Part shown: piece by piece, positions 1-64,000 of the stretch
How positions within the stretch are numbered: the stretch's first letter is position 1
Layout of the letters: each line of letters starts with the position of its first letter
DNA from: an uncultured Desulfobulbaceae bacterium
Lineage (GTDB): Bacteria > Desulfobacterota > Desulfobulbia > Desulfobulbales > BM004
Assembly: GCA_945787325.1 (NCBI GenBank)
Contig: CALZHP010000005.1
Span: 476 to 64,475 of the forward strand
Direction of reading: 5' to 3'
DNA: 64,000 nt
Program-made: the position numbers and the translations under genes
Notes under the pieces: generated by a model
Database searches by the model: none
What the model was told of the DNA's origin: nothing
Seen by the model: only the letters and a program-made list of their open reading frames with translations

Positions 1-408
1 TATTCCCATGTAGCGGCATGGTTTCCCGTCGGGGTTAGCATCAATTTCAACTTCCTCGTGTATATACCTGATAGCGCCACCAGGTATTACAATTCGATAG
101 TCAGAGCGGTGCGGTAATCCAGAATTGATTTGTTCTTCCAGCTTGTCACGGTCATCTTTATGAACTCTTTCAAGAAAATTATTATACAAACTGGATGCTT
201 TCATTGGATGAAGAGAAAAAATTCGATATAACTCATCAGACCACCAGAGTTTGCTGTTTTCAACATCGTAAATCCAATTGCCTATCTTGCCCAGCTTCTG
301 GGTTTTTTTCAGTTGTCTAATTAATGGTTCTTGATCTTCTATGCCGCTTATTTTGACTGGTTGCTTTTGGGAAGCTTTCTTGTAAGTTTTTGTTTTACTT
401 GTTTTCAT
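1..408 (-). CDS. PAS-domain sensor protein, N-terminal part (runs off the window edge)
   Basis: Hand translation of the minus strand from the ATG at 406-408 gives MKTSKTKTYKKASQKQPVKISGIEDQEPLIRQLKKTQKLGKIGNWIYDVENSKLWWSDELYRIFSLHP...IRYIHEEVEIDANPDGKP. The GNW-x-D...WSDELYRIF pattern is the usual PAS-fold signature of sensor kinases and GGDEF proteins. The frame stays open to position 1. It is absent from the track because it is truncated. Confidence 0.6.
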   Translation of the reverse strand, partial: MKTSKTKTYKKASQKQPVKISGIEDQEPLIRQLKKTQKLGKIGNWIYDVENSKLWWSDELYRIFSLHPMKASSLYNNFLERVHKDDRDKLEEQINSGLPHRSDYRIVIPGGAIRYIHEEVEIDANPDGKPCRYMGI

Positions 409-643
409 GAAATACCATACTTTCTTAATTGTTTTATGAAGTTTAAAATATTAAGATAATACAAATTTGTTAATTCTTTTAAACAAAACAATTAATCAGT
501 ATACTTAATAGTATCAAGTACTATTTTGTAAGCAAAGACAAATATATGCATAGAAGTATTTCAATTTTAATCTTCGCAATTTGTACACGTCTACATACTG
601 ATACCCCATTGAACCTAATGTAACTGGAGAATGACAGTTTGTC

Positions 644-1138
644 TTATTGGGGTGGAATTCTTAAATTCTGACCAACGTATATCTTATCCGGATCTGTCAG
701 CATCGGTTTATTTGCCTCAAAAATAACAGGATACTTAGATGCGCTGCCATAGAATTTCTTGGCAATTTTAGACAGCGTGTCTCCGGATTGAACTGTATAG
801 ATTGTTGACTCAGGTTCAGGTTCAGCTACATCCAACATGGAATTGACGCTGCCGATGCCATATTGATTGCCAGCCACCAATGATAATTTTTCGTAATTTT
901 CCTGGTTCTTAACTTTGCCGCCAAGCGTCACATTTTCGCCTTCAACCTTCACATCAAGCCCTTCAATATCAACGCCTGACTCCTCGATGTTTTCAATGAT
1001 GCTCTTTGCCCTCATATCATCGATTTTTTCCTGTTGAATTTCCTCCGCTTTAGTAAGGTCAATTTCATCGTGGGTCCAGTCAAAAATTTTACCACCCAAT
1101 TTGCTACCTGCTTTGGTTACAAAATTGAATAATCCCAT
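644..1138 (-). CDS. kbp: BON + LysM domain protein (Kbp/YgaU-like potassium-binding protein)
   Basis: The N-terminus MGLFNFVTKAGSKLG matches the characteristic Kbp/YgaU start. A central BON-like segment follows. The C-terminal LysM reads YTVQSGDTLSKIAKKFYGSASKYPVIFEANKPMLTDPDKIYVGQNLRIP. I moved the start to the ATG at 1138 because GGAGG lies 6 nt upstream; the track ORF starts 11 codons earlier. Confidence 0.8.
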   Translation of the reverse strand: MGLFNFVTKAGSKLGGKIFDWTHDEIDLTKAEEIQQEKIDDMRAKSIIENIEESGVDIEGLDVKVEGENVTLGGKVKNQENYEKLSLVAGNQYGIGSVNSMLDVAEPEPESTIYTVQSGDTLSKIAKKFYGSASKYPVIFEANKPMLTDPDKIYVGQNLRIPPQ

Positions 1139-1487
1139 TTTATTCCTCCATGATAAGTAGTTAGACATCAAGAAAAAGTTAAAAACTAGTTAGGAGTCAG
1201 TTAATTTATTTTGTTATTTTAACTATACCGGTAAGCATTTATCATTGGCGCAGCAATTCTTTTCATTCTATAAGCTGTAATTTTATATATAATTAAGGGG
1301 CTAGACTAGTTGAATAAAGCTGTCGTCACAACGTACATCAGTAAATGAAGGGATCCCATAGGGCCATTTTTTGTATTCACCAACAACTGCCAGACAGCCT
1401 CAGGCGATGATTATGGTGGTAATGTTTGCAAGTATTTTATCAGAATGGCCTTACAAGCTAGTAGATATTACAGTTCAAAATTCATCT

Positions 1488-2351
1488 TCAGTGTAATGGG
1501 GCTATATCAACACCCAATAAAAGATAATCGGTGTCTGCTTCTGTCACCAATCCTTTTTCGGAACGGCCAATTACTTCTGGTAGAATTACACGAAAAGCAT
1601 ATTCAGAACGATCTTTTATTCGTGCTGGAATTCCGTGTTTCCAGGCATGACCACTGCCGGCAATTACAACCACAGAATAATCAGGATTTTTATCCAAAAA
1701 TGCGATTAGATTTTCAGCCATTACATTGTCCCATAATAATTGGGCTTCACAGAAGTATTGAAACTTGACATCCTCATTAGCATGGCCGCCCAATGCACGT
1801 TTGATGAATTTTTCATAGGCTGGATCAATATTGCAAGTAACAATAGGTAATTCATTAAGCTGTTTTTTGGATAGCGATTTAAATCCGTTTCTGGCAACTT
1901 GCCTGGTTATGCTTCTTGAAAGATTGAGACCTATCATGGGTATTTTTTTAAAATATGAATGGTTAAAGATCTCACGATACTGATTAAAATCTGACCAGTT
2001 ATCATTGAATATATTCATGAATTGATGCAGAGACATTTTTCCATTTACCCATTGTTCAAGGTATTTCTGGCTGTCACTTCTAAACATCTCCAAACCAATT
2101 GCAACCTTTGTCCCACTATTTTCTAAGGCTTTGATAATTTGTAGCTGGGCACGATGATGTGCCGGATTATCATGAGATTCACCTATAAAAATTATTTGAG
2201 CTTTTTTTAAATCATTGATCATTTCTTCAAAGGTAGGTGTTGATTTGTCGGCAAGACGATATAGATGGGCATGACATTTTCCAATTGCAATGAAAATTGA
2301 AAAAGTGAAAATCAATAAAGTAAATATCAGGATGTTCAGTTTTTTCTTCAT
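1488..2351 (-). CDS. ChaN-family (haem-binding uptake/Tiki-like) secreted lipoprotein
   Basis: Signal peptide MKKKLNILIFTLLIFTFSIFIAIG. The motifs IFIGESHDNPAHH, AIGLEMF and VVIAGSGHA are typical of the ChaN/Cofac_haem_bdg fold. Confidence 0.6.
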   Translation of the reverse strand: MKKKLNILIFTLLIFTFSIFIAIGKCHAHLYRLADKSTPTFEEMINDLKKAQIIFIGESHDNPAHHRAQLQIIKALENSGTKVAIGLEMFRSDSQKYLEQWVNGKMSLHQFMNIFNDNWSDFNQYREIFNHSYFKKIPMIGLNLSRSITRQVARNGFKSLSKKQLNELPIVTCNIDPAYEKFIKRALGGHANEDVKFQYFCEAQLLWDNVMAENLIAFLDKNPDYSVVVIAGSGHAWKHGIPARIKDRSEYAFRVILPEVIGRSEKGLVTEADTDYLLLGVDIAPLH

Positions 2352-2404
2352 ATTTCACCATTTATCATTTGATGATATTCGTGTTGTTATCAGTTTCACT
2401 ACTG

Positions 2405-3559
2405 TTATATGGTACAAAGATTTAATTTGTTTCCATCTTCCCAGGTAATATCAAGTGTATCCATGAAGTTATCGATAATATCCCAATCTGAATCATTTAT
2501 AGGTAATGTTGAGGCGCTGAAATTACCAGTAATGGTTCCATATCTGGTTTTTTGTAGCAAAGATATGGCAAGCAGAAGAGACTTGCTGGTTTGAAACTGG
2601 ACAGCGTTAACTGAATGTTCTTTCATTGTCTGCGCATGGTCAGTTGCCCAAACTAGGGTTTGCTTCCTGTCGGAGTTAATATCTAATACCTGTACAGCTA
2701 CCTGTTCGAGACCAGTTACAGATGCAGTTTCATCTGGGATAGTAAGTGTATTTAGTGCAGTATCGACACTACCTTCCAGAACAGACATTACATCTTCGTG
2801 AAGCGCGTAAATAAAACTGGAGTTCCGTATATTGCCCAGGCGGCCGATGTTCCATATATCTTCATGTCCGACGATTCGTGATTCGACCGGTGTACCTTCC
2901 CAGATGGCGGTAATCCTGTCAGAGCCTTCTGTCTCAGGTTCTGATTCTTTTCCATTAACAAACTGGTAAGTAGGAGACTGCATTACTTCTTCGACAAGAG
3001 CGTCTGGACACCAGCCGACGGCAATTGATTTTCCAAAATCATGTGCATAAAGCCGGTCATATTCATACACTGAAACATCAAAAGTATTGTTCGATACACC
3101 GATGTCGTTCATTAGTTTTCTGGCGATAATCTCAACGAGACCAGGGTTGATTCCCCAGCATAACCACTGGGGATATCTGCTATTAATATTTGTAAGAGTA
3201 TACGGCATTAGCCTGCTGAAACGATACTCGTCACCAATAGTGCTGGCGCATGAATCGAGGTAAGCAACATCATAAAATGAAAGTATGCGACGCAGCGATA
3301 GATTATCCAGGCTTGAACAGACATTTACGAAAATTGCTGGTGAGGGCATATTTTCTAGTATACCGGAAACCAGGTTATCATCAAGGGTATCACCATGAAT
3401 GTATTCTGTTTTTTCGGTCGATGACGTAGTAGGGCAATCCAGGTTTTTGTCGATAAAAAGAACCTTTTCAAAAGATTCAAAAACTTCGCGGCCAAGCCTG
3501 TCGATGCTTTTACCGACTGCTCCGTAACCCGCAATTATCAATGTCTTATAATTATTCAT
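2405..3559 (-). CDS. Saccharopine dehydrogenase / homospermidine synthase-like NAD(P)-binding protein
   Basis: N-terminal Rossmann motif LIIAGYGAVGKSI. GINPGLVEIIARKL and GWCPDALVEE resemble homospermidine-synthase-family core motifs. The gene starts 12 nt downstream of the radical SAM gene, so it is probably co-transcribed. Confidence 0.55.
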   Translation of the reverse strand: MNNYKTLIIAGYGAVGKSIDRLGREVFESFEKVLFIDKNLDCPTTSSTEKTEYIHGDTLDDNLVSGILENMPSPAIFVNVCSSLDNLSLRRILSFYDVAYLDSCASTIGDEYRFSRLMPYTLTNINSRYPQWLCWGINPGLVEIIARKLMNDIGVSNNTFDVSVYEYDRLYAHDFGKSIAVGWCPDALVEEVMQSPTYQFVNGKESEPETEGSDRITAIWEGTPVESRIVGHEDIWNIGRLGNIRNSSFIYALHEDVMSVLEGSVDTALNTLTIPDETASVTGLEQVAVQVLDINSDRKQTLVWATDHAQTMKEHSVNAVQFQTSKSLLLAISLLQKTRYGTITGNFSASTLPINDSDWDIIDNFMDTLDITWEDGNKLNLCTI

Positions 3560-3570
3560 TATACTGCTAT

Positions 3571-4881
3571 TCAGGGCGTTACATCAGTAAATTGGGCAAA
3601 GTGAGCTGATTTATTATAAATATCCTGAAGCGATATATTATGCTTCATCAGCAAGATGCGAATTTCATCTGTATATTGTTTTACAATACCAACGTGCAGC
3701 CGCATAAGCTGGCAATACTGGGTCATCCTTTCGGTATCACTAATCTGGGCCTGCACCGGACAACGACCGCCGCAGTAATCATGCACTCCGCAGGTATAGC
3801 ACGACAGGTCCTTTTTATAGGCGACAAGACTTGAAAGGTCGGTATTGAACAGGTGGGGATTCCCTTCATCATCTATACTCCCGATTGCCATCTCAATCGG
3901 GAGATCGGCACAGGAATGGATCCTGCCGTCAATAATATCGTAATTTCCGGCAAGCTCAACTCCGCAGGCAGAGGAATTTCTCTTTTTCCCGGCCAGCATA
4001 AATATAATCAACTCATTGATGTGGACTATGGGAAGAATGTCTCCACTGAAAAGCCGGGAAACATACTCTTCCATAATTATATTTAGATCCCCTTCATATC
4101 TTTGTGCGTACTCCATAAGATCTGAAAACGGTTCTGCAGTTTCTACCCAGTGCCAGTAAAACTTGTCCGCCAATCCGTTTTCATGCAGAAATATGAACTC
4201 TTCAAAGCAATCAAAAAGGGATTGATCTTCACGCAGGGTTGACCACATGAGAACATGTCCCTTGCGAATCTTTTTAAGACTTTTAAGGGATTGGTGTACA
4301 TTCTCAAGACTTGTTCCAGCCCTGGTATTGTTGTGCTGCTTCTCTGTTCCATCTATAGAAACATTATACAGCCAGATAGCAGACATCAACTTCGGATACT
4401 TTTGAATAGCTTTATCAAGAAGTTCTCCGTTGGTGTAAAGCATGTACTTGGTCATTGTACCCGGCGTGCCGCTTTCGATAATCTCATAAACATCATTGAT
4501 CAGGTCGGTTCTTAGGAGCGGCTCACCGCCATAAAAGCAGATGGTGGCCTCCCCTGCTCCGTTCTGCCGGATGAGATTGAGAATGCAGCGCGCGTCCCTT
4601 TTGGAAACAGCATCGCTGATTCTCGTTGCGTTATCCTTGGAAATTAAAGAATTATTCTGGTGTGAATACGAATTTATACATCCTTCACATCTGGCATAGC
4701 AGTTTCCGGTAACTGAAAGATGATAATATGTTGGCGACGATTCGACAAAATCAAGACAGGAAGGTTTTGTGTCGTTTAAATTTACTGCTTTATGACGTGA
4801 CAGGTCACCAAAAAGTGTGTGATTCAGGGTGTTGTGTTGAGAATTGAAATATAGTTTATTTGAATATTTATTTTCTGCCAT
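3571..4881 (-). CDS. Radical SAM enzyme with C-terminal SPASM-type auxiliary cluster motif
   Basis: CX3CX2C motif in GNCYARCEGC. GGEPLL SAM-binding motif. C-terminal CYTCGVHDYCGGRC fits CX2CX5CX3C (SPASM signature). Confidence 0.75.
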   Translation of the reverse strand: MAENKYSNKLYFNSQHNTLNHTLFGDLSRHKAVNLNDTKPSCLDFVESSPTYYHLSVTGNCYARCEGCINSYSHQNNSLISKDNATRISDAVSKRDARCILNLIRQNGAGEATICFYGGEPLLRTDLINDVYEIIESGTPGTMTKYMLYTNGELLDKAIQKYPKLMSAIWLYNVSIDGTEKQHNNTRAGTSLENVHQSLKSLKKIRKGHVLMWSTLREDQSLFDCFEEFIFLHENGLADKFYWHWVETAEPFSDLMEYAQRYEGDLNIIMEEYVSRLFSGDILPIVHINELIIFMLAGKKRNSSACGVELAGNYDIIDGRIHSCADLPIEMAIGSIDDEGNPHLFNTDLSSLVAYKKDLSCYTCGVHDYCGGRCPVQAQISDTERMTQYCQLMRLHVGIVKQYTDEIRILLMKHNISLQDIYNKSAHFAQFTDVTP

Positions 4882-4957
4882 TTTTTATAATTTACCTTTA
4901 TAATGATTAATTATTTACAAAGATAATTACTAACAGAAGAAATTGAAATCAAGGTAA

Positions 4958-4994
4958 TAAAAAACCCGCTCGTTTGAAGTGAGCGGGTTTTTTA
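4958..4994 (-). terminator. Rho-independent terminator ending the WL/hdrA/mvhD string (bidirectional hairpin)
   Basis: Stem acccgctc / gagcgggt with a 9-nt loop, flanked by A-run and T-run. It lies 20 nt downstream of the mvhD stop. Confidence 0.75.
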
Positions 4995-5014
4995 TCGGAT
5001 ATATTTCGAAATAA

Positions 5015-5860
5015 TTATTTCTTTTTGGCGGTTGTTTTTTTCTTAACCGTTGATTTTTTCTTTTTGGCCGCTGCTTTTTTAGGAGCAGCCTTTTTGGCAG
5101 CCGGTTTCTTTTTAGCTGCTTTCTTTGCTTTAGGTGCAGCTTTCTTGGCGGGCTTCTTTTCTGCTTTTTTCGCAGGAGCCTTAGCCTTTTTTGGTGCTGC
5201 TTTGGCGGCAGGTTTTTTAGCTTTTTTCTCTGCTGGTTTTTCTTTATCTTCAGCTGGTGCAGAAAAAGCGGCAGTTACAGTTTTAGTCATTTTATCTTCA
5301 ATGACGGCTGCTATATATTCCCTGCTGTAGTTGGCTTCTTTACGTACTGCTTTAGTCGCATTTCCAAAGAACATACGAACTTTACGGTCGCTGATAACAG
5401 CAAGTGCTTTTTCAAGTTTACTTTTTATTTCAGCAGGCTCAAGGCCTTCTGCTTCACCTAACGGGCCTAGTTCTCTGACCTGTCCGGTAAAATCAGTTAT
5501 CAGTTTTACAAATCTGGGTGCCTCTGCAGCAGACGCCCATTGCAGACTCAGTCTTTCCTGCTTTACACCAGCTTCGTCGAGAACCATACGAACCAGAGAA
5601 TCCATTCCAATTGCGTCATAATTACCAACCTGGTAATGACATTCGCCCGGTTGTCATCCACCCGTGAAAATACCGGCTGCACCTTCCACAAAACCGCGTA
5701 TTACAAATGAAGGGTCAACACGTCCAGTGCACATTACCCTGATGGTCCTAAGATTCGGTGGATACTGGTATCGTGAAACACCTGCGGAGTCCGCAGCGGC
5801 ATAACAGCACCAGTTACAGAGAAATCCCAGAATCCTTGGATTGTATTCTTCTTTGCTCAT
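5015..5860 (-). CDS. mvhD: MvhD-type (methyl-viologen-reducing hydrogenase delta subunit-like) protein, selenocysteine-containing, with Lys/Ala/Pro-rich C-terminal tail
   Basis: Track ORFs 5654-5860 and 5015-5605 are in the same frame, separated only by the TGA at 5654-5656. Read-through gives ...GAAGIFTGG-U-QPGECHYQVGNYDAIGMDSLVRMVLDEAGV..., which matches the conserved MvhD GGC-x-x-G-x-CHY core with Sec replacing Cys. N-terminus reads FLCNWCCYAAAD...VMCTGRVDP. Confidence 0.8.
5621..5637 (-). promoter_or_regulatory. Candidate SECIS hairpin for mvhD UGA
   Basis: On the mRNA strand, AUUACCA-GGU-UGGUAAU forms a 7-bp perfect stem with a GGU apical loop. It starts 16 nt after the UGA. The position and G/U-containing loop resemble bacterial SECIS elements. 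Confidence 0.4.
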
Positions 5861-5951
5861 ATAGTGGTCCTCATCAGTATAGGCTGAAGGCCTTAATACC
5901 TGTTATTGATTATTTATTCGTAGTCCGGCCTTCTTGTTTATTTATTTTCGA

Positions 5952-8900
5952 TTATACTTCTTCAACCTCTTCAACTTTGCCAAAGGCACTGATCTGAGAA
6001 GTAATCTGTTCATTGGTAAATCCACCCATCGATATAGCAAAGGTAGGACAATGTGATGCACATATCCCACAAGCTTTACATGATGCAGTAATGGTTTCGG
6101 CTTTACGCTTACCATCAACCTTTAACATCTGAATGGCCTGATATGGACACAGGTTGGCGCAAAGACTGCAACCGATACATTCTTCCTTGTTAATGTTTGA
6201 GACAATCGGATCGACCGAAACATATCCCTTAACTAATGGTATAGCTGCTTTTCCCGCCGCAGCCTGTGCCTGAACAATAACTTCATCAATAGGTTTAGGT
6301 GAGTGGGCCAGACCGCAAACAAATACACCATCAACTGGTAATTCGACGGGGCGAAGTTTCACGTGGGCTTCCAGGAAAAAATTGTCTGCAGTTACTGGAA
6401 TTTTAAGCAACTTGCTTAAGTGGTCTGTATCCTCAGGAACAACACCTACACTTAACGCTACGAGGTCTGGAGTAAGTGTCATTTCTTCCTGTAGAATAGG
6501 GTCAAAATAAGTTACTTCAGTTTTCTTACCCTTAGACTTGATCGCAGGTTTTTCATCCATTTTGTATGGTACAAAAATCACACCTTTTTCACGAGCTTCA
6601 CGGTAAGCATCTTCAGCAAAGCCGTAAGTGCGAATATCCCTGTACAAAACAACTACCTGAGATTTATTGTCTATACTCTTGATTTTAAGTGCATTTTTTA
6701 TGGCATGATTACAGCAATTCTTGCTGCAGTATTTTAAATCGTCACCACGTGATCCGGCACACTGAATCATAACCGTCGATTTTGGTGCGCGGCTTTTTCC
6801 TTTACCGGCTAGTTTTTCTTCAAGTTCAAGCTGTGTAACAATATTGTCTGAATATTTAATCTTGTTGCCAAGAACTTCTTCAGGTTTATGTTCTTTACCG
6901 CCGGTGGCAACAATCATAACGCCGTGATCAACAGTAAGTTCCTCAGACTTTTTGCCTTTTGTAGTTGTTACAATTGAAGAAAAGTTGCCTACAAAGCCGT
7001 TTGTCTGCGTAAGTTCAGCATTGGTGATAACCTCAATGTTTTTGTCCTTTTTAACCTTGGCGGTTATGTCCTTAAGAAATTTAGAGGTATCTTCCCCAAA
7101 TAAAGTTGTGTTTACTTTATTAAGATTACCGCCAAGCTGAGGTCCTTTCTCAATCAGGTAACAGCCAAATCCCTGGTCGGAAAGATTCAGTGCTGCGGTC
7201 ATACCGGCAACACCACCACCAATAACCATCGCTTTAGCAGTCACAGGCACGGTCTGCTCAGGCAGAGGCTGAATGAGCTTTGCCTTTGCAACTGCCATGC
7301 GTACCAAGTCCATGGACTTGTCAGTTGCCTGATCCGGTTCATTGGCATGCACCCAGGAACATTGATCCCTGATATTCACCATCTCAAAAAGTGATCGGTT
7401 GAGGCCTGCATCTTTCAGGGTTTCCTGAAAAAGAGGCTCATGAGTTCTTGGGGAGCACGCGGCAATAACAACCCTATTAAGATTATGTTCTTTTATTTTT
7501 TCTTTTAATACCTTCTGAGCATCCTGAGAACAGCTGTAGAGGCTTTCGGCATAGTAGGAAACTCCATCCATTGTACCGGAATATTCACTTACCTTGTTGA
7601 CATCAACTACGCTGCTTATGTTGATACCACAGTGGCAAACAAAAACTCCAATACGGATTTCATCTTCTGGAGAAACGACAATCTCCTTGGGGTATTTCTT
7701 TACAACGACACCCTTGCCGCGATCCTTTTTAAGCAGACCGGCAATTTCACCGGCAGCACCGCTTGATTGCGTTACGCTCTCAGGAATATCTTTCGGCCCT
7801 TGGAAAGCACCGGCAACAAAAACTCCTTTTCTTGATGTTGCCAGAGGCTTAAAAGAGCTTGTTTTACAAAAATCATAGGTATTGAGATCAATCTTGGAAA
7901 CTTCTGCCAGATCTTTGGCACTGGCAGGTGAATCAAGTCCGACAGAAAGGACAACCATATCATGCGGAACAAATTTGTGTTCCCCTTCCATGGTTGAATA
8001 CGTGAGACGCAATTGATTTTCCCAGGGCATTACATCAGCAACCCTGGATCGAACAAACTTAATACCCATGCCTTCAGCTCGGGTTTTTGCTGCATCGAAA
8101 TCTTTTCCCTGTGTGCGAATATCCATATAATAAACAGTGATATCGACTTCCGGGTCATGTTCTTTGGCCACCATTGCCTCTTTGATTGCATACATACAGC
8201 AAACGGAAGAGCAATAACCGTTATCACAATTTAGGTCTCTGGATCCAACACATTGGATAAATGCTATACTTTTGGGATGTCGCTGGTCAGAAAGACAGAG
8301 AACTTCACCCTTAAATGGTCCAGATGGATTCGAGAGACGTTCGAATTCGAAGCTGGTAACAACGTCTGGGTGAATACCATAGCTGTATTTAGCCATTGTC
8401 TCATCTTCAATACGACCAAAACCGGGTGAAAGGACAACTGCACCAACATTTAATTCCCGATCCTGAGGGGCCTGGCTGAAATCAATTGCTTTACTCTGAC
8501 ATACCGGCACACAGATCTGGCAGGTATCGTGTTGAAGATGCAGACACTCTTTCGGATCAATATAGTACGTTGCAGGAACAGCCTGAGCGTAATCTATATG
8601 TATAGGACGCGTAAGTGAAAGATTTTCATTATACTCATCAACTAAATGACGCGGACAATAGGTGGTACACAGCCCACATGCTGTACAGTCATCAGCATTG
8701 ATATAGCGTGGATTAATGTTAATTTTAGCTGAAAACTTACCAGGACTTCCTTTAAGGGATTTAAGTTCAGCGTTTGTGATTATTTCGATATTTGGAGACC
8801 GACCGGCCTCTACCAATTTTGGCGCCAGGATTCAGAGCGAGCAATCATTGGTAGGGAACGTTTTGTCCAGTTGGGCCATAACACCGCCAACGGCAGCGGA

Positions 8901-9020
8901 TTTTTCAACAAGATATACATAATACCCCAGATCGGTAAGATCCAGAGCGGTCTGTACTCCGGCAATACCGCCTCCAACTACCATGACGGTACCAGCTTTT
9001 TTGTTTTTAGCTTTAGCCAT
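5952..9020 (-). CDS. hdrA: Heterodisulfide reductase subunit A-like flavoprotein, double-length (~1022 aa), selenocysteine-containing
   Basis: Track ORFs 8832-9020 and 5952-8816 are in frame across the TGA at 8832-8834. Read-through gives ...[30 protein letters not shown]..., the conserved HdrA DCSxC-ILAPK motif with Sec at the second Cys. There are two GxGxxG FAD/NAD motifs (VVGGGIAGV and VIGGGVAGM). Several CxxCxxC ferredoxin motifs are present, including the C-terminal [12 protein letters not shown]...[12 protein letters not shown]. Confidence 0.85.
8795..8810 (-). promoter_or_regulatory. Candidate SECIS hairpin for hdrA UGA
   Basis: On the mRNA strand, GAGGCC-GGUC-GGUCUC forms 6 bp including one G-U pair. 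It starts 21 nt after the UGA. As far as I recall, a GGUC apical loop is also the apical loop of the E. coli fdhF SECIS. Confidence 0.4.
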
Positions 9021-9102
9021 TACTTTACTCCAAGTAATAATTATCTGAGCAAAAACGGTTCAACATACACATGTAACATTATGTAATTGATTCAGAATTA
9101 AA

Positions 9103-10458
9103 TTATGCTGCAGGTTTCCACTCTTTAAGATAAGAAGGTAAATGACCTGCTTCCCTTGGACCGATTGTAATGGTCCAATCTGGAAGCTCTTCTTCCAACT
9201 CACCTTTAATAGTTGCAAGATAACCGGGTATGATTAACTCGCGATGCTTGACTTTTTCTTCAATGCCGTTCTTTTTAATGAACTGGGCAATAAGATCAGC
9301 ACCAAACTTACCTGCCGCCCAGGCAGTCAATACTGAAAGACCTTCCGTGTCCTTAATAAGGAGCCATGATGGGACTTTGCTGCCTTCAACCTCTCCGGAA
9401 ACAATAAAGTATGTAAGGGAGAAGTTACAGGTAATGATGACTGGTGAATTCTCATCGGGACCATTGATCGGGTATATATCTTCCTTAACGACCATTGGCC
9501 GTTGAGGATCGGTAAATATGTTGAGCCTTTCAAGGAACAGAGGAAAAAGTGTGTCGCCTTGAAGATCTGAAAGAACTACGACACCAGCATATTTGGCTAT
9601 CATTACAGATGCGATCATGGTTTCCATTAGAGGATCACCTGTCATTTCACATGGAAATGTAATTGTCGGGAAGCCAAGCGGTTTATACTTTTTGTTTACA
9701 GAAGCTCTTCGCGCAACAACATTGTCTTCAAATGCAGCCTTAATAGTTCTTGCACCAGTATCAACCGCCAAGTCTTTCAGACCGGCTTCGATAAGTTTTT
9801 CAGAAACTGCTATGGCATCGTCCAGGTTTTCGCCTTTAACCGCTAGCGGTAAACCCGTGTCCTTTGCAAGTGCGGCCATCGCATCTGTGTTACCATTGTT
9901 GGCACCAAAAAGAATTGGCCTACGATCACCACAAAGCTTAGCACCGGCAGCTAAGGTTTTATCATTGTCACTGATAAGGATCAGGTTGGCATCATCTGAT
10001 TTGTCCAGAACATTTTGAACAAGACCGGTAAATGATGCTTCATCATTCTTAGCATCCTTTACAGCAATGAGATCTGCCTTCATTAATACGCCAACACGCT
10101 CAATACGAAGGTCATTAAACCTTGCAATGCGACCGTCAATGTCGGAATCACTCATTTCCGTAGAAATAAGAACTGCAATACCGGTAGGATTTTCAAATCT
10201 CTTTTCATGGCGGAATTGGCATGTTTCACCACCCATTGTAAAAGCCGAATCACCAGCGCCAACTTTAATGGTCCTGATTGGCGGAGCAGAAGCTTCCCCT
10301 ATAGTTTCTTTTGCTTCGTCGCTCACATACGGACATTCGCCAATCTCACTCTGCCCGGCAGCTACTTTCATAGCAAATGCGAGACAGGTTGGGATCCCGC
10401 ACTCCCCACAGTTAGTTTTGGGAAGCATTTTAAGGATTTGTATACCAGTTAATGCCAT
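9103..10458 (-). CDS. acsC: Corrinoid iron-sulfur protein large subunit (CODH/ACS gamma)
   Basis: N-terminal 4Fe-4S motif LPKTNCGECGIPTCLAFAMKVA. The rest is a TIM-barrel plus corrinoid-binding-type sequence of typical length (451 aa). It lies between acsB and hdrA. Confidence 0.9.
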   Translation of the reverse strand: MALTGIQILKMLPKTNCGECGIPTCLAFAMKVAAGQSEIGECPYVSDEAKETIGEASAPPIRTIKVGAGDSAFTMGGETCQFRHEKRFENPTGIAVLISTEMSDSDIDGRIARFNDLRIERVGVLMKADLIAVKDAKNDEASFTGLVQNVLDKSDDANLILISDNDKTLAAGAKLCGDRRPILFGANNGNTDAMAALAKDTGLPLAVKGENLDDAIAVSEKLIEAGLKDLAVDTGARTIKAAFEDNVVARRASVNKKYKPLGFPTITFPCEMTGDPLMETMIASVMIAKYAGVVVLSDLQGDTLFPLFLERLNIFTDPQRPMVVKEDIYPINGPDENSPVIITCNFSLTYFIVSGEVEGSKVPSWLLIKDTEGLSVLTAWAAGKFGADLIAQFIKKNGIEEKVKHRELIIPGYLATIKGELEEELPDWTITIGPREAGHLPSYLKEWKPAA

Positions 10459-10546
10459 TTCTATTCCTCCAGTCTAACGGAAAATATATTTATCATTAAT
10501 TTAGATTCTAATTGAGCTGGTGTTTAAAAGTTTCCGAAATATATAT

Positions 10547-12751
10547 TTAAACAACTGCATCCATTTTGAGAGCAGGGTGGCCTTTTTCCTTCATGAACTT
10601 CAGCACTTCTTCTTCAGTAGTGCCAACTTCTTCGTCCGCGATCATATCGTAAAAGTCCGGGAGACCTATTTCCTTACCCCTTTCCATGAGCTTGTCTTTC
10701 AATTCTTCTTTCAGCATTTTAGGCAGCCATACGACACGCTGCAGACCACCTTCAGCTTTAAATAATTTTTTACTTGTAAGATAATGCTTACTAACACCCA
10801 TGAAACCTGGAGTTTGAGCACCACCTCCAGCCATACCGGCAAGAGAAGTAAATTTCATACCGCTTGGTGTCATTCCCATATAATCCCTATTAACAACCAT
10901 AATGCCATTGCATTGCGGCAGCATGGCGGCGATAGCTTCAAAACAACCACAGGCCGTCATCGGGTTTGTCATTAATGAATAGCAGCTGACATCAGGTACT
11001 GCTCCCCGGGAGGCTTGGTTGACAAAATCATTGATACCTATAAATGTCCCAAGGTCTTCATCAACGCATTCACCTTTTTGAATAGGCTGGTTAGGGCCTG
11101 TTGGGTTGATCTGGAAAGAAGCTTTCCCATCCAGCCAGTTGTAAGCACCGCACATTCCAACCCTTTCCGGCGTAATCACGCAGACATGGCTGGGTGCAAA
11201 AGACTGACAGAGTGTACATGAGTAAAACACCTCTTCAGTTTCATCTGTCATGTCGCCAAGGCGCTTATCACGTTCGTCGTATACACCCTTTGCAAGTTCT
11301 ACTACTTCTTCAACTTTATCTTGCTCGGTGTAGATCTTAACCTGAACCTTGTCAAGAATAGCACCGAACTCCTGGTGCAGTTTTCCATGCAGCACTTTGC
11401 CTATATGGGCAAAAGAGAAACCTTTCTCAACTGCAGCTTTCCCGATCCTGATCCACATGATGTTACGCTGGCCAATATGCATAATACCTTGAATGTAATT
11501 GATCAGGTGGTGAAACTGGCGTTCTAGGATAGGTTCAAAATCAGACTGCATTTCACGTCCAGCTACTTCAACCAGAATAGCAATCGGAAGATTCTGCCCT
11601 TCTTTAATATCCTGAATGTCAGGTCCTTCAACGACTACATGTCCGTCTTGTACTTCGTCTAATTCCTTGGATACCAGAACTTCAACTCCGGTGGTACGTC
11701 CACCGCCGCATTCCATAAACAGGTCGTCTTTTCTGATTCGCTCTCCCTCGAAGGCAGGTCCGAAAGATAGGGGTATGTCAATTTTGGAAATATTTACTTT
11801 CAGGCCTCGTACTTCAATGGCCTTTTGTACAAATTCTTCATGAGGTACTTTGCTGACAACATGTTCATAGGTACAAATTCCTGTTGGCAGTACTTCAGGA
11901 ATATCGTAGTCAGAAATGGTTGGGAAGCCCCAGTTGATTGCACCGGCTGCATTTGCGTACCATTCGTCACTAACTGGTCCAAATGCCATAACAAAAGCAA
12001 ATGTCCTGTCTTTGTTGTAAATAAGGTTTCCTTTATAGTCACCAGGTTTGATACCACCAAAAGCCATGGCAACACGACAGGCAAAACCAATAGCAAAAAC
12101 CGCAGTTGTATAGCTTTTACCAAAAGGAACCAGGCGGGTGTTCCAGCCGACTTGTACACTATTATCAAGAAGCTGTTCAGGCATGCTGATACCGTTGCTA
12201 TGATCATGCATGAATATATAGAGATTTTTCTCCTGGAGTTCGAGAGCGATATTACTTGCTATTTCCTTGGTTGGAGGTGCACCCATGATTGCAGCAAAAC
12301 CTGGTGCTGTTCCATCAACAAACTCAACGCCTCTTTTCCTGAAAATAACGTCGTCAGCAGCACCCAACCATAAGTTCTCATCGGTTGGATCTTCCGTTTT
12401 AGTGTAGAAATTCGGCTCATTCAGGTAGCGAATAGCTTCGTACATTTCCTCGGCGAAAAAAGTTGCCATACCGGCATCAAGTGCAGGAGCCAGATAAGGA
12501 AGCCAGACATTTTCACTTACGTCATCTGGAAGAAGATAACGACTTTCCTGAAAGATGTCTTTCATGTCTCCCAGTTTTTCAACCTTGGCACCGAGCATAC
12601 TGTAAATAATAGGGAGGAAGTATGCTGTATTTGGAAAAGCAACTTCCTGTTCCGGGCCATACTTTTTCAAAGCTTCTTCATATGATTGTTCGGCCATATC
12701 TACAATCTTATGGGCTCCTCTAATGGCGGCTGAGCATATTATTTTCGACAT
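10547..12751 (-). CDS. acsB: Acetyl-CoA synthase catalytic subunit (A-cluster; CODH/ACS alpha / CdhC-type)
   Basis: 734 aa. A-cluster region reads FYSCTLCQSFAPSHVCVITPERVGMCGAYNWLD, followed by TACGCFE. Conserved N-terminus SAAIRGAHKIV. Confidence 0.92.
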   Translation of the reverse strand: MSKIICSAAIRGAHKIVDMAEQSYEEALKKYGPEQEVAFPNTAYFLPIIYSMLGAKVEKLGDMKDIFQESRYLLPDDVSENVWLPYLAPALDAGMATFFAEEMYEAIRYLNEPNFYTKTEDPTDENLWLGAADDVIFRKRGVEFVDGTAPGFAAIMGAPPTKEIASNIALELQEKNLYIFMHDHSNGISMPEQLLDNSVQVGWNTRLVPFGKSYTTAVFAIGFACRVAMAFGGIKPGDYKGNLIYNKDRTFAFVMAFGPVSDEWYANAAGAINWGFPTISDYDIPEVLPTGICTYEHVVSKVPHEEFVQKAIEVRGLKVNISKIDIPLSFGPAFEGERIRKDDLFMECGGGRTTGVEVLVSKELDEVQDGHVVVEGPDIQDIKEGQNLPIAILVEVAGREMQSDFEPILERQFHHLINYIQGIMHIGQRNIMWIRIGKAAVEKGFSFAHIGKVLHGKLHQEFGAILDKVQVKIYTEQDKVEEVVELAKGVYDERDKRLGDMTDETEEVFYSCTLCQSFAPSHVCVITPERVGMCGAYNWLDGKASFQINPTGPNQPIQKGECVDEDLGTFIGINDFVNQASRGAVPDVSCYSLMTNPMTACGCFEAIAAMLPQCNGIMVVNRDYMGMTPSGMKFTSLAGMAGGGAQTPGFMGVSKHYLTSKKLFKAEGGLQRVVWLPKMLKEELKDKLMERGKEIGLPDFYDMIADEEVGTTEEEVLKFMKEKGHPALKMDAVV

Positions 12752-12820
12752 TGCTAAACTCTCCTCTAAAGATGAAAGTTGATACTTAATGTGTTCATTA
12801 AAATTATATAATCGGTGCTT

Positions 12821-15433
12821 TTATCCTGTAAGACCGTTTATAAGAGATTTAGTAAGAGCGATTGATTCTGGGTGACGCATAACAAGAACCTCTCCACCGG
12901 CAAGAAGCATGCAGGTTGCTGTAACAGCTTCCATCAATACACCGCGGCGTTCCTGATCTCCCATCATGTCATCTGTTGGAAGTTTACATTCTTTTGTTTT
13001 CCACACTTCACGTCCCAAGTTACAGATAAAAGGTACCTGCAATTTTTCATCACTCTGAGTCAATGCTGCCAGTCTGATACGTTCCATTACTGAATATGTA
13101 TACTCAATCCCGTATCCTAAAGCGCCGACAGAAGGATCTATAAGAATAGAATCAAGTGATACTCCCAGGTTCTCAAGCAGAATATTAAGCTGCTTTGCCA
13201 GGTTTACATCAATAGGTGATGAAGCGACCATCGGATGCTGGAAAGCCATGGCGGTTGCACCAAGTGATCTGTAGTTGGAATCTTCAAGAGGCGCCAGACA
13301 AACTTTTTTTGTACCAATAAGTGAGGTAATCTCTCGAAGAGTTTCCGTGTCTTTTTCAGAATTTCCACAACCCCATACAATTATTGGAACATCAATATTA
13401 CTAATGACATCTGCAGCCGTTTTAGCTGCATCAGCAGACGACCTGTTCATACCATTCGGATCTGTACTTACAAGAGAAAGACAAAGAGCTTCAGCATTGT
13501 AATCATCAACACATTTTTTGGCCCAGGCAACTGGATCATTCAATACACCTGCAAAGTGTCTTGTAAGAGTATCTGGCCATTCTTCCGGCTCTACATCATT
13601 AATGTCCATGGCTATCAGTGGTTGTCGCGGCATGTCTCCTTCAAACAACTGGAAAGGCATAGTATTTGTACCACCAACTGTTACTGCAGATTCATCATTA
13701 CCAAGAAGTGTTTCACGAATATTTCCAGTGTATGCTTCTTTATAATGATCTTCTGGTACCTTTGTAGCCCTTTCTGACAATGCAGTCTTCTCAGTTTCGA
13801 GAGCCGTTGCAACTAAACCTCCTGATGGAGCAGTAGGTGCAGCTTTCTTAGCTTCTTCAGCTTTTTTGGCTTCTTCTACGGCTTTTGCTTCTGAAGCTTT
13901 CTTGTCTTCTTTTGCGGCTTTCGCATCAGCTTCAGTTTTGGCCTCTGCTTTTTTAGCTTCTTCAGCAGCTTTTGTTTCTGAAGCTTTCATGTCTTCTTCG
14001 GATTTAGATTCTGCAGCTGCCTTGGCTTCAGCAGCTTTGTCATCTGCAGTTGCTTTTGCCTCTGCTTCTTTAGCAGCACTGTCATCTTTTACAGGTTGGG
14101 GTGCCGGAGCAACAGATGGTGCAGAAGGAGTTCCGGTTGCTAGTTTTGGTTCGCGGCTTAGAACTGCTTCAGCGCCAGCAAATTTTGTGAGTGCTTCGAA
14201 CTGATCGTCTGAAAGGCCGTAAGCTTTTTTCAGGGCATCAATTCCTTGCCGTACAGATTCCAACGCCGCGAGACGTTCTTTTTCATTCATTTCATCTTCT
14301 CCTGCATCCTCTGTTTCTATCGTTTCCAGAACACCAGCATCGGGTGCTTGTGTCTGCAATCCTGTAGCTTTAGCCTTGGCTTCAGCAATAATTTTTTCAG
14401 CCTCTACCCTGGCATCTGCAAGTATTGAGTCTCTGTCTTCACTGGTATAAGCAGTTTCACTAATTTCAATTGCTTCCGGACGAGTTTCAACTATAGATTC
14501 AATAACAGCCTCGTCAAACACAGGCCTATCAGAAAGTCCTGCGCGGCTTATAATTTCAGCGGCTGCTTCTTCCCATTCAATTGCCATTATATGAGCGCCG
14601 TCAACACCTTCAATATCTTTAACCTGATTGATGATATCGACAGCGATGTTAATGCCTTCATCCTCTTTATCTTTGGCATCTTTCATCCTGGAAATAATAT
14701 CGTCTGTCACTTCCAGGCCGGGTACAAACTTTTTCATATACCTGGCCATGCCAAGAGACCTGGGAGGAGTTATCCCGGCAAGGATGTGTACCTTGTCTCG
14801 TAAGCCAAGGTCCCTAACCATTGACATAAATTTATCAAACTTATCTACATTGTATATAATTTGAGTTTGGATAAAATCGGCACCATTTGCTACTTTCTTG
14901 CCAACTCGGGCAGCCCTGAATTCAAAAGGTCCGGCAAAAGGATTTGCAGCGGCACCCAAAAACAATTTGGGTTCGCTGCTTTTTATATCCTCACCACATT
15001 GAAACTTGCGATCATCACGTAAACCTCTCATCATGCCGAGAAGCTGGATGGAGTCCATGTCGAATACACCTTTAGCACCCGGATGGTTTCCAAACTTCTG
15101 ATGATCACCGGTAAGGCAAAGCAAGTTTTTTAATCCGAGTGCTGAGGCACCCAGTACATCGCTTTGCATTCCAATTCGATTTCGATCACGGCAAGTCATC
15201 TGGATAACTGGCTCAATCCCTTCGGACTGAGTTATCAAACCAGCTGCAATACTTGACATACGCACAATTGCTGTCTGGCAGTCGGTTATATTTACTGCAT
15301 CCACATGCCCTTTTAACAGGCGGGCTTTTTTTCGGACAACCTCTGGGTCTCCACTTTTAGGTGGTCCGAGTTCGCCTGTAACCGCGAATTCTCCAGCCTT
15401 TAGAACTCTTTCTAAATTGCTTCCCGATTTCAT
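12821..15433 (-). CDS. Fusion protein: methylenetetrahydrofolate reductase (MetF-type) N-domain + Ala/Glu/Lys-rich linker + corrinoid Fe-S protein small subunit (AcsD/CdhD)
   Basis: The first ~300 aa are MetF-like (GEFAVTGELGPPKS, VNITDCQTAIVRMS, MTCRDRNRIG, CLTGDHQKFGNHP). A ~190-aa low-complexity AEK-rich linker follows. The C-terminal ~310 aa are AcsD-like (IVWGCGNSEKDTETL, IDPSVGALGYGIEYTYS). It is one uninterrupted 870-codon frame. Confidence 0.85.
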   Translation of the reverse strand: MKSGSNLERVLKAGEFAVTGELGPPKSGDPEVVRKKARLLKGHVDAVNITDCQTAIVRMSSIAAGLITQSEGIEPVIQMTCRDRNRIGMQSDVLGASALGLKNLLCLTGDHQKFGNHPGAKGVFDMDSIQLLGMMRGLRDDRKFQCGEDIKSSEPKLFLGAAANPFAGPFEFRAARVGKKVANGADFIQTQIIYNVDKFDKFMSMVRDLGLRDKVHILAGITPPRSLGMARYMKKFVPGLEVTDDIISRMKDAKDKEDEGINIAVDIINQVKDIEGVDGAHIMAIEWEEAAAEIISRAGLSDRPVFDEAVIESIVETRPEAIEISETAYTSEDRDSILADARVEAEKIIAEAKAKATGLQTQAPDAGVLETIETEDAGEDEMNEKERLAALESVRQGIDALKKAYGLSDDQFEALTKFAGAEAVLSREPKLATGTPSAPSVAPAPQPVKDDSAAKEAEAKATADDKAAEAKAAAESKSEEDMKASETKAAEEAKKAEAKTEADAKAAKEDKKASEAKAVEEAKKAEEAKKAAPTAPSGGLVATALETEKTALSERATKVPEDHYKEAYTGNIRETLLGNDESAVTVGGTNTMPFQLFEGDMPRQPLIAMDINDVEPEEWPDTLTRHFAGVLNDPVAWAKKCVDDYNAEALCLSLVSTDPNGMNRSSADAAKTAADVISNIDVPIIVWGCGNSEKDTETLREITSLIGTKKVCLAPLEDSNYRSLGATAMAFQHPMVASSPIDVNLAKQLNILLENLGVSLDSILIDPSVGALGYGIEYTYSVMERIRLAALTQSDEKLQVPFICNLGREVWKTKECKLPTDDMMGDQERRGVLMEAVTATCMLLAGGEVLVMRHPESIALTKSLINGLTG

Positions 15434-15501
15434 CGGTAATTTAATCCTTATTAAGTGTATTTTGATAAATCAGAATTAAAATAGTCCTTGATCAAATGAG
15501 A

Positions 15502-17502
15502 CTAAACGTTGTGTTGAGGACCAGTACATCCAACATCACCAACACCGGATCCTGTGCCGAGGTCTCGACGCATTTCCATATCGAAAAGTACACGTTCGCG
15601 CTGCTTGTCAATTCCAAGAGCCGCTCGTTTTTGATCTATCTTCTCGATCATGAGTTTGGCAATTTCAAGAGGCTTTTCGGCGACATTCCATACAGCACCA
15701 TACGTATCCATCATTCCTTCAAGCAGATAATTGTTGAATGCTTTCGCCCCACTTGTAGGTAGATTCTGGAAAACAACCTGAGCACCGCTGGCAACAAAAT
15801 ATTGCCCAATGGCCACAGCTTTTTCACTCATCCATAAAGGAGCTGTACCGATTGCCGGAAGATCACTGATATCGTCTCCAAGTCCACCTTCACGCACCAT
15901 TTCAGTTGCAGCAATAAGTATTCTGCTGTTGTCAACACAGGAACCCATGTGAAGTACAGGTGGCATACCTACGGTCTCACATACTTCTCGTAATCCCGGC
16001 CCGGCATGCTCAATTGCTGCTGGCTGAACAAGACCTGCCCTGCCAAGTGATGTTGCAGCACAACCGGTTGCGAGCACAAGAACATCATTCTTAATTAACT
16101 CGCGGGCAATGATTTCGTGTGTGTCATCGGCAAGCTTGTAGTTATCGCAGCCGACAATGACACCAACTCCTCGAATACGGCCATTGATTATATTATCGTT
16201 CAATGGACGGTAACTGCCGCGGAATGTACCACCAAGCATCTTATTAATTGTCTCATGACTGAAACCGACAACAACATCAAGCTTGGTTTCCTCTGGTATA
16301 AAACAATCTCCACGCTTCTTGTAGTTGTTGATAGCTTTGGTAAGAATCTTTTTGGCTGATGCAAGAGCATCTGCTTCTTCAAACTGCAGATGAATTGAAT
16401 CAGGCATTTTGGCCCGATAGTTGGTAGTAATAATGTCTGTATGAAAGTTTTTGGCAACTTCAGCAACTGATTGCATGATACACTGGACATCAACGACCAT
16501 AGCCTCAACAGCGCCGGTAGCAAGTGCCATTTCCTGCTGAACAAATCCTGCCGCAACCGGAATTCCTCGTCGCATCAGGATTTCATTACCGGTACAACAA
16601 ACACCTGTCAGGTTGATTCCCTTGGCACCAACTTTCTTTGCCAAGGCAAGCATATCTTCTTCCTGGGCAGCAAGACAGAGGGCTTCTGCCAGCAAAGGTT
16701 CATGACCATGAACCGTGATATTGACCTGGTCATCTCGCAACACGCCTAGATCAACAATTGCCCGGCGCGGAACTGGTGTGCCAAACATGATGTCGGTAAG
16801 CTCTGTGGAAAGCATGGAAGAACCCCAGCCGTCAGCCAGTGCACAACGAGAACCCTGGAGCATTATATTTTTATATTCCTGGTCAACACCCATGTGGGTA
16901 CGGTGCATCATTTCGACAACTTCACGATCAACTCCTCGTGGACCAACATTTAGTTGTTTCCAGATCTCCTGCCTTTTTGCAGGAGCGCGTTTCAGCATTG
17001 TTAGTGTATTGTCATCCTGGCTGCCGAATTCAGCAAGAGCAAGCTCACCAATTTCAACGGCGATCTCATTTTTATCACGCCCTTCAGTTTCAACTCCAAA
17101 AATCTCGGCAAGCATGTGCAGTTTTTTTACATCTTTTATTTCATTAGGTGTCTCGCCTTTTGCTGTCGCAATGAATCCTTTTACCATTTCCCTGGCATGG
17201 TCAGTGTGAGCAGCTGTACCAGCAGCAATAACACGTCCAAAATTTCTGGCAGCAACAGTATCTGCAGTTGCTCCACAAATTCCGATCATGTCATCAACAC
17301 CATCAATTATCTGGCAAGGGCCCATATTGCAGTGCCGACAACATGTTCCTCCAGATCCGAATAGACAGGCAGACATACCACGAGCTTCAATACGGTCGTA
17401 TGCAGTTTTAACGTTCTTGGCAATATCCTGCTGCAATACTTGTTTGGTGGAATTACAGGTTATATCGACACAACCTTCACATCCATTTCTTGAACTAGCC
17501 AT
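15502..17502 (-). CDS. cooS: Anaerobic Ni-Fe carbon monoxide dehydrogenase catalytic subunit
   Basis: 666 aa. N-terminal D/B-cluster cysteines read CLFGSGGTCCRHCNMGPC. C-cluster region motifs include HGHEPLL, CCTGNE and GSCVDN. Confidence 0.92.
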   Translation of the reverse strand: MASSRNGCEGCVDITCNSTKQVLQQDIAKNVKTAYDRIEARGMSACLFGSGGTCCRHCNMGPCQIIDGVDDMIGICGATADTVAARNFGRVIAAGTAAHTDHAREMVKGFIATAKGETPNEIKDVKKLHMLAEIFGVETEGRDKNEIAVEIGELALAEFGSQDDNTLTMLKRAPAKRQEIWKQLNVGPRGVDREVVEMMHRTHMGVDQEYKNIMLQGSRCALADGWGSSMLSTELTDIMFGTPVPRRAIVDLGVLRDDQVNITVHGHEPLLAEALCLAAQEEDMLALAKKVGAKGINLTGVCCTGNEILMRRGIPVAAGFVQQEMALATGAVEAMVVDVQCIMQSVAEVAKNFHTDIITTNYRAKMPDSIHLQFEEADALASAKKILTKAINNYKKRGDCFIPEETKLDVVVGFSHETINKMLGGTFRGSYRPLNDNIINGRIRGVGVIVGCDNYKLADDTHEIIARELIKNDVLVLATGCAATSLGRAGLVQPAAIEHAGPGLREVCETVGMPPVLHMGSCVDNSRILIAATEMVREGGLGDDISDLPAIGTAPLWMSEKAVAIGQYFVASGAQVVFQNLPTSGAKAFNNYLLEGMMDTYGAVWNVAEKPLEIAKLMIEKIDQKRAALGIDKQRERVLFDMEMRRDLGTGSGVGDVGCTGPQHNV

Positions 17503-17622
17503 TTTAAAATCCTCACATAATAGTTGTTATCATGTACATATTACTTAGATTGACATGTATACGATAATCATTATCAACTAACCATGCTTCTCTATTAGTA
17601 AAATGATTTTTTTATCATTTAT

Positions 17623-18534
17623 TTAACTAATTCCGGCAGCTAATTTTGCTGCTTTTAAGGTATTTTTCATTAGCATGGTAATTGTCATAGGACCAACACC
17701 GCCTGGAACAGGGGTGATGGAACCGGCAATTTCTTTGGCTGCATCAAAATCGACATCACCTCGGAGAATAGCGACCATTCTATTGGGGTCTTTTGCGCTT
17801 GGTTTTTCTCCAACACGGTTAACGCCAACGTCAATTACACAGGCGCCGGGTTTTATCCACTCTGGCTTAACAAGACCAGGAACACCTGCGGCAACTATCA
17901 GAATATCAGCACGTTTGCAATGTCCTGCAAGATCTTTGGTACCGGTATGTACAATCGTAACAGTTGAGTTGGCGCCAACACCTTTTTGAAGCATCATATT
18001 GGCTATAGGTTTACCAACTATATTGGAACGGCCTACAACCACAACTTCAGCCCCCTTCGTTTCAACACCTGTCCTAACGATCATTTCTTGTATGCCAGCT
18101 GGGGTGCATGGTGGAAACTTAACCTCATCTCCTCCAATCATAAGTCTTCCAACATTAACGGGATGGAAACCATCTACGTCCTTATCTGGGTCGATGGCAT
18201 TTAATACTTTTTTATCATCGATATGTTTTGGTAAGGGAAGCTGAACGAGAATTCCATGGATGGAATCATCATTATTATATTTATCAATCAATGAGAGGAG
18301 GTCATCTTCGGAAATATCTGGGGACTGATTTTCTTGAACTTCATGAAAACCCAGTTGGTTTGCTGTTTTAATTTTAAGGGTTACATATGATATTGATGCA
18401 GGATTTTCGCCTACGAGAATCGTTACCAGACCGGGAACGACTCCATGTTTTTCTTTTATCATTTTTACTTCATCAGCAATCTCTTCAAGAATTTGTTCCC
18501 TGATCTCTGTACCACTTATAATCTTAGCACTCAT
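17623..18534 (-). CDS. folD: Bifunctional methylene-THF dehydrogenase / methenyl-THF cyclohydrolase
   Basis: GILVQLPLPKHID, DVDGFHPVNVGRL, VVVGRSNIVGKP and TPVPGGVGPMT are all classic FolD motifs. Confidence 0.92.
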   Translation of the reverse strand: MSAKIISGTEIREQILEEIADEVKMIKEKHGVVPGLVTILVGENPASISYVTLKIKTANQLGFHEVQENQSPDISEDDLLSLIDKYNNDDSIHGILVQLPLPKHIDDKKVLNAIDPDKDVDGFHPVNVGRLMIGGDEVKFPPCTPAGIQEMIVRTGVETKGAEVVVVGRSNIVGKPIANMMLQKGVGANSTVTIVHTGTKDLAGHCKRADILIVAAGVPGLVKPEWIKPGACVIDVGVNRVGEKPSAKDPNRMVAILRGDVDFDAAKEIAGSITPVPGGVGPMTITMLMKNTLKAAKLAAGIS

Positions 18535-18920
18535 GTAAACGTTCTCCTCTTATAAGGCTCCGGCTCAGTTAAAAAAATAAACCACTAATTGATTGCATTT
18601 TTCATGGACAACACAAAGGAAAATCTAGTCAAAAAAAAAGACGATCAACAATAATTAATTTTCGAACTTTTTCAACAAAAGATTTTGAAAATAATATGTT
18701 ACAGACGGGAGGCAAGGAGTTCAAAAATGCCAGAAATAAGCCGCAAAAAAAAACAAACAACTGAATAGCCGTTCATCTTATGTCTTTTTGTAATAATTTC
18801 GAGCGATACCTAACCAGTTCGTCACTTTAATAAAAAAATAAAAACTCAAAATTTATACATCAAATAAATAAATTTTCATAGTCTTAATTTGCTCTATAAG
18901 CATTAATTTTTTTTTGTCCA

Positions 18921-19388
18921 TTATTTATGATATTTTTCTCCACATTTAATTGTATAAGCTCTATAGATTTGTTCGATCAGTATGAGGCGTGTCATATCGT
19001 GAGTAAAAGTCATTTTCGAAAGAGAAATAACTGAGTCGGCTTTATTTATGACAGTCTGAGACAGTCCCAATGGCCCGCCGATTAGAAATGAAATTTTTTT
19101 CCTGCCCTGCCCTTCCCATTTGCTTAGCAATGAGGACAAATTTTCAGATGTTATTTGCTGTCCTTGCGGATCAAGTACAACCCGAAAGGAAGATTCCGAT
19201 TCTGATATCAGGATTCCGGCTTCGTTTTCTTTGACAACTTCATCGCTTGAGTTCTTTCTGCTTTTTTTGTCCTTCAAATATTTTATTTCTAGCTGGACAT
19301 AGCGACTTAAACGTTTTGTATATTTGTCGATTCCGGTTGAAAGATATGACTCTTTTGTTTTTCCTAAAAAAAGAAATAGCAGCTTCAA
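18921..19388 (-). CDS. rlmH: 23S rRNA (pseudouridine1915-N3)-methyltransferase (SPOUT family)
   Basis: 155 aa. Motifs IGGPLG...LSLSKMTFTHDMTRLILIEQIYRAYTI..GEKYHK match the RlmH C-terminal knot region. Confidence 0.85.
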   Translation of the reverse strand: MKLLFLFLGKTKESYLSTGIDKYTKRLSRYVQLEIKYLKDKKSRKNSSDEVVKENEAGILISESESSFRVVLDPQGQQITSENLSSLLSKWEGQGRKKISFLIGGPLGLSQTVINKADSVISLSKMTFTHDMTRLILIEQIYRAYTIKCGEKYHK

Positions 19389-19412
19389 CCGAAAACCTCA
19401 GAGTATATAAAA

Positions 19413-19817
19413 TTATTTTTTATTTTCAGAAATGAATTGTGAAAATTTTTCACAAAAATGCTCGTAACTCAAGGTGCGCGAAATACCAGGGCAGGATTCT
19501 TTAATTGCCTCAAAATTACTTTCATCATTCAGGATGCTTGGGTGCAAAGGCCACTGCGAACACCGCCAGGGTTTTCCTGAATGAATCGTGCATCCATTTT
19601 CAAAAAAGATACAATGGCCATCAATTGTTTTCATTTGTATAACTTTGCCAGTAATGCGCCAGTATTTATCTACAACTTCCTGCTTATGTAGTTTCAGGTA
19701 TCTCACCATTCTCTCAACGTCATTACTATCTAAAGACACTGTAGTTTCACCATGGCAGCAATAGCCGCATTGCTGACATTCAAACAATTCGCATTCTTCA
19801 ACCATGATTTGTTCCAA
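19413..19817 (-). CDS. YkgJ-family cysteine-cluster (putative Fe-S/zinc) protein
   Basis: The N-terminal FECQQCGYCCHGE CxxCxxCC motif and further C-terminal Cys residues are typical of UPF0153/YkgJ. Confidence 0.65.
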   Translation of the reverse strand: MEQIMVEECELFECQQCGYCCHGETTVSLDSNDVERMVRYLKLHKQEVVDKYWRITGKVIQMKTIDGHCIFFENGCTIHSGKPWRCSQWPLHPSILNDESNFEAIKESCPGISRTLSYEHFCEKFSQFISENKK

Positions 19818-19841
19818 TAGTAATTTACTGTTGTTATTTAG

Positions 19842-20732
19842 TTAACTTGGGAAAGATTTATCTGATAAAATAGGAGTGTAGATATAACCCAATGTGCGAT
19901 ATAATAATTTTGCTACAGAAAAGGCTGCATGAGGAGCACCTGAAGATGGTGCAAACTCGACAAAATCCATACCTACGATTTTGTTTGTACTAATTATTCT
20001 CTCAAGTATAGAACGGGCCATATCCCAGCTTAAACCGTCTGGCTCGGGGGTACCTGTTGCCGGCATAACAGAAGGATCGAGGCAATCTACATCAAAGGTA
20101 ATGTACACCGGCGCATCAAGTTCATCAAAAACTTCCTGCCAATCCAGATTTTCTCTTATTCTTTTTATGGTTATCGGTGACATACCTTTTTCGGTTATAA
20201 ATTTCCATTCTTCACTTGAAAATGAACGAATACCGACCTGTGTAAAAGGCACATCCATGTCATATATACGTCTCATAACGCAAGCATGGCTCAAAGTATT
20301 GTCCTCATATGTATGACGAAGATCAAGATGTGCATCGAATTGTACAACATGAAGATTGGGGTGTTCTCTTAGACATGCTTCAACAGCACCAATGGTTACT
20401 GTATGTTCACCGCCTATTATTACCGGGAGACGATCTCTTTTAATTTCGTTGTATACACTATCATAAATTAATTTACATGCATCCTGTGAAGAAAGACCGC
20501 TGAAGTCTAATGGCAGTAATGTGTCAAACCCGGCTCTGTACGTTTCAATCAATAATTCATCATCAAAAGCTTCAAGTACGGCTGAAGCTTTCACAATCTC
20601 TTCAGGACCGTTGTCGGTGCCTTTAATCCAGCTAACTGTATTGGCAAGTGGTGCAGGTATGAAAGAAACTCGTTTGGTTTGTACGTTGCTATTCAGTTCC
20701 GCATCATCAGGTATAAATTGAGGGTAATCCAT
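19842..20732 (-). CDS. speB: Agmatinase / arginase-family ureohydrolase
   Basis: Mn-binding motifs IIGGEHTVT, FDAHLDLR and FDVDCLDP. Length 296 aa. Confidence 0.8.
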   Translation of the reverse strand: MDYPQFIPDDAELNSNVQTKRVSFIPAPLANTVSWIKGTDNGPEEIVKASAVLEAFDDELLIETYRAGFDTLLPLDFSGLSSQDACKLIYDSVYNEIKRDRLPVIIGGEHTVTIGAVEACLREHPNLHVVQFDAHLDLRHTYEDNTLSHACVMRRIYDMDVPFTQVGIRSFSSEEWKFITEKGMSPITIKRIRENLDWQEVFDELDAPVYITFDVDCLDPSVMPATGTPEPDGLSWDMARSILERIISTNKIVGMDFVEFAPSSGAPHAAFSVAKLLYRTLGYIYTPILSDKSFPS

Positions 20733-20780
20733 TTGTTGATTTAGGGTTGTTACACTATTTTGTCAAATATAAAAGAATTA

Positions 20781-21335
20781 CTATGCTGATCCAATAACAT
20801 CGCCGAAAGTGGATATGTCGATGCCATATTTTTCTGCAGCTTTTTTCCATTTTAATTCATCAGGAGTATGGAATAAGACATCATCTTCAGCAGGCAAAGT
20901 AAGCCAGCCGTTAACTCCCAATTCATTTTCGAGCTGACCTGGAGACCAACCGGCATACCCAAGTAAAAAAAGATAATGCTGCGGTCCCCTGCCGACAGCT
21001 ATATCTTTTAGGATTTTTGGGTCACTGGATAAAGAAACCGTTTCGCTTACTTTCATACTATTTTGAGTGTCGTAATCAGAAGTATAAAGGATGAAAGCGC
21101 TTTCCATCTCAACAGGTCCTCCAAGGTAAACGGGAGGAAAAGATATTTCTTCGTCAACTTCAATATTAGCGCTTAATAAAACATCTGAAAGTGAAATATC
21201 AGTGATAGGATGGTTAACAATTACACCCATTGCACCATCTTCGTTGTGAGCACACATATATACGACACGCTCGCGAAAACGCGGATCTGGCATTTGAGAA
21301 GTTGATATTAGAAAATTGCCCTGAAGACTTTCCAT
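20781..21335 (-). CDS. YqgE/AlgH-family protein (UPF0301)
   Basis: FRERVVYMCAHNEDGAMGVIVNHP and GYAGWSPGQLENEL are characteristic of the family. Confidence 0.8.
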   Translation of the reverse strand: MESLQGNFLISTSQMPDPRFRERVVYMCAHNEDGAMGVIVNHPITDISLSDVLLSANIEVDEEISFPPVYLGGPVEMESAFILYTSDYDTQNSMKVSETVSLSSDPKILKDIAVGRGPQHYLFLLGYAGWSPGQLENELGVNGWLTLPAEDDVLFHTPDELKWKKAAEKYGIDISTFGDVIGSA

Positions 21336-21525
21336 TTTCCCAATAACAATAATAATTTAATTATGTTTTAAAAACTCTACACATAAACCATGTAAGTCAA
21401 ATAAATATGATTACATTTTACTTTACTATAGCATTGCATATAACATTGGCCATCATATTTTTATTATGATAGTATCTTGTTAGGACTAAATGTGAAAAAT
21501 ATAAAGGTGTTAGTTGGGTTTAAAT

Positions 21526-23760
21526 ATGAAAATAAATATTGAAACTGAAATCGCCAGATTGTTGGCGTCTGATCAGCACGACCCTTTTCAAGTTCTTGGA
21601 ATTCACTTCTTTAAACCAAGGAAAGGTTCAAAATCATCAGCACTTATCAGGACATTTCTTCCCCACGCAGACACCGTGCGACTCATAGTTGATGATAAAA
21701 AGCTGAAAGCTAAATACAACCATAAACATCTTTATAAAATGCGGGAAGACGGGCTATTTGAGATTGTAATTGATGATTGCTCGAGTCCTTTCAAATATCG
21801 TTTTGAAATAACGTATTACAACAAAAACGTTTATACCATTGACGACCCATATCAGTTTCTTCCTCAGCTTTCGGACATGGACCGTTTTCTTTTCAACAAT
21901 GGCACTCATTATGAGATGTATGATAAAATTGGTGCCCACTTAACAACATTAAATTCAATAGATGGAACGATGTTCAGGGTTTGGGCCCCATCAGCTCGCC
22001 GCGTTAGTGTCATTGGAAATTTTAATTCTTGGGACGGACGGGTTCACCAGATGAGGTCCCTTGAAAACTCTGGCATCTGGGAGCTTTTTATTCCTGGTAT
22101 TGGCAATGACGAAATATACAAATTCGAAATTCGAACTCAGGACATGAGCTTACTAGAAAAATCTGATCCAATGCAATTTTTTGGAGAGGTAAGACCAAGA
22201 ACTGCTTCAGTTGTCAGAGATATTTCAACTTATAAATGGCACGATAATGACTGGCTTGAAAAGCGGTCGAAATGCAAACCTTATGACAAGCCTGTTTCAA
22301 TCTATGAGGTACACCTTGGAACATGGCAGCGCGACCCCTCAGACCCGGAACGTCTCCTAACCTATAAAGAACTTGCAGACAAACTGATCCCTTATGTTCG
22401 CGATTTGGGGTTCACACATATTGAACTCATGCCGATTATGGAACACCCCCTGGATGAATCATGGGGGTATCAGGTTACTGGATATTACAGTGTAACCAGC
22501 AGATACGGCACTCCTGAAGAATTCATGCTTTTTGTTGACACATGCCATCAGAATAATATTGGCGTAATACTCGATTGGGTTCCGGCACATTTCCCATCAG
22601 ACGCTCATAGCTTGGCCCGGTTCGATGGGACAGCTTTATATGAACATGAGGATCCCCGCCAAGGAGCCCACCCTGAATGGGGTACCTTTATATTCAATTA
22701 CGGCAGGAAGGAAACCAGTAATTTTCTAATTGCCAATGCCCTCTTCTGGCTGGACAAATACCATATAGACGGTCTGCGTGTTGATGCAGTGGCATCCATG
22801 TTATATCTCGATTACTCCCGTGAAGAAGGAGAATGGATCCCAAACTGCTACGGTGGCAGGGAAAATCTGGAAGCAATAGAATTTATTAAACACTTGAACA
22901 GTATCATTTATGAGCGATTTCCAAACGTCATGATGGTTGCAGAAGAATCAACAAGTTTTTTTGGTGTTTCTAAACCTGCTGATCATGGTGGACTAGGTTT
23001 TGGATTTAAATGGAATATGGGATGGATGAACGATACCTTGAGTTACTTCAGTAAGGACCCGATATATCGTCGCTATCATCATAATGTTCTCACATTTTCT
23101 ATGCTATATGCATTTACAGAAAATTTCATATTACCAATGTCACATGATGAAGTTGTGCATGGCAAAAGATCACTGCTATCAAAAATGCCAGGTGACAGCT
23201 GGCAGCAGTTTGCCAATTTAAGACTTTTATACACATATATGTGGACGCATCCAGGCAAAAAGCTACTTTTTATGGGTAGCGAGTTTGGCCAGTGGTCAGA
23301 GTGGTATTGCAAAACCAGCTTGGATTGGCATTTATGCAACGCTGATGACAGGCATTCAAAATTACAGGATTTTGTTTCGGAGCTAAACCAGATGTATAAA
23401 GATAATCCTTCTCTTTGGGAAATAGATTTCAATTTTGAAGGTTTTAAGTGGATTGATTTCAATGATGTTGACGGTTCAATAATTGTTTATAGCAGGCACG
23501 CCAAAAACAATGGAGATCATCTTGTTTGTCTCATGAACTTCACGCCCCAGACTGTTTTTGACTATAAGGTAGGTGTTCCATCAAGTTCGAATTACAGAGA
23601 GATTTTCTGTTCTGATTATTCCAGATTCGGTGGCAGTGATTCCAGGAATCCTTTCCTGGGAGCACCAGTCAACGAACCACATGGAAATGCTCCCTGTCAT
23701 ATAAAAATTACCGTACCACCACTTGCTGGCGTAATCCTTAAACCTGAGGAAAACTTGTAA
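21526..23760 (+). CDS. glgB: 1,4-alpha-glucan branching enzyme
   Basis: GH13 motifs DWVPAHF, GLRVDAVASMLY, MVAEEST and SHDEVVHGK. The N-terminal CBM48-like region contains FRVWAP. I chose the ATG at 21526 rather than the TTG at 21514. Confidence 0.92.
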   Translation: MKINIETEIARLLASDQHDPFQVLGIHFFKPRKGSKSSALIRTFLPHADTVRLIVDDKKLKAKYNHKHLYKMREDGLFEIVIDDCSSPFKYRFEITYYNKNVYTIDDPYQFLPQLSDMDRFLFNNGTHYEMYDKIGAHLTTLNSIDGTMFRVWAPSARRVSVIGNFNSWDGRVHQMRSLENSGIWELFIPGIGNDEIYKFEIRTQDMSLLEKSDPMQFFGEVRPRTASVVRDISTYKWHDNDWLEKRSKCKPYDKPVSIYEVHLGTWQRDPSDPERLLTYKELADKLIPYVRDLGFTHIELMPIMEHPLDESWGYQVTGYYSVTSRYGTPEEFMLFVDTCHQNNIGVILDWVPAHFPSDAHSLARFDGTALYEHEDPRQGAHPEWGTFIFNYGRKETSNFLIANALFWLDKYHIDGLRVDAVASMLYLDYSREEGEWIPNCYGGRENLEAIEFIKHLNSIIYERFPNVMMVAEESTSFFGVSKPADHGGLGFGFKWNMGWMNDTLSYFSKDPIYRRYHHNVLTFSMLYAFTENFILPMSHDEVVHGKRSLLSKMPGDSWQQFANLRLLYTYMWTHPGKKLLFMGSEFGQWSEWYCKTSLDWHLCNADDRHSKLQDFVSELNQMYKDNPSLWEIDFNFEGFKWIDFNDVDGSIIVYSRHAKNNGDHLVCLMNFTPQTVFDYKVGVPSSSNYREIFCSDYSRFGGSDSRNPFLGAPVNEPHGNAPCHIKITVPPLAGVILKPEENL

Positions 23761-23964
23761 ATGTCAGATAGGGGCATCCAGCCTGAGGGCGAGAAAATTC
23801 GGAAAGCTGTACATTGGCTTTGTGAAGAGTTAAAATTACACCCGGAAAAGAGCCGCAAAAAGATCCTGGCTGAAGCAGAGTTGCGATTTGATCTCTCCCC
23901 ACTTGAATGTGATTTTATAAACAAAAAGTTAAGTGAAGAAATTAATAACAATAAAACAGGTTAA
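23761..23964 (+). CDS. Small hypothetical protein translationally abutting glgB
   Basis: 67-codon ORF whose ATG immediately follows the glgB TAA (taaATG). No recognisable motif. Its end overlaps the converging chemoreceptor gene by 4 nt. Confidence 0.35.
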
Positions 23965-26336
23965 TATTTGCCAAAATCCTCATCATCCAAAACTATTGTG
24001 TCTTTGCGGTAAATACCGGAAATTTCCTGATCTTCCTCCATACTTTTTTTAAGTAATTTACACTTATTATTTTTTTCATGATCTAATAAAGTTGGCTGGT
24101 CTGGCTGGTTTGAAACTGAATCATCGCTGACTTTATTCAGCTTAAATTTTGAAAGCATTTCTTCCAGCATCAAAGCCTGACCCGCTAACTGCTCTGAAGC
24201 GGATGCTGTCTCTTCGGAATTTGCTGTGTTTTCCTGAGTAACCTTGTCTATCTGTAAAATACCGTTACTTACTTCAGCAATACCAATTGACTGGTTTTCA
24301 GATGCTACAGCAATTTCAGCTACAATTTCGGATACATTGCTAATCCCTTCAACAATTTTTTCAAGTGAATAAGCAGACTTATCAGCTATTAATACTCCAT
24401 TTTGTGTTTTTTCAACTGTTTCTTCAATGAGATCAGCGATTTCCTTGGCAGCTTTTGAACTCCTGGCGGCAAGATTGCGAACTTCTTCCGCAACAACAGC
24501 AAAACCTTTTCCGTATTTACCGGCCCTGGCAGCTTCAACCGCGGCATTTAATGCAAGCAGATTCGTCTGAAAAGCAATTTCATCTATTACCTTGTTTATA
24601 TTGGATATATCCTGACCTGCCAAATTAATTTCATCCATGGCAACTATCATTTCTTTCATGTTAATATTACCATTTTTTGCTTCCTCTTTTGCTTCTTCAG
24701 ATATTTCTTTTGCCTTTTTCGCGTTTTCCGCATTCATATTTGTCTGCGACGTAAGCTCTGTCATTGACGACGATATTTCCTCCAGAGAACTTGCTGATTC
24801 AGTTGCTCCTTGGGCAAGAGACTGGCTCGCACGCGAAATCTGTTGTGCGCCAGTTGATATCTCGCTACCGGAGGTTTGAACGTTTGAAATGATCTGACTG
24901 AGACATTTCTGCATTTCCTGCAATGCCATTCCAAGCTTATCTTTATTGGATATGAGTTCTACAGTCATAGTCAGATCACCCTTGGCAATCTGCATAGCCA
25001 TTTTTCTTCTCATATCAAGTGAATTTGACAAACTGGCAATGATTGAACCGAGTTCATACAGCTCTGTTTTAGCACCATATAATTCACATGTTCTGCAATC
25101 CTCCCCTTTCTTAGCGCGAGGGCAATGTTTAACAGAGGCAAAGGAACCGCTGACAATCCAACAGTGATCAAGACAATTAAAGCTTGGACAATCACTATTT
25201 CCACATTTTTTTATATTTGAACAATCTACAGAATCTCCCACCGGTAATTTTGCATTATTATCACCATCAACAATATTTCTGATTACATCAATTGTATCGT
25301 TTAATGATGTTGTTATACTTCTATTTATAAAATAACCAGAAGTAAGAGCTATAAATCCGCCAAGAAACGCTATTATCGCGCTTAGCTTTTTAATTCTTTC
25401 AGCTTCAGATTTAACTGAGCGACTATATAAATTTGAATTAGCCGAGCTTAGTTCAGCTAAATTATTCAGTTGAGTCATACAGTCGTCAAAGGCTTTTTTT
25501 TCTTTTCCCAGTGCAATTTCAACTGCGGTATTAAATCTCTTATTATCATCGCGTACATTTTGAAGCACATCAGAAAAATAAAGCTCAATTTCTCTTAGTG
25601 ATGGAATAATCTTCGTGTCAAAAAGATCTCGAGCCTCTTTGGATTCGCCTGAAAACGTTAGAGTATTCAAGGCAATGATTCTATTTATGTCTTTGCCAAG
25701 TTCATGAAGATAGGTATGAGGAGTATCTATTTTTTTCAGTTTCTGATCAAATGCACTATCTCCGGATTGGAATGTGCTTTTCCATTTGCCGAAATTACAC
25801 AGGTTTGGATCAAGCTGTCCTGAAAATTCAATATTTTCAATAATAGCCCTGTCCAGACTTTCAACCCATTTGATATGGTCGATTTGCCTGGCAAGTAAAA
25901 TGGATTCAAGGGCGGCTATGTCATTAAATTTCACATCCGAAACAAGTTGTATAAGTTCCTTTTGAATTTCCTTCCATTTTTTTAAAGAATTTTGAAATCT
26001 TTCCCAAATTTCATTCTCATTCTCATGCCGGTCTACAGAATTATATATTTCATAACCTTCTTCAAAATCCTTCCATTGATTATCGATCGCACTTATCTCT
26101 TTTTTTCTTTGATCTGCTGTAAGACTGGATATTACCATCGTTCGTTCGTTTGACTTTATGGCATTTAATGATTTCATCATTAATCCCAATCCAAACGCAG
26201 AAGGCAAACGTTTTTCCGTCATAACATTCACTGATTTGCTTGCCGAACTTGATCCATACCATCCAAAAATACCTATTAAAATACATATAGCTGTTAAGAT
26301 AAAAAACGCGGATGCAAGCTTGACGGAAATTTTCAT
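23961..26336 (-). CDS. Methyl-accepting chemotaxis protein with extracytoplasmic CZB-type zinc-binding motif and Cys-rich insertion
   Basis: Two TM segments. C-terminal MCP signalling hairpin reads [38 protein letters not shown]. The start was moved to the ATG at 26336 because GGAGGAGGG lies upstream. See findings for the sensor motifs. Confidence 0.9.
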
Positions 26337-26596
26337 AACCTTTCCCTCCTCCAAGAAAGTAATAAAATTACTTTAACATCATCAGTACAAGAAAATTACG
26401 CTTAAAATGATTTATATGTATGTTTTATCGTAATATTTACAACAGATTTTATGATATATTTTTTGAACAATTTCGACAAATTAGATTATTTTGTCGGCTA
26501 GGGATAAATGCTGGTTCCAATATACAGCAATAATTATAAGTCATTTTATACAATTAATTTGACAGGCAAACAAACCAAAACTTAACAAAAATATAT

Positions 26597-26626
26597 AATA
26601 GGGCTTCAGTCGATATGAAGCCCTAT
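26597..26626 (-). terminator. Rho-independent terminator after the TM-helix-repeat gene
   Basis: Stem aatagggcttca / tgaagccctatt with a 7-nt loop, followed on the minus strand by a T-rich tract. It lies about 20 nt downstream of the stop at 26648. Confidence 0.55.
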
Positions 26627-26647
26627 TATGTAATAATTATATAAAAT

Positions 26648-28447
26648 CTATTTCTTTTTCTTATTTCCCTGCCATTCATTGAGCATGGCAGCAGCATAAT
26701 CCCTGCCTCCGAGGCCGAATGACAGTGCTATTGCAATTGCGATTGCACCAAGCAACAAACCAAAGGCCATGTTAATGATCTGGCTGGCGATACCCATTTG
26801 ACCCAGTGCCATAGCACTAGCAAATATTATAATTGCAACTCTTGACGCCAAAGAAACAAAATCAGCACTTGGCAGGCTGCTTGATTTGATAGCTTTAGAG
26901 GCCATATTGGCAAGTAAAAGGCCAATCGCAAGAATGATCACTCCGGTGAGAACCTGGCTTGCAAATACTATAAATTGGGAAGTCAAATCTGAAAGTATTG
27001 AAAATCCCAGCAATTCAGAGGCTTCAATTGCCGCAAAAAGCATTATACCCGCAAGCACAAGCCCCCCAACGAAAGTTGAAGGCGTTTTGACTATTTCGGC
27101 ACCCTTCCCTTCCTGCGCATCAACATCACAAGACAAACCAAGTTTCTCCGGAACAGAGTTAAAACCCATTCCTGCCAACATTTCAGCGATAAGCCTGGAA
27201 ACAATCTTGCCCACGTAATAACCAACAGCCAAAATAACAACCGCAGTAAAAATTGCAGGTAAAGAAGATAAAACTATATTAAGCATGTTGCTTATGGGAG
27301 CTGTAACTGCGTCCAGATCAAGGATATCAAGTGCTGTTATCAGAATAGGTACAATAATAAAGAAATAAACCAATGATCCGATAACGCCAGAAATTTTTAG
27401 TGCATCCCCACCTACTTTTTCGCTTAAAGTATCGGCACCTGCACTTGAGGAAATATCTGTTATGAATTTTCGTGCCAATCCGGCAAGCAAAAATCCAACT
27501 ATGAGAACTACTGCCGCACTTAATATAGATGGGATTTTTTCAAGAACGAGGTTTAACATATTGCTGATTGGATCTGTTATCGAACCCATATCCAGAGTAT
27601 CTAGTGCGAGAGTAACACCGGGTATAAGTATAAGTATGTAGACAATTGCACCGCCTATCGCAGAGAGTTTCTGCTTTTCCATGCCAATTTTCTCACCAAA
27701 TGTATCTGTTCCAAGCGAAGCTAGGAGGACAGTGACAATTTGCCTGACAATTCTGGCAATTATCCAAAAAACAAGCAAAATTACTGCTGCGGCAAATATA
27801 TTTGGGATAAATGCCATGGTCTTATCAAGAAGCCCTTGGACAGGTTCCAGTATACCGCTTAGTGCAGTCGTAGATAATGCTCCCATTATCCCTGGTAAAA
27901 AGAGTATAAAAACAAAAGCGAAAACAATTGTTCCAACTGTCTTGCTGAATGGGAAAGTCTCTTCAGGTTCTTTATCAAATAATTGAGATATTTTCTCATC
28001 TGCCTGCATTGCAGATAGACCTTTTGTGACAAGTATACGTAAAACCGCCGCTAGGGCCCATGCAATAATCAACATTACTCCTGCTCCAATAATGTTTGGC
28101 ACAAAAGCGGCCAAAGGAGACAGAAGGTTTTGGATAGGTTCTGTAATTATTTTCAGGTCCAAGGCCTCAAAAAATGCGACAAGGACGAATAACATAATGA
28201 GGTAAAACAGGCCTGTGCTGAGACCATCCGCAAGTGTAGTATCCTTTTCGGGGTCTACCGTAGTTCCTGAAACCTTACTTAACTTTTCACTGACATGTAA
28301 TTTATTGATGAGGTGTTTGAGGGCGACGGACAAAGCTTTGGCAACCAGCCACCCTACTATGAGAATGATAAGGGCTCCAAGTACCTTAGGGAGATAGGCA
28401 CCAAAATTTTCTAATACCTTTTGCATCATTAGCTGTACGTTCTCCAT
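26648..28447 (-). CDS. Polytopic membrane protein made of repeated 'conserved TM helix' units (MscS-N-terminal-like)
   Basis: Six iterations of a (L/I)P-x-(I/V)-x-x-A-x-(V/I)-(I/L)-L-(I/V)-V-G-(W/F/Y)-x-x-A pattern, for example LPKVLGALIILIVGWLVAKAL and IPNIFAAAVILLVFWIIARIV. No MscS beta-domain was recognised. Confidence 0.6.
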   Translation of the reverse strand: MENVQLMMQKVLENFGAYLPKVLGALIILIVGWLVAKALSVALKHLINKLHVSEKLSKVSGTTVDPEKDTTLADGLSTGLFYLIMLFVLVAFFEALDLKIITEPIQNLLSPLAAFVPNIIGAGVMLIIAWALAAVLRILVTKGLSAMQADEKISQLFDKEPEETFPFSKTVGTIVFAFVFILFLPGIMGALSTTALSGILEPVQGLLDKTMAFIPNIFAAAVILLVFWIIARIVRQIVTVLLASLGTDTFGEKIGMEKQKLSAIGGAIVYILILIPGVTLALDTLDMGSITDPISNMLNLVLEKIPSILSAAVVLIVGFLLAGLARKFITDISSSAGADTLSEKVGGDALKISGVIGSLVYFFIIVPILITALDILDLDAVTAPISNMLNIVLSSLPAIFTAVVILAVGYYVGKIVSRLIAEMLAGMGFNSVPEKLGLSCDVDAQEGKGAEIVKTPSTFVGGLVLAGIMLFAAIEASELLGFSILSDLTSQFIVFASQVLTGVIILAIGLLLANMASKAIKSSSLPSADFVSLASRVAIIIFASAMALGQMGIASQIINMAFGLLLGAIAIAIALSFGLGGRDYAAAMLNEWQGNKKKK

Positions 28448-28799
28448 AGCTTTTCCTCCAAGAATAGTTTTTCAATTGAACCGCAGATAGTCTAATAGTG
28501 AGGCAATGCGATTCACATTATTATGTAGAAAAACAACGTTATTTGAAAGAGCTGAATAGTTAAGGAAAATAAATGATATTTTTTAGATATACAGAATTCT
28601 CTAATAACTTATTATTTTGCTGTCAAATTTTAATTATTTTTTTTAAAATATGGCTTGCTTTCCTGATGACAGAAATAATGAGATAAAAGTAGAGGGGTTT
28701 ATCTTTTATAAAGAAAGCAGATATGAATGAAATTCAATAAGAAAAAATAGGAATGAGGTTTGAGAGTTTTAGTTCAGGTGATTAGCTAATTTTATATTA

Positions 28800-29240
28800 T
28801 CAATTTGTTTCTTTTTCACTTCTAGGCATGGGAATTTTCAACAGATCGATGCCTTCTTTTTCTAAAACTTTCTCATCTTCTTCTGAAACAACACCTCTTA
28901 TGTTTCGAGGTTCAGTAAGTCCATAATGGATCTTAAGGGATTCCTCAGCCATTTTTGTCCCAACATCCTCAAAGTTTGAGATAACGAAATCCTGAACATC
29001 TTTTAATATTTTGTTAGCGTTATCAATATCTGGCTGATCACCACTTTGAGATTGAGAATTTGCTTCGAATTCTTTTCTGCTGGAAGTTCTTACTGGTGAT
29101 AATATTTTGCGTACTTCTGTGCTCCCACATTTGGGGCAATGAAGAGTTTTTAGGTCAACCTGGTCAGATAATTCTTTGTTGTCCTGAAACCATCCTTCAA
29201 AGACAAGTCCGCAATCGCATGCAAGATCAAAAACTATCAT
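28800..29240 (-). CDS. DUF1178-family zinc-ribbon protein
   Basis: MIVFDLACDCGLVFEGWFQDNKELSDQ...LHCPKCGS matches the DUF1178 N-terminal pattern. Confidence 0.7.
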   Translation of the reverse strand: MIVFDLACDCGLVFEGWFQDNKELSDQVDLKTLHCPKCGSTEVRKILSPVRTSSRKEFEANSQSQSGDQPDIDNANKILKDVQDFVISNFEDVGTKMAEESLKIHYGLTEPRNIRGVVSEEDEKVLEKEGIDLLKIPMPRSEKETN

Positions 29241-29278
29241 ATTGTTTTTTCAAAACATTTGTAATGTATTACAGGCAC

Positions 29279-29758
29279 CTATTGCCAGCTTACAATATCT
29301 TCGTCTTCACCTTCTCCACCGGGTTGGTTATCTTTTCCATAAGAATAAATATCAATTTCACCATGCTCTCCGGGATTTGAATAATTGTACGGTTTATCCC
29401 ATGGATCAAGAGGAACCTCTTTTTTCAGGTAGGGTCCGTCCCATTTTTCTATTCCTGGATCAGTAAATAGAGCATCAAGACCCTGGTTATTATCCGGGTA
29501 GTCTCCTACATCAAGTCGATAAGCATCCAGGGTTGTCATCAACATTTCAATTTGTGCTTTTGCAGTTCCTTTCCTTGCAGTTCCAAGTTTACCAAACATT
29601 TGTGGACCAACAAGACCTGCTATGAGTCCTAGAATTACCATGACAATTAGAAGCTCTATTAATGAAAATCCTTTTTCTGAAAAAAAGTTAATGTTTCGAG
29701 AGAACTTTAATTCCATTTCATTTAAGCAGTCACTTTTAATCATATTGTTTTGTTCCAT
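29279..29758 (-). CDS. gspG: Type II secretion major pseudopilin
   Basis: Prepilin motif KG|FSLIELLIVMVILGLIAGLV. GspG core reads KAQIEMLMTTLDAYRLDVGDYP...DPWDKPYNY...GKDNQPGGEGEDEDI. The true start is uncertain (possible at 29716). It is transcribed divergently from gspE. Confidence 0.85.
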   Translation of the reverse strand: MEQNNMIKSDCLNEMELKFSRNINFFSEKGFSLIELLIVMVILGLIAGLVGPQMFGKLGTARKGTAKAQIEMLMTTLDAYRLDVGDYPDNNQGLDALFTDPGIEKWDGPYLKKEVPLDPWDKPYNYSNPGEHGEIDIYSYGKDNQPGGEGEDEDIVSWQ

Positions 29759-30025
29759 TAATCTAGATTTATAATTTCATTTTAATATTCGTAAATTCAA
29801 CTAAGTTTCTGTTTATCAATGTAATACAAATAATACTAATAAACGAACAGCATCAGGTAAACATGAAAATTATTAAACTGAAAGATGTTAAATCGTTCAC
29901 CATTGACTGGGTATTACAATTCAATTATAATAATTAAGATTGTAATTGAATAATTTTATTACAAAAAAAAGAAACATTCTTATAGATTTGTCTAATAAGC
30001 CTAATAAAATCCTAAGGATAAAAAT

Positions 30026-31708
30026 ATGCCTCATTCTGTGTTCTTTACAAAAAAAGAAATGATTGGCAACCTCCTGATCCAGAAAGGCAAGCTTCAACAA
30101 AATCAGCTTGAGAGAGCTCTTTCACATCAGGCCACCGTGCCACACCGAATTGGTGACATTCTTATATCTCTTGGTTTTATAAGTGAAGAAGATCTCCTGG
30201 CTGCGCTGGCAGAAGAACTTTCTTTAACAGTTTACACACCGGAAGATGAAGACCAATTTTTACCTATTGAAATATCCCAATTATTTCATCGCGAACATCC
30301 TTTCGCGCTGATTAAAAACAGTAGCGATCAAAATATTCTCGTTGTTTCCGATCCTCTGGATGGAGACATTCTTTCAGCTGCCGACATGCTTTCCCCCGAG
30401 CCCTTTATTGTTCAACTTATTCAGGAATCTCACCTTAAAAAAATCATGGACCAGCACTATGGTCTTTCAATAAACGAATTAAATGAAGACAATTTTACCG
30501 GTGAAGATGCAGATATTGACAAGCTTAAAGATATGGCATCTGAAGCCCCGGTTATCAAATATGTCAACAATTTAATTGATACAGCTATTAACAGAAGAGC
30601 AAGCGATATACACCTTGAACCCTTTGAAGAGGGCATGATTATCCGGTTTCGCATTGACGGCATACTTCATGATTTTGAAATTCCCCCACAATCAATTCAG
30701 GCAGCAATTATTTCCAGGACAAAACTCCTGGCTGCACTTGATATTGCCGAAAGAAGAATTCCTCAGGATGGAAAAATATCAATGCGTATTTCAGGCAAGG
30801 AAATAGATCTTCGAGTTTCTACCATGCCGACGGTATATGGAGAAGGAGTGGTCATACGAATTCTTGAAAAAGGAAATGTAATCCTCGAGATGAGCCGTCT
30901 TGGTATGAACCATGAAATAGAAGAAAGATTCAAGCAGTTAATTAAAATTCCTAACGGCATTATAATGGTTACGGGCCCAACAGGGAGTGGTAAAACAACC
31001 ACACTTTACTGTGCTCTCAACCACATCAATTCAGGTAATAACAAGATCATTACAATTGAAGACCCTGTTGAATATCAGCTTCACGGAATTAATCAGATAC
31101 AGGTGCGGCCTGAGATAGGCTTAACCTTTGCAAAGGGACTGCGGTCAATAGTTCGCCAGGATCCGGATGTTATAATGATAGGTGAAATCCGAGATTATGA
31201 TACAGCTGAAATTGCGGTTCAATCTTCTCTTACCGGTCATCTGGTATTCAGTACACTTCATACTAATGATGCAATTTCAGCTGTCGTACGCATGATCGAT
31301 ATTGGGGTTGAGCGATTTCTCATATCTTCTTCTCTGAGAGCTGTTCTAGCACAACGTCTCGTTCGATGTATATGTACTCACTGCAAGGAAAAAAAGGGTC
31401 ATGCCTCAGAAATATTAGGCTATAAACCAAATGATGAGGACTTTGAGGTATTCAAGGGTGCTGGTTGTCCACAATGTTCCAACACAGGGTATTCCGGGCG
31501 TATTGGCCTTTACGAGTTGCTTGAAATAGACGATTCATTAAGCAGAGGTATTTCGCAGGGTGTAGATTTGTCTGACCTCAAGAAAATTGCTGACGACAAT
31601 GGTTTCCACTCGATGTTTGACGATGGCCTCCAGAAAGTGAAAGAAGGGAAAACATCCCTGTCTGAAGTTATGAGGGTTTGCAGAGGAACAGAAAATGAAT
31701 CTTTATGA
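30026..31708 (+). CDS. gspE: Type II secretion ATPase
   Basis: N-terminal T2SSE_N-type domain (IGDILISLGFISEEDLLAALAEE). Walker A VTGPTGSGKTTT. Asp/His boxes. Tetracysteine motif CTHC...CPQC. Confidence 0.92.
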   Translation: MPHSVFFTKKEMIGNLLIQKGKLQQNQLERALSHQATVPHRIGDILISLGFISEEDLLAALAEELSLTVYTPEDEDQFLPIEISQLFHREHPFALIKNSSDQNILVVSDPLDGDILSAADMLSPEPFIVQLIQESHLKKIMDQHYGLSINELNEDNFTGEDADIDKLKDMASEAPVIKYVNNLIDTAINRRASDIHLEPFEEGMIIRFRIDGILHDFEIPPQSIQAAIISRTKLLAALDIAERRIPQDGKISMRISGKEIDLRVSTMPTVYGEGVVIRILEKGNVILEMSRLGMNHEIEERFKQLIKIPNGIIMVTGPTGSGKTTTLYCALNHINSGNNKIITIEDPVEYQLHGINQIQVRPEIGLTFAKGLRSIVRQDPDVIMIGEIRDYDTAEIAVQSSLTGHLVFSTLHTNDAISAVVRMIDIGVERFLISSSLRAVLAQRLVRCICTHCKEKKGHASEILGYKPNDEDFEVFKGAGCPQCSNTGYSGRIGLYELLEIDDSLSRGISQGVDLSDLKKIADDNGFHSMFDDGLQKVKEGKTSLSEVMRVCRGTENESL

Positions 31709-32912
31709 TTACACGGCGCTCGAACATGATAACACTTTAGCTGAAGGTGTCTTAGAAGATATTGACAAAGCCGCTGTAGCAAAACGACTTATAATGCAGG
31801 GCTTGAGGCCTTTGGAAATACACCCTCATACCAAGACAGGTAAATCTTCATTATTTCTTGAAAAGTTTCGTACTAGCAAAGTAACTCGCACCGATATTAA
31901 TTTTTTCACTAAACAGATTGCCCTTTTATTAAATGCAGGTCTATCGCTGGACATGTCTCTCAGGGTTATGAAAGATCAAGCGTATAAGCCCACATTTAAA
32001 GAGTTTGTTGGAATCATTGAAAGGGACCTAAAAGAAGGAAAATCTTTTTCCCAGGCACTGGCTAATCATCCAAAGCAGTTTCCACCAATGTATGTAAACC
32101 TTGTCAAGGCGGGTGAAGAAGGTGGCATCCTTCCTGCCATGCTTATAAAAACTTCTGAATACCAGTCAACATTCCAAGATCTCAGACAATTTGTGATATC
32201 AGCATCTATTTACCCTGTTATCGTAATGGTTGTTGGGATCATAGCTGTAATTATTTTACTAACAGCAATTCTGCCTAAATTTGAAATCTTGTTTTCCGGT
32301 ATAGATCAGCAGCTTCCTATTCATGTAAAGGTTATGATGGATACAGCTAATTTTTTGACGGATCATTTTTTTATATCATTCCTTATACTTGTTACTCCTA
32401 TTATTTTATTTATTGCTTATGTAAGGACTAAAGACGGCAGGAAGCAAATGGATCACCTGGCACTTCAGATTCCACTGTTATCTACATTTGTACGGGACCT
32501 GGAAACAACGAAGATTTTCAGAACTCTTGAGGTGCTAGTAAACAACGGTGTTCACTTGGCGACAGCACTTAAAATAAGCAGTGGGGTTGCCAGTAACCTG
32601 GAATTTCGCCGAATGCTTAACCGTGCCACCCAGGCACTTAAAGAAGGACAAAGAGTTGGAAAAAAAATTAAAGGTGAAGGTCTGTTACCTGGCCTTGCTG
32701 TAGATCTGCTGTCTATTGGGGAAGAATCGGGAGAGGTTGGCCATGTCTGCGGCCAAGTTGCAGACCATTATGAAAACGAATTACGTGTTAAAATCAAACG
32801 ACTCGTTTCCATTATAGAGCCTTTCTTTATCGTGATTATTGCCATTGTTACCGGCTATGTGGTTATTTCCATGCTTTCTGTAATTCTCAGTATCAACGAA
32901 ATCGCCGGATGA
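31695..32912 (+). CDS. gspF: Type II secretion inner-membrane platform protein
   Basis: 405 aa with duplicated GspF/PilC-type domains (FTKQIALLLNAGLSLDMSL; FRTLEVLVNNGVHLATAL) and three TM segments. It overlaps the gspE end. Confidence 0.9.
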   Translation: MNLYDYTALEHDNTLAEGVLEDIDKAAVAKRLIMQGLRPLEIHPHTKTGKSSLFLEKFRTSKVTRTDINFFTKQIALLLNAGLSLDMSLRVMKDQAYKPTFKEFVGIIERDLKEGKSFSQALANHPKQFPPMYVNLVKAGEEGGILPAMLIKTSEYQSTFQDLRQFVISASIYPVIVMVVGIIAVIILLTAILPKFEILFSGIDQQLPIHVKVMMDTANFLTDHFFISFLILVTPIILFIAYVRTKDGRKQMDHLALQIPLLSTFVRDLETTKIFRTLEVLVNNGVHLATALKISSGVASNLEFRRMLNRATQALKEGQRVGKKIKGEGLLPGLAVDLLSIGEESGEVGHVCGQVADHYENELRVKIKRLVSIIEPFFIVIIAIVTGYVVISMLSVILSINEIAG

Positions 32913-33403
32913 TTAATATGCCGACGTTTTTCCCTTTCTGTAAAATAAAATCCAGATCAAATCCATTAAACAGGCAGGGTAAAGAAGCACGCTTATCAGG
33001 TTTTTCATTATTTGAACTGCTCATTGTACTTCTCATACTGGGAATAATATCAACAGTTGCGATTCCCGGCATTTCTCGCATGTTAAACAAACTGGAATTC
33101 AGAAGACAGACACAGTTGGTTATGGCCACTTTACGATACGCCAGGTTGATATCCGTATCAAAAGGCAAGGAAGTTCATGTTGTCTTAGATCCGGACAACA
33201 ACAAATCAATGCTTTTAAGCGGTGCCGTTGATGAAATAAGAGAATTTGATTTTGGTGAAGATGGCAATATAACAATTGAACCTCCAAGAATTATTTTTCT
33301 TGCAGAAAGCCATGTAACACCAGCAACCATCCTTATAAATCAAGGGAAAAGAACCGTGAAGATTTTTATGGATCCACTGACGGCAATGCCGATAATGGAA
33401 TGA
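32909..33403 (+). CDS. gspH: Minor pseudopilin, GspH/FimT-like
   Basis: Prepilin-type motif SG|FSLFELLIVLLILGIISTVAIPG followed by RYARLISVSKGKEV, typical of GspH. ATGA overlap with gspF. Confidence 0.65.
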   Translation: MINMPTFFPFCKIKSRSNPLNRQGKEARLSGFSLFELLIVLLILGIISTVAIPGISRMLNKLEFRRQTQLVMATLRYARLISVSKGKEVHVVLDPDNNKSMLLSGAVDEIREFDFGEDGNITIEPPRIIFLAESHVTPATILINQGKRTVKIFMDPLTAMPIME

Positions 33404-33417
33404 ACCTTGCTGAATAA

Positions 33418-33969
33418 ATGAAGAACTTATTTACCCAAAAAGGTTTTACTTTAATAGAGCTTTTGGTTGCCGTCCTGCTTTTAGCAATGATTACCACCAT
33501 GGTTTATTCGATATTGAATGTTGGAATCAGAGCCCAGGATAAAGGAGGAAAAAAGCTGCTTGCCATGGAAAGGCAATTAGGACTTCTAAACCTCCTCCAT
33601 CACCAGGTGAATAGTGCTTGGTACGATGTCATGAAAGATGAAATCACAATTTCTTCGGATGGTAATTACCTTAGAATCATAACCCGATATCCGTTAATTA
33701 ACAGATCCTCGGGTATTGTATTGGCTATGTATCGTTATGATGAGGGCGAACAGACACTCTATTACCTGGAAAAAAAGGACTACTATAATATCGATTATGA
33801 TGATGAATACTTACCGGCAATTGATGAGATGTACTTTCTTACTAAAACAGATGGATCATTTTTCATGGAATACGATTCTGAAGAAGGAAATTTATTGGTT
33901 GAATATTTGGAAAATCAGTATGTCTTGTTACCGCGTTGTGGCTTTAACCCTTATGTTATTAATAAATAA
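33418..33969 (+). CDS. Minor pseudopilin, GspJ-like
   Basis: N-terminal KG|FTLIELLVAVLLLAMITTMVYS prepilin motif. 183 aa. Confidence 0.6.
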   Translation: MKNLFTQKGFTLIELLVAVLLLAMITTMVYSILNVGIRAQDKGGKKLLAMERQLGLLNLLHHQVNSAWYDVMKDEITISSDGNYLRIITRYPLINRSSGIVLAMYRYDEGEQTLYYLEKKDYYNIDYDDEYLPAIDEMYFLTKTDGSFFMEYDSEEGNLLVEYLENQYVLLPRCGFNPYVINK

Positions 33970-33979
33970 ATTCAACTTT

Positions 33980-34336
33980 ATGGATTATGGTGGAATGTTC
34001 AATAAGATTAAATCTTTTCATTTAAATGTCAGGGATGAAAAACAGGGCTTTACACTGCTTGAAGTTCTGGTTGCGGTTACCATACTTGGCCTAGCATATG
34101 TAGCTATATTACAGAATTTTTCTGTTTCAACCAGGAACATAATCCGACTCGAAAAAAATATGACTAGTGTCCTGGAAAGATCAATAGCATTTGATCAGGC
34201 ACTTATGGACCCAGAGAGTGAAGAATATGATATAGCAGAATCTGAAACACCTTTTTTAGAAGGTTTGCTGTTTAACCTGGTGGTGATATCAGACAAACAG
34301 GGCGATTACTCTACCTTAAAACTTTCAAGAAGGTAG
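33980..34336 (+). CDS. Minor pseudopilin, GspI-like
   Basis: QG|FTLLEVLVAVTILGLAYVAILQNF prepilin motif. The track ORF 33716-34336 extends upstream into the previous gene; I trimmed it to the ATG at 33980 (alternative 33995). Confidence 0.55.
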   Translation: MDYGGMFNKIKSFHLNVRDEKQGFTLLEVLVAVTILGLAYVAILQNFSVSTRNIIRLEKNMTSVLERSIAFDQALMDPESEEYDIAESETPFLEGLLFNLVVISDKQGDYSTLKLSRR

Positions 34337-34349
34337 CTCTGTATTAATT

Positions 34350-35360
34350 ATGACAAATGAATTGAGCATAGTTTTTAATATGTGTTTTTTGTACGCAAAA
34401 AATGATCACAGGCAAAATGAAAAGGGCTTTGCGCTTATTATAGTAATTGTAGCTATGCTCCTTGCCAGCTTTCTTGCTTCACAACTGATTTTACAGGTAC
34501 GTACAAATTTGAAAATAGCCGATAATGTAAAAAAAAGAACTGCAACACGATACACATCAGAGGCTGGTATAAACCTTGGTCTTTTCAGACTTATGGACAG
34601 ACCATTGGATTTTTATAATGAAGAATATAAAATTTTTAATCTGGGCTATATTTATGAAACTGAAATATCCGGCAGAACAGTCAGTTATTATGCGGTTAAC
34701 GAAACCGGAAAAATTGATTTAAATAATGCGCCACGTAAACTGTTAGAACTTTATTTTGAATATCAAGGGCTCGATCCCGACCAAACGGCAACTTTAATTG
34801 ACTCCATACTGGATTGGAGAGATACTGATGATTTGAATAGATTAAACGGAGCTGAACAGGAATATTACCAGGGTTTAGAAGATCCTTATATTCCAAGAAA
34901 CGGCAATATTCGTGATCCTGGTGAGTTTTTTATGATAAAAGGGTCTGAACCACTATCTGGAAAAATTGTATCGGATGAAGTGTTTACGATACATAATAAG
35001 CAGAAGAAAATTAACTTTAACAGCCTGACTCCTTCTATGCTTGAATTTATAACGGGTGGAGATCAAGAAACAATAGATGCCTATAAAGAATCACAGGAGA
35101 CATATGGTAAGTTATCAGCTGTCCAGGCAAAGCTAATTCTGGGTGATGAAAGATTTAGCCTACTTAGCCCATATTTGATATATACGAACGGCCAAAACAG
35201 AAATTATTTTATTGTCGGTTTAAGCAAGTCGAGTTACTCTCTCAGTCCAACTGATGAAAAAATTGAAAAAAAACATGGACCTGGAACAAAAATAAGCGTT
35301 ATTATCGTTCTGGATAAGTATGGTTATAAATACTTATCCTGGAAGGAAAGTCTTATATGA
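34350..35360 (+). CDS. gspK: Minor pseudopilin GspK-like
   Basis: N-terminal hydrophobic KGFALIIVIVAMLLASFLAS. Motifs GKIDLNNAP, ILDWRDTDD and GAEQEYYQGL are typical of GspK. Confidence 0.7.
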   Translation: MTNELSIVFNMCFLYAKNDHRQNEKGFALIIVIVAMLLASFLASQLILQVRTNLKIADNVKKRTATRYTSEAGINLGLFRLMDRPLDFYNEEYKIFNLGYIYETEISGRTVSYYAVNETGKIDLNNAPRKLLELYFEYQGLDPDQTATLIDSILDWRDTDDLNRLNGAEQEYYQGLEDPYIPRNGNIRDPGEFFMIKGSEPLSGKIVSDEVFTIHNKQKKINFNSLTPSMLEFITGGDQETIDAYKESQETYGKLSAVQAKLILGDERFSLLSPYLIYTNGQNRNYFIVGLSKSSYSLSPTDEKIEKKHGPGTKISVIIVLDKYGYKYLSWKESLI

Positions 35361-36502
35361 AAGATGCTCTCGAAATAATCATTGAGAAAAACGGTGTTAA
35401 CATTTGTCACCCATTCTCTAATGATGCAGATATGTTTATTGATAATAAAAGTCTGCTGGGTGAAAGGTTGCTCGCCTATTGTTCAAGGAACAATATATCT
35501 TTTAGCAAGGTTTCATTATTTGTATCAGAAGAGCTGCTTTTTTTTAAATCTATAAATCTTCCTCTTAAAACACGTGATATAAAACAAGCTGTCGAATATC
35601 AACTTGATATGCTGATACCGTTTCCAAAAGAAACGATGCTCTTCAGTTATACTAACGAGCGGTTAAAAGAAAACTACAGGTTGAACCTTGTTGCTGTTAA
35701 TAAACAACTTGTGGAGCCTGTCGCACAGGAAGTGTCTAATGCCGGTTATATCATTACCGGCCTATTTCCAGAAAGCCAAAGATATATCAACCGCCTGGCA
35801 CAGAAGTCTAAATGGGCACTTGTTTTGCCTGGGAGATTTTCCAAGGTTTATACTTTTATAGGATCTCAACTTGAAGATCGTTTCCTGTGTGGCAAGGAGC
35901 CATCTTTTTCAGAACTGACTTCTCTTTGTAAATGTGACACAATTTATCATCAGCAACCCGTACAAGGCAGCAGGTACCAAAATGCCAGAGAACTCCTTGA
36001 GCAGAATCCAATACTTAAAGATTTCAACATGCTGCCGGAATCTTTCCGTCAACCAGACTATTTTAAAGTTGCAATTGTTGCTTTGATAGGTCTTAACCTC
36101 GCAGCATTATTAGTTCTGGGCGGGATAAAAGGATTTTCTTTAATACGAGCAGATAATAAAGTTGAAAACGCAATTAGCGAAATTATGCCACAAGTTAATG
36201 AGGTTAACAAATTGCGTTCCAAAGAAGATATGCTTTTAAAGAACCTGAACACTGTAGAAAGTATAAGTAAGAATCCAGACCTTATTGGTTTTTTAAAGAA
36301 CCTTTCCGAAAAGTTGCCTGAATCATCATATCTGGATCAGATGCGAATGGACAAGAAAAGCAGATCGTTTCATATTCAGGGTTATACAGAGAATGTTGGT
36401 GAATTGACTACTCAACTTCAATCCATAGGTGAGTCAAAGCTTAAATCAACAAGTCGCAGGAGAAACAGAACATACTTTCAGGTGGAGATCAGCCTGCCAT
36501 GA
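35357..36502 (+). CDS. GspL-like / PilM-PilN-type bitopic assembly protein
   Basis: The ~230-aa cytoplasmic part is followed by a single TM segment (FKVAIVALIGLNLAALLVLGGI) and a ~130-aa periplasmic part. Position between gspK and a GspM-like gene, with start overlapping gspK. The call rests on architecture, not on motifs. Confidence 0.5.
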   Translation: MKDALEIIIEKNGVNICHPFSNDADMFIDNKSLLGERLLAYCSRNNISFSKVSLFVSEELLFFKSINLPLKTRDIKQAVEYQLDMLIPFPKETMLFSYTNERLKENYRLNLVAVNKQLVEPVAQEVSNAGYIITGLFPESQRYINRLAQKSKWALVLPGRFSKVYTFIGSQLEDRFLCGKEPSFSELTSLCKCDTIYHQQPVQGSRYQNARELLEQNPILKDFNMLPESFRQPDYFKVAIVALIGLNLAALLVLGGIKGFSLIRADNKVENAISEIMPQVNEVNKLRSKEDMLLKNLNTVESISKNPDLIGFLKNLSEKLPESSYLDQMRMDKKSRSFHIQGYTENVGELTTQLQSIGESKLKSTSRRRNRTYFQVEISLP

Positions 36503-37056
36503 CATACATTCTACAAAGGATAAAGAGTTATAGCACAAGAACGCTTCTTATTGCTTTTGCCGTGTTATTGCTCGTTCTAAACATTGGTCGTTTTGCAATA
36601 AATTATTATTCAGATAAAAAAATCGAAGTCACTAGTAAGTTTGATCTTCTTGAAAAATACAGATCCGCAGCCAATACTCTTCCGGCTCTTAAAAAAAGAG
36701 TTGAGGTCTTAGAGAAACAGCAAAAAGAGAATGACACCTATTTTTTTGCAGGCAAATCCGGTGAAGAAGCGTCATCATCCATGCAGTTAAAACTTCAGGA
36801 AAATATAAGTTCATCAGGCCTGGTTCTTGAAACTCTACGACCCTCATTTAAAAAGGAAAGTTCCGAAGAAAAAAATATAGGAGAAGTGCAAATTAAAATA
36901 AGGCTTTCCGGCTCAATTGATGGTTTTGGCCGTTTTATATCGAGCATATATGAGTCCGATAAGCTTTTTCAAATTGAAAGTTTTACACTAAAGCCTTTCA
37001 AAGGATCAGGCCTAAAAATTTTCCTGGATTTGAAGGGTTATTATAAGATCTCATAA
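36499..37056 (+). CDS. GspM/PilO-like bitopic assembly protein
   Basis: 185 aa with an N-terminal TM segment (LLIAFAVLLLVLNIG), a coiled-coil-like segment and a ferredoxin-like-sized C-domain. Start overlaps the previous gene. Confidence 0.45.
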   Translation: MTYILQRIKSYSTRTLLIAFAVLLLVLNIGRFAINYYSDKKIEVTSKFDLLEKYRSAANTLPALKKRVEVLEKQQKENDTYFFAGKSGEEASSSMQLKLQENISSSGLVLETLRPSFKKESSEEKNIGEVQIKIRLSGSIDGFGRFISSIYESDKLFQIESFTLKPFKGSGLKIFLDLKGYYKIS

Positions 37057-37092
37057 TAACGGTTTGTTGAATTATTAATATTATTTGAAATT

Positions 37093-37869
37093 ATGTTACG
37101 AATTACATTAATCGCAGTTCTGGTATTATCTTTTTTCTATTTGGTGAAAGCCGGTACGATCAGTTGGCAATATGAATCAGATGAAAAAGAAATTATTTCA
37201 AAGAAAGCAGAATCTAACCAAAAGCTGTTAACTAAAAAGATAAGCTTCTATCCTGCTGTTTCAGACCCTTTACCAGATCTTAATGAAGGGTATCTCTTCA
37301 GTGAATCACGGCAAGCGGAGGTAGTCGATTCTGTAGGTATAACTGATTCTGAAGCTGCAGATAGTAATATTGATTTGGATGTAATTATGTATACCGGTTC
37401 AATAATAACACCAACTGCTCGTAAAGGTATAGTAACTTACCAGGTAAAGGAAAAAGTTGTTCGTCGAGGTTCAAGCCGTATCAGAGGAAAGGTAGCAATT
37501 ACTAAATCCGAAAACAAGCTACTTGTTCTGGGAGATTCTATTGACGGGTACGAGGTCAACGAGATTTTACCCGAAAAAATAGTATTTGTTAAAGGTGAAG
37601 ATACTGTTGAAAAACCTTTATACGATCCTGATAAGGTGAGAAAAACTCCGCCTCAACCAGCACGTAAAAAGAAAAAAGCAGCTACTGTTAAGAAACCCAC
37701 TGCTCCAGTTGTCAGAACTTCGCCAGGCACTAAAGCAACTGCAAAATCACCTGTTGACACAAAAAAAACTAGGCAACCTGGTATAATATCTCCAAGAATA
37801 CGCAGGCCACCCGCTGCTAGTCGCTTAGTCCCTTCGACTGGTCGACTACCCAGGCCTTCTGATCCATGA
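37093..37869 (+). CDS. T2SS-associated bitopic protein of unknown function with basic Pro-rich tail (possible GspC/PilP/GspN substitute)
   Basis: N-terminal TM segment (ITLIAVLVLSFFYLV). C-terminus reads KKKKAATVKKPTAPVVRTSPGTKATAKSPVDTKKTRQPGIISPRIRRPPAASR. It lies between the gspM-like gene and gspD. Confidence 0.35.
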   Translation: MLRITLIAVLVLSFFYLVKAGTISWQYESDEKEIISKKAESNQKLLTKKISFYPAVSDPLPDLNEGYLFSESRQAEVVDSVGITDSEAADSNIDLDVIMYTGSIITPTARKGIVTYQVKEKVVRRGSSRIRGKVAITKSENKLLVLGDSIDGYEVNEILPEKIVFVKGEDTVEKPLYDPDKVRKTPPQPARKKKKAATVKKPTAPVVRTSPGTKATAKSPVDTKKTRQPGIISPRIRRPPAASRLVPSTGRLPRPSDP

Positions 37870-37967
37870 TAAATATTGAAAATAATAGTCTTATATATAG
37901 AAATTTGTTAATTATTTTTTTATAAATCAATGATGATTCCAATATACATTTCTTTTGAAGGTGAATT

Positions 37968-40148
37968 ATGCGATTTAAAATAATCGTTTCAACACTTCTT
38001 TTCTTAAACATTTTTATCATTTCAGGATGCACTCCACCTAAATATTCTGACCAGAGAATGGTTAGCAAGGTTGATATTTCTGAGATAAGCAAAAAAATAT
38101 CAAGAGAAGATGCAAAAAGTGCCCTGTTAGATGTATCTGAGACAGTTGAAAAAGAGCCTCCGGGTCCGAAAATTAAAGATTTATCTGTAGAAACCTTTGA
38201 TAGAAATCCTTACCTCGACAACGTTTCAGTCCCAAAAAAAAGAAAATTACCTAAAGCTGTTGAAGGTGAAGGAATACTTCTTAACTTTGACAATGCAGAT
38301 ATATACGAAGTAATTCAGGTCATTGCTGAAACATTAGGCCTGAATTATATAATCGATCCCCAGGTTAAAGGTATTGTTAATATACGTTCCGGACAAAAGA
38401 TTCCTATGAATCAGCTATCTGTACTTTTTCGGAAAATCCTTAATATAAATGGATTGGATATCAGGCAGGAGGGAGAATACGAGTATATATTTGTTTCGAA
38501 TAAGCTTGCTTCACAAAACTTTTTTGGGCCTGGCCAGATGGGCGATCTCAAAAAATCACCCAGAATGGTTATCCAGGTATTGCCGTTGATGTACATGTCA
38601 TCGACAGAAGCCATGCAGCTTATCGAACCTTATATATCCGAACAGGGATCTGTCCACAATCTAACCAGCTCAAACACGCTTATAATTACTGATTTCGAAT
38701 CAAAAGTTATAGATTCATTAATGCTCCTTAGTCGTATTGACATTTCCCCTCTTTCATCTCTTAAGGTTCGCCTGGTTAAAATTGAAAACGCACCACTCTT
38801 TGACTTGCGTGATGAGTTACTTGAAATCCTTTCAGCACTTCAAATAAACAAAAAAGACCGTGATGCCATATCAGTAATTCCTCTTGAAAGAGTAAATTCT
38901 ATTTTATTGGTCAGCAATAACAGAAAGCTCATTGAGAGTGCAGAAGAGTGGGTAAGTGAACTTGATGTTGTTCCAACTCAGGGTAGAGATAACATATATA
39001 TATATAATGTAAGAAACTCAGTTGCATCAGATCTTGCTGATCTGGTTAATACTTTAATTAGTGACCAGGGGGATGGCAAAACATCCCAAACAAGAAGACC
39101 GGCACCTATTAGACCGGCTTCAGCAACAGAAGATTCGACAACACGGGCTGCTGCTCCTTCAACAGCTTCCAGAGGTGTCAGTTCTGGAGAAACATCTTCT
39201 TCTTTGCATTTTGCTGGTGAACCAGTTCTTATAGCAGATGACAGCCGCAACATTATTCTCTTGAGGGCTCTACCTGTTGATTATTCAAGGCTGGCCAAAC
39301 TTCTTGAACGGCTTGACAACTTACCGCGTCAGGTACTTATTGAAGTTTTGGTAGCCGAAGTGACACTAAGTGACGGGTGGGAGTTTGGTATTGAGTGGGC
39401 GTTGAAAGACAATAATCTAAATATAAATCATCATGATTACACCCAGACTTACAGTACAGAATTCGACCAAGTGGCTGCAGGTGCACTTGGAGGTTTCAGC
39501 TACAGTGCTATAAGTAATAGCGGTAGACTGATTACAGTTCTAAATGCACTTGCTGATAAAGATGATGTTTCAATACTTTCTTCTCCACAGGTGCTGGTAT
39601 TAAACAATGAAACAGCAACAGTTAATGTAGGTCAAGAAGTTCCTATTGTTACCACAGAAACCATTAATGACGATGTTAACACCAACAATACCAGAACCGT
39701 TCAATATCGTGATACTGGTATTATTTTAAATGTTACGCCAAGAATTAACTATGACGGTATTATTATACTTGATATCGACCAGCAAGTAAGTGAAGCATTG
39801 ACAGAAAACGTGACATCGGGCATAGACTCACCCGTTATCACATCCCGAGAACTCAAAACAAAACTTGCCGTAAAAGATGGACAATCCATTTTGATGGGAG
39901 GATTAATTGAAAGAAAAACTGAAAGTGGTGAAGTTGGGGTTCCATTGTTGAAGGACATACCTGTTTTGGGATGGCTTTTTAAATATCAAACCGAGACAAA
40001 CGATAAAACTGAACTGGTAATAATGATTACTCCATATGTTATTGAATCTGAAGATGTACTAGATCAGTACATAAGCCAGTTTAAATTAAAGATGGATGAG
40101 CTGCGGGGAGAGTTAACTGGCGCTGAAAGTCAAATTATGACCCAATAA
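37968..40148 (+). CDS. gspD: Type II secretion outer-membrane secretin (lipoprotein-type signal)
   Basis: Lipobox IISGC. N0 domain LNFDNADIYEVIQVIAETLGLNYIIDPQVKG. Secretin domain SSPQVLVLNNETATVNVGQEVPIVT...GIPLLKDIPVLGWLFK. Confidence 0.9.
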   Translation: MRFKIIVSTLLFLNIFIISGCTPPKYSDQRMVSKVDISEISKKISREDAKSALLDVSETVEKEPPGPKIKDLSVETFDRNPYLDNVSVPKKRKLPKAVEGEGILLNFDNADIYEVIQVIAETLGLNYIIDPQVKGIVNIRSGQKIPMNQLSVLFRKILNINGLDIRQEGEYEYIFVSNKLASQNFFGPGQMGDLKKSPRMVIQVLPLMYMSSTEAMQLIEPYISEQGSVHNLTSSNTLIITDFESKVIDSLMLLSRIDISPLSSLKVRLVKIENAPLFDLRDELLEILSALQINKKDRDAISVIPLERVNSILLVSNNRKLIESAEEWVSELDVVPTQGRDNIYIYNVRNSVASDLADLVNTLISDQGDGKTSQTRRPAPIRPASATEDSTTRAAAPSTASRGVSSGETSSSLHFAGEPVLIADDSRNIILLRALPVDYSRLAKLLERLDNLPRQVLIEVLVAEVTLSDGWEFGIEWALKDNNLNINHHDYTQTYSTEFDQVAAGALGGFSYSAISNSGRLITVLNALADKDDVSILSSPQVLVLNNETATVNVGQEVPIVTTETINDDVNTNNTRTVQYRDTGIILNVTPRINYDGIIILDIDQQVSEALTENVTSGIDSPVITSRELKTKLAVKDGQSILMGGLIERKTESGEVGVPLLKDIPVLGWLFKYQTETNDKTELVIMITPYVIESEDVLDQYISQFKLKMDELRGELTGAESQIMTQ

Positions 40149-40174
40149 AACATTCTATATAAATATTATATAAT

Positions 40175-40210
40175 AGCCTTACGTTAAGCAACGTTAGGCT
40201 GTTTTTATTT
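40175..40210 (+). terminator. Rho-independent terminator after gspD
   Basis: Stem agccttacgt / acgttaggct (9 of 10 bp) with loop taagca, followed by gtttttattt. Confidence 0.65.
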
Positions 40211-40228
40211 CTAACTAATAAATCATTC

Positions 40229-40426
40229 AACGCCATCTGTTGAACCACTAGCCCACTTCCCTTTAATAACCCATTATTTTTTTATAACAGACTGCGGGCG
40301 CAGTCTGTTATAACGTCCTTGATAGGTGGAGTGCGAGCGAATCCACAAGGGTGTTCTTTCCGAAGTGTTCAACTGTAGGCGATAAGTGAAACCGGTGAGT
40401 GATATCGAGCGGTCTCACTTATCAGT
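40229..40426 (-). repeat. ~195-nt structured repeat, copy A (inverted relative to copy B at 46271-46465)
   Basis: The reverse complement aligns by eye along its whole length with 46271-46465. Both copies share the start tgataagtgagaccgc...cacttatcgcc and the end ...caacag..ggcgtt. Copy A contains a 13-bp perfect hairpin (40283-40312) and a 12-13 bp hairpin gataagtgaaacc/ggtctcacttatc. Confidence 0.7.
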
Positions 40427-40819
40427 ATATATATATTATTAAATTTGATTTGAATAACGATAAAATTTACAGGTGAATTTATTTACCTTAAATAACATTC
40501 TTAAGTTATTCATTAGTCACATAATTTCATATTATCTTTCAGTATCAGTAAATGACTTATTAACATCTAATTATTTCAGTAATATTAATTAAAAATTTGA
40601 AATACTTTGGGAGTTATAAGTCTTATTTTAAAATGTTTTAAGAAAACAATAATTCCTATGTAATGTATTTATATTCCTTGTATCCGGAATTCCTTGCCTT
40701 AATTTCTCTACTTAATTATCGGTTTAATATTTCTTATGTCATTGTTCTATTGTTATATTTGTCTTTATATTTTACACATGTGGCACAATGTGGCAGAAAT
40801 TATTTTTTTATATCGAAAA

Positions 40820-40897
40820 TTGACACATTTTGTCAATTTATAGCCATAATTGACAAAATGTGTCACACAGGGTATACATATTGACAAATATTGTCAA
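40820..40897. promoter_or_regulatory. Array of three 17-bp TTGACA-N5-TGTCAA palindromes (candidate enhancer-binding-protein sites)
   Basis: The three sites are 40820-40836 ttgacacattttgtcaa, 40850-40866 ttgacaaaatgtgtcac and 40881-40897 ttgacaaatattgtcaa. Centre-to-centre spacing is 30-31 bp. They lie 150-230 bp upstream of the sigma54-type promoter. Confidence 0.55.
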
Positions 40898-41046
40898 TTG
40901 TGTTATAGGAAATTTATTTGATAATATTAATATGTTACATGTCATTATTAATGAAAAATGGGAGTGTCATAGTATTATAAATTTTTAAATTAGGTAAATT
41001 AAAAATCAATTTTCTTTTAGCAGACTTTATTTATATCCCCCTACCC

Positions 41047-41062
41047 AGGCACAGTTCTTGCT
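41047..41062 (+). promoter_or_regulatory. Sigma54-type -24/-12 promoter of cytochrome cassette 1
   Basis: aGGCACagttcTTGCt matches TGGCAC-N5-TTGC in 9 of 10 core positions with correct spacing. It lies 87 nt upstream of the ATG at 41148. Confidence 0.6.
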
Positions 41063-41147
41063 ATAAATAACTTTGATTCAAAATATATGTTCTTAAATGA
41101 TAAACTGGAAAGTTAATTGTTAAGTAACTTTTACTAGAGGGAAGAAA

Positions 41148-41498
41148 ATGAGAATTGGAAAAAGTAAATTTTTATTTGGCGTTTTTACATTTTTAATAGC
41201 AGTGAGTTTCATCTGCATTTCTGTAGACAATGCAGATGCTCGTAGAAGACGGAGAAGAAGACCGCCACCACCAGTATCTGAAACTGTTGGTACAGTTGAA
41301 CAGGTAATTCAGAATGAAGAAATTACCATTGTTCAAATAAACAATGGTTCTACTTTATCCTGGGTGGCTACTCCTTCAATACAGGTTTCTGTAGGCGATA
41401 GTATTTCATTAAGACCCGGCAATAGAATTAACGGCCAACACATGAGGAGACTGAACAGAACATTTGATTCCATCATCTACTCTGATGGGCCAAATTGA
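41148..41498 (+). CDS. Small secreted protein, cytochrome-cassette partner (paralog of 46857-47201)
   Basis: RBS gaggga. Signal peptide, then RRRRRRPPPP, then an ~70-aa segment (WVATPSIQVSVGDSISLRPG...RRLNRTFDSIIYS). That segment aligns with WVAVPATDISVGDRVLFKPG...KSLNRTYSRIVLS in the paralog. Confidence 0.7.
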   Translation: MRIGKSKFLFGVFTFLIAVSFICISVDNADARRRRRRRPPPPVSETVGTVEQVIQNEEITIVQINNGSTLSWVATPSIQVSVGDSISLRPGNRINGQHMRRLNRTFDSIIYSDGPN

Positions 41499-41554
41499 TT
41501 TTAATATAAAATGTCTAAGTAACAACAAAATTACAGAAGCTTTGGGAGGTCACG

Positions 41555-44500
41555 ATGGGAAGAGAGGTATTTAAACATAGGCTGCTCTTCTTAACCCTTT
41601 TATGTTTTATAGGGTTATGGGGAGCTATTAACGCTGGCAACGCACAAGCTGTACTTACTGATGCGGATTGTGCCGTCTGCCATGCTGTTGTGGCAGCAGA
41701 TCCAATAACTCCACACCATAACCTTGCTTTTCAGCAAGGTAAATCATGTTCAGAGTGCCATAGGCAGGCTAACCCTGGTTGTACAGACTGCCATGGAGAC
41801 CCAATTGTAGACCCGGCATTTCATGAAAACGCTCACAATAAAATTAGCATAGCAACAGATTGTGCCGCCTGTCATGGAAGCCCGGACATTATTGAAGTTA
41901 CACACATGGAAAACTGCTTTGGTTGTCACGAGAGCACTGATCCAAATATCATCTCTATCATTGACAACGCCATTGCAGATCCCAATGCTTCGGTAAATTG
42001 TGAAACATGTCATGGCATGCTTGGCAACCCTCAACACGCCGACCCGGACCATAGCAGGATTAACATTTTTTCTGAATGTGCAACCTGCCATGGCGATCCT
42101 GAAATTGTTGGTATAACACATCTTGACAACTGTGCTACCTGTCATAGCAGCCCTCGACCAGAAGTACAAACAATTATCGATAATGCGGTTGCTGATCCCA
42201 CCCTGCAAGTTAACTGTGCTGATTGTCACGGTGTACTCGCGGAAGCTCATGCCGCTCCAGATCATACGGAAATTCAAATTTCCGCTGATTGTCAGGAGTG
42301 TCACGGCAGCCCGGATATTGTACCGGTAACCCACTTGAACAACTGTGCTACATGTCATGCCGCACCACAGGCAATTCAGGATATTATAGATGCTGCCCTG
42401 AATAATACTGCGGTTGCTACCTGTAATGCTTGTCATGGTATATTTAATGTACAACATCCTGAGCCTATACATGACAGCCTTTCCATCTTCCCGGAATGTG
42501 CTACATGTCATGGAGACAGTGATATAATTGGCGTAACTCATATGGTGCCTTCTACATATCCATGCGGGTACTGTCATGTCAGCACAGACCAGAATGTTAT
42601 TGATACGATCAGCGCTGGCGCTGCAGGTACACCTGTTAACTGTTCAGGTTGTCATGGTACGCTCGTAGTTGTTCATGCCGCACCGAATCATACTGAAATA
42701 CAGATTTCCGCCGACTGTCAGGCATGTCACGGCAGTGTTGATATCGTGCCGGTAACCCATAATAACAACTGTGCTACCTGCCATGCCGCACCACAGGCAA
42801 TCCAGGATATTATAGATGCTGCCCTGAATAATACTGCAGTAGCTACTTGTAACGCTTGTCATGGTACCTTCCAGGAACAGCACAATAATCCGCAGCACAA
42901 CCAGATTTCAGTATTTTCTGAGTGTGCCACCTGTCATGGGGATGCTGATATTGTCGGTGTAACCCATAGAGGCTTATGTGAATCATGCCATACAAGCACA
43001 AGTCAGAATGTTATTGATACAATCGCTGCTGGTGTAGCTGGTACTCCTGTAGATTGTTCTAACTGCCATGGAGTACTAGCAGAAGCACATGCAGCTCCTG
43101 ATCATACGGAAATTCAGATTTCCGCTGATTGTCAGGATTGCCACGGCAGTACTGACATTGTGCCGGTAACCCATAATAACAACTGTGCTACCTGCCATGC
43201 TGCACCGCAGGCAATACAAGCCATTATAGATGCCGCTCTTAACAACACGGCTACTGCAACTTGTAATGCCTGTCACGGAGTGTTCCAGGAAGTACATGCT
43301 AATGTAACTCACAGCAATGTTGAAATTTCACAGCCATGTACTACATGCCATGGTGTGAACCAGACTCCGATCGGTGTTCATAATGATGATTGTCTGCTGT
43401 GCCACACCAGCACAAGGCCAGATGTCATCCAGACCATTGAGGACGGTAAAGCCGGTCTACTGGTTGGTTGTGTAGACTGTCATGGTAACGTAGACACAAC
43501 TGGCCTGAACCATCTGCCGCAGCATGATACGGAAACGCCAGAGCCATTATGTCTCGATTGCCATGATCCGAACGTTGCTCGTGAGCATTTGAATATATAC
43601 CCCGACATTGTCGAAAACTGTTTCATTTGTCATGGTGATCCAATACTTCAATCTGTAATTGAAGCCGGCAGAAGCTCGAATCCGAATGCAGTAATCATTA
43701 CATGTGCAGACTGCCATATGTTCACAACATTTGAAACCCACAATGTTGCTCATACACAAGTTGTACTTCCGTCCGACGGCTGTATTGACTGCCACGATGC
43801 TAACACTGCTACTGAACATGTTGACGTGAGAGGATGGGGTTGTACAACCTGTCACAGCAGTACACGCCAGGATGTGCAGGATGCAATTGCCAGCGGTAAA
43901 GCTGGAAATCTTGTCAACTGTACAGATTGTCACCAAGGGCCACTTGATCATGCTGCACAGCATGACCACACATTCCTGAACGCACCGGAATGTGCAGACT
44001 GTCATAGTGCTAACGTCGTCACTGAACATGTTGACAACCAGGGCTTTGGCTGCGGTATCTGTCATGACGATCCGCTCCTGGTTGAATTCATTATTAACCC
44101 GGGTATGGCCGGTACCGACATATTCTGTCAGGATTGTCATATACCGCCAACCGATCACACCAATGCTCATAATATGACGGATGTAACTGATCCTGCCTGT
44201 CTTGAGTGTCATGATTCGGATGTATCTGTAGAGCATGTGACAAACAATGGACTCAGCTGTACTGTCTGTCATGGTAACCCTGCATACGATCCTATCATTG
44301 ATAGCGGCAAGGGAGACACAGGTACACTTGTAACCTGTGATGCCTGTCATGGTGCAAACGCAGGAGATCATGTGGCGGCTCATGATATGACCCGTCTCAA
44401 CACAGGCAACTGTGCGGACTGTCACAACGCAAATGTTGTTACTGAACATGTAACTGATCACCTGTTAAGCTGTTCAACATGCCATTCAAGCACAGATCCT

Positions 44501-45952
44501 GCAGTTCAGGCCGCAATTTCTGCTGGTCAGGCCGGCCAGGAAGTATTCTGTTCAGATTGTCATGTCGGAGCCGGTATGCATACCGAACAGCACGATATGG
44601 TCATTCTGCCTGAAGCATACTGCGCAGACTGCCATGCTGGCAATGTGGTTATAGAACATGTTGACAACCGTGGTCTCAGCTGTGATACATGTCATGGCGA
44701 TCCTGTCCTACAGGATATAATTCAGGCAGGAATGAATGGCACTGCGCTTGATTGTTTGGATTGTCATATGACTACAGATCATATTACAGCCCATGACAAT
44801 ACAGATGTACCATCTCCTGAATGTGCCGACTGTCATAACGGCAATGTTGCCACCGAGCACTTCACCGATGGCGGCCTGAGTTGTCTGGTATGTCATGGTA
44901 ACACAGCTTACGATGCAATCATTGCTGCCGGCCAGGCTGGGACACTTGTAACGTGTACTGATTGTCATGGAGTATCTGATCATAGGGATGCGCACGACAT
45001 GACGGTTGTACCGCAGCCTGTTTGCGCTGACTGCCATGATCCGAACGTAGTCGTTGAGCATGTTGATAACCGTGGTTTGGATTGCGGTGTATGCCATAAC
45101 GCAACCTATCAGAGTATCATTGATTCCGGTATAGCCGGCAACCAGGTTAGCTGCCTGGCCTGTCATGGTGATCCGGACCATCATACCAACTCTAATGAAG
45201 CTTTAACCGGTAATTGTACCCATTGTCATGCTCCACCAAACAGCGCAATGGACGCACCTGTTCAGGGAGCTTGTCGTCAATGTCACATAAACAGCAACGG
45301 CTATGTACAGACATTTAATGGTACTACTGTACATGCATTTAATACCAACGGTGCTATTCAGGACTTTGGTGCCTGTTTTGCCTGCCACTCACCGCAGCCT
45401 TACCATGGTAAGCCCAACACTTGGCCTGGCTTTTTCAATGAAAATGCCGTTGCCCCGGGTAGAGGATCTTTTAATATCTTCTTCAGTCAGTTTAATCCGA
45501 GTTGTGCACCTGATTGTGAAGGTACATTCTATGAAGATCTAAACGGATACGGAGAGGACGGTCAACCCCAACGAGATGGTGGCGATACTTGGCGCAATCC
45601 AGCTATTAACTTTGACTGGGTAACAATTGAGCACATGGGTAATATGTATGATGTACCTGCATTCTCAAGCAGCCCAATGAATGGCGGAGGAGGTGATCCT
45701 CCTACCATGAATGACTCCGTGGTTATCACCTATGCTGATTACTCTTCTTGGAGTGATAGACTGACAGTTTACGCTGAGAACGCACTCGATGACGGAGCTA
45801 ATCTGAGCTTAACCTGGTGTGGTGACTCTTATTCAATGAGTTACAGTTCGAATAATGACCGCTGGGAGAAGCAAGTTGATAATGTAAACGACTGTGGTGA
45901 TGTCACTGTAACATCTGACATGGGTGGTAGTGACACTGCAACACCCAATTAA
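41555..45952 (+). CDS. Giant multihaem c-type cytochrome (about 54 CxxCH motifs, 1465 aa), secreted
   Basis: RBS gggagg. Signal peptide ending AQA. My hand count finds 54 CxxCH motifs between residues ~38 and ~1240. A haem-free ~225-aa C-terminal region follows. Confidence 0.9.
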   Translation: MGREVFKHRLLFLTLLCFIGLWGAINAGNAQAVLTDADCAVCHAVVAADPITPHHNLAFQQGKSCSECHRQANPGCTDCHGDPIVDPAFHENAHNKISIATDCAACHGSPDIIEVTHMENCFGCHESTDPNIISIIDNAIADPNASVNCETCHGMLGNPQHADPDHSRINIFSECATCHGDPEIVGITHLDNCATCHSSPRPEVQTIIDNAVADPTLQVNCADCHGVLAEAHAAPDHTEIQISADCQECHGSPDIVPVTHLNNCATCHAAPQAIQDIIDAALNNTAVATCNACHGIFNVQHPEPIHDSLSIFPECATCHGDSDIIGVTHMVPSTYPCGYCHVSTDQNVIDTISAGAAGTPVNCSGCHGTLVVVHAAPNHTEIQISADCQACHGSVDIVPVTHNNNCATCHAAPQAIQDIIDAALNNTAVATCNACHGTFQEQHNNPQHNQISVFSECATCHGDADIVGVTHRGLCESCHTSTSQNVIDTIAAGVAGTPVDCSNCHGVLAEAHAAPDHTEIQISADCQDCHGSTDIVPVTHNNNCATCHAAPQAIQAIIDAALNNTATATCNACHGVFQEVHANVTHSNVEISQPCTTCHGVNQTPIGVHNDDCLLCHTSTRPDVIQTIEDGKAGLLVGCVDCHGNVDTTGLNHLPQHDTETPEPLCLDCHDPNVAREHLNIYPDIVENCFICHGDPILQSVIEAGRSSNPNAVIITCADCHMFTTFETHNVAHTQVVLPSDGCIDCHDANTATEHVDVRGWGCTTCHSSTRQDVQDAIASGKAGNLVNCTDCHQGPLDHAAQHDHTFLNAPECADCHSANVVTEHVDNQGFGCGICHDDPLLVEFIINPGMAGTDIFCQDCHIPPTDHTNAHNMTDVTDPACLECHDSDVSVEHVTNNGLSCTVCHGNPAYDPIIDSGKGDTGTLVTCDACHGANAGDHVAAHDMTRLNTGNCADCHNANVVTEHVTDHLLSCSTCHSSTDPAVQAAISAGQAGQEVFCSDCHVGAGMHTEQHDMVILPEAYCADCHAGNVVIEHVDNRGLSCDTCHGDPVLQDIIQAGMNGTALDCLDCHMTTDHITAHDNTDVPSPECADCHNGNVATEHFTDGGLSCLVCHGNTAYDAIIAAGQAGTLVTCTDCHGVSDHRDAHDMTVVPQPVCADCHDPNVVVEHVDNRGLDCGVCHNATYQSIIDSGIAGNQVSCLACHGDPDHHTNSNEALTGNCTHCHAPPNSAMDAPVQGACRQCHINSNGYVQTFNGTTVHAFNTNGAIQDFGACFACHSPQPYHGKPNTWPGFFNENAVAPGRGSFNIFFSQFNPSCAPDCEGTFYEDLNGYGEDGQPQRDGGDTWRNPAINFDWVTIEHMGNMYDVPAFSSSPMNGGGGDPPTMNDSVVITYADYSSWSDRLTVYAENALDDGANLSLTWCGDSYSMSYSSNNDRWEKQVDNVNDCGDVTVTSDMGGSDTATPN
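42230..43290 (+). repeat. Three tandem near-identical ~414-426-nt coding repeats inside cytochrome 1 (six CxxCH per unit)
   Basis: Units start at about 42230, 42656 and 43070. Long stretches are nearly identical at DNA level. One example is ccggtaacccataataacaactgtgctacctgccatgc.gcacc.caggcaat.ca.g..attatagatgc, which encodes HAAPDHTEIQISADCQxCHGSxDIVPVTHxNNCATCHAAPQAIQxIIDAALNNTAxATCNACHG. Confidence 0.8.
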
Positions 45953-45991
45953 TATAAACCAACTGCTTTATTATAAGCAGTACAAACCAAA

Positions 45992-46030
45992 AGGGGCGGC
46001 TTCGTGAATCGAGGCCGCCTCTTTTTTTTA
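45992..46030 (+). terminator. Rho-independent terminator of cassette 1
   Basis: Stem aggggcggcttcg / cgaggccgcctct (with G-U pairs) and loop tgaat, followed by ttttttt. Confidence 0.8.
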
Positions 46031-46270
46031 TCTATTGTATGCATGGATTAAAAGAACCTTCTTCCTGTTTACAGAATTAGATATCTTTGAAGTACTTATT
46101 CAGTTTCCTAAAAATGAAGCATATACAACCTTGATCATTTAGTAAGATTACCGCTTCCTCCTAAATAAATTTCCAGTAAATTTGCAGGATATTCTCAAAG
46201 TGAAAATACATTCTTATTCACTGTACAAACTTAACCAAATTGTAATTTATGTAATTTCTGTTTATTATCA

Positions 46271-46465
46271 ATGATAAGTGAGACCGCCCGCTATCGCTCA
46301 CCTGTCTCACTTATCGCCGGCTGTTGAGCCCTTCGGCACGAACACCCTCGAGCGTTGCTCACGCTCCACCCTTTAAATGCGTTCTAACAAACTGCGTCTG
46401 CGGTCATTTATAAACATGAATGATTATAAAAGGTACGCGGGCTCGCGGCTCAACAGCCGGCGTTA
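46271..46465 (+). repeat. ~195-nt structured repeat, copy B
   Basis: See copy A. Copy B has the 12-bp hairpin gataagtgagac/gtctcacttatc (46274-46314). It also has a perfect 15-bp long-range stem, gccggctgttgagcc (46316-46330) with ggctcaacagccggc (46447-46461). Confidence 0.7.
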
Positions 46466-46607
46466 TGTTTTATAATAAGTGTAGACATTTTAATTCCTTA
46501 GCTATTACAACTATCTCAATCCTCATATTTTTGATGATACTACGTCAATCTTAACTTGATTCTTCAAATAATTAAATCGCAATATAAATTGATAAAAACA
46601 AACCAAC

Positions 46608-46655
46608 TTGACACAAAATGTCAGCTCAATATCGAATATTGACATTAATTGTCAC
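46608..46655. promoter_or_regulatory. Two 17-bp TTGACA-N5-TGTCA palindromes upstream of cassette 2
   Basis: Sites are 46608-46624 ttgacacaaaatgtcag and 46639-46655 ttgacattaattgtcac, spaced 31 bp apart. They lie 100-150 bp upstream of the sigma54-type promoter. The half-site is the same as in cassette 1. Confidence 0.55.
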
Positions 46656-46753
46656 TTCCCCGTGTTTTTCTTTTTTACAACAACAACTCATAAATATAGC
46701 CTTTTCTTTGATGTCAAAGGGATAATGATATATATCTTGTTTAATAATCTTAT

Positions 46754-46769
46754 AGGCACATATTTTGCT
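46754..46769 (+). promoter_or_regulatory. Sigma54-type -24/-12 promoter of cytochrome cassette 2
   Basis: aGGCACatattTTGCt has the same core and spacing as the cassette 1 promoter. It lies 89 nt upstream of the ATG at 46857. Confidence 0.6.
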
Positions 46770-46856
46770 TGTTTATGTTTTAATTGCTGTTATACGGACT
46801 TTATAGTTCGTAATTGCGAACAAAAAGGTAAAATTAAAGATTAGGTGGAGCTGAGT

Positions 46857-47201
46857 ATGACCAAATTGAATTATAAACAAAAACTCTTTATTGCTATCCT
46901 GTCTGTTTTCATCTTTACACTCTTTGGATTTTTAAATTTCAAAACTTCTCCATCAATCGCAGCCGAAATACAAATGGATACAGTTTCTGGGTCCGTTGTT
47001 GAAGCACACAATGTTGGAGACCGACTACTTGTATTAATTAAAAACAGAAAGGACATGTCCAAGAAGTGGGTTGCCGTTCCAGCAACTGATATTTCTGTTG
47101 GTGACAGGGTCTTATTTAAGCCCGGTATAGTTATGAATAATTTCAATATAAAAAGTTTAAACAGAACTTATTCAAGAATTGTATTATCACCCGGATCTTG
47201 A
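46857..47201 (+). CDS. Small secreted protein, cytochrome-cassette partner (paralog of 41148-41498)
   Basis: I chose the ATG at 46857 because aggtggag lies 8 nt upstream; the track starts at the GTG at 46845. Signal/TM segment LFIAILSVFIFTLFGFL. The C-terminal segment is homologous to the cassette 1 partner. Confidence 0.7.
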   Translation: MTKLNYKQKLFIAILSVFIFTLFGFLNFKTSPSIAAEIQMDTVSGSVVEAHNVGDRLLVLIKNRKDMSKKWVAVPATDISVGDRVLFKPGIVMNNFNIKSLNRTYSRIVLSPGS

Positions 47202-47269
47202 TCCGAGTCACTAATATAGGTTGAAGCATGAACGCAACTATTAAGGAAGGGAAAATCGGGAGGTATCAA

Positions 47270-50200
47270 ATGGGGATTATTACATTAAATACACGGTTAT
47301 TTCTGATAACCATGTTTGCCGCTGCCGCGCTTTGTTTTATCTATACAGGTAACGCCATGGCATTGACATCGGCAGATTGTGCAGAATGCCATGCACCAAT
47401 TGTCGCTGACCCAATAAGTCCACATCATAATCTTGCAACTCAACAGGCCCTTTCGTGTTCAGCATGTCACCGTATGGCAAGTCCAACCTGTACTGACTGC
47501 CATGGAGACCCAATAATTGACCCGGCATTTCATGAAAATATTCATTCGAACATCAGCATCGCTCCTGACTGTTCCTCATGCCATAGCAACCCTGATATTA
47601 TCCCCGTCACTCACTCTAATAACTGTACAGTTTGCCATGACAGTACTAACCAGGTTGTTATTGATACCATAGCAGCCGGTTCGCAAGGTACTGCCGTCAA
47701 CTGTGAAAACTGTCACGGTGCCCTTTCTGAAGTACATACCCCAACACACGCTCAAATCAGTATCGCAACCGATTGTGCCGGCTGTCACGGTGACCCCGCC
47801 ATAGTACCTGTTACTCATAGCGATAACTGTGCAACATGTCATAACAGTACTGACCAGGCAGTAATTGATACCATTACTGCAGGTTTCAATGGCACACAGG
47901 TCGACTGTAACAATTGTCATATAAGCATTAACCATACAGCGCAACACGATCAAACCTTTGTACCTGAAGCGATTTGCGCCGATTGTCATGACGGTAATGT
48001 TGCGGTAGAACATACAGTTAATCACTCTTCAACTTGTACTGCTTGTCATAATGACCCATTGCTTGCTTCAATAATTGATAGTGGTAAAGCGGGCAATGCT
48101 GTAGTTTGCACGGACTGTCATACAGCTACAACACTTGCTTCTCATAATTCTCTTCATGACAAAACAGTACTTCCATCAGATGGATGTATTGAATGTCATG
48201 ATGCCAATGTAGCAGTTGAACATGTTGATAACAGGTCAATAGGCTGTACAGACTGCCATAACAGTACTCGACAAGAAGTACTGGATGCAATCGCCAACGG
48301 TATCTCTGGAATGACAGTTAACTGTTCAGATTGTCACCTTGGACCTCTTGATCATCAGGCAGCTCATGATATGACAAGGACAGACGATGTTTCCTGTCAG
48401 GACTGTCATAACCAGAATGTTGTAACAGAGCATGTCGACAACCAGGGCATTAGTTGCAGCAGCTGTCATGATGACCCAATGATACAAACTATCATTGCTT
48501 CAGGTGTGGCTGGCAACATTGTAGTGTGTGCTGACTGCCACATTATGTCCGACCACACAAACGCCCATAATAATACAGATGTAACGGATTCTGCCTGTCT
48601 CGAATGTCACGATCCGGATGTATCTGTTGAACACGTTGCCAACGGCGGCCTCAGCTGCCTTGTTTGCCATGGCAACACGACTTACGATGCGATCATTGAC
48701 AGCGGTAAAGGTATAGCAGGTACACTCGTAACCTGTGATGCATGTCACACAAATGCCGGTGATCATACAGCGGCACATGATATGACAAGTCTTAACTCAG
48801 GCGACTGTGCCGAGTGTCATAATGCCAATGTAGTTACAGAGCATGTTGATGTACGACTGTTAAGCTGTTCAACATGCCACTCTAGCACAGATGCTACGGT
48901 TCGGGCTGTAATAGAATCCGGCCAGAACGGTCAGGAAGTATTTTGTTCAGATTGTCATGTGGGTGCCGGAATGCACTCAGATGAGCATGATATGGTAGAC
49001 GTACCAGATTCTTTATGTGCAGACTGCCATAATGGAAATGTTGTAATTGAGCACGTTGATAATCGAGCTCTTACCTGTAATACATGTCACGGTGATCCTG
49101 AACTTCAGAGAATCATTCAGTCCGGCATGAATGGAACTGCTCTTGATTGTTACGATTGTCATATGACAACTGATCATGCAGCTGAACACGACAATACAGA
49201 CGTTCCATCAGCGGAATGTGCAGAATGTCATGACGGCAATGTTACAGTAGAGCATATTGACAACCGCGGCTTAAGTTGTCTTGTCTGTCACGGCAGTGCT
49301 ACGTACGACTCAATCATTGCAGCGGGACAGACTGGTACACAAGTAACATGTACAGACTGTCACGGTGCAGCAGATCATAGTGCGGCCCATGACATGACTG
49401 TTGTACCGCAAGCGGTATGTGCTGATTGTCATGATCCGAATGTAGTAGTAGAACACGTTGATAACCGAGGTTTCGATTGCGGAATCTGTCATAACAGCTC
49501 ATATCAAGGCATAATTGATTCAGGTATTGCCGGCAATCAGGTTAGTTGTTTAAACTGCCATAATACTCCGGATCATCATGCAAACTCGAATGACGCAAAA
49601 TCAGGGAACTGTACACTGTGTCATCAAGTAACGAGTAGTGCAATGGATGCTCCTGTTATTGGCGCCTGTCGCGAATGTCATATAAATAATCAGGGATATG
49701 TCCTTCAGAAGAACCTGTCGAGTGTGTTAACTAGCCATAGAATTAACACCCAGGGCGATATCCAGGATTTTGGTGCCTGTATTACCTGCCACAACTACAG
49801 CAGCAATTCTGCTCCTTATGTCCAACCTTATCACGCTAAGCCGAGCAGCAAGCCGCGATACTATATCAACAACATTACCGAGGCTCCGGGCCGTGGTTCC
49901 TTCAACCTCTTCTACGACCAATGGCATAGAAATAGTGGCGAAGACAACGAAGGCAAGGAACCAGGATGTGGTGAAGATAGCAGCTGTAACGGTAGCAGCT
50001 GGCGCAATCCAGAAATCAGTTTCCAGTGGTTAACTATAGATTACAATGGAAATCTGTATGATGTACCGGCTTTCTCTGATAGTGGTAATAGACCGGACGG
50101 AGGAGGTCCTCCTGTTGATCCGCCTACCGGTGGTGGCTGTGAAATTGATGCGAATGGGACCTATGTTGAATCCGAAAATTATAATGCCCTTGGCAACAAC

Positions 50201-50917
50201 TGGTCCGTACAAAGTGGCGACGGAAACGGCAATGGTTATCTGTATGCTACAGCAAACAGCACTAGCTCTGTTTCCGGTAGCCCGGCTGAATACGACCTTA
50301 CCTTTACCGAGTCCGGCACCTACTACATCTGGTTCCGTGGTAAAGATAATGGAAGTTCAGATGACAACTCACTCTGGTATGGAGTTGATGGTTCCATGAA
50401 AGGCAACGCTACAACTCCTGCAACAAACAATAACTGGAGTTGGACAAGGACCCCTCATAATACTGGTCCAAATCCAACCCGCATAACCATAAACAGCGCC
50501 GGCACATATACCGTTACTATATGGGCCAGGGAGAATGGCTTCCGATTCGACGGCTTCTATGTAACCAAGAGCAGCAGCTCAATATCCGGTTCCATTCCCA
50601 GCGGTGCTGACATTGTTGATCCCACCAACTGCGGTGGCGGAGGTGAACCACCTGTAGATCCACCTCCTGCTAACGATGACTCCGTAAACATCACCTATGC
50701 AGATTATTCATCATGGAGAGATAGGTTAAGGGTCTATGCTGAGAATGACCTCGATGATGAAGCGAATCTGAGCTTGACCTGGTGTGGAGAATCCTATTCG
50801 ATGAGTTATATTTCGAGTAATGACCGCTGGGAGAAGGAAGTCAACAACGTCAACGACTGTGGTGATGTTACGGTAACTTCAGATAGGGGCGGCAGTGATA
50901 CTGCAACGGCCAACTAA
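47270..50917 (+). CDS. Giant multihaem c-type cytochrome (about 36 CxxCH motifs) with lectin/CBM-like beta-sandwich insertion, secreted
   Basis: I preferred the ATG at 47270 (gggagg RBS; MGIITLNTRLFLITMF... parallels the cytochrome 1 N-terminus). The track start is 47228. My hand count gives 36 CxxCH motifs. Long stretches are collinear with the C-terminal two thirds of cytochrome 1. Confidence 0.9.
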   Translation: MGIITLNTRLFLITMFAAAALCFIYTGNAMALTSADCAECHAPIVADPISPHHNLATQQALSCSACHRMASPTCTDCHGDPIIDPAFHENIHSNISIAPDCSSCHSNPDIIPVTHSNNCTVCHDSTNQVVIDTIAAGSQGTAVNCENCHGALSEVHTPTHAQISIATDCAGCHGDPAIVPVTHSDNCATCHNSTDQAVIDTITAGFNGTQVDCNNCHISINHTAQHDQTFVPEAICADCHDGNVAVEHTVNHSSTCTACHNDPLLASIIDSGKAGNAVVCTDCHTATTLASHNSLHDKTVLPSDGCIECHDANVAVEHVDNRSIGCTDCHNSTRQEVLDAIANGISGMTVNCSDCHLGPLDHQAAHDMTRTDDVSCQDCHNQNVVTEHVDNQGISCSSCHDDPMIQTIIASGVAGNIVVCADCHIMSDHTNAHNNTDVTDSACLECHDPDVSVEHVANGGLSCLVCHGNTTYDAIIDSGKGIAGTLVTCDACHTNAGDHTAAHDMTSLNSGDCAECHNANVVTEHVDVRLLSCSTCHSSTDATVRAVIESGQNGQEVFCSDCHVGAGMHSDEHDMVDVPDSLCADCHNGNVVIEHVDNRALTCNTCHGDPELQRIIQSGMNGTALDCYDCHMTTDHAAEHDNTDVPSAECAECHDGNVTVEHIDNRGLSCLVCHGSATYDSIIAAGQTGTQVTCTDCHGAADHSAAHDMTVVPQAVCADCHDPNVVVEHVDNRGFDCGICHNSSYQGIIDSGIAGNQVSCLNCHNTPDHHANSNDAKSGNCTLCHQVTSSAMDAPVIGACRECHINNQGYVLQKNLSSVLTSHRINTQGDIQDFGACITCHNYSSNSAPYVQPYHAKPSSKPRYYINNITEAPGRGSFNLFYDQWHRNSGEDNEGKEPGCGEDSSCNGSSWRNPEISFQWLTIDYNGNLYDVPAFSDSGNRPDGGGPPVDPPTGGGCEIDANGTYVESENYNALGNNWSVQSGDGNGNGYLYATANSTSSVSGSPAEYDLTFTESGTYYIWFRGKDNGSSDDNSLWYGVDGSMKGNATTPATNNNWSWTRTPHNTGPNPTRITINSAGTYTVTIWARENGFRFDGFYVTKSSSSISGSIPSGADIVDPTNCGGGGEPPVDPPPANDDSVNITYADYSSWRDRLRVYAENDLDDEANLSLTWCGESYSMSYISSNDRWEKEVNNVNDCGDVTVTSDRGGSDTATAN

Positions 50918-50960
50918 TAATAAGGCAATCCTGCTGATGTAAGCAGTATAACTATAAAAA

Positions 50961-50998
50961 GCGGCTTCGCAAAATCGAAGCCGCTTTTTTATTTTTTT
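50961..50998 (+). terminator. Rho-independent terminator of cassette 2
   Basis: Stem gcggcttcg / cgaagccgc with loop caaaat, followed by ttttttattttttt. Confidence 0.85.
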
Positions 50999-51116
50999 CA
51001 ATCAATAACCTTTTAAAAAAAAGCAAAATTATTGTTTCCTTGTTATATTAGTAATGTTTGTCTTTAGAACTGGATAAGTTATTTGTAGTTCTTGAGGCTT
51101 TCATAAGGTATTATTT

Positions 51117-51917
51117 ATGCTTCAAATCAATGAAAAAGAAATTCCTTTCTCTGAAGGTTTAACTCCTGCCGATTTTGCCCAGACAGTTAAACCTGACGCT
51201 GATCTTTTTATTGTCAATGGTTATCCTGTTTCCTCTGATACTCCTTTGCGTGATGGTGATGTTTGCTGTTGTATCAAAAAAGGAGAAATACCTTCTCATG
51301 AAGAAATGGAATGCCTTCTTACTGCACGTCATACTCCAGGTGTTCATAAAATAGCGAAAAAGTCAGTTGTCGGTATTATGGGACTTGGCGGACTTGGTTC
51401 CCCATTGGCTGTTGCTTTGACCAGGGTCGGTGTTGGAAAACTGTTGCTTGCAGATTTTGATGTGGTAGAACCCAGCAATTTAAACAGGCAACAATATTTT
51501 GTTGACCAGATTGGCAAAAAAAAAACCGAAGCTTTGAAAGAGAATCTGCTTCGCATGAATCCTTATATTAATATTGAAACAATCGACAAACGACTAACAG
51601 AAGATAACATTGCAAACATTTTTGATAATGTTGATGTGTTGGCAGAATGTTTTGACGATGCAGTAATGAAAGCGGCGGCACTTAGAGCTGTATTAACCAG
51701 TCTACCCGATACTTACTATGTCGGAGCTTCAGGTATGGCTGGTTATGAAGAAAATAATATGATAACTACAAAGCAGTTATACCCTAAAGTTTTTATTGTT
51801 GGTGATGGCACCTCTGCCGCTTGCCCCGGCCAGGGATTAATGGCACCACGTGTAGGTATCGCAGCGCATCATCAGGCTAATCAGGTTTTACGGCTGCTCA
51901 TAAAAAAAGATAATTAA
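51117..51917 (+). CDS. thiF: ThiF-family E1-like adenylyltransferase with N-terminal ThiS/MoaD-like beta-grasp domain
   Basis: Residues 1-60 are ThiS-like but lack a C-terminal GG. The ThiF core follows: VGIMGLGGLGSPLAVALTRVGVGKLLLADFDVVEPSNLNRQ. The short family-2 ThiF architecture ends with GLMAPRVGIAAHHQAN. Confidence 0.75.
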   Translation: MLQINEKEIPFSEGLTPADFAQTVKPDADLFIVNGYPVSSDTPLRDGDVCCCIKKGEIPSHEEMECLLTARHTPGVHKIAKKSVVGIMGLGGLGSPLAVALTRVGVGKLLLADFDVVEPSNLNRQQYFVDQIGKKKTEALKENLLRMNPYINIETIDKRLTEDNIANIFDNVDVLAECFDDAVMKAAALRAVLTSLPDTYYVGASGMAGYEENNMITTKQLYPKVFIVGDGTSAACPGQGLMAPRVGIAAHHQANQVLRLLIKKDN

Positions 51918-51934
51918 TACCAGGAATATATTTA

Positions 51935-52135
51935 ATGAAAATTATTTGTAACGGAACAGAAAAAGAAATCCGTTCAGGCATCACGCTTATAGATTTTATT
52001 TCGGAACAGGATTTGAATCCTGATACAGTTGTTGCTGAATACGAGGGAAAAATCATTAGTAGAGACGAATATGAAACTCTTATGCTTGAAGAAAACAGCA
52101 AACTTGAGCTCATTCGATTTGTTGGAGGCGGATGA
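51935..52135 (+). CDS. thiS: ThiS-type sulfur-carrier / ubiquitin-like beta-grasp protein ending in GG
   Basis: 66 aa. MKIICNGTEKEI...ELIRFVGGG matches the canonical ThiS length and C-terminal Gly-Gly. Confidence 0.8.
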   Translation: MKIICNGTEKEIRSGITLIDFISEQDLNPDTVVAEYEGKIISRDEYETLMLEENSKLELIRFVGGG

Positions 52136-52136
52136 C

Positions 52137-54206
52137 ATGAATAACTGTTGTCATTATCAACATTTTATTTGCTTCAACAAACAAAGCGGACGATCTTTTC
52201 AAAGATTTAAATATTCACTTATGTTAACCGCTCTGTTTTTGGCTTGTTTTTCATTCGCAATTGCACCCTCCCCTTTATTATCAGCAGAAGGTAATACTAA
52301 AACTATCGAAATTGCCGGAAGAGTTTTTTCGAAATACGGACCATTAAGCGGAGCTGTCATTGAAGCTTATTCACATTATGCCGATATTCGTTCAGGTTCC
52401 CCATTGTTTTCATCTAAACCATCAGATAAAGATGGCCTATACAAACTCACCCTCCCAGAAGGTAAATACTATTTTACCGCAAGAGGAACTGTAAACAACG
52501 AAGATCAATTTGCTTTCCACGGCAACAATCCAATTGGAATAACTTCAGATGATGTCTGGATTCCTTTTATGACCAATAAAGTTACCCAGGCTCAATATAC
52601 TGATGGTGAAGGTTTGATAAAAGGCGTCATAACACTTAAAGGAAAACCTCTAAAAAATGCTTACATAACAGCTTATCTGGCAAGTGCAAAAACATTCAAA
52701 GGTCTTGGCTTCAAAACACAATCCGCTCGTGATGATGGCTCGTTTCAAATGTCACTTCCTGTAGGAGAATATGTTATTGTCGCAAAGAGGATGAAGGACG
52801 GCGGCGGAGTTCGACCTTTACAACGTGGTGATCTTATCGGATATTTCCCCGGGAATCCGGTTGAAATCAGGCCTTGGCAAGATGTGCAGGTCGAAGTTCC
52901 CACCTATCCGAGGGGTGACCGTACAGCATTTATCGATGTGCCGGAAATCAAGGATAACGATTTCACAATCATTGAAGATCTTGCACTTCAGACAGGTACG
53001 GGTATTAAAGGAAAAGTTGTTGATGTCAACAATAAGCCCTTATCCGGAATTTACGTATTAGCTTATAAAACAACTTCCGATACCGTTTTCCAGATGTATC
53101 ATCTTAGTCATGGTACGCAATATTCTTCAAAAACAGATGAAAAAGGCAACTACTTTATTCCTGTTGATAACTCAGGTACTTATTACGTAGTTGCCAGAAA
53201 CATACTCGGTGATGGACCACACCGCGATGAAATTTACGGTCTCTTCCAAGGAACAGCAAATCATACAGTATTATTTAAAGAAGGAAAACACCTGGAAAAT
53301 ATTGACATTGTTGCCGGAGTGACCATGGACCAGAATTCGGTAGTCCAGCTGAAAGCTGCCCCCACTCGTATTGAAAATCCGGTGATTGAAACTGATACTA
53401 CAATATCTGAAAATACTATCTGGGCGGGAGTAGCAACTATTAATGGTGTAGTTTCTATAAAACGAGGTGCGACTCTTGTTTTAGAACCGGGCACCGTGGT
53501 CAAATTCAAAAAGCTTGACCGAGACCGCAACGGCATAGGTGATGGTGAAATCCTAGTTGAAGGAACTATCATTGCTAAAGGAACACCTGATAGAAAAATT
53601 ATATTCACTTCAGCTGAAGCTGAGCCCAAAGCACGTGATTATTCGTACGTTAATATTTTAGCAACTGAGACGGAAAACATTTTTGAATATTGTGTTTTTG
53701 AATATGGTTTTTCAGGTATGCAGATTCATTATTCAAATGCAACAATAACAGACAGCCTTTTTCATAAAAATGGTGAAGGACTACATTTCAACACAGTCAA
53801 TGTGAATGCTTTTCACAATGTCTTTTCTCAGAACGGAGTTGGTATAAAGTTTTCACGACTTGAAGGGAAAGTGCTTATAAAGAATAATTTGGTTACCGAT
53901 AACAAAATTGGTATCCAGTTTGTACACCAGCATATTAATGCAGTTGATTTTGATAATTTACACAAGGTGTTGGAGCCCCCCGTTTTTGTTAATAACAACA
54001 TATTCAACAATAAAAAATACAACTTCACTATTGGAGACCGCCAGGAGATCGACATTAAGGTAAAAGATAACTGGTGGGGAAGTGATGACTCCAACAAGAT
54101 TGCTGATTCTATTTTTGATAAAGTAGATGATGACGAGTTGGGTCAGGTGTTTTATGATCCATTCCTGACGCAGATCTATCCCGATGCTGGCATAAGAACA
54201 AACTAA
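52137..54206 (+). CDS. Secreted protein: three carboxypeptidase-regulatory-like (CarboxypepD_reg) domains + right-handed parallel beta-helix (NosD/PbH1-like) domain
   Basis: Start set at the ATG at 52137 (ggagg 8 nt upstream, 1 nt after the thiS stop). The track ORF begins inside thiS. Signal/TM segment LMLTALFLACFSFAIAP. Repeated G-(R/K)-V-x-x-x-x-G-x-P-L-x-x-A-x-(I/V)...DG-x-(Y/F)-x-(L/I/M)-x-(L/V)-P-x-G-x-Y units. PbH1-type repeats end in DNWWGSDD. Confidence 0.65.
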   Translation: MNNCCHYQHFICFNKQSGRSFQRFKYSLMLTALFLACFSFAIAPSPLLSAEGNTKTIEIAGRVFSKYGPLSGAVIEAYSHYADIRSGSPLFSSKPSDKDGLYKLTLPEGKYYFTARGTVNNEDQFAFHGNNPIGITSDDVWIPFMTNKVTQAQYTDGEGLIKGVITLKGKPLKNAYITAYLASAKTFKGLGFKTQSARDDGSFQMSLPVGEYVIVAKRMKDGGGVRPLQRGDLIGYFPGNPVEIRPWQDVQVEVPTYPRGDRTAFIDVPEIKDNDFTIIEDLALQTGTGIKGKVVDVNNKPLSGIYVLAYKTTSDTVFQMYHLSHGTQYSSKTDEKGNYFIPVDNSGTYYVVARNILGDGPHRDEIYGLFQGTANHTVLFKEGKHLENIDIVAGVTMDQNSVVQLKAAPTRIENPVIETDTTISENTIWAGVATINGVVSIKRGATLVLEPGTVVKFKKLDRDRNGIGDGEILVEGTIIAKGTPDRKIIFTSAEAEPKARDYSYVNILATETENIFEYCVFEYGFSGMQIHYSNATITDSLFHKNGEGLHFNTVNVNAFHNVFSQNGVGIKFSRLEGKVLIKNNLVTDNKIGIQFVHQHINAVDFDNLHKVLEPPVFVNNNIFNNKKYNFTIGDRQEIDIKVKDNWWGSDDSNKIADSIFDKVDDDELGQVFYDPFLTQIYPDAGIRTN

Positions 54207-54222
54207 ATATTCTGATAATCAC

Positions 54223-55089
54223 ATGAAAATATTTTTATATTACGTATTGTTTTTCTCCCTTATGTTTTCCTCCTATGCGTTTGCGCAAGAGGGAAAAAAA
54301 CCGCAAACAATTGGAATTGGATCATTAAGCGGTAGAATAATACCAAATGACCAGAATAGAGAATCCATACAATCTGGTGCGACCATAATTGCCTTTTTCA
54401 ATAAGGCCTCAGGCCCACCACCATCACCAGGTCGTAGACATAGAGTGCCAGATCAAATTACAAGGTTAGGAAGTGATTTACTTTTTAAAACTTCTCTTTT
54501 AGAGGGTGAGTACTATATCGGGGTTATATCGAGAAAATCACCTCGGGCAATTGGTCCTCCACAAGAAGGTGATTTTTCTTTTGTTGCTTTTGATAATGAA
54601 AATAAACCGAAGGTTTTTTTAGTCAAGGCAGGTGAAAATACTGACACAGGACCTCTCGAGGGAAAAGTTTTAAGAGAAATCAAAGAGGTAAAATCCGATG
54701 TAGAATACTTTACTATTGAGGGATTTATAAAAGACGGCTTGGGAGCACCTCTAAAAGAGGCAGTTATTATTGCTTTCAAGGTGGGAGAAAGTCGCAGGCG
54801 TCCTGAATACGTACTACGTAACAGCAGCGAAGAAGGACATTATTCAATTAAGCTTGCTACTAGGAATTCGTATTTCATAACAGTGCGAACAGGTATTGGA
54901 GGCGGACAACCATCTCCGGGTGAATATATTGGCCGCTATGGCGGCAATAACCCTATAACTGTTTCCGGCAACAAAGATGAGATATTAAAAGATATAAATA
55001 TTAACGTATTCAAAATTCCAGAACCTGGCGCGAGCAAAGATAAATTCAATAACAGACCGGGTGTAGCACCTCGCCCGCAAGGTCCTTGA
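54223..55089 (+). CDS. Secreted protein with carboxypeptidase-regulatory-like beta-sandwich repeats
   Basis: Signal peptide MKIFLYYVLFFSLMFSSYAFA. Segments LEGEYYIGVISR and GHYSIKLATRNSYFITVR resemble those of the neighbouring CarboxypepD_reg proteins. Confidence 0.5.
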   Translation: MKIFLYYVLFFSLMFSSYAFAQEGKKPQTIGIGSLSGRIIPNDQNRESIQSGATIIAFFNKASGPPPSPGRRHRVPDQITRLGSDLLFKTSLLEGEYYIGVISRKSPRAIGPPQEGDFSFVAFDNENKPKVFLVKAGENTDTGPLEGKVLREIKEVKSDVEYFTIEGFIKDGLGAPLKEAVIIAFKVGESRRRPEYVLRNSSEEGHYSIKLATRNSYFITVRTGIGGGQPSPGEYIGRYGGNNPITVSGNKDEILKDININVFKIPEPGASKDKFNNRPGVAPRPQGP

Positions 55090-57644
55090 TTTCAAATATC
55101 ACCATGATTGTTTATAATTCATTACTGCAGAATTTTATTTTAAAGCTGCATGCTTCAATCATATTGCCTTTTGCGGTTCTTTTCATATTTATTCCGACTA
55201 TCTCCAACTCCTCTGTTCTTACCGAAGATGCTGTATGGAGTGGCAAAATCGAAATCACAGAAGATCTGTTAATTCCAAACGGCATAACTCTTACCATTGA
55301 AGCAGGGTCTACTATTATAATTTCTCCAGCTGACAGCACGAAAACAGATCCTGAATACCTGTCACAATTAACCGAAATTACTGTCAGAGGACATCTTGAA
55401 GTTGAAGGAGAGCCTGACAAACCGGTTACATTCAGACTATCTTCAGGAAATGAAAACAAACAATGGGCCGGTATTATTATAGATGAAGGCAACGCATGGC
55501 TGAGAGCTGTAAAGATTCAGGATGCTGAAGTAGCAATTAATATTTTAAGGGGCTGGACAAAATTAAAAGAATCTATAATCTCCGGTAACCGCTATGGAAT
55601 TGTTGCACAAGGGGAAAACACAGGCATTAAAATTGAGAAATCGACAATATCAAAAAACGATTACGGTATTTCCATCCTGAATAATGCCAAGTATATCAAT
55701 CAACAAAGCACAATTTCAGAAAACAATAAAAAGGATACTTTTGTCCATATTGCTTCTTTGAAAACATCTGTTCCAACATTAAACAAATCCAGCGATAAAG
55801 AACAAAAACCTATAACCAGAGTCTATAAGAACGAATCTCTCCTCGGCACAACAATTTGGGACGGAAGAATCGTAGTCAATGGAGTTGTGAGAGTTCCTCC
55901 GGATAGCCGTCTTATAATATATCCTGGTACCATCATTGAATTTAGTAAACGAGATACTAATAAAGACAATATTGGCGAAAACGGCCTGCTGCTGCAGGGA
56001 ATAATTATTGCAAAAGGAACAACCGATAAACCTATATATTTCCGCTCTGGAGAAACTGTCAGAAATATAGGTGATTGGGATTCAATTAATATATTGGGTA
56101 GTGACGGCACACAAAACATTATAGAAAATTGTTTCATTGAAAATGCATACCGTGGCATGCATTTTCATTTTTCAAATGTTGCTGTCAATAAAACAGTCTT
56201 GAGAAATAATTACCGTGGTATTCAGTTCCAGGAATCAATAGTAAATCTTACTAATAATACATTTATTGACAACAAAAGCGGGATACAGGCAAGAGATTCA
56301 GACGTCACTTTCCAGCACAATAAACTGATTAATAACTATACCGGAGCAAATTTTTTCAGGCTCAACCTGCAGGCTCTTAATAACAGCTTTAGCAATCATT
56401 CCGGTGATGGAATCCGTATAAGAGAAGGGCGCCCTACCCTTATCAACAACTCTGTTACTTCTAACAGGTTCGGTATACGAGTTGCCGATGTGGTCTACGG
56501 CAGCTTCAATAATAATATTGTTAACGGAAATAATGAAACCGGTATTTCGCTCCGCAACAATGACAATTTTGAGATTGCCGGTAATGTAATTCAATATAAT
56601 GGTATTAACGGTATCAGTACTCAGGATTCCAGAGGTATTATCAGCAATAATCTTATCTCTGACAACCAAGAACGAGGCATTGGTATCGATTCTTTTACCG
56701 GCATTATTAGAGAAAATAATTTTGCTAATAACGGGTTATTTGCGATTGAGTTGGAAGGAAAAGAAGACGTTTCAGCTCCTAATAACTGGTGGGGTTATCG
56801 TGATGCAAATTCAGCTGTGTTTGATCGATTTGACGATAATATACGAGGAAAAGTCTGGATAGACCCTGTCAACCCAAACGCCCTTCCCTTTCAATGGTCT
56901 AAAAATATTATAGATACAGACATAGCCTGGCACGGTAGTTTAGGAGTCTCAGGAACTCTTACTATTAATGAAAGAACAACGTTAAATATTGCACCAGGTA
57001 CTACGGTTTTGCTGGCTAAAAAAGCAGAACTTGACATACATGGGTCAATTAATGCCATTGGTACACCAACAGATCGGATCCTTTTTACTTTATCTGATGA
57101 AACAAAACCAACTTCTCCTGAAACCGAATCCGGTTGGGGGGAAGTCCGTTTAGAACGCTCCAAAGGCAGTGAATTCAAGTATTGTGATTTTCAGTATGCT
57201 ACATGGGGGATACACAGTCATTTCTCCTCTTTGAATATAACTTATTGTACTTTTACTAATAGTTATGGCGGCATCAGATTCCGCAGCGGTCCCCTTAATG
57301 TAAATCGCTCCAGTTTTGAACGTAATATGATTGGAATGCGGTCTTTTGTTGGTAAAGGAACTATTACTGAAAATAATTTCAGTAATAATGAAATTGCTAT
57401 CTTTGTTCGTGCTGGCGGGGATGGTTTGCAGATCAACAGGAACAATATTGGCGAAAACTTAAGGTACAGTATTCGGCTTGGGGATTTCAATAAAGAGGAT
57501 GTTGATGCCCGGGAAAACTGGTGGGGAACGGATACACCTAGCGAAATCATTTTTGATGATAACGATGAACCTGAAATCGGCAGGGTATTGATCGATCCAC
57601 TTCTAAAACAACCATTAGATTTGGGAAATTACAGTATAAATTAG
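55086..57644 (+). CDS. Secreted right-handed beta-helix (PbH1/NosD-like) repeat protein with three beta-helix modules
   Basis: N-terminal TM/signal segment. Repeated N-x-(I/F)-x-x-N-x-x-G-I motifs. Two NWWG motifs (NNWWGYRD, ENWWGTDTP). The start is uncertain: TTG at 55086 or ATG at 55104. Confidence 0.65.
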   Translation: MISNITMIVYNSLLQNFILKLHASIILPFAVLFIFIPTISNSSVLTEDAVWSGKIEITEDLLIPNGITLTIEAGSTIIISPADSTKTDPEYLSQLTEITVRGHLEVEGEPDKPVTFRLSSGNENKQWAGIIIDEGNAWLRAVKIQDAEVAINILRGWTKLKESIISGNRYGIVAQGENTGIKIEKSTISKNDYGISILNNAKYINQQSTISENNKKDTFVHIASLKTSVPTLNKSSDKEQKPITRVYKNESLLGTTIWDGRIVVNGVVRVPPDSRLIIYPGTIIEFSKRDTNKDNIGENGLLLQGIIIAKGTTDKPIYFRSGETVRNIGDWDSINILGSDGTQNIIENCFIENAYRGMHFHFSNVAVNKTVLRNNYRGIQFQESIVNLTNNTFIDNKSGIQARDSDVTFQHNKLINNYTGANFFRLNLQALNNSFSNHSGDGIRIREGRPTLINNSVTSNRFGIRVADVVYGSFNNNIVNGNNETGISLRNNDNFEIAGNVIQYNGINGISTQDSRGIISNNLISDNQERGIGIDSFTGIIRENNFANNGLFAIELEGKEDVSAPNNWWGYRDANSAVFDRFDDNIRGKVWIDPVNPNALPFQWSKNIIDTDIAWHGSLGVSGTLTINERTTLNIAPGTTVLLAKKAELDIHGSINAIGTPTDRILFTLSDETKPTSPETESGWGEVRLERSKGSEFKYCDFQYATWGIHSHFSSLNITYCTFTNSYGGIRFRSGPLNVNRSSFERNMIGMRSFVGKGTITENNFSNNEIAIFVRAGGDGLQINRNNIGENLRYSIRLGDFNKEDVDARENWWGTDTPSEIIFDDNDEPEIGRVLIDPLLKQPLDLGNYSIN

Positions 57645-57666
57645 TTTTTAATGATAACTGGATAAT

Positions 57667-58389
57667 ATGAATATTATACTAAACACAATAATATACACGC
57701 TGATATATTTAGTTGTTGGTTTCAGTTGCATTTCAAGTTCCTTCGCTGCAGATATTGGCGTTTTACGCGGTAAAATAATTGACGTAAAAGATACGCCTGT
57801 AACGGGAGCAGATGTATACATTTACGACAGTAAAAATGTAAAAAGACCTGCCGATTATATTTCAAACAAAACTGGTGTTGATGGTACATATAGCGTCGCT
57901 GTTCCTGAAGGCAGATACTGGGCAGTTGCAAGGCAACGCACTGATAACGCTAAATTCGGCCCACTCTCTCCCGGAGACAAACATTCCGGAGATCCTGAGA
58001 TTATTGAAATCTCTTCCGGTCAGGATTTAGCAAAGAATTTTATCGTAGCAGATATTAGGGAAGCAGCTTTGCTTAGCACGAAAAAACGAGAAGATTATAC
58101 CCGGATCAATGGTCGCATAATTGATGAAAAAGGAAAACCTGTTGCTTTGGCGTATGCCATAGCTAACAGCCGAAAAACATACTCGGAGATTCCCGAACAT
58201 GTTTCCACCTGGACAAATGTTGATGGACAATTCTCCCTGTATCTTCCTAAAGGAGACTTTTTTTTGGGTGCTTCAAAACATTTCCCCCCTGAACAAGATT
58301 GCGTATTAAATCTTAAAGTAACATCAGAAACCGTAAAAAAAAATATTGATATAATCATAAATTGTAGCTTGGAACCAACAAAAAACTAA
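57667..58389 (+). CDS. Secreted protein with two carboxypeptidase-regulatory-like domains
   Basis: Signal peptide. GKIIDVKDTPVTGADVYIY...DGTYSVAVPEGRYWAVAR and GRIIDEKGKPVALAYAIA...DGQFSLYLPKGDFFLGA. Confidence 0.55.
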   Translation: MNIILNTIIYTLIYLVVGFSCISSSFAADIGVLRGKIIDVKDTPVTGADVYIYDSKNVKRPADYISNKTGVDGTYSVAVPEGRYWAVARQRTDNAKFGPLSPGDKHSGDPEIIEISSGQDLAKNFIVADIREAALLSTKKREDYTRINGRIIDEKGKPVALAYAIANSRKTYSEIPEHVSTWTNVDGQFSLYLPKGDFFLGASKHFPPEQDCVLNLKVTSETVKKNIDIIINCSLEPTKN

Positions 58390-58410
58390 AACATTTTAAA
58401 GGAGAACCTG

Positions 58411-58992
58411 ATGTATAAAAAACTCCTGATGATCTTATTGTTAATCTTCATTAGTGCAAATCAGTCATTCGGCTGTGTTGGAAGAATTCTTACTATCGGA
58501 TCCGTTGACACACCGGTCGGAAGGGTTATGACGGAAACTCTTGCTCTGTTAATTACTGAAAGAACCGGAACAACTGTGCATACAAAGTACTTCAGCAATA
58601 TGAATGACCTCTATACATCAATTCGTACTGAAGAAGTTGGCATATTAGTTGAGAATTCTTCTAGTGCTTTAAAAATGCTTGGCTTGCCTGAAATTAAAGA
58701 TCATGAAAAAGCATATCTGCAGGCGAAAGAAAAATACAGAAAAAATATGGATCTTATATGGTTAAAGCCTTTTCATTTTCTGTATGCGAATTCCAGTGAC
58801 CAAAAATCTGCAACAGCTACTGTACTAAGCCTAAGCGTAATGACAGATTTCCCAGGTCTTCTGCGTCTATTGAATAAACTTTCTAAAAAAGTTGATGAGA
58901 AAGAGTATTCTGAGCTCTTAAAGCTTGCCAATTCAGGGAAAAAGCCTACAAACATAGCCAAAGATTTTCTCGAAGCAAAGAAGCTGATATAG
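58411..58992 (+). CDS. Short OpuAC/glycine-betaine-binding-fold-like lipoprotein (paralog of 61551-62153)
   Basis: Lipobox-like SFGC. The segments GRILTIGSVDTPVGRVMTETLALLITERTG, KEKYRKNMDLIWLKPFHF and the C-terminal AKDFLEAKKLI resemble N- and C-terminal parts of OpuAC-type binding proteins. At ~190 aa it is only about two thirds of normal length. Confidence 0.45.
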   Translation: MYKKLLMILLLIFISANQSFGCVGRILTIGSVDTPVGRVMTETLALLITERTGTTVHTKYFSNMNDLYTSIRTEEVGILVENSSSALKMLGLPEIKDHEKAYLQAKEKYRKNMDLIWLKPFHFLYANSSDQKSATATVLSLSVMTDFPGLLRLLNKLSKKVDEKEYSELLKLANSGKKPTNIAKDFLEAKKLI

Positions 58993-59021
58993 CTTCTAAA
59001 TATGAAGTAATCAGCTAAACC

Positions 59022-59942
59022 ATGACGCTAACATTTATACTAAATCGAAAACTATTATTTTCTTGCTGCTTATTACTGTTTGTTCTTCTAAGCTCATGTT
59101 CCCAAAAGGATGTGCAAAAAGAAATTCCTACATATCGTATAGGCTACATGATCTGTAATAGTGCTGAAGAAACGCTTTACAGATTCCGTCCCATGACGGC
59201 ATATCTTTCCAATAAACTTGGGGTAAACTTCGAACCTGTTGCAATTGATACCATTAATTTCACAAAACGAATCGACGAAGTTGATTTTACACACTCAAAT
59301 TCCCTTCTCTATATAATTTTGCACCGCCTGCACGGTGTAGAAATTATTGCAGGTGAAAAAGCCGGTTCTCTTGGGCCAAAAACCCAGGGAGCAATTGTTG
59401 CGTTGAAAAAAAGCGGCATAAAGACGATGGAGGACCTTAAGGGAAAGACCATGATGTTTGGCCCTATGTATGCGCCATCTACGTACCTTACCCAACTCGA
59501 TCTTCTTCTGAAAGGGGGCATCGATCCTGAGGACGACTTGGCCTTCTATTCCATACCCAGAGGCTCTTTCAAACACGAAAAAGTTATATATAGTGTTCTT
59601 TTCGGTAAAGCTGATGTTGGCGCATTTCCTATGCTGGATTATGAAAGAATGGTCAAGGCTGGAAAAATCTCGGAAGATGATTTTACAATGATTGCCATGG
59701 GACAGCCTATCGCCTACTGCAATTTCGCGGCAACCCAGAAAGTTGACGAGCCGTTTGTGAAAAAGTTTAAGGAAGTCCTTCTTGGTATCACTCCTGAAAC
59801 AACTGTACAAATAGATGGTGAGACAATCAAAGTGCTGGCGAGGGCAGCCGTAGAAGGTTACGAAATATTTACAGACAGTGATTTTGACGATGTTAGGAAA
59901 ATGGCTAAAAGAACAAATATGCCGCCCTACCAAACGTATTAG
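59022..59942 (+). CDS. PhnD/SsuA-type periplasmic substrate-binding lipoprotein
   Basis: Lipobox LLSSC. YRIGYMICNSAEETLYRFRPMTAYLSNKLGVNFEP, DLKGKTMMFGPM and GSFKHEKVIY are present. It aligns end to end with the 60037-60984 product. Confidence 0.7.
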   Translation: MTLTFILNRKLLFSCCLLLFVLLSSCSQKDVQKEIPTYRIGYMICNSAEETLYRFRPMTAYLSNKLGVNFEPVAIDTINFTKRIDEVDFTHSNSLLYIILHRLHGVEIIAGEKAGSLGPKTQGAIVALKKSGIKTMEDLKGKTMMFGPMYAPSTYLTQLDLLLKGGIDPEDDLAFYSIPRGSFKHEKVIYSVLFGKADVGAFPMLDYERMVKAGKISEDDFTMIAMGQPIAYCNFAATQKVDEPFVKKFKEVLLGITPETTVQIDGETIKVLARAAVEGYEIFTDSDFDDVRKMAKRTNMPPYQTY

Positions 59943-60036
59943 CCTGCAAAGATCTGTCTTTCAGAAAATACTCACCTGATAAACCTAAAAGCAGATATCT
60001 AGCTTTTAAAGAAGTCCTTTCAGATTTAATTATATG

Positions 60037-60984
60037 CTAAAATTTCTGATACGGTGGCATATTGGTACGCTTTGCCATTTCGCGGACAATATCAAAATCG
60101 GCATCCGTAATATCCCTAAACCCCTGCACCAATGCGGTTTCCAGTACCTTTACCCTTTCACCGTTAATTTCAACAGTGTCGTCTTCGGTAATGGCAAGAA
60201 TCGTTTTTTTAAATTTTTCGGCAAATGCTTCATCGATTCTCTGTGTGACACCGAAATTACAGTATGGAATTGGCTCAGCCTCTGCGACAATCTTGAAGTC
60301 TGACTGATCAATTCTTCCTGCGGCATGCATAACTTCAATATCATCTATTGGTAATGCACCAGCGTCATATTTATCAAACATAACACCATAAATGACTTTC
60401 TCATGCTTAAATGATCCGCTGGGAATTGTATAAAAAGCAAGATCCTGTTCCGGGTCAAAGCCTGCCTGCTGCATTACATCAACCTGACTCATAAATCCTG
60501 TAGGAGCAAGCATGGGTCCGAAAATCATTGTTTTACCCTTAAGATCCTGTATGCTGTTTATATCACTGTCTTTTTTAGTCACAATAACACCCTTTGATAA
60601 ATAACCCAGGGAGCCTTTCTTTTCAGCAGCCAGTATATCAACACCATTAAAACGCTTTAGCATTATATACAGAAGCGAATTAGTGTGAGTAAAATCGAGA
60701 TTTTCAACTTCCTTTGTGAAGTTAATTGTGTCAATTGCGCTCATTTCAAAATTGACATTCATCTTCTCACTTAAATATTTAGTAAATGGAAGAAATCGAT
60801 CCAGTGTCTCTTTTTCACTGTTACAAATCATGTATCCGATACGATATGTAGGAAGTTCTTTGGTGTTTTTTTCAGGAGCTGTAGATGAACAGGAGGTTAT
60901 CAGAAAAAGAATCAGAATATATGTTAGAGCTCTAAGACAACTTTTCATGTTTTTGTTACTGTTATTTTGCATGATTCGTCTCAT
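60037..60984 (-). CDS. PhnD/SsuA-type periplasmic substrate-binding lipoprotein (paralog of 59022-59942)
   Basis: Lipobox ITSC. It shares YRIGYMICNSEKETLDRFLPFTKYLSEKMNVNFE...MAKRTNMPPYQ with the converging paralog. Confidence 0.7.
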   Translation of the reverse strand: MRRIMQNNSNKNMKSCLRALTYILILFLITSCSSTAPEKNTKELPTYRIGYMICNSEKETLDRFLPFTKYLSEKMNVNFEMSAIDTINFTKEVENLDFTHTNSLLYIMLKRFNGVDILAAEKKGSLGYLSKGVIVTKKDSDINSIQDLKGKTMIFGPMLAPTGFMSQVDVMQQAGFDPEQDLAFYTIPSGSFKHEKVIYGVMFDKYDAGALPIDDIEVMHAAGRIDQSDFKIVAEAEPIPYCNFGVTQRIDEAFAEKFKKTILAITEDDTVEINGERVKVLETALVQGFRDITDADFDIVREMAKRTNMPPYQKF

Positions 60985-61525
60985 CTAATAATTTTATTGC
61001 TTTTTGAAACCGTGCAAGATCATTGGCATAATGGCCATCCCTGGATGTTTGCGGAATACTTTCATGGTTTTTCAAAGCAGTATTATAGGCACCTGCAGCC
61101 TCAACAAACATGCCCGCACTTTCATAGGCCATTCCAAGATAATAATAGATGTGATTGTCTTCCGGTTTGATATTTATGGCGCTTTTGAATAGTTCTATGG
61201 CACCTTTGTGATCATTTAATGCTGTTTTAATTTGTCCCAAGCCTTCGTATGCATGAAAATGATCGGGATCTTTTTTTACTACACTTATTAACTGATCTGC
61301 TGCTTCTTCATATTTTTTCTGACGGTAATATACCATTCCAAGTTTGTACCTGGTTTCAATATCACCTGGTTTCATGTCAAGCAACATGAGATATTCAACT
61401 TCAGCAACAGAATCCGGCATATCCGGTTCAACATGAGCATATGCAACTTCTGATAAACCAAATAATACAAAAATTGAAAGAAAAAAGGCGAGACCTTTAG
61501 GAAGGTTTTCGTATTTAACAATCAT
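60962..61525 (-). CDS. Secreted tetratricopeptide (TPR) repeat protein
   Basis: Signal peptide. Three to four TPR-like units (YKLGMVYYRQKKYEEAADQL, YEGLGQIKTALNDHKGAIELF, YYYLGMAYESAGMFVEAAGAY). Confidence 0.7.
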   Translation of the reverse strand: MIVKYENLPKGLAFFLSIFVLFGLSEVAYAHVEPDMPDSVAEVEYLMLLDMKPGDIETRYKLGMVYYRQKKYEEAADQLISVVKKDPDHFHAYEGLGQIKTALNDHKGAIELFKSAINIKPEDNHIYYYLGMAYESAGMFVEAAGAYNTALKNHESIPQTSRDGHYANDLARFQKAIKLLDETNHAK

Positions 61526-61550
61526 GATTGTTTAGTATAAGTATTATTAA

Positions 61551-62153
61551 TTAGATAAATTTACGGGACCGCAGAAAATCCTTAGCAACATTTTTTGCTT
61601 TATCGCCGGACTCTACTTTTGTATTAAGAGAGGAATAAGTCTCATCATTAATTGCCCCTGAAAGTTTATTCAATATTCGGGGCAATAGAGGAAAGTTGGT
61701 TAAAACATCACGACGTACCAGTGGTGCCGATACAGTGGGTTTTCCAGAAGATTTATTATTTGAAAAACCGAAAGGATTCAACCAGATTATGTTGAGTTGA
61801 GCTTCGTATTTATCTTTAATCTCAAGATATTCCTTATCAATGTTTGTCATCCTTTCCTGCCCGAGAATTGACGAAGCATCATTGGTGTCTTCAACAATAA
61901 TGTCCACCCGGCTTTCTTCGTCGTTTGATTTTAGAGCAGTATATATCTGGTCCTGTGAATCGAAGTATCGAATCTGAACATTTGTACCTGTCCTTTCATT
62001 AATCAATAGAACAAGCAGTTCGGCCATTACTTTGTCTTCGGTTGAATTCTGAGCACCAACATAAAGTACTCGCCCAACACAGCCAATAGCTGGTGTAGAA
62101 AGAAAAATTATTAAACCTGAAACCAATAAGAATCGTGTTAATAAAGAACGCAT
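61551..62153 (-). CDS. Short OpuAC-fold-like lipoprotein (paralog of 58411-58992)
   Basis: AIGCVGRVLYVGAQNSTEDKVMAELLVLLINERTG...NIIWLNPFGF...AKDFLRSRKFI is collinear with the 58411-58992 product. Confidence 0.45.
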   Translation of the reverse strand: MRSLLTRFLLVSGLIIFLSTPAIGCVGRVLYVGAQNSTEDKVMAELLVLLINERTGTNVQIRYFDSQDQIYTALKSNDEESRVDIIVEDTNDASSILGQERMTNIDKEYLEIKDKYEAQLNIIWLNPFGFSNNKSSGKPTVSAPLVRRDVLTNFPLLPRILNKLSGAINDETYSSLNTKVESGDKAKNVAKDFLRSRKFI

Positions 62154-62407
62154 ATCAGAAACCTCTAAACTTATTCATACACATATATTTTACCATCTGG
62201 TTGAAATATGATTAAATCAACCCGGCACAACATTGTAATTATAACATAAATACAGTTAAACTCATAAAAAAATACCATTTAATATTTGAAAATAATAACA
62301 TACAATAAATGTAAATATTTAATGAACTTAAAACAAAGAAGTGGACACCTGATATTGGCTTATCGAGAGATTAATTTGTATGACAGGTTTTACATTCAAG
62401 TTTGATG

Positions 62408-63922
62408 TTATTTATTATTAAGATTGCAAAATCCTTGTTTATCAGAGAATGGACAAAAGAATTTCTTTTCGGAATTCAAAGTTTGAGTATTTAATTTTTC
62501 CCGGACAATTGTAACCATACGGTCAGTAAGATCTCCTGCAAGCCCTGTATGATTTGCAGGCTTGAGGGCATCTTTCAGATCCTGAGGTTTAAAGTGCTTT
62601 TTAACTGCTGAATCTTCAAGGAGTATATCAACAAGAGATATATTTTCATTATAGGCTTTCATTGAGGCTTCATAAAGTAATTTATGAGCCGACTGTTTAC
62701 CGATTTTTCGTCCAAGTAAAAACATAAGCGCCTCAGTCGAAATAAGAATTGATGCCTTTTCAACATTTGTATTCATTGCCTTTTCATGCACGATAAGATT
62801 GTTAAGAATTTTCTTCATTAACGACAGGGAAGCGCAGAAAAAAAGTGATGCATCTGTTATCGATACCCATTCGAGTCTCACCGCCCGATAGTCTCTTTCA
62901 TGTTCATTGATAAGAGCATCGAAGCCAAGTACCGCATTAGATTTAATCAGTTTTGCTAAGACAACCACTTGCTCGCATAATTCGGGATTCCTCTTGTGAG
63001 GCATGGTAGTACTGCCTATTTTTCCCATGTGAAATGGTTCTTCAAGTTCAGCAATTTCATTTCTTGAAAGTTGGCATATTTCATTGGCAATATTTGCGAA
63101 ACTTCCTGAAGTAATCGCCATAAAAGAAAGAAGTTCCGCATTTCGGTCTCTCGCTGAATGCCACGCTGTGAGCGGTTCTATCAACCCAAGTTTTTCTGAA
63201 AACATTTTGATGAGTTGTATCCCATTCTCACCCAAAGCATCCATCGTACCTACACCGCCAAACAATTGGCTGACAAGTACTCTGTTTTTACACTCTTCTA
63301 ATCGTGCTAGGTTTCTGTATAATTCATCAAGCCACACAGAGGCCTTTAATCCAAAAGTGGTTGGCAGAGCATGTTGGCCATGAGTCCGGCCAATCATAAC
63401 CTGGCTCTTATAACTTTCGGCGATTGACGTCAGGTTTTCTGCAATGATATAAATGTCCCTTTCCGCAATTTTCAGTATATCTTTAACTTCCAGTGAATGG
63501 GCCGTATCTTGAATGTCCTGTGTTGTGGCTCCATAATGGATATACTGGCCGGCATCTCGGGATGCAACTTTTTGCCAGGATGTTAGCAATGGAACCAGAG
63601 AGTGATTTGTGGTTTGTATATCATTTAGAATTGTATCGATATCAAAATATTCAAGCTTGGCTGACCGTTCAAGTTCAAGTGCTGTGGCAGGAGGTATAAT
63701 GCCAAGCTCAGCCTGGCTTACAGCAAGAGTAACTTCTACGTCAAGCCAGCGCTGCATGCGCCTTATATCACAAAAAACATTTCGTGCTTCAGTTGTTGAA
63801 TAACCGCTGCTGTAAAAACGTGAGTCAGTTATGTGCCCTGAAAGTGTAGAACACTTATTCACTTTTAAAGAACCCCCGATCAGTCTTGCGCATCTGGTGA
63901 ATTTCACTGATTGAAGCATCAA
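62408..63922 (-). CDS. Fumarate-lyase superfamily enzyme (adenylosuccinate lyase / 3-carboxymuconate cycloisomerase-like)
   Basis: Motifs GATTQDIQDTA, GRTHGQHALPTTFG and the signature GSTTMPHKRNPE. The N-terminus is uncertain; an in-frame GTG at 63862 is a plausible alternative start. Confidence 0.75.
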   Translation of the reverse strand: MMLQSVKFTRCARLIGGSLKVNKCSTLSGHITDSRFYSSGYSTTEARNVFCDIRRMQRWLDVEVTLAVSQAELGIIPPATALELERSAKLEYFDIDTILNDIQTTNHSLVPLLTSWQKVASRDAGQYIHYGATTQDIQDTAHSLEVKDILKIAERDIYIIAENLTSIAESYKSQVMIGRTHGQHALPTTFGLKASVWLDELYRNLARLEECKNRVLVSQLFGGVGTMDALGENGIQLIKMFSEKLGLIEPLTAWHSARDRNAELLSFMAITSGSFANIANEICQLSRNEIAELEEPFHMGKIGSTTMPHKRNPELCEQVVVLAKLIKSNAVLGFDALINEHERDYRAVRLEWVSITDASLFFCASLSLMKKILNNLIVHEKAMNTNVEKASILISTEALMFLLGRKIGKQSAHKLLYEASMKAYNENISLVDILLEDSAVKKHFKPQDLKDALKPANHTGLAGDLTDRMVTIVREKLNTQTLNSEKKFFCPFSDKQGFCNLNNK

Positions 63923-64000
63923 TTATTTCAATTGCATGCCCCACATATAACTCAGGTTTTTCAAGAACTTTATAATCTGAATCCATAAGTATTGTTCCTG

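Follow-up and report, generated by a model that had tools for sequence, protein, structure and literature searches.

An uncultured Desulfobulbaceae bacterium (GCA_945787325.1, contig CALZHP010000005.1) carries a complete T2SS operon of ordinary type directly upstream of two paralogous giant-cytochrome cassettes in the 64,000-nt stretch of DNA analysed here (the window; Table 1). The locus consists of two units that differ in age: a T2SS typical of the clade of this Desulfobulbales-like bacterium, closed by a terminator-like hairpin, and a sigma54-dependent cytochrome cassette, present in one or two copies and confined to one small subclade. The T2SS serves the lineage as its general secretion machine and is a plausible, but not dedicated, exporter of the cytochromes; that the cytochromes leave the cell through it is the best-supported hypothesis, to which we give about an even chance. 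From gspD, the layout runs through the hairpin and a 1 kb spacer to cassette 1 and then cassette 2, each comprising TTGACA-N5-TGTCA palindromes and a sigma54 -24/-12 promoter, genes for a small secreted OB-fold protein and a c7-repeat cytochrome, and a terminator.

Table 1. Features of the T2SS and cytochrome locus, with positions in the window.
Feature	Position	Strand	Details
gspG, major pseudopilin	29279..29758	-	divergent from gspE; TIGR01710 160.9 bits (cut-off 88.85)
gspE ATPase	30026..31708	+	Pfam T2SSE E=1e-137, 459 bits
gspF, inner-membrane platform protein	31695..32912	+	Pfam T2SSF, two stretches, 175 bits; TIGR02120 314 bits
gspH-like minor pseudopilin	32909..33403	+	N_methyl motif; TIGR01708 E=8.6e-11 (below cut-off); Pfam GspH E=0.0036
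gspJ-like minor pseudopilin (prepilin-type)	33418..33969	+	N_methyl 31.9 bits; position
gspI-like minor pseudopilin	33980..34336	+	prepilin motif QGFTLLEVLVAV in translation
gspK minor pseudopilin	34350..35360	+	Pfam T2SSK_1st 46.6 bits (cut-off 26.2); NF037980 E=1e-16
gspL-like assembly protein	35357..36502	+	weak PilM_2 (N-terminal half) and PilN (C-terminal half) matches
gspM	36499..37056	+	NF040576 GspM_XpsM E=8.6e-14, 51.6 bits (cut-off 60)
PDZ-less GspC-like bitopic protein	37093..37869	+	258 aa; NF041515 GspC_delta E=0.0018
gspD secretin, lipoprotein	37968..40148	+	TIGR02517 442.6 bits (cut-off 351); lipobox IISGC
Terminator-like hairpin and T-run after gspD	40175..40209	+	AGCCTTACGTT-aagc-AACGTTAGGCT then GTTTTTATT, read directly
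Structured GC-rich element, copy 1	40218..40424	-	about 200 nt; opposite orientation to copy 2
Three TTGACA-N5-TGTCA palindromes	40820..40897		30-31 bp spacing; candidate activator (EBP) sites, cassette 1
sigma54 -24/-12 promoter, cassette 1	41048..41062	+	GGCACAGTTCTTGCT; 86 nt upstream of ATG 41148
Small Sec-exported OB-fold protein A	41148..41498	+	116 aa; AF2 and Foldseek
Giant cytochrome A	41555..45952	+	1465 aa, 54 CxxCH; c7-type trihaem repeats, conserved tail, C-terminal beta-sandwich
Intrinsic terminator, cassette 1	45989..46035	+	16-bp stem, 9 GC pairs, then T-run
Structured GC-rich element, copy 2	46272..46478	+	blastn
Two TTGACA-N5-TGTCA palindromes	46608..46655		31 bp spacing; candidate EBP sites, cassette 2
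sigma54 -24/-12 promoter, cassette 2	46755..46769	+	GGCACATATTTTGCT; 88 nt upstream of ATG 46857
Small OB-fold protein B	46857..47201	+	114 aa from ATG; ORF lister start GTG 46845
Giant cytochrome B	47228..50917	+	1229 aa, 36 CxxCH; CBM6/35-like insert, C-terminal beta-sandwich
Intrinsic terminator, cassette 2	50956..50999	+	14-bp stem, then T-run
Possibly associated genes: ThiS-ThiF fusion and four secreted CarboxypepD_reg / beta-helix (NosD-like) proteins	51117..58389	+	Pfam

The first-pass annotation had described a full T2SS gene set with tightly packed co-directional genes, and both points hold: profiles match G, E, F, H, K, M and D, with weaker matches for J and L and a prepilin motif for I, and the co-directional junctions overlap by 4-14 nt or leave gaps of 10-98 nt. 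GspG (Pfam T2SSG E=1.8e-40) has the N_methyl motif G/FSLIEL, and GspE, which scores slightly below the TIGR02533 cut-off (605.8 bits, cut-off 630), bears an N-terminal MshEN-type c-di-GMP-binding motif (residues 13-63; NF053729 56.7 bits, cut-off 38). The gspJ-like gene gives weak matches to gspJ, gspI and ComG profiles and is assigned chiefly from position, the gspI-like gene is kept in relatives (tblastn), the gspL-like gene holds the same position across all orthologous clusters, and gspM also has weak Pfam PilO and T2SSM_b matches. GspD contains the Pfam N0, Secretin_N and Secretin domains, and G20 and C21 of its lipobox are unchanged across three orthologues. A search of the 64-kb window for gspO (prepilin peptidase) found none, as had been noted.

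Of the earlier remarks on GspC, the absence of a PDZ domain stands, but the 258-aa bitopic protein that had been called unknown is most likely a GspC equivalent, with a predicted HR domain and no PDZ domain. Nine of 12 orthologues match NF041515 GspC_delta (best E=6e-5), all far under its curated cut-off (18 bits vs 150), a profile of the protein aligns with the HR region of OutC (6hcg_e, E=0.13), and in some 45 orthologous clusters the gene immediately precedes gspD. The deltaproteobacterial PDZ-less GspC described by NF041515 is likewise bitopic, encoded directly upstream of gspD and equipped with an HR-like segment; the window protein differs in having a low-complexity, Pro/Lys/Arg-rich tail that makes up its C-terminal half.

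Every detail of the two cassettes as first annotated was confirmed, from palindromes to terminators, and the haem motifs estimated at ~54 and ~36 were counted as exactly 54 and 36 CxxCH. The terminators behind the two cytochromes are strong hairpins with T-runs, at 45989-46025 and 50956-50989. The motif GGCAC-N5-TTGCW has only two matches in the 64-kb window, both upstream of the small-protein ATGs (expectation 0.36; at least two matches anywhere in 8 of 100 shuffles). The window has no TTGACA-N5-TGTCA palindromes beyond these five, which precede the two sigma54 promoters by 100-230 nt. No sigma54 activator gene was found within the 64-kb window. A motif passing the search upstream of the small gene is present only in the window and the RIFOXYD12 species; a nearly identical promoter-like GGCACAGTTCTTTCA (read by eye), whose -12 element is degenerate, precedes the small gene of the Desulfobulbales MAG L010, and a further match falls inside the frameshifted cytochrome of L001. 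The hairpin after gspD was seen by direct reading, and the terminator scan gave no report of it. Since this hairpin follows gspD and the cassettes have sigma54 promoters of their own, the T2SS and the cassettes are separate transcription units. Between them and between the cassettes lie two GC-rich elements, 75-78% identical in reverse orientation (blastn), that fold at -70.8 kcal/mol (copy 1, z=-5.55) and -79.2 kcal/mol (copy 2, z=-6.04); an Rfam search gave no match for copy 1.

The small proteins A and B are paralogues (39% identity, E=6e-12). The AF2 model of A (mean pLDDT 85.5, beta core >94) is grouped with OB folds by Foldseek, and the 114-aa form of B is present in the NCBI-derived collection as P0011. 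Among cytochrome loci, HMM matches to the small protein occur only in T2SS-linked cassettes; speculatively, the protein might be a periplasmic chaperone or adaptor specific to them.

Cytochromes A and B share 60% identity across 898 residues and have ordinary Sec signal peptides without a lipobox (ending ...GNAQA/VL in A). Pfam PF14522 (Cytochrome_C7) matches 13 stretches in A and 9 in B, in a trihaem period of about 69-70 aa with CxxCH spacings of 26/24-25/18-20 residues. Cytochrome A has 113 His per 54 haems, about two each, as expected for c7/c3-type wires, and both proteins are predicted to be essentially all-bis-His. The C-terminal non-haem modules (CBM6/35-like, Ig-like, and TIG in a relative's cytochrome) fit an extracellular location and thereby favour export through the T2SS, as does the confident C-terminal beta-sandwich of B (AF2 pLDDT about 90 over the last 80 aa); so does the CBM6/CBM35 match of its insert (Foldseek TM 0.6-0.73), though it comes from a model region of pLDDT just 50-67. 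T2SS targeting signals are not recognisable from sequence. Geobacter c7 polymers such as GSU1996 are regarded as periplasmic, which speaks against export, and the c7 repeat type suits a different account, in which periplasmic electron-storage or 'periplasmic wire' cytochromes were inserted after gspD in one ancestor, have been kept there by descent and have nothing to do with the T2SS. We consider such a historical accident somewhat unlikely: the C-terminal modules are of types typical of surface or extracellular proteins, and a rod of 54-79 haems would exceed the width of the periplasm, because GSU1996 extends roughly 1 nm per haem.

Two further species-level lineages show the order gspC-like, gspD, small protein, 74-79-haem cytochrome. 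One of them, the Rifle-aquifer MAG RIFOXYD12_FULL_57_12, keeps the gene order of the window (gspE to gspM, gspC-like, gspD, small protein, 79-haem cytochrome, ThiS, beta-helix proteins), and L010 has gspC-like and gspD followed by the small protein and a cytochrome of 74 haems. L030, nearest to the window by GspD, has a homologous small-protein gene beginning about 355 nt past gspD, inside which its contig ends, and is probably a further lineage with the same arrangement. The adjacency noted in the first-pass annotation is thus shared with other genomes. On a rough GspD neighbour-joining tree, the window, RIFOXYD12, L010 and L030 form one clade, and the informative sister loci all lack a cytochrome. 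Both this single clade and the small OB-fold gene, which marks the T2SS-linked subtype among cytochrome loci, argue for export through the T2SS, but three or four related lineages might have inherited the adjacency without any functional coupling. The linked loci range over 39-62% GC (39%, 55%, 62%) with 57-64% GspD identity, and persistence of the adjacency across such GC contents at low GspD identity (57-62%) weighs against accident, as do the distinct subtype with its invariable OB-fold gene and the clear sigma54 promoter in the window and the RIFOXYD12 species.

Metagenomes commonly contain orthologous T2SS clusters, whose GspD is 47-55% identical and whose genes, the gspC-like one among them, follow the same order. 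At 26 such loci the sequence continues for at least 1.5 kb past gspD, and in 25 of them this stretch lacks both the small protein and a cytochrome; the region is heterogeneous in sister clades. Conversely, homologous cytochromes, recognised by their tail domain, are without a neighbouring T2SS at roughly 12 of the 14 informative genome loci; tail-domain homologues are also present in Desulfuromonadales MAGs. Therefore the T2SS is the general secretion system of the lineage and, with the pairing confined to one small group of sulfate-reducer-type bacteria, a plausible rather than dedicated exporter. The first-pass proposal of a dedicated exporter, evolved for these two cytochromes, finds support in the adjacency, which is real, recurs in other genomes and is conserved inside the subclade, but its strong form is very unlikely and largely contradicted by the distribution data, the widespread cytochrome-free clusters being joined by the hairpin that closes gspD and the independent regulation of the cassettes. 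The same unlinked loci and separate transcription also count against export through the T2SS and towards accident, and the heterogeneous downstream regions likewise favour accident.

A third possibility, which we judge quite improbable, is that the cytochromes are extracellular but exit through, for instance, a porin/beta-barrel or a type IV pilus-like system encoded elsewhere, while the T2SS secretes other cargo, for example the adjacent downstream beta-helix proteins. Stand-alone homologues, including 61- and 75-haem proteins, have no T2SS within 10 kb, and secretion of extracellular cytochrome filaments is openly debated, some authors favouring porin-type models (bioRxiv 10.1101/2025.10.22.684050). 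Synteny with the locus extends to the four secreted CarboxypepD_reg / beta-helix proteins: the 51117..58389 genes, possibly linked to it, are collinear with those downstream of the RIFOXYD12_FULL_57_12 cytochrome (gene table of L024), and the region has 57% tblastn identity to L004. Against such a route, porin, beta-barrel and pilus genes were not found in or beside the cassettes (window, L024), and the sole outer-membrane translocon encoded nearby is the T2SS.

If the cytochromes do pass through the T2SS, they would be conditional, co-located cargo of a general machine. An activator acting at the TTGACA-N5-TGTCA sites, a candidate switch, would turn on the cassette; judging from the signal peptides, Sec would carry the cytochrome over the inner membrane, and haem would be attached in the periplasm as in established c-type cytochrome biogenesis. 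The pseudopilus could then drive the cytochrome, folded into a thin haem rod, out through the adjacent GspD secretin, and the C-terminal beta-sandwich modules may anchor it to the cell surface or the matrix, there to serve long-range electron transfer.

One precedent is Shewanella oneidensis, whose Gsp T2SS, according to the account of Shi et al. (2008) given in PMC7096707, puts MtrC and OmcA on the cell surface, with a proposed outer-membrane passage of folded, haem-loaded multihaem cytochromes. MtrC and OmcA are 10-haem lipoproteins with an acylated-cysteine anchor, docked on the MtrAB porin, whereas the window cytochromes have 36-54 haems, a Sec signal without lipobox, c7-type repeats and C-terminal beta-sandwich modules. 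Their genes also adjoin gspD, unlike in Shewanella, where gsp and mtr, to our knowledge, lie apart. Geobacter sulfurreducens GSU1996, GSU0592 and GSU2210 are likewise built of c7 domains with three haems in about 70 aa, arranged in tandem into a continuous haem wire. Such Geobacter polymers have 12-27 haems and are held to be periplasmic, and we know of no conserved tail, CBM/Ig-like C-terminal module, T2SS linkage, sigma54 cassette or OB-fold partner among them. Desulfuromonas acetexigens, also of the Desulfobacterota, expresses giant cytochromes with as many as 86 haem motifs under electrode- or mineral (iron-oxide)-respiring conditions (PMC12133095, which nowhere mentions secretion systems); they too carry tens of haems on a single polypeptide. 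Finally, a pseudopilus or T2SS-like piston is similarly implicated in redox-protein release in Geobacter (OxpG-dependent OmpB; PilA-N/C-dependent OmcS and OmcZ, for which the role of the pilus is disputed). Those substrates differ, being a multicopper oxidase and small filament-forming cytochromes, and the machine in the window is, by comparison, a canonical Gsp set that includes GspK and GspD.

The genes from gspG to gspD encode a complete Gsp-type type II secretion system (T2SS), and its coordinates are collected in the table with those of the neighbouring features. The secretin carries the Pfam domains type_II_gspD_N0, Secretin_N and Secretin, as found in an outer-membrane GspD-type secretin with an N0 domain, and the ATPase and platform protein match Pfam T2SSE (GspE, 459 bits) and T2SSF (GspF, 175 bits). 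NCBIfam equivalog scores lie under the strict cut-offs for both GspE (605.8 vs 630) and GspF (314 vs 424), and these are still the top-scoring models. The pseudopilins comprise G together with H, I, J and K, of which GspK, a protein specific to T2SS, passes the Pfam T2SSK_1st cut-off, and GspH, GspI and GspJ were recognised from a prepilin motif, weak matches and position. GspM scores 51.6 bits against an NCBIfam cut-off of 60, and the GspL-like protein has weak PilM and PilN matches only. Junctions between gsp genes are overlaps of 4-14 nt or gaps of 10-98 nt. The first-pass annotation had described a full pseudopilus and secretin set, which is confirmed. It had also seen no prepilin peptidase, and indeed no gspO/PilD gene is present in the 64 kb window; this does not disqualify the locus as a T2SS, because the peptidase gene often lies at another place in the genome. 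GspE residues 13-63 form an MshEN-type c-di-GMP-binding motif (NF053729, 56.7 bits vs a cut-off of 38), so secretion may be gated by c-di-GMP.

Features of the T2SS-cytochrome locus and its surroundings (window positions)
Feature	Position	Strand	Remarks
Wood-Ljungdahl cluster	9103-18534	-	CODH (Prismane family), ACS beta subunit, CdhD, FolD, 870-aa fusion
T2SS region, complete Gsp-type machine	29279-40148		gspG to gspD
gspG, major pseudopilin	29279-29758	-	NCBIfam equivalog cut-off passed (160.9 vs 88.85 bits)
gspE	30026-31708		MshEN-type motif
Other genes between gspG and gspD			gspF, gspH, J-like and I-like prepilin-type genes, gspK, gspL equivalent, gspM
gspD, secretin	37968-40148		TIGR02517, 442.6 bits vs cut-off 351.35; lipobox IISGC
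Hairpin and T-run after gspD	40175-40209		read directly in the sequence
GC-rich element, first copy	40218-40424	-	before cassette 1
Small protein A	41148-41498		signal peptide, then predicted OB fold
Cytochrome A	41555-45952		54 CxxCH
GC-rich element, second copy	46272-46478	+	after cassette 1
Small protein B	46857-47201		signal peptide, then predicted OB fold
Cytochrome B	47228-50917		36 CxxCH
ThiS-ThiF fusion and four signal-peptide proteins	51117-58389		CarboxypepD_reg and NosD-like beta-helix domains
OpuAC-like and PhnD-like pair	58411-59942	+	periplasmic binding proteins
OpuAC-like and PhnD-like pair	60037-62153	-	TPR protein between the members

The 258-aa bitopic protein encoded directly upstream of gspD had been called unknown at first, and no canonical PDZ-bearing GspC had been seen. 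A PDZ domain is indeed absent, and the protein is not an orphan. It matches NF041515 (deltaproteobacterial PDZ-less GspC) weakly and below threshold (E=0.0018), as do nine of 12 orthologues from related loci (best 6e-5), and the PDB structure picked out by its family profile, also below threshold, is OutC, in the HR region (6hcg_e, E=0.13). About 45 orthologous clusters have the gene where gspC would be expected. From these matches and the conserved position the protein is read as a putative GspC equivalent that does not reach curated membership thresholds.

After the gspD hairpin, a 1 kb AT-rich spacer leads to two paralogous cassettes, in each of which a small-protein gene (~115-aa product) ends 27-57 nt before a giant cytochrome gene and a strong intrinsic terminator closes the unit. 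The motif GGCAC-N5-TTGCW occurs just twice in the 64 kb, at 86 and 88 nt before the small-protein start codons. The palindrome TTGACA-N5-TGTCA occurs five times in the whole window, each time 100-230 nt upstream of these promoters, and the copies are in phase at 30-31 bp. This arrangement, a sigma54-type -24/-12 promoter (GG-N10-GC) with upstream palindromic candidate activator sites, occurs only before the two cassettes, and no gene for a sigma54 activator (Sigma54_activat-type) turned up in the window. All elements of the cassettes as first described (palindromes, promoter, small secreted protein, cytochrome and terminator) were confirmed, and the first-pass observation was right in every point that could be checked.

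Cassette 1 is flanked by two inverted copies of a GC-rich element of ~200 nt (75-78% identical) in otherwise AT-rich spacers. Both copies adopt one predicted fold (z = -5.5 and -6.0), in which a hairpin at the 5' end is joined by a long closing stem whose differences between the copies look compensatory. No copy was present in any fetched locus, and the element has no Rfam match; across the whole window no Rfam family reached its gathering threshold, and the first intergenic region gave nothing above chance level. Candidate identities of the element are a MITE-like repeat, a structured RNA and a recombination substrate tied to cassette duplication.

Cytochromes A and B share 60% identity over 898 residues and consist of tandem trihaem c7 units, with PF14522 matching 13 stretches of A (E=1e-69) and nine of B (E=6e-44), a CxxCH spacing pattern with a period of three motifs (about 69-70 aa), and ~2 histidines per haem; A also has a partial PF22113 match with no individually significant stretch. 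Both carry Sec-type signal peptides, and no lipobox stands at the predicted cleavage sites. A conserved tail common to the two, containing the last haems and the motifs QDFGAC..CH, YHxKP, APGRGSFNIF and WRNPxIxF, defines a family that is rare in protein databases (four matches), and is followed by non-haem modules at the C terminus. Each protein ends in a predicted beta-sandwich of ~80 aa (AF2, pLDDT about 90), and an extra insert in cytochrome B matches CBM6/CBM35 folds (Foldseek, TM 0.6-0.73 on target) in a model region of moderate confidence only. The AF2 model of the cytochrome B tail has a mean pLDDT of 52, with the haem-binding part, like most of the linker, not modelled; the CBM-like assignment is tentative because only the last 80 residues are confident, and phmmer against the PDB found nothing. 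A close homologue ends in a TIG/IPT domain instead. CBM-, Ig- and TIG-type modules typically occur in proteins of the cell surface or the extracellular space, which hints at, and does not establish, a location outside the cell. The polymeric c7-type cytochromes of Geobacter are regarded as periplasmic, and a periplasmic location of A and B, with an accidental adjacency to the T2SS, is considered somewhat unlikely.

The small proteins A and B (39% identity) have no Pfam match, so their assignment to the OB fold is a prediction at fold level only. The AF2 model (mean pLDDT 85.5, and >94 across the six strands of the barrel) has the topology of a five-stranded OB beta-barrel behind a signal peptide, of the periplasmic, BOF-like class, and its top Foldseek matches are all OB folds, at weak scores (E about 4e-3, TM 0.45-0.5). 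A CcmE-like haem chaperone was considered for its similar topology (a TM or signal segment plus an OB fold, with CcmE 43rd in the Foldseek ranking) and rejected as unsupported, the conserved His and HxxxY-type motif being absent. A single-sequence search with small protein A finds only itself, and homologues were reached with a four-sequence profile. The small proteins belong to a large domain family without a Pfam model (motif GYTY...W...LNRTFDxIIFS; 3,795 representative clusters at E<=0.001 in a full HMMER scan), in most members of which the domain is repeated in tandem, two or three times, after a signal peptide. Among cytochrome loci the small OB-fold gene was found in T2SS-linked cassettes only. 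The small protein was rejected as a general marker of T2SS-cytochrome loci because two distant homologues (P0012 of Scalindua rubra, and P0014) have neither a T2SS nor a cytochrome nearby.

Conservation of the adjacency was assessed by two independent scans, of the cytochrome tail against one genome per GTDB species and of GspD against metagenomes. The haem number ranges from 6 to 79 across the 20 loci given by the tail scan, which belong to Desulfobulbales, Desulfuromonadales and related MAGs. T2SS genes lie within 10 kb upstream in only two of them, from RIFOXYD12_FULL_57_12 (a Rifle-aquifer MAG) and a Desulfobulbales MAG (L010), so the synteny proposed as a check at first does recur. About 12 other loci with enough upstream sequence have no T2SS (tblastn with all window Gsp proteins), including homologues with 61 and 75 haems. 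From the GspD scan came about 50 loci in which GspD is 47-64% identical and the gene order, GspC-like gene included, is unchanged. In 26 of these at least 1.5 kb of sequence follows gspD, and a single one of the 26, L065 from the RIFOXYD12 species, has the small protein and cytochrome there. The remaining 25 have varied genes after gspD, namely small cytoplasmic proteins, HtpG, or PKD, RHS, M10-RTX and RCC1 proteins. A "cargo slot" downstream of gspD is not supported as a rule, as secreted proteins stand there in some sister loci and housekeeping genes in others, and several of the secreted ones resemble T1SS or other cargo.

The first-pass annotation had taken the T2SS to be dedicated to the two cytochromes. 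This is contradicted by the 25 of 26 orthologous T2SS loci without a cytochrome and the ~12 cytochrome loci without a T2SS, and a truly dedicated machine is for this reason rated highly improbable. The T2SS itself is an ordinary machine that is widely distributed in the host's bacterial group, and the cassette is a subclade-specific addition just after gspD, duplicated in the window; linkage is the exception among tail-family cytochromes.

The RIFOXYD12 locus is collinear with the window through gspE-gspD, small protein, cytochrome (2104 aa, 79 haems), ThiS and CarboxypepD_reg/beta-helix proteins. In L030, the closest GspD relative (64% identical), a signal-peptide gene starts some 355 nt downstream of gspD. 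It resembles the RIFOXYD12 small-protein gene in both N-terminus and ribosome-binding region, and the contig then ends. A rough neighbour-joining distance tree of GspD, without support values, places the window, L030, RIFOXYD12 and L010 in one clade, and all informative sister branches are without cytochromes. The sigma54-related elements are also found in the RIFOXYD12 locus L024 and, in weaker form, in L010, which has a near-identical GGCACAGTTCTTTCA and a degenerate -12 element. A sigma54-like motif upstream of the small gene passes the motif search in the window and the RIFOXYD12 species only; one further match lies inside a frameshifted cytochrome (L001), and no motif was seen by eye in the 436 nt available from L030. 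The linkage has been kept across divergence to 57-62% GspD identity and a GC shift from 39% to 62%, which is suggestive of selection, though simple inheritance also fits. The relatives are represented by contigs from MAGs or metagenomes, and several of these are truncated, probably because repetitive cytochrome genes assemble poorly. Judged by its nearest relatives, the host appears to be Desulfobulbales-like. In a protein cluster look-up, five of seven queries are singletons at 90% identity, namely GspD, GspE, cytochrome A, small protein A and the 258-aa protein; cytochrome B and small protein B (taken from GTG 46845) have no exact counterpart in the collection. Contig look-ups with GspD and the small protein gave no match.

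Other arrangements were observed among the relatives. In L040, an otherwise cytochrome-free sister T2SS locus, an MtrC-like cytochrome with 7 haems is encoded on the other strand, 1.4 kb past gspD (9062-10465, minus strand), and in L005 a stand-alone tail-family cytochrome (1-5795, minus strand) faces two more multihaem cytochromes, of 17 and 5 haems. The L001 tail-family cytochrome (ENA contig, 5696-10998) has >60 haems and is broken up across four or five frames, which looks like the result of assembly frameshifts. It comes after groES, as does the L006 homologue, which suggests that some stand-alone family members share another conserved neighbourhood, groES/groEL.

In the window, the ThiS-ThiF fusion and signal-peptide genes after the cytochromes are collinear with L024 16937-20396, which follows the RIFOXYD12 cytochrome (57% identity for the first), and the encoded window proteins could be further T2SS cargo or matrix components. 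Further downstream (58411-62153), the two convergent OpuAC/PhnD pairs look like an inverted duplication. The 870-aa fusion of the Wood-Ljungdahl cluster joins an MTHFR domain to a CdhD-like domain.

The most likely mechanism, held with middling confidence, is export of the cytochromes via the adjacent T2SS and retention outside the cell. Each cytochrome would cross the inner membrane by Sec export and receive its haems in the periplasm, the thin folded haem rod would be extruded through the adjacent GspD secretin, on the precedent of MtrC and OmcA, and the C-terminal modules would retain it outside. Export of the cytochromes by a route other than the adjacent T2SS, as an alternative, is considered distinctly improbable. 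A more elaborate version of T2SS export, judged unlikely, makes the sigma54 cassette of this Desulfobulbales subclade a purpose-built T2SS cargo module, in which the OB-fold protein would keep a ~40-80 nm haem rod export-competent or hand it to the PDZ-less GspC and the GspD N0 domain, the secretin would extrude it, and the CBM/Ig-like end would anchor it in the matrix. If true, this would be the first genetically defined exit route for a giant multihaem cytochrome.

The exit route of very large or polymeric extracellular cytochromes is an open and debated question, and according to a 2025 preprint the secretion of cytochrome nanowires "remains unanswered" (bioRxiv 10.1101/2025.10.22.684050). 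Surface localisation of Shewanella MtrC and OmcA is T2SS-dependent according to Shi et al. 2008, as cited in PMC7096707, and giant cytochromes with up to 86 haem motifs are expressed under extracellular electron transfer conditions (PMC12133095). In the full-text literature, no paper was found on a T2SS beside giant cytochromes in Desulfobulbales or Desulfuromonadales, on a T2SS coupled to giant c7-type cytochromes, or on the OB-fold/sigma54 cassette. T2SS-dependent localisation of multihaem proteins and giant cytochromes are thus already known, and their genetic coupling and the cassette are apparently new. A canonical T2SS is paired with giant cytochromes in several uncultured lineages, and the putative cargo cassette is compact, predicted to be separately inducible and equipped with a private accessory protein. 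This provides a specific export model that is open to testing, and a minimal set of genes with which export could be reconstituted in a heterologous host. Outer-membrane cytochromes of the MtrC/OmcA type have a lipoprotein signal peptide, ten or eleven haems and the MtrC four-domain architecture. Cytochromes A and B, in contrast, have no lipobox and carry 54 and 36 haems, and so fall outside this decahaem class.

Follow-up and report, generated by a model that had tools for sequence, protein, structure and literature searches.

A repeat pair flanking a multihaem cytochrome operon belongs to a family of gene-less integron cassettes and was probably inserted at secondary sites

The window analysed here, a stretch of 64,000 nt from contig CALZHP010000005.1 of an uncultured Desulfobulbaceae bacterium (assembly GCA_945787325.1), carries two inverted copies of a structured, non-coding repeat on either side of an operon coding for a giant multihaem cytochrome, which raises the question of what this repeat is and how it came to lie there. 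A first-pass annotation had described an inverted repeat of ~195 nt at 40229-40426 and 46271-46465, and had proposed three options, namely a mobile repeat of MITE or REP type, a structured RNA family, or a recombination substrate linked to the duplication, inversion or loss of the cytochrome segment. The pair itself is real: a repeat search of the window returned inverted arms of 77 nt at 84% identity (40348-40424 and 46272-46348), and a MAFFT alignment of copy B with the reverse complement of copy A extends the match from end to end at ~76% identity (148 of 196 element columns, 75.5%; 77% across the 5' 120 nt), the longest exact run read off this alignment being 17 nt. The limits had to be redrawn to those given in Table 1. 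The common fold described earlier is also recovered, since in both copies a 5' hairpin of 12-14 bp precedes a long-range stem, with 15 of 16 positions paired in B compared to 11 of 16 in A, and the inner hairpin is perfect in A and degraded in B. The MFE z-scores of the copies range from -4.3 to -6.4, none of 200 shuffles folding equally well, and their G+C content is 46-53%, compared to 28-34% in the surrounding intergenic DNA. As previously stated, no transposase, reverse transcriptase or TnpB gene is adjacent, the neighbours being a GspD secretin, two small ORFs, two giant multihaem cytochromes and a ThiF-like gene.

The element family to which A and B belong was named E, and its covariance model R1. 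Within the order, R1 detected E in 19 of 151 genomes, with 1-7 copies each, and elsewhere in the phylum in 3 of ~146 sampled genomes, so that these two copies are not the only ones, contrary to what a duplication scar would have led one to expect. A and B match R1 with 129 and 123 bits, respectively, both being themselves among the sequences used to build the model. Covariation is strong: 23 of the 29 modelled pairs show compensatory double changes, the share of paired cells is 91.9% compared to 73.5% when shuffled and 27-40% when slid, the closing stem (P2) covaries over at least eight distinct sequences, and the 5' hairpin (P1) does so at 10 of its 12 pairs. On the other hand, the G-U wobbles once thought to hint at the plus strand of copy B do not point that way, the opposite, bottom strand, which in attC sites is the one that IntI recombines in folded form, folding better in 16 of 17 distinct members, a bias which, according to shuffles, is mostly explained by base composition. 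In Rfam 15, including the DUF1874 motif, group II intron domains and riboswitches, no family matches the window at gathering score and none overlaps E at an E-value <= 5 or <= 1 across six E-bearing loci.

E is a family of empty integron cassettes that has not been described before. Its left end falls exactly at the crossover G of either an attI or an attC (…ACTG|ATAAG…, the bar marking the crossover). More precisely, attI sites of the same type read …TTATTAAC-ACT-G|TTRRRY followed by an ORF when E is missing and …ACT-G|ATARG… when it is present, and the junction behind an attC reads …spacer-G|ATARG. On the right, 13 of 17 distinct copies have a G|TTRRRY-like junction. Both ends of E therefore lie at integron crossovers (…G| on the left, G|TTRRRY on the right), and in the window these junctions are ACTG|…G|TTGAAT for A and AATG|…G|TTATGT for B.

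Internally, the boxes of E are arranged in the order R'' (ACTTATC), a spacer of 6-10 nt, L'' (GTTGAGC), a conserved multi-stem core, L' (GCTCAAC), a spacer and R'. In 17 of 17 distinct copies, R'' (NCYTATC) and the cassette start GATARGN are exactly complementary, and across the family L'' takes the form GTTGAGY or GATGMNY and L' that of GCTCAAC or GCTCATC. The inverted core boxes of an attC site (R'' RYYYAAC / R' GTTRRRY, and L''/L') are thus present, in the GWT variant GAT/ATC instead of GTT/AAC. Every integron cassette carries the right half of R' at its start. In E, these first seven bases (G|ATAAGT) complement R'' (ACTTATC), so that the 5' hairpin of the integrated form is the right half of R' pairing back onto R'' across a cargo of only ~20 nt; the rest is essentially one large attC-type site, the long-range stem of which is made of the paired spacers and L boxes.

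Well-studied attC sites are imperfect hairpins of ~57-141 nt, whose central spacer is unpaired and which contain extrahelical bases. E departs from this description: its spacers are perfectly paired in most copies (e.g. GCCGGCT/AGCCGGC in B; in A the stem has decayed), which leaves no unpaired central spacer, no extrahelical base was seen in E and no bulged one in P2, and the R''-R' span reaches ~155-165 nt, short variants measuring 85-110 nt. Bulged bases are present in the canonical attCs located just upstream of E. Besides, the sequence conservation of the E core (P3-P5, the box GCTCCACCTATCA and CTGCGATTCTC) is far above what the variable region of an attC needs, hinting at a second function.

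The integron association is apparent from the placement of E in related genomes of sulfate reducers, where it immediately follows either attI or the attC of the preceding cassette and immediately precedes the ORF of the next one, very often occupying the first slot behind attI. One ORF adjacent to E scores 437 bits on the integron integrase model TIGR02249 (cut-off 265), and E starts 156-166 nt from the start of a divergent intI in genomes G091, G149, G140, G227 and G194, which represent at least three orders; no intI is seen in 3 of the 19 E-bearing genomes. A canonical attC model, built from sites just upstream of other E copies, matches after E-led ORFs on the same strand. An ORF of at least 80 aa follows E within 14-41 nt in 19 of 24 non-window copies, and the ORFs led by E are defence-like (OLD ATPase, STAND, DUF4365, HEPN AbiU2, MazE-like by sequence). 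In favour of mobility, the copies compared in G091 differ at ~2 of 196 positions, while their attI flanks are only ~70-90% alike. Within the family, E joins two different attI types, which also speaks for mobility. The family is therefore found in co-oriented arrays beside intI and attI, whereas the window copies are solitary: in the 90%-complete MAG of the window genome (G000), E occurs only twice and an attC array was not found, and two intI genes lie on contigs C88 and C21.

Table 1. Position and main features of the two E copies in the window and of the operon between them
Feature	Coordinates	Strand	Remarks
Copy A of E, gene-less attC-only integron cassette	40231..40422	-	192 nt; minus strand ATAAGTGAGAC…GATGGCG
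A, crossover G (40423) and cassette start, P1 5' arm GATAAGTGAGAC	40412..40423	-	GATAAGT = R' half
A, P1 3' arm GGTTTCACTTATC	40381..40393	-	Holds R'' ACTTATC, 40381-40387
A, right junction TTGAAT	40225..40230	-	With last G of E: G|TTGAAT (= GTTRRRY), presumed target half-site
Copy B of E, gene-less attC-only integron cassette	46274..46462	+	189 nt; ATAAGTGAGAC…AGCCGGCG
B, crossover G (46273) and cassette start, P1 5' arm GATAAGTGAGAC	46273..46284	+	
B, P1 3' arm GTCTCACTTATC	46304..46315	+	R'' ACTTATC at 46309-46315
B, closing stem P2, 5' arm GCCGGCTGTTGAGCC	46316..46330	+	L'' GTTGAGC at 46323-46329
B, closing stem P2, 3' arm GGCTCAACAGCCGGC	46447..46461	+	L' GCTCAAC at 46448-46454
B, right junction TTATGT	46463..46468	+	G|TTATGT with last G of E
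B, left flank ATGTAATTTCTGTTTATTATCAATG	46249..46273	+	Resembles end of E-carrying attI sites elsewhere (…TTTCCACTTATTAAC-AATG|)
Bracketed operon, 116-aa ORF and 1465-aa multihaem cytochrome	41148..45952	+	Context, outside E

At the cytochrome locus, no ORF follows copy A, which runs into the secretin terminator (40177-40212), and the next real ORF after copy B begins 380 nt on, at 46845. The bracketed operon, whose 1465-aa product matches Pfam Cytochrome_C7 (9.9e-70), terminates in an ordinary intrinsic terminator (45989-46025) and not in an attC. Copy A has decayed in P2 and in the 3' motif CTCGCGGCTCA (CTAGTGGTTCA in A), P3 and the CCACCTATCA box being intact; in copy B, P1 and P2 are perfect (15/16), and P3 and the internal box have decayed (CCACCCTTTAA).

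The most likely reading is that A and B are solitary copies of the gene-less cassette E that were inserted by an integron integrase at secondary sites of the G|TT type, similar to attG. The empty sites, when rebuilt, read ACTG|TTGAAT and AATG|TTATGT, so that each has a G|TT that fits the 5'-GWT-3' consensus of attG, the genomic sites at which integrase-mediated insertion of resistance cassettes has been described in E. coli for IntI1-3 (doi 10.1101/2022.09.11.507474). Like attG insertions, the window copies lie outside any integron, have rebuilt G|TT targets, occur in both orientations and belong to a genome that carries intI; the difference is that here insertion is deduced solely from junctions in an uncultured Desulfobacterota MAG, and that the target of B is also attI-like. 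Regarding the mechanism and its dependence on the integrase, we infer that the integron integrase would move E in the usual way, through exchange of a single strand at G|WT. Two diverged copies would have been inserted independently and in opposite orientations at G|TT sites (attG-like, partly attI-like), both in AT-rich intergenic DNA flanking a cytochrome operon; other contigs of the same genome code for two integron integrases. A and B have since decayed, in different stems, and they are probably inactive now. Against this reading, the three nucleotides ahead of the crossover G (ACT and AAT), together with the attI-like flank of B, are also compatible with decayed integron heads instead of a recent insertion at secondary sites.

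Such heads form the basis of an alternative which we consider unlikely, namely that A and B are relics of integron heads (attI followed by E), the intI and attI regions of which were deleted or drifted, rather than insertions at secondary sites. Their left junctions (ACTG| and AATG|) are indeed identical to real attI-E junctions, and the 25-nt left flank of B is attI-like, its PWM score being above that of 99.86% of the TG-ending 25-mers of the genome (p = 0.0014; p = 0.044 for the flank of A). In the same line, a 25-nt motif, TAAATAAATTYMCCWGTAAATTT, is found upstream of both copies (31 vs 18.8 ± 3.1; reached in 1 of 500 shuffles), and attI heads that lack an integrase occur commonly in the order, with four heads for one intI in G091 and up to six in other genomes. 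Nevertheless, an HMM of the whole 175-nt attI region matches nowhere in the window genome, including near A and at the left flank of B, the space where intI should have been is filled by the end of the cytochrome gene and its terminator (B) or by the promoter region of the first cytochrome cassette (A), and neither copy is followed by a cassette ORF or an attC.

A role of E primarily as a structured RNA, be it as 5' leader, promoter or stabiliser module of the next cassette or as antisense leader of intI, so that the window copies would act on the cytochrome operons, appears quite unlikely. The structured character put forward in the first-pass annotation is confirmed by the strong covariation, and conservation is high among the nucleotides of loops and junctions, as in riboswitch-like RNAs; the anatomy and placement of E are, however, those of a folded DNA recombination site of attC type. 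That 19 of 24 copies have an ORF directly behind them would suit a role in expression, and gene-less cassettes are known to carry promoters in the superintegrons of Vibrio (PMC11014356) and the integrons of oral Treponema (PMC6557892). A sigma-70-like site (TTGTAA-17-TATTAT) ends 4 nt ahead of copy B, but such matches are within chance (3 found vs 4.3 expected), and the core TTGACA…TATCAA pair is spaced by 20-22 nt and is missing from the G091 subfamily. Moreover, Rfam gave no match even at an E-value <= 1-5, the downstream ribosome-binding sites are variable and located outside E, which is therefore devoid of an expression platform, and, in the window, A faces a convergent terminator and B is 380 nt away from its gene.

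Finally, a further reading is very improbable, according to which either E is an element of MITE or REP type that a transposase would move in trans, or the pair is the scar of a duplication or a substrate for homologous inversion of the 5.8-kb cytochrome segment. In its favour, E is a small, non-coding and structured element, several near-identical copies are present per genome, some of them at contig ends, and A and B are inverted around one operon. Against it, the flanks of ~40 copies show no target duplication, the ends (GATAAG… / …GGCG) are not inverted copies of each other and terminal inverted repeats are absent, no transposase is consistently adjacent, the neighbours being cassette ORFs and intI, and cytochrome cassette 2, a paralogue, is not enclosed by the pair. 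Moreover, A and B, only 76% identical with exact runs of at most 17 nt, short for homologous exchange, share no more identity (77%) than B does with a copy from a different genome (G061, 79%), so that they neither record nor drove the cytochrome duplication. None of the options first proposed identifies E as such, although each is partly right: mobility is retained, with boundaries at the integron crossover points G|AT (left) and G|TT (right) instead of those of a MITE or REP, and so is the recombination substrate, in the sense of a substrate of the integrase.

Beyond its classification as an empty cassette, E could conceivably, in a speculative reading to which we give little credence, be a free-standing attC donor making integron cassettes from ordinary chromosomal genes. 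An empty attC would be inserted at a G|WT shortly beyond the end of a gene, and a later exchange with any upstream G|WT would excise the gene together with its attC as a new cassette. Copy B shows this very arrangement: it shares the orientation of the 116-aa/1465-aa cytochrome operon and lies 320 nt beyond its stop, the order being ORFs, R''…R' and G|TT, a geometry in which B and this operon would constitute a 5-kb proto-cassette, and E carries an internal attI-like box, TCCACCTATCAA. If true, this would bear on the long-open question of the origin of the attC of cassettes, and would account for the conservation of E, its abundance at attI and its TCCACCTATCAA box.

With respect to known systems, E shares with the cassettes and attC sites of sedentary chromosomal integrons its arrays beside bona fide intI, the attI/attC crossovers, the R''-L''…L'-R' arrangement with G|TTRRRY on the right, the supply of the right half of R' by the cassette start, and copies that are near-identical within a genome and differ between genomes with the fold kept. 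It differs from them by its GAT core instead of GTT, its fully paired spacers, its R''-R' span, the lack of a gene and a "variable" part that is a sequence-conserved three-way junction. The gene-less cassettes of Vibrio and Treponema likewise lack an ORF, sit between coding cassettes and are in sense orientation to the array, but they are heterogeneous and array-specific, each consisting of a few hundred nucleotides plus an ordinary attC, whereas E is nearly all attC, forms one conserved family over at least three orders and is very often first after attI. A parallel in architecture is the DUF1874 RNA motif, a multistem motif of successive intergenic regions that has been proposed as an unusual attC (Weinberg et al. 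2017, PMC5737381): both are multi-stem, have conserved internal-loop nucleotides, precede ORFs and can be read as complex single-stranded DNA recombination sites. However, no integrase was seen beside DUF1874 runs, E lies beside intI, and the Rfam DUF1874 model does not match E (E-value <= 1-5). MITEs and REP/BIME elements are also short, structured, non-coding and multi-copy; E has neither their terminal inverted repeats and target duplication nor a transposase or RAYT link, and is inserted at integron crossover sites.

Integron cassettes normally consist of a gene and a poorly conserved hairpin. E is unusual in that an almost pure recombination site is itself a cassette, with conserved sequence and multi-stem fold in at least three orders, a GAT core and, very often, the first slot behind attI, ahead of defence-gene cassettes. 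It indicates that attC-type sites can exceed the bulged hairpin in elaboration, which was previously only suspected, for the DUF1874 motif, and offers a concrete candidate for a promoter, insulator or attC-donor role within chromosomal integrons. The effect of the two copies on the cytochrome locus is probably neutral; they provide a natural, non-clinical example consistent with insertion at genomic secondary (attG-like) sites, and a warning for annotation that structured "RNA-like" repeats beside unrelated operons may be stray integron parts.

The ~190-nt structured repeat (hereafter E) occurs twice in the window, as copies A and B on either side of cytochrome cassette 1, an operon that is not part of E. 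As claimed by the first-pass annotation, the reverse complement of window 40229-40426 matches 46271-46465 over its full length: a 77-nt repeat core is shared at 84%, and the MAFFT alignment spans ~195 nt, with 148 of 196 columns identical (77% across the 5' 120 nt). The common fold proposed there was recovered as well, namely a 12-14-bp hairpin (GATAAGTGAGAC…GTCTCACTTATC, here P1) followed by a long-range stem around ~115 nt (P2), the latter being paired at 15/16 positions in copy B and at 11/16 in copy A. The MFE z-scores of the two copies range from -4.3 to -6.4, and their G+C content is 46-53% versus 28-34% in the surrounding AT-rich spacers. No transposase, RT or TnpB gene was found among the neighbours of either copy, as the annotation had stated. 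Within their own genome (G000, a 2.78-Mb MAG of 144 contigs, 90% complete), BLASTN and nhmmer detect A and B only. A palindromic motif unrelated to E is also repeated 5' of both cytochrome cassettes.

Since BLASTN of E against 60 relatives gave no real match, a covariance model was required, and this model (R1) was built from the 5' 120 nt of four sequences: A, B and two copies from an uncultured Desulfobacteraceae MAG. One of the latter (L018) is the single true homologue among the nine matches of a pattern scan of species-representative genomes, the further copy lying on another contig of the same MAG. R1 finds E in 19/151 genomes of the same order (1-7 copies each, several at contig ends) and in 3 of about 146 sampled genomes from other orders of the phylum. 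The situation in which only the two window copies exist, regarded at first as pointing to a duplication scar, is thereby set aside. Other collections were less productive: a metagenome pattern scan gave chance matches only, among the matches listed, a scan of viral contigs with the internal box of E gave 6 chance matches and 0 confirmed by R1, and distant blastn of a plasmid collection with copy B and with one copy from the genome G091 gave no match. Nor did E turn out to belong to a known Rfam family, as had been envisaged, the window giving no Rfam 15 match at the gathering score and six E-bearing loci none at E-values of E ≤ 5 or E ≤ 1; no description of E was found in the literature available as open full text.

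In a 27-sequence alignment, 91.9% of the cells are paired, versus 73.5% after shuffling and 27-40% with a slid partner, and compensatory double changes are seen in 23/29 pairs, including 10/12 in P1 and 11/11 in the inner stem P3, these counts being biased towards structure since the model itself guided the alignment. P2, which lies outside R1, covaries by inspection, with the arm pairs GCCGGCTGTTGAG/CTCAACAGCCGGC, GTCCGCCGGATGAGC/GCTCATCCGGCGGAC, GGTCGCTGTTGAG/CTCAACAGCGACC and GGGCCGGGCTGTT/AACAGCCCGGCCC. G-U wobbles had moreover been taken as a hint of an RNA strand. The bottom strand of E folds better in 16/17 copies (mean 13.7 kcal/mol, 84 against 32 G-U pairs; mean z-scores -12.3 against -10.3), but shuffled sequences reproduce most of this bias (142 against 76), so that the preference in G-U counts and MFE is largely compositional and singles out neither strand.

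Integron attC sites and their cassettes are among the known systems closest to E. In G091, a divergent ORF beside E reaches 437 bits on TIGR02249, the integron integrase model (cut-off 265), and divergent homologous intI genes are located 156-166 nt from the start of E in G091, G149, G140, G227 and G194, and 269 nt from it in G005; the genomes with intI beside E span several families and at least three orders. The ~170-nt spacer between intI and E is a conserved attI region, with three direct ATAAGTGGAAA-type boxes and the end …GGAAAGTTTCCACTTATTAAC-ACT-G. At its other side, E ends in …G|TTRRRY in most copies (the bar marks the crossover point), and 19/24 intact non-window copies have, on the same strand, the start of an ORF of ≥80 aa 14-41 nt past E. 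The scanned ORFs (OLD-family ATPase/TOPRIM, STAND NTPase, DUF4365, nucleoside deoxyribosyltransferase-like, HEPN AbiU2) are typical chromosomal-integron content, and one ORF behind E looks, from its sequence, like an AbrB/MazE antitoxin. Some other E copies have canonical-looking attC hairpins with bulged bases directly 5', and a covariance model of these attCs (R2) also matches attCs on the same strand behind E-led ORFs, which identifies these loci as true cassette arrays. Over the order, intI is present in 92/151 genomes, that is in 16/19 with E versus 76/132 without (Fisher p = 0.04, kin not being independent).

Integron heads devoid of integrase were also observed (L104-L111 and L114, in G410, G369, G402, G396, G388, G345, G404, G329 and G349; L060, L062 and L063 in G091). 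They keep the full ~170-nt attI as far as the start codon of intI (…GGGTTCCAT), intI being gone past a few codons, and ACTG|TTRRRY and ORFs come next. Up to 6 such heads per genome are spread over closed chromosomes; in G091, 4 heads stand against only one intI.

Concerning the boundaries of E, the order was searched for the end of the E-associated attI type, and the sequence after each attI end was read. In the absence of E, this attI continues as …TTATTAAC-ACT-G|TTAGAG, …G|TTGTAT, …G|TTAAAT etc., a ribosome-binding site and an ORF coming next in each case and intI adjoining in G147, G306, G082 and G037; this junction represents the canonical G|TTRRRY crossover. When E is present, this attI type gives …TTATTAAC-ACT-G|ATAGG… (G005, G337, G140), and the re-parsed attC-E junctions have the same crossover point, with an L' box, a 5-6-nt spacer and G|ATARG. 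Two early readings, G|TCGATAAG for attC-E and C|TGATAAG for attI-E, were mutually inconsistent and were abandoned, as the E-less attI places the crossover G directly before ATAAG in both. E was also considered as the actual attI, with the crossover at the 3' end of E, but this reading was dropped, since that type of attI functions in the absence of E and since E occurs behind attCs as well. E is thus a unit running from ATARG… (after the upstream crossover G) to …G (before the TTRRRY of the next cassette), which corresponds to the definition of a cassette.

The boxes of E follow the attC layout. In any integron cassette, the right half of R' consists of the cassette's own first bases. In E, G|ATARGN and R'' are exactly complementary in 17/17 distinct copies, two positions covarying, and P1 therefore represents the R'/R'' pairing, with 5-7 extra bp and closed over ~10-25 nt of cargo, while the long-range stem is made of two complementary spacers and the L boxes. 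E accordingly reads as a minimal, gene-less, attC-only cassette, and it is very likely an integron cassette-type recombination module.

Positions, junctions and boxes of E and of associated features (window positions unless a contig is named)
Feature	Position	Strand	Sequence or remark
E copy A	40231-40422	-	junctions TATACTG|ATAAG…GATGGCG|TTGAAT
E copy B	46274-46462	+	junctions TATCAATG|ATAAG…GCCGGCG|TTATGT
Rebuilt window sites			ATATACTG|TTGAATGA and TATCAATG|TTATGTTT
Box order of E (attC layout)			R'' = NCYTATC, 6-10-nt spacer, L'' = GTTGAGY or GATGMNY, conserved core, L' = GCTCAAC or GCTCATC, spacer, R'
Internal box of E			TCCACCTATCAA
GspD secretin	37968-40148		neighbour gene
116-aa ORF and 1465-aa multihaem cytochrome	41148-45952		neighbour operon
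Paralogous 118-aa ORF and 1229-aa cytochrome	46845-50917		neighbour operon
ThiS/ThiF-like gene			neighbour gene
Palindromic motif 5' of both cytochrome cassettes	40817-40899 and 46636-46657		ATATTGACAnnTnTTGTCAATT
Shared ~25-nt motif 5' of both E copies	40365-40390 (minus-strand side of A) and 46160-46185		TAAATAAATTCACCTGTAAATTT / TAAATAAATTTCCAGTAAATTT
Truncated E, L027	G061:C51:29641-29673		
Truncated E, L029	G061:C84:6170-6191		
intI of C88 (G000)	7305-8255		contig end 8456

Compared with a textbook attC, E has a GAT/ATC core instead of GTT/AAC, a paired central spacer, no extrahelical bases seen, and an interior kept in sequence across orders. The GWT motif cut by integrases at secondary sites covers the GAT core of E (doi 10.1101/2022.09.11.507474). 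In its placement, boundaries and boxes E agrees with a cassette and its attC, whereas it does not form the bulged hairpin, for which reason it is filed apart from ordinary attC. The stretch from R'' to R' is about 155-165 nt long; in short variants that occur naturally (85-110 nt), the variable hairpin or P5 is missing. The interior forms a three-way junction comprising P3, the small hairpin P4, the box GCTCCACCTATCA, and CTGCGATTCTC on either side of the variable hairpin; GCTCCACCTATCA closely resembles the attI L box TTTCCACTTATTAA. This interior sequence conservation is the main reason why E may have an RNA, promoter or protein-binding function. Gene-less integron cassettes with promoter activity, described in Vibrio and Treponema (PMC11014356, PMC6557892), are likewise among the closest known systems, as is attG insertion (doi 10.1101/2022.09.11.507474), and the DUF1874 motif, a suspected complex attC (Weinberg et al., PMC5737381), resembles E as a structural analogy. 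The variable hairpin is flanked by the direct repeat CTGCGAKTCTC (L031, L036, L038, L044 and others), which is present once in L034, a natural copy without this hairpin; this suggests that the hairpin was inserted with duplication of 11 nt, or arose by repeat slippage.

Regarding mobility, the nearly closed genome G091, in which one intI is present, gives seven matches to R1. Those of its copies that were compared differ at ~2/196 positions, and four of them sit behind attI-type heads only ~70-90% alike. G137 contains five near-identical copies. Two attI types are joined to E by one junction (…CACTTATYAAC-ACTG| and …CTGCCTAAYAC-ACTG|), and E is found also behind attCs and at sites with neither attI nor attC flank. 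Taken together, near-identical copies on unlike heads and the variety of sites indicate that E moves or gets copied, and that inheritance with one platform does not alone account for it. Two truncated copies in G061 are reduced to their first 22-32 nt, which comprise the 5' arm and loop of P1 and show 100% identity to a full copy 2 kb off; one lies directly behind a canonical attC and is followed by unrelated sequence. They suggest imprecise excision or deletion within E.

At the window copies, no attI was detected by HMM, no attC by R2 and no cassette ORF behind them: copy A leads into the secretin terminator, 380 nt separate copy B from the next gene, and the search for attCs behind both cytochrome operons gave ordinary terminators only. 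Once joined without E, the flanks of both copies form G|TT targets, in agreement with attG, the 5'-GWT-3' sequence used by integrases for genomic insertion of cassettes (doi 10.1101/2022.09.11.507474). The left flank of copy B also resembles an attI end (p = 0.0014, against p = 0.044 for the flank of copy A), the B site being therefore an attI look-alike or a decayed attI. G000 has two intI genes, on C88 (at the contig end) and on C21, whose attI is TCCACTTATAAC|GTTACCG and has the CACTTAT box in common with the arms of E. The assembly of C88 stops ~190 nt into its attI, so that the cassette array and any further E copies may be unassembled. The ~25-nt motif shared 5' of both copies, ~40 nt and ~90 nt from P1, has an alignment score of 31 versus 18.8 ± 3.1, reached by 1/500 shuffles, and may be either a binding site or what is left of a flank that both copies once had in common.

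The two copies had also been proposed as recombination substrates around cytochrome cassette 1, a proposal of which only part survives. Integrase-mediated inversion or excision may occur. Homologous inversion is unlikely, the exact runs shared by A and B being of at most 17 nt. As for local duplication, A and B (77% identical) are no closer than B and the copy of the Desulfobacteraceae MAG (79%), which argues against it and for independent arrival. Homologues of the 116-aa protein in the family are only 28-41% identical, and G000 is the only genome of its genus. In copy A, P2 and the 3' motif have decayed, in copy B P3 and the internal box, and this difference suggests relaxed constraint. The window copies, both solitary, are likely to have been inserted at secondary sites by an integrase, and their pairing around cytochrome cassette 1 is probably incidental.

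Follow-up and report, generated by a model that had tools for sequence, protein, structure and literature searches.

A sigma-54 promoter with three phased PilR-type boxes probably controls a giant cytochrome cassette in an uncultured Desulfobulbales bacterium

The NtrC enhancer of the Escherichia coli glnAp2 promoter is built from 17-bp palindromic dimer sites that lie about three helical turns apart, 100–140 bp upstream of a sigma-54 promoter; these sites nucleate the active oligomer of the activator, and contact with the polymerase is made by DNA looping. In both Pseudomonas and Geobacter, PilR and RpoN are known to be required for expression of pilA, the type IV pilin gene (PMC2725144; PMC6058289), and the pilA promoter that PilR activates in Geobacter is of the RpoN type (PMC2725144). 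A preprint gives the size of the Geobacter PilR regulon as at least 44 genes, with c-type cytochromes among them (bioRxiv 10.1101/319194, citing Juarez 2009). The principle that PilR and RpoN co-regulate pili and cytochromes is already known from Geobacter. The PilR consensus of P. aeruginosa has been quoted as TGT-N11-ACA (PMC8035640), the register of which differs from that of the TGACA-N5-TGTCA core described below. A published PilR box was also sought in a Desulfovibrio response-regulator atlas, which covers a Tad-type pilus regulator without usable motif text, and in the P. aeruginosa PilSR paper, in which a binding consensus was not found.

In this study, the control region of a cytochrome gene cassette was analyzed in the genome of an uncultured Desulfobulbales bacterium (2.78 Mb in 144 contigs, a 90% complete assembly). 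The window, i.e. the whole stretch of 64 000 nucleotides that was analyzed, corresponds to contig C5:476–64475. Long-range or extracellular electron transfer is a candidate function of the giant multihaem cytochromes found in uncultured, sulfur-cycling Desulfobulbales, and the window contains two cassettes that encode such proteins. The sequence elements upstream of cassette 1 make it likely that it is controlled by a sigma-54 promoter and, upstream of this, an enhancer of three dimer sites for a PilR-type bacterial enhancer-binding protein (bEBP), and the giant haem proteins are probably switched on together with pili, much as in Geobacter. The features of the two cassettes are as follows.

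40172..40204, + strand: intrinsic terminator of the upstream secretin gene (hairpin, −15.2 kcal/mol, then a U run)
40820..40836, no strand: PilR-type box 1, distal, TTGACAcatttTGTCAA, a perfect 17-bp palindrome centred at about −245 from the predicted start
40850..40866, no strand: PilR-type box 2, TTGACAaaatgTGTCAc, last base imperfect and 15-bp core perfect, centred at about −215
40881..40897, no strand: PilR-type box 3, proximal, TTGACAaatatTGTCAA, a perfect palindrome centred at about −184
40898..41046, + strand: A+T-rich putative looping spacer
41047..41062, + strand: sigma-54 −24/−12 promoter element AGGCACAGTTCTTGCT (AGGCAC-N5-TTGCT), weight-matrix score 15.0
41148..41498, + strand: first gene of cassette 1, encoding a small secreted partner protein of 116 aa without a Pfam family
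41555..45952, + strand: gene for a 1465-aa, 54-haem cytochrome with cytochrome c7/c3 repeats (Pfam), predicted to be co-transcribed with the small gene
45989..46025, + strand: intrinsic terminator ending cassette 1 (hairpin, −27.7 kcal/mol, then a U run)
46608..46624, no strand: PilR-type box of cassette 2, distal, centred at about −164
46639..46655, no strand: PilR-type box of cassette 2, proximal, centred at about −133
46754..46769, + strand: sigma-54 −24/−12 element of cassette 2, AGGCACATATTTTGCT, again AGGCAC-N5-TTGCT, weight-matrix score 15.4

The terminator at 40172–40204 parts cassette 1 from an upstream operon of pilus/secretion type, the secretin of which was identified by Pfam; as a second terminator follows the cytochrome gene, cassette 1 is a self-contained promoter-to-terminator unit. 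A GAGGGA ribosome-binding site precedes the ATG at 41148, and the gap between the small gene and the cytochrome gene is 57 nt. An orthologue search with the small partner protein gave a 25–40% identical C-terminal domain in 106 of 151 genomes, mostly in proteins of ∼300 aa, and no orthologous cassette was found. PilM/N/O-like and secretin genes (type IV pilus or type II secretion type) occupy 35357–40148, directly upstream of cassette 1, a neighbourhood consistent with the cytochromes being connected to a pilus-type export machine.

Direct reading of the sequence gave three palindromes with the core TGACA-N5-TGTCA, starting at 40820, 40850 and 40881 and thus separated by 30 and 31 bp from start to start; these positions and this phasing had been given in a first-pass annotation of the window and hold, with the outer base of box 2 being imperfect. 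As they are three helical turns apart, the boxes lie on the same face of the DNA. The AT-rich spacer of about 150 bp noted in the same annotation measures 149 bp and contains 78% A+T, compared with 57.5% in the genome. In the promoter element the GG doublet (41048–49) and the GC doublet (41060–61) are 10 bp apart, the exact sigma-54 spacing, and there is one mismatch to the consensus TGGCAC-N5-TTGCW, so that the earlier reading of aGGCAC-N5-TTGCt at 41047–41062 was correct; the distance between the element and the ATG at 41148 is 85 nt, however, and not 87 nt. Sigma-54 transcription starts about 12 nt after the GC doublet, and from the position of the −24/−12 element the start of cassette 1 is predicted near 41073.

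The arrangement, with several dyad sites on one helix face upstream of a −24/−12 element and box centres at −184, −215 and −245, corresponds to that of bEBP enhancers, for which sites about 80–200 bp upstream were taken as the criterion. Such sites usually lie 100–140 bp upstream, whereas those of cassette 1 are farther out. The NtrC enhancer of glnAp2 likewise has 17-bp sites about three helical turns apart, but with another recognition sequence and another regulator; cassette 1 has three equal sites at the longer distance of 184–245 bp, and the regulon concerns surface structures instead of nitrogen. Distances between the GG doublet and the proximal box, measured at 12 loci, gave best periods of 10.1–10.5 bp (R = 0.54, p ∼0.03); as these loci are not all independent, this weak helical-turn periodicity is suggestive only. 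A search of the cassette 1 spacer for the IHF consensus WATCAANNNNTTR with at most one mismatch yielded one weak match and none that was convincing; looping would thus rest on intrinsic curvature or on another protein, and the 78% A+T content alone could serve as a bending aid. Within the 150 bp upstream of the boxes there is a direct repeat, TGTGGCA-N3-TGTGGCA, at 40780–40796, and this region could be the site of a second regulator or simply part of a copied regulatory module. A search of 40000–47300 against Rfam returned sub-threshold chance matches only, such as RNA-OUT over the palindromes (24 bits against a cut-off of 41).

The core TGACA-N5-TGTCA occurs 19 times in the genome, whereas 3.8 occurrences are expected from the product of the half-site counts. 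Control patterns with spacers of 3–11 bp other than 5 gave 1–12 occurrences, and the reversed pattern with a spacer of 5 gave one. The spacer consists entirely of A/T in 10 of the 19 cores (0.24 expected), and 13 of the 19 fall into six arrays with members 30–32 bp apart. Two of these arrays belong to the cytochrome cassettes, one each to the genes for a collagen-like protein, a hybrid sensor kinase and the type IV pilin, and one to a small-peptide locus. The genome scan proposed in the first-pass annotation thus revealed a non-random distribution. Within the window, the count of the 17-mer with at most two mismatches is not enriched (6 against 5.2 expected); five of the six matches belong to the cassette control regions, three at cassette 1 and two at 46608 and 46639. 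The symmetrised logo of the box reads TGACA-A-W-W-W-T-TGTCA. The conserved unit had been described as TTGACA-N5-TGTCAA, of which the palindrome stands; the outer T of the hexamer does not, as it is not conserved at the other boxes and C or G is favoured in other genomes, and the unit is the 15-bp core TGACA-AWWWT-TGTCA.

The association of the box with sigma-54 promoters was evaluated using a weight matrix written by hand from approximate consensus frequencies. Over 5.6 Mb (both strands) this matrix gave 138 sites scoring at least 13.5 and 46 scoring at least 15; scoring of the cassette 1 element, another check proposed earlier, placed it among the latter by this hand-made matrix, with 15.0. 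Strong −24/−12 elements lie 100–160 bp downstream of the boxes at cassette 1 (15.0), cassette 2 (15.4) and on contigs C55 (16.4), C54 (15.4) and C36 (13.7). A match of at least 13.5 is present within 300 bp at no fewer than five of the nine box loci (binomial P ∼1e-7). The recurrence of this pairing at cassette 2 and at further loci supports the earlier suggestion that the palindrome is a bEBP site next to a sigma-54 promoter. The loci outside the window are as follows.

C55: three boxes with 31/30-bp phasing, followed 147 bp further on by AGGCACGCTTCTTGCT (score 16.4), upstream of the gene for a 509-aa secreted collagen-like protein
C56: perfect cores at 5442 and 5474, 32 bp apart, upstream of the type IV pilin gene 4671–5120 (MMRLFRKQNKEKGFTLIELM...)
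C18, 17254–19485, − strand: 743-aa hybrid sensor kinase, with two perfect boxes ∼95–140 bp before it
C46, 11947–11608, − strand: strong sigma-54 element, then a reading frame for a membrane peptide of ∼52 aa, then a double box
C54: single box 95 bp from TGGCACGGAAAATGCT (score 15.4), upstream of the gene for a repeat protein of >1000 aa that is Calx-beta-like by eye
C36: two boxes with one mismatch each, together with a sigma-54 element (score 13.7), flanked by the gene for a GAF-domain bEBP on one side and a minor-pilin cluster on the other

The −24/−12 element of the C56 pilin gene is weak (score 10.0), and no recognisable element was found between the C18 boxes and the start of the kinase gene. 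By eye, the C18 kinase has a multi-pass membrane N-terminus followed by apparent PAS, kinase and receiver regions, and its boxes may represent feedback on the sensor of the same circuit. At C46 the putative enhancer lies ∼265–400 bp downstream of the promoter, and this arrangement is kept in another genus of the family (L071/L072, genomes G002/G012). Cassette 2 repeats the organization of cassette 1, with a small gene at 46845 and a 1229-aa cytochrome at 47228–50917 (Pfam). The only alignable sequence that the two cassettes have in common is that of the boxes and the promoter (z ∼0 elsewhere), which, in the manner of a footprint, argues for selection on precisely these elements. Since the box is common to the pilin, cassette 2, collagen-like, Calx-beta-like and hybrid kinase loci, both cytochrome cassettes appear, from these shared sites, to belong to a pilin-centred cell-surface regulon.

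The box was then followed to pilin genes of other genomes. Across 401 genomes of the same order, an exact search for double boxes (two cores 14–18 bp apart) gave six places in this genome and one place in each of 10 of the 400 others, which represent five families; the reversed control pattern was found in none of the 401. In seven of the ten other carriers the double box lies 100–250 bp upstream of the type IV pilin gene pilA, and in five of these seven a −24/−12 element scoring at least 10 is situated between them. In two of the seven (G239 and G329), genes for a sensor kinase and a response-regulator bEBP diverge from pilA; at these loci (L086, G239:C23:20000–30500; L087, G329:C77) the double box is located between a Geobacter-type short pilin gene and the divergent kinase and bEBP genes. 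Furthermore, in a named-genome sample of 80 pilin loci (236 kb), 15 perfect cores were counted, compared with 0–1 at spacers of 3, 4, 6, 7 and 8. For nine of the 15, the pilin ATG follows 125–251 bp downstream; in eight of these nine cases a sigma-54 element with a score of at least 10 is situated between the box and the pilin gene, and in six of them the score is at least 14.5. The box-bearing pilin loci include those of Pseudomonas koreensis, P. gregormendelii, Acinetobacter ihumii, Methylotenera and a zetaproteobacterium, as well as Geobacteraceae. Because it is found upstream of pilA across lineages, mostly with a sigma-54 promoter in between, the box behaves as a PilR box. Judged by its position in all of these genomes, it is an upstream activating site of the pilin gene, here and in many phyla, and is not specific to cytochromes, so that the activator is most likely to be PilR.

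The system of cassette 1 resembles the PilS–PilR/RpoN system of Geobacter sulfurreducens in that a sigma-54 promoter is combined with an NtrC-family response regulator and in that one regulon unites the type IV pilin with cytochromes of extracellular electron transfer (PMC2725144; bioRxiv 10.1101/319194). In a Geobacteraceae genome the TGACA-N5-TGTCA box likewise lies between pilR and pilA, and the PilR encoded there is the reciprocal best hit of a bEBP on contig C59 of the present genome. However, pilR here adjoins neither pilA nor the cytochrome genes, the targets are giant cytochromes of 1229–1465 aa, each with a small partner gene, and the putative enhancers are arrays of two or three phased boxes where Geobacter has one. 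The pilA genes of Pseudomonas (P. koreensis and P. gregormendelii) similarly have a box ∼90 bp upstream of a strong −24/−12 element, but this is a single box and not a phased array, and the regulon consists of pili and motility instead of cytochromes.

The machinery for such control is encoded in the genome. The rpoN gene is intact (PF04552 at C32:13986–14462, 209.9 bits, in a 491-aa open frame without stops), and there are ∼19 bEBP genes, three of which are cut by contig ends. The first-pass annotation had noted the absence of a bEBP gene from the window, which was borne out and extends to the whole contig. Among these bEBPs, the protein encoded at C59:6055–7449 has receiver, AAA+ ATPase and DNA-binding (HTH) domains and is followed by a 555-aa protein (C59:7498–9165) with a multi-pass membrane N-terminus, which, judged solely by its N-terminal sequence, is assumed to be a kinase of PilS type. 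The C59 bEBP and the Geobacteraceae PilR, whose gene is immediately upstream of the box and pilA, are reciprocal best hits with 49–51% identity, compared with 43–45% for paralogues. Both contain the recognition helix SFRSxRY (C59, ISFRSLRYKVQKYG, SFRSLRY; Geobacteraceae PilR, MSFRSFRYRLAKFG), as does a bEBP of P. koreensis (LSFRSMRYRLKKLG). The latter, with SFRSMRY, is encoded ∼20 kb from pilA on the same contig and is presumed to be PilR from a blast match. Among all reading frames of the present genome the S-F-R-S-x-R-Y helix occurs only in C59, and homologues of C59 with 76–80% identity carry the JGI name PilR. Comparison of C59 with solved structures returned generic NtrC-family entries only; the NCBIfam scan of eight bEBPs included no PilR model and gave no regulator of known site above the cut-off, the only match above it being a PEP-CTERM regulator model for a protein on contig C4. 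Because it shares the PilR recognition helix, the C59 PilR is the probable activator at the boxes of cassette 1.

The mechanism can be outlined in steps that are taken from NtrC-family activators. Sigma-54 RNA polymerase would form a closed complex at 41047–41062, and the C59 PilR would be phosphorylated by its neighbouring membrane protein (C59:7498–9165), the assumed kinase. Activator dimers would occupy the three boxes on one helix face, three dimers supplying the six subunits of an AAA+ ring. The A+T-rich spacer would then loop so that the ring contacts sigma-54, and ATP hydrolysis would open the promoter for a start near 41073.

The boxes might also form a bEBP/sigma-54 enhancer to which a protein other than C59 binds, namely the GAF-domain bEBP of C36, its paralogue on C7 or the pilA-adjacent paralogue of the relatives, lost here in an assembly gap. 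The C36 gene (C36:6319–7875) is divergent from pilin-like genes, with the two one-mismatch boxes and the sigma-54 element (13.7) in between. Moreover, the bEBP next to the boxes and pilA in G239 and G329 belongs to a separate orthologue group with the helix S[YF]PSLLxKIKEY, which is conserved with 55–60% identity in G026, G157, G316 and G382, the four other box-bearing relatives searched; a different paralogue at this position means that the assignment of box to protein is not one-to-one across the order. An assembly that is 90% complete in 144 contigs, with three bEBP genes cut at contig ends, also leaves room for such a loss. On the other hand, the HTH helices of the C36 and C7 proteins (ITRQGLHKKIKRY and ITRVGLDNKIKRY) differ from the one found together with the box in Geobacteraceae and Pseudomonas. 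The G239/G329 protein was rejected as a model of the activator, as the assembly contains no orthologue of it (best match 44–46%, none above 46%) and its partner kinase is also missing (no match above 34% identity). A binder other than C59 is therefore regarded as unlikely, if a serious candidate. The C7 protein (C7:6282–8228) and the C36 protein are paralogous bEBPs with unusual N-termini: one of the pair bears a HisKA-like phosphoacceptor segment and a receiver domain, while the other has an apparent GAF domain (by eye, from partial alignment to NifA/FhlA models) and is encoded beside the minor-pilin cluster with near-consensus boxes.

The palindromes could instead be operators of a dimeric repressor or activator that is not a bEBP, with TTGACA serving as sigma-70 −35 boxes and the −24/−12 match being incidental. 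TTGACA is indeed a perfect −35 hexamer, TATAca or TATAgg is found 17 bp after each of boxes 2 and 3, and −10-like hexamers are easily found in a region this rich in A+T. A scan of 40100–41200 for sigma-70 promoters gave nine sites, compared with 8.1 in shuffled sequences, none of which lies on these hexamers. Sigma-70 use of TTGACA was rejected on this shuffle-level count and on the lack of conservation of the outer T at other boxes. Furthermore, a suitably spaced −10 element is absent from cassette 2 and C55, and across loci and phyla the box occurs together with sigma-54 elements far more often than by chance; taken together, these results make an operator of this kind very improbable.

The control regions of cassette 1 and C55 are homologous over ∼450 bp (window 40700–41062 against C55:14990–14598 on the minus strand; 59–60% identity, z 3.7–4.7), including the 150 bp upstream of the boxes and the spacer, so that the two count as one origin. 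This homology is what would be expected if the repeats were remnants of a duplicated DNA segment without a regulatory role, but that explanation is dismissed because cassette 2, C18, C46, C56 and the loci of other genomes share the boxes and nothing outside them, with invariant cores between flanks at background similarity and with the 30–32-bp phasing preserved in independent sequence contexts.

With the three boxes and the −24/−12 element of cassette 1 thus read as a probable PilR-type enhancer and its sigma-54 promoter, a more far-reaching scenario may be considered, albeit tentatively and with more doubt than conviction: PilS–PilR may have been rewired in this lineage from a pilin regulator to a master switch for the pilin, two cytochrome cassettes, a collagen-like fibre protein, a Calx-beta-like adhesin and a hybrid kinase, with three-site enhancers templating one complete hexamer and, at one conserved locus, with the enhancer downstream of its gene. 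Relative to the known systems, the new aspects are the lineage (uncultured Desulfobulbales), the giant-cytochrome, collagen-like and adhesin targets, the phased arrays of several boxes and the breadth of conservation of the box. The analysis provides a regulon of about eight promoters that can be searched for in metatranscriptomes, a named candidate activator with a neighbouring candidate sensor, and a sequence rule (arrays of TGACA-AWWWT-TGTCA with a −24/−12 element) for co-regulated surface and electron-transfer genes in related genomes. As the box accompanies pilA from Pseudomonas to Geobacteraceae, it is also useful for the annotation of PilR regulons generally.

Cassette 1 is in addition bracketed by a GC-rich structured repeat of ∼195 nt, which is without an Rfam match. 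Its copies, at 40229–40426 (inverted) and 46271–46465, are in inverted orientation with 75.5% identity and are the only two in the genome.

What the first reader, a model, noticed from the sequence alone, without database searches (positions are those of the whole stretch)
41555..45952. Single 1465-aa polypeptide with about 54 CxxCH haem-binding motifs
Seen: my hand count finds 54 CxxCH motifs between residues ~38 and ~1240. That is roughly one haem site per 22-23 residues. A Sec-type signal peptide ends in AQA.

Established: CxxCH is the covalent attachment site of c-type haem. Characterised nanowire cytochromes carry far fewer haems per chain (OmcS has 6, OmcZ has 8). Proteins with more than 50 sites are rare.

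Inference: if the haems stack linearly at a rise comparable to that in OmcS-type filaments, one molecule could span tens of nm. It would act as a single-chain nanowire without needing polymerisation.
Basis: partly seen in the sequence, partly recalled or inferred. Interest (0 to 1): 0.8.

Follow-up and report, generated by a model that had tools for sequence, protein, structure and literature searches.

The report
Secreted 54-haem modular cytochrome gene
This is a real, intact gene for a very long protein that carries 54 iron-containing haem groups in a chain and is probably exported to carry electrons outside the cell; such giant cytochromes are already known, so the more interesting part is its conserved pairing with a small partner protein and a secretion machine.

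Summary
ORF 41555-45952(+) is intact and encodes 1465 aa with exactly 54 CxxCH motifs (shuffles give 0.6). The last motif is at residue 1274, not about 1240.

The protein has a Sec signal peptide, a tri-haem head, and 16 tandem tri-haem modules of about 69 aa (8 type A, 8 type B). A tri-haem cap and a 185-aa non-haem tail follow. Each module keeps three CxxCH and three further conserved histidines, which fits all-bis-His electron-transfer haems. The repeats are old (71-79% DNA identity, dN/dS 0.1-0.2), so assembly collapse is unlikely.

The rarity claim is not supported. Of the 120 best homologues, 75 have at least 50 motifs, and one has 100. The single-chain "haem wire" idea is already published (GSU1996; Soares et al. 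2024).

The gene follows a small exported OB-fold protein at a 56-nt gap, with a strong terminator after it, so co-transcription is likely. The pair lies directly downstream of a complete type II secretion cluster. That order recurs in at least four independent loci, most or all Desulfobulbales-type. A 36-haem paralogue with its own small partner follows.

Most likely function: a T2SS-exported extracellular electron conduit, 40-70 nm long if extended. Verdict: new member of a known kind.

The parts
41555..45952 (+). Gene for the 1465-aa, 54-CxxCH cytochrome c. The mature protein is about 1433 aa, about 185 kDa with haems, pI 4.6.
41555..41650 (+). Sec signal peptide (residues 1-32, ending AQA|V).
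   Evidence: Read directly from the sequence; no predictor was run.
41837..43525 (+). Eight type-A tri-haem modules (residues 95-657; CxxCH spacing about 18/26/25). This stretch includes a tandem two-module unit of 414-426 nt.
43526..45190 (+). Eight type-B tri-haem modules (residues 658-1212; spacing about 20/25/24). The AF2 model of residues 735-1014 has pLDDT 87.
45191..45391 (+). C-terminal tri-haem cap (residues 1213-1279). It lies within the Pfam MtrC/MtrF domain II/IV-like match (residues 1133-1281).
45392..45949 (+). Non-haem tail (residues 1280-1465). It contains a conserved PGRGxFNxF segment and a terminal domain of about 90 aa that is 78% identical to the paralogue's. It has no Pfam match.
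41148..41498 (+). Small exported partner protein (116 aa): a signal peptide, an Arg/Pro tract and a 75-aa OB-fold domain. It ends 56 nt upstream of the cytochrome gene.
45989..46035 (+). Intrinsic terminator (16-bp stem with 9 GC pairs, then a T run) that closes the bicistronic unit.
29279..40148 (.). Type II secretion cluster. gspG is divergent (29279-29758, - strand). gspE, F, H, I/J-like, K, L-like, M, C-like and D follow on the + strand (30026-40148).
46845..47201 (+). Second small OB-fold partner protein (118 aa).
47228..50917 (+). Paralogous 1229-aa cytochrome with 36 CxxCH: 2 type-A and 8 type-B modules, and a longer non-haem tail with an extra beta-rich insert.

Best explanation
The gene encodes a genuine giant modular c-type cytochrome.

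Proposed route (inferred):
1. The apoprotein is exported by Sec.
2. Haem is attached covalently at 54 CxxCH sites in the periplasm.
3. The folded rod is pushed across the outer membrane by the type II secretion system encoded directly upstream.
4. Outside the cell it works as a single-polypeptide haem chain that carries respiratory electrons over tens of nm to minerals, other cells or the matrix.

The chain consists of 16 tandem tri-haem modules of about 69 aa, which arose by duplication. Each module supplies three CxxCH and three conserved distal histidines. All haems are therefore expected to be bis-His, low-spin electron-transfer centres with no catalytic site. A small exported OB-fold protein encoded just upstream, probably in the same transcript, is a conserved partner whose role is unknown (escort, secretion adaptor or anchor).

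Shown here: the motif count, the modular architecture, the conserved His pattern, purifying selection, the tight gene layout with a terminator after the cytochrome gene, and the conserved synteny. Inferred: co-transcription, haem loading, export by the T2SS, a linear haem path and the length.
For: - Motifs and chance control. Pfam Cytochrome_C7 E 1e-69 over 21 stretches, and Cytochrom_c3_2.
- Module alignment of 22 modules: C9 C12 H13 H21 C29 C32 H33 C55 C58 H59 H65 are invariant, and H69 is present in at least 90%. The haem region has 57 non-motif His and 13 Met.
- The module profile matches the MtrA decahaem wire in the PDB (6r2q_A, E 9e-9) and then MtrF, NrfH and NrfB. The best NCBIfam match is the DmsE-family decahaem model (E 4e-39).
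- The AF2 model of four modules is confident (pLDDT 87, pTM 0.65).
- dN/dS is 0.09-0.22 with saturated synonymous sites.
- An RBS precedes the start codon and a strong terminator follows the gene.
- The order T2SS, small protein, giant cytochrome recurs in L004, L005/L024 and L023 as well as in the window. GspD is 56-64% identical across these loci, while the cytochromes are only 32-40% identical.
- The small-protein plus giant-cytochrome pair also occurs in L001/L002 and L006.
- Homologues carry PKD, TIG, Big and discoidin domains, which are typical of surface proteins.
- Precedent: the Shewanella T2SS translocates MtrC and OmcA (PMC1974784).
- Length scaling from GSU1996 (12 nm for 12 haems, PMC10138318) and a 27-haem model (350 A, PMC11492766).
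Against: - There is no expression or haem-loading data.
- No model coordinates were available, so linearity and haem-haem distances were not measured.
- Foldseek found no PDB relative of the 4-module model.
- The T2SS is a widely conserved Desulfobulbales locus. Two orthologous T2SS loci (L025, L026) lack the cytochrome. Adjacency could therefore partly reflect shared ancestry rather than function.
- Two small-protein plus cytochrome pairs sit after nuo genes, with no T2SS within 10 kb.
- Large relatives in L003, L007 and L020 lack both the small protein and the T2SS.
- No outer-membrane porin-cytochrome conduit that could feed an external wire was seen among the annotated window genes (about 6-59 kb).
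- There is no hematite-binding [ST]P[ST] motif.
Confidence: 0.55

Rival explanations
1. It is a periplasmic electron store (a 'capacitor'). The protein stays in the periplasm and buffers up to 54 electrons when external acceptors are absent, as proposed for the monomeric Geobacter cytochromes GSU1996, GSU0592 and GSU2210.
For: It has the same general design: a single chain of tandem tri-haem domains with a Sec signal and no membrane anchor. PMC10138318 describes those proteins as periplasmic nanowires of haems that act as capacitors. Some large relatives have no T2SS nearby.
Against: A rod of 40-70 nm exceeds the periplasmic width of about 17 nm quoted in PMC11492766. T2SS synteny recurs in at least four loci. 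The non-haem C-terminal domains are of the kind found on surface proteins, and homologues carry PKD, TIG and discoidin domains. Sequence similarity to GSU1996 is weak (E 0.075). The His-Met haem found in each GSU1996 domain is absent here.
Confidence: 0.2
2. It is a surface or matrix redox scaffold rather than a straight wire. The protein is exported but is flexible or folded back. It would form a haem-rich coat or biofilm matrix component that widens the reactive surface instead of spanning distance. It may be held by its C-terminal domain or by the OB-fold partner.
For: The AF2 pTM is only 0.65 for four modules, which allows for flexibility between modules. Soares et al. discuss the flexibility of such modular chains (PMC11492766). 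The conserved C-terminal beta-rich domain and the paralogue's extra GH115_C-like insert suggest binding functions.
Against: Nothing here excludes it, and it overlaps with the best explanation. It differs only in geometry, which was not measurable.
Confidence: 0.2
3. It is an assembly artefact or a decaying pseudogene in a repetitive region.
For: The gene is internally repetitive (TRF period 426, 2.4 copies). The exact protein is known from a single contig.
Against: The repeat copies are only 71-79% identical at the DNA level. The frame is open for 4.4 kb. dN/dS is 0.09-0.22. All cysteines and histidines of all 22 aligned modules are conserved. Independent homologues of similar or larger size exist in many assemblies.
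Confidence: 0.03

Closest known systems
Giant modular multihaem cytochromes of Thermodesulfobacteriota. Examples are the G. sulfurreducens 27-haem PKD lipoprotein cytochrome AAR36279 and the 'long nanowire' clusters of Soares et al. 2024, BMC Genomics (PMC11492766).
   Same: They are true homologues: P0018/P0121 score E 2e-91, with 37% identity over 39% of the query. They share the Pfam signature (PF14522, PF14537, PF22113), tandem haem modules, a Sec signal and non-haem surface-type C-terminal domains. The published prediction is a single-chain wire longer than the periplasm.
   Different: This protein has twice as many haems. It lacks a lipobox and PKD domains. It has a different C-terminal domain. 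It is paired with an OB-fold protein and a T2SS, neither of which is present at the Geobacter locus.
GSU1996, GSU0592 and GSU2210: polymers of c7-type tri-haem domains ('nanowires of haems') from G. sulfurreducens (PDB 3OV0).
   Same: They are single polypeptides made of tandem tri-haem domains of about 70-80 aa. The haems form one continuous chain (12 haems in 12 nm).
   Different: Sequence similarity is weak (3ov0 E 0.075, c7 3h34 E 0.09). The CxxCH spacing differs. There is no His-Met haem per domain here; all three distal ligands are conserved His. Those proteins are periplasmic, whereas this one has a secretion-system context.
MtrA/DmsE-family periplasmic decahaem cytochromes, and MtrC/MtrF/OmcA, of Shewanella.
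   Same: MtrA is the best solved-structure match for the module profile (6r2q_A, E 9e-9). The best NCBIfam match is TIGR03508. Residues 1133-1281 match Pfam MtrC/MtrF domain II/IV. All are bis-His haem wires. MtrC and OmcA are T2SS substrates (PMC1974784).
   Different: The TIGR03508 score is below the family cutoff (134.5 against 192.2). This protein has 54 haems rather than 10. No MtrB-type porin gene is adjacent. It is not a lipoprotein.
Polymerising cytochrome filaments OmcS (6 haems), OmcE (4) and OmcZ (8).
   Same: The proposed function is the same: long-range extracellular electron transfer along stacked haems.
   Different: No sequence similarity was detected in either PDB sequence search. 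Those filaments gain length by polymerisation with inter-subunit ligation. Here the length is encoded in one chain and is fixed.

Membership tests
Multihaem cytochrome c (Pfam clan; PF14522 Cytochrome_C7, PF14537 Cytochrom_c3_2) | Multiple CxxCH haem-attachment motifs, with a score above the Pfam gathering threshold. | tested here: met
   54 CxxCH. PF14522 scores 230.7 bits against a cutoff of 24.8. PF14537 scores 132.5 bits against a cutoff of 25.
Multihaem cytochrome c | Export to the periplasm, where haem is attached (signal peptide). | tested here: met
   The N-terminal n/h/c region ends in AQA. This was read by eye; no predictor was run.
Multihaem cytochrome c | Covalent haem actually attached at the motifs. 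| not testable with these tools
   This needs haem staining or mass spectrometry.
c7-domain polymers (GSU1996, GSU0592, GSU2210) | Tandem tri-haem domains of about 70-80 aa. | tested here: met
   16 modules of 64-77 aa, each with three CxxCH.
c7-domain polymers (GSU1996, GSU0592, GSU2210) | One His-Met coordinated haem per domain (PMC10138318). | tested here: not met
   The modules have no conserved Met. Three conserved distal His (H21, H65, H69) serve three haems.
c7-domain polymers (GSU1996, GSU0592, GSU2210) | Significant sequence or fold similarity to c7 or GSU1996. | tested here: inconclusive
   The module profile against PDB sequences gives 3ov0 E 0.075 and 3h34 E 0.09. Foldseek found no PDB match at all for the 4-module model.
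MtrA/DmsE decahaem family (TIGR03508) | Score above the NCBIfam cutoff; ten haems; an adjacent MtrB-type porin. | tested here: not met
   134.5 bits against a cutoff of 192.2. The protein has 54 haems. No porin family appeared among the neighbours scanned with Pfam. The modules are nevertheless homologous to MtrA (E 9e-9).
OmcS/OmcE/OmcZ polymerising nanowire cytochromes | Sequence similarity to the filament subunits; 4-8 haems per subunit. | tested here: not met
   None of these chains appears among the PDB sequence hits at E up to 1 or 10.
Type II secretion system (neighbouring cluster) | Core components GspD secretin, GspE ATPase, GspF platform, pseudopilins G/H/I/J/K, and GspL/M/C. | tested here: met
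   Pfam finds Secretin, T2SSE, T2SSF, N_methyl and T2SSK. NCBIfam finds GspH, GspK and GspM, with weak GspC. A GspG homologue at 29279-29758 is 54-72% identical to PF08334-annotated genes in L023 and L024. GspL is assigned by position and by the PF05134/PilN hits of its orthologues.
T2SS substrate | Secretion that depends on the T2SS. | not testable with these tools
   Only synteny supports this, in at least four loci. T2SS substrates have no sequence signal.

The most novel reading that the evidence does not exclude
The small OB-fold protein and the giant cytochrome form a dedicated cargo cassette of a Desulfobulbales type II secretion system. The OB-fold protein would be a previously unrecognised escort, adaptor or anchor needed to export or position a single-chain haem wire of about 185 kDa and more than 40 nm. 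This would be a route to long-range extracellular electron transfer that needs neither polymerisation nor a porin-cytochrome complex.
Probability: 0.3. Interest if true: 0.65.

Novelty: new member of a known kind. Interest (0 to 1): 0.4.

Why it matters
Giant single-chain cytochromes are a third way, besides polymerised filaments and porin-cytochrome complexes, in which microbes might move electrons over tens of nm. None with more than 12 haems has been characterised experimentally.

This locus offers a well-defined case for testing. The gene is intact and under purifying selection. Its module grammar is clear. A paralogue of different length (36 haems against 54) sits next to it. A small partner gene is conserved with it. 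A complete secretion system lies alongside.

If the T2SS and OB-fold link is functional, it addresses a question raised by Soares et al. 2024: how a protein longer than the periplasm is matured and exported.

The cytochrome itself is not a new kind of object.

Tried and rejected
- Foldseek of the confident 4-module AF2 model against the PDB gave no usable match. Structural similarity to GSU1996 or MtrA could therefore be neither shown nor excluded. Haem-free, low-secondary-structure models are probably poorly handled by 3Di.
The genome-contig scan found only relatives at 51% identity or less, all Desulfobulbaceae, Desulfobulbales, Desulfuromonadales or Thermodesulfobacteriota MAGs.
- The word-index search made the small protein look almost unique, with 8 hits. 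The exhaustive profile search showed that its OB-fold domain is widespread: 2505 representatives, mostly proteins with 2-3 domains. I therefore dropped 'unique family' in favour of 'diverged single-domain branch'.
- Pfam and NCBIfam give nothing for the small protein or for the C-terminal tail. A PDB profile search for the small protein gave only chance-level hits.
The scan with the C-terminal alignment returned 6 loci, five of them under 5 kb.
- Rfam found nothing for the repeated intergenic element.
- The hematite-binding motif search was negative.
- The assembly-artefact reading was rejected on repeat divergence and dN/dS.
Full report
**Observation.** The window has one long ORF at 41555..45952 on the + strand. 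It starts with ATG, encodes 1465 aa and has no internal stop.
- An exact regex gives 54 CxxCH and no CxxxCH, CxxxxCH or CxxCK.
- The first motif is at residue 39.
- One thousand shuffles of the same residues give a mean of 0.64 motifs and a maximum of 4.
- The N-terminus has a positively charged start, a hydrophobic core and AQA before the mature end. This fits a Sec signal peptide and does not fit a lipobox (read from the sequence).
- The mature protein is about 151 kDa without haem and about 185 kDa with 54 haems, with pI 4.6.

**Anatomy.** Splitting the chain at every third motif shows a regular grammar:
- a tri-haem head (residues 39-80);
- eight type-A modules (residues 95-657; CxxCH spacing about 18/26/25);
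- eight type-B modules (residues 658-1212; spacing about 20/25/24);
- a tri-haem cap (residues 1213-1279);
- a non-haem tail (residues 1280-1465).

I aligned 22 modules from this protein and its neighbouring paralogue. All nine Cys/His of the three CxxCH are invariant, as are two further His (H21, H65). A third (H69) is present in at least 90% of modules. No Met is conserved. Together with 57 non-motif His and only 13 Met in the haem region, this fits three bis-His haems per module. That is an electron-transfer chain without an open catalytic site. This last step is an inference from the conservation pattern.

**Is it an artefact?** TRF finds a 426-nt period with 2.4 copies and 75% matches. 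Repeat families are 71-79% identical. Between the internal two-module units, synonymous sites are saturated (pS 0.65-0.87) while pN is 0.15-0.41, giving dN/dS of 0.09-0.22. Against the paralogue, pN is 0.17 and pS is 0.70. The duplications are therefore old and the sequence is under purifying selection. Collapse or expansion by a short-read assembler is unlikely.

**Family.**
- Pfam gives Cytochrome_C7 (E 1e-69, 21 stretches), Cytochrom_c3_2, and an MtrC/MtrF domain II/IV match at residues 1133-1281.
- The best NCBIfam match is the DmsE-family decahaem model, below its cutoff (134.5 against 192.2 bits).
- The module profile searched against all PDB sequences matches MtrA best (6r2q_A, E 9e-9), then MtrF, NrfH and NrfB. 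GSU1996 (3ov0) and c7 (3h34) reach only E 0.075-0.09.
- An AF2 model of four type-B modules is confident (pLDDT 87, pTM 0.65). Foldseek found no PDB neighbour for it, so fold-level comparison failed.

I conclude that the modules belong to the general multihaem clan and lie nearer to MtrA/NrfB-type wires than to c7. The protein resembles the c7 polymers in design but lacks their His-Met haem, which is cited in PMC10138318.

**How unusual is the haem count?** The homologue search returned 331 proteins. Of the best 120, 75 have at least 50 CxxCH, 50 have at least 70, and the maximum is 100.

The literature already covers this ground. Soares et al. 2024 (PMC11492766) report Desulfuromonadia cytochromes with up to 87 motifs, with peaks at 27, 35 and 56. 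[quoted passage not shown] GSU1996 (12 haems, 12 nm) and GSU2210 (27 haems) have long been called 'nanowires of hemes' (PMC10138318).

Scaling from those published values gives roughly 40-70 nm for 54 haems if the chain is extended (inference).

**Context: the added value of this second look.**
- *Transcription unit.* 56 nt upstream lies a 116-aa gene (41148-41498). A GGGAGG ribosome-binding site precedes the cytochrome start codon. A strong terminator (16-bp stem plus T run) follows at 45989. This layout fits a bicistronic unit.
- *Second unit.* A second unit follows: a 118-aa homologue (46845-47201; E 6e-12) and a 1229-aa, 36-haem paralogue (47228-50917). The paralogue has 2 type-A and 8 type-B modules and a longer tail.
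- *The small protein.* It has a signal peptide and a 75-aa domain. AF2 models the domain at pLDDT 92.6, and Foldseek places it among OB-folds (Stn1, RPA, AspRS N-domain; TMq 0.65-0.70). It has no Pfam or NCBIfam match. An exhaustive profile search finds 2505 representative proteins with this domain, mostly proteins with 2-3 domains. The partner is therefore a diverged single-domain branch of a large uncharacterised periplasmic OB-fold family.
- *The secretion system.* Upstream lies a complete type II secretion cluster: divergent gspG, then gspE, F, H, I/J, K, L, M, C and D.

**Conservation of the context.**
- *From the cytochrome side.* L004 (Desulfobulbales MAG, 74 haems) and L005 (74 haems) show the same order: T2SS, then small protein, then giant cytochrome. 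L001/L002 (76 haems) and L006 (52 haems in one ORF, with a further 18 in an overlapping second ORF) have the small protein and cytochrome after nuo genes, with no T2SS within 10 kb. L003, L007 and L020, and the 20-34-haem relatives, have neither.
- *From the T2SS side.* GspD orthologues at 51-64% identity are common in Desulfobulbaceae and Desulfurivibrionaceae MAGs. Of four contigs examined, L023 and L024 carry the small protein plus a giant cytochrome directly after gspD. L024 has 79 haems in 2113 aa, and it also has the ThiS and beta-helix genes seen downstream in the window. L025 and L026 do not carry the pair.

The cassette therefore sits behind this T2SS in at least four independent loci, but it is not an obligate part of the T2SS locus. 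Because these loci are related, shared ancestry contributes to the pattern. The low cytochrome identity (32-40%) against the higher T2SS identity (56-78%) shows that the arrangement has persisted over considerable divergence. The Shewanella T2SS exports MtrC and OmcA (PMC1974784), which makes the cargo reading biologically plausible.

**Organism.** The exact protein is known from one NCBI contig of 65 kb, but the record could not be retrieved. Three things point to a Desulfobulbales-type member of the Thermodesulfobacteriota:
- the Wood-Ljungdahl genes in the window;
- GC of about 0.39;
- the names attached to the nearest cytochrome, T2SS and C-terminal-domain relatives.

**Verdict.** The protein is a member, with a new haem count and domain combination, of a known and already discussed class of giant modular cytochromes.

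The best-supported mechanism is a Sec-exported, T2SS-secreted extracellular haem chain (confidence about 0.55). A periplasmic capacitor and a non-linear surface scaffold remain as live rivals. The part worth following up is the conserved OB-fold partner and its T2SS association, which I did not find described in the papers searched.

Noticed in passing
window 40255-40425 (- strand) and 46270-46440 (+ strand): A structured element of about 170 nt is present twice in inverted orientation. The copies flank the small-gene plus 54-haem unit and are 78% identical over 144 nt. Each folds with a 12-15-bp 5' hairpin (z -3.6 and -4.8). There is no Rfam match and no copy in any related locus. It could be a remnant of the duplication or inversion that created the two cassettes, a mobile-element end, or a regulatory RNA.
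   Followed up: partly
window 46845-50917: A second cassette holds a 118-aa OB-fold partner and a 36-haem paralogue (2 type-A and 8 type-B modules). The paralogue's tail carries an extra beta-rich insert of about 170 aa with a weak GH115_C-like Pfam hit (E 2e-4). The two neighbours differ mainly in the number of type-A modules (8 against 2), which makes them a natural length variant.
   Followed up: partly
window 41148-41498; P0135-P0290: The 75-aa OB-fold domain of the small partner belongs to a large family of exported proteins with no Pfam or NCBIfam model: 2505 representatives at E up to 1e-3. Most carry 2-3 tandem copies, often joined by linkers with M-P-x-G-H-P-K motifs. Their function is unknown.
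   Followed up: partly
window 41220-41270: Small partner 1 has an RRRRRRRPPPP tract immediately after its predicted signal-peptide cleavage site. Relatives have Arg/Lys-rich stretches at the same place and, in some, Asp/Arg-rich C-terminal tails.
   Followed up: no
window 51117-58389; L024:19580-22139: Downstream lie a ThiS-ThiF fusion and then four probable exported proteins. Three carry CarboxypepD_reg and right-handed beta-helix/NosD-like domains (725, 852 and 240 aa), and one (288 aa) has no Pfam match. The ThiS gene, the first beta-helix gene and the 288-aa gene are conserved in the same position in L024. They may be further cargo or partners of the same system.
   Followed up: partly
window 12821-15433 (- strand): Within the Wood-Ljungdahl cluster (CODH/ACS, FolD), one 870-aa ORF combines an N-terminal MTHFR domain with a C-terminal CdhD (corrinoid Fe-S delta subunit) domain. 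This appears to be a gene fusion.
   Followed up: no
L005:9493-15588 compared with L024:13115-19453: L005 and L024 give the same GspD identity to the window (60.864%) and may represent the same lineage. In L005 the cytochrome is split from its C-terminal domain, whereas in L024 one 2113-aa frame carries 79 CxxCH. The L024 locus contains 41 N. This suggests a frameshift or an assembly difference in one of the two records.
   Followed up: no
P0026-P0101: A large group of 1.8-2.5-kaa homologues from Saprospiraceae, Lewinellaceae and other Bacteroidota MAGs carries 70-100 CxxCH at a strikingly constant 25 aa per haem. The Desulfuromonadia-focused survey that I read (PMC11492766) would not include this group.
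   Followed up: no
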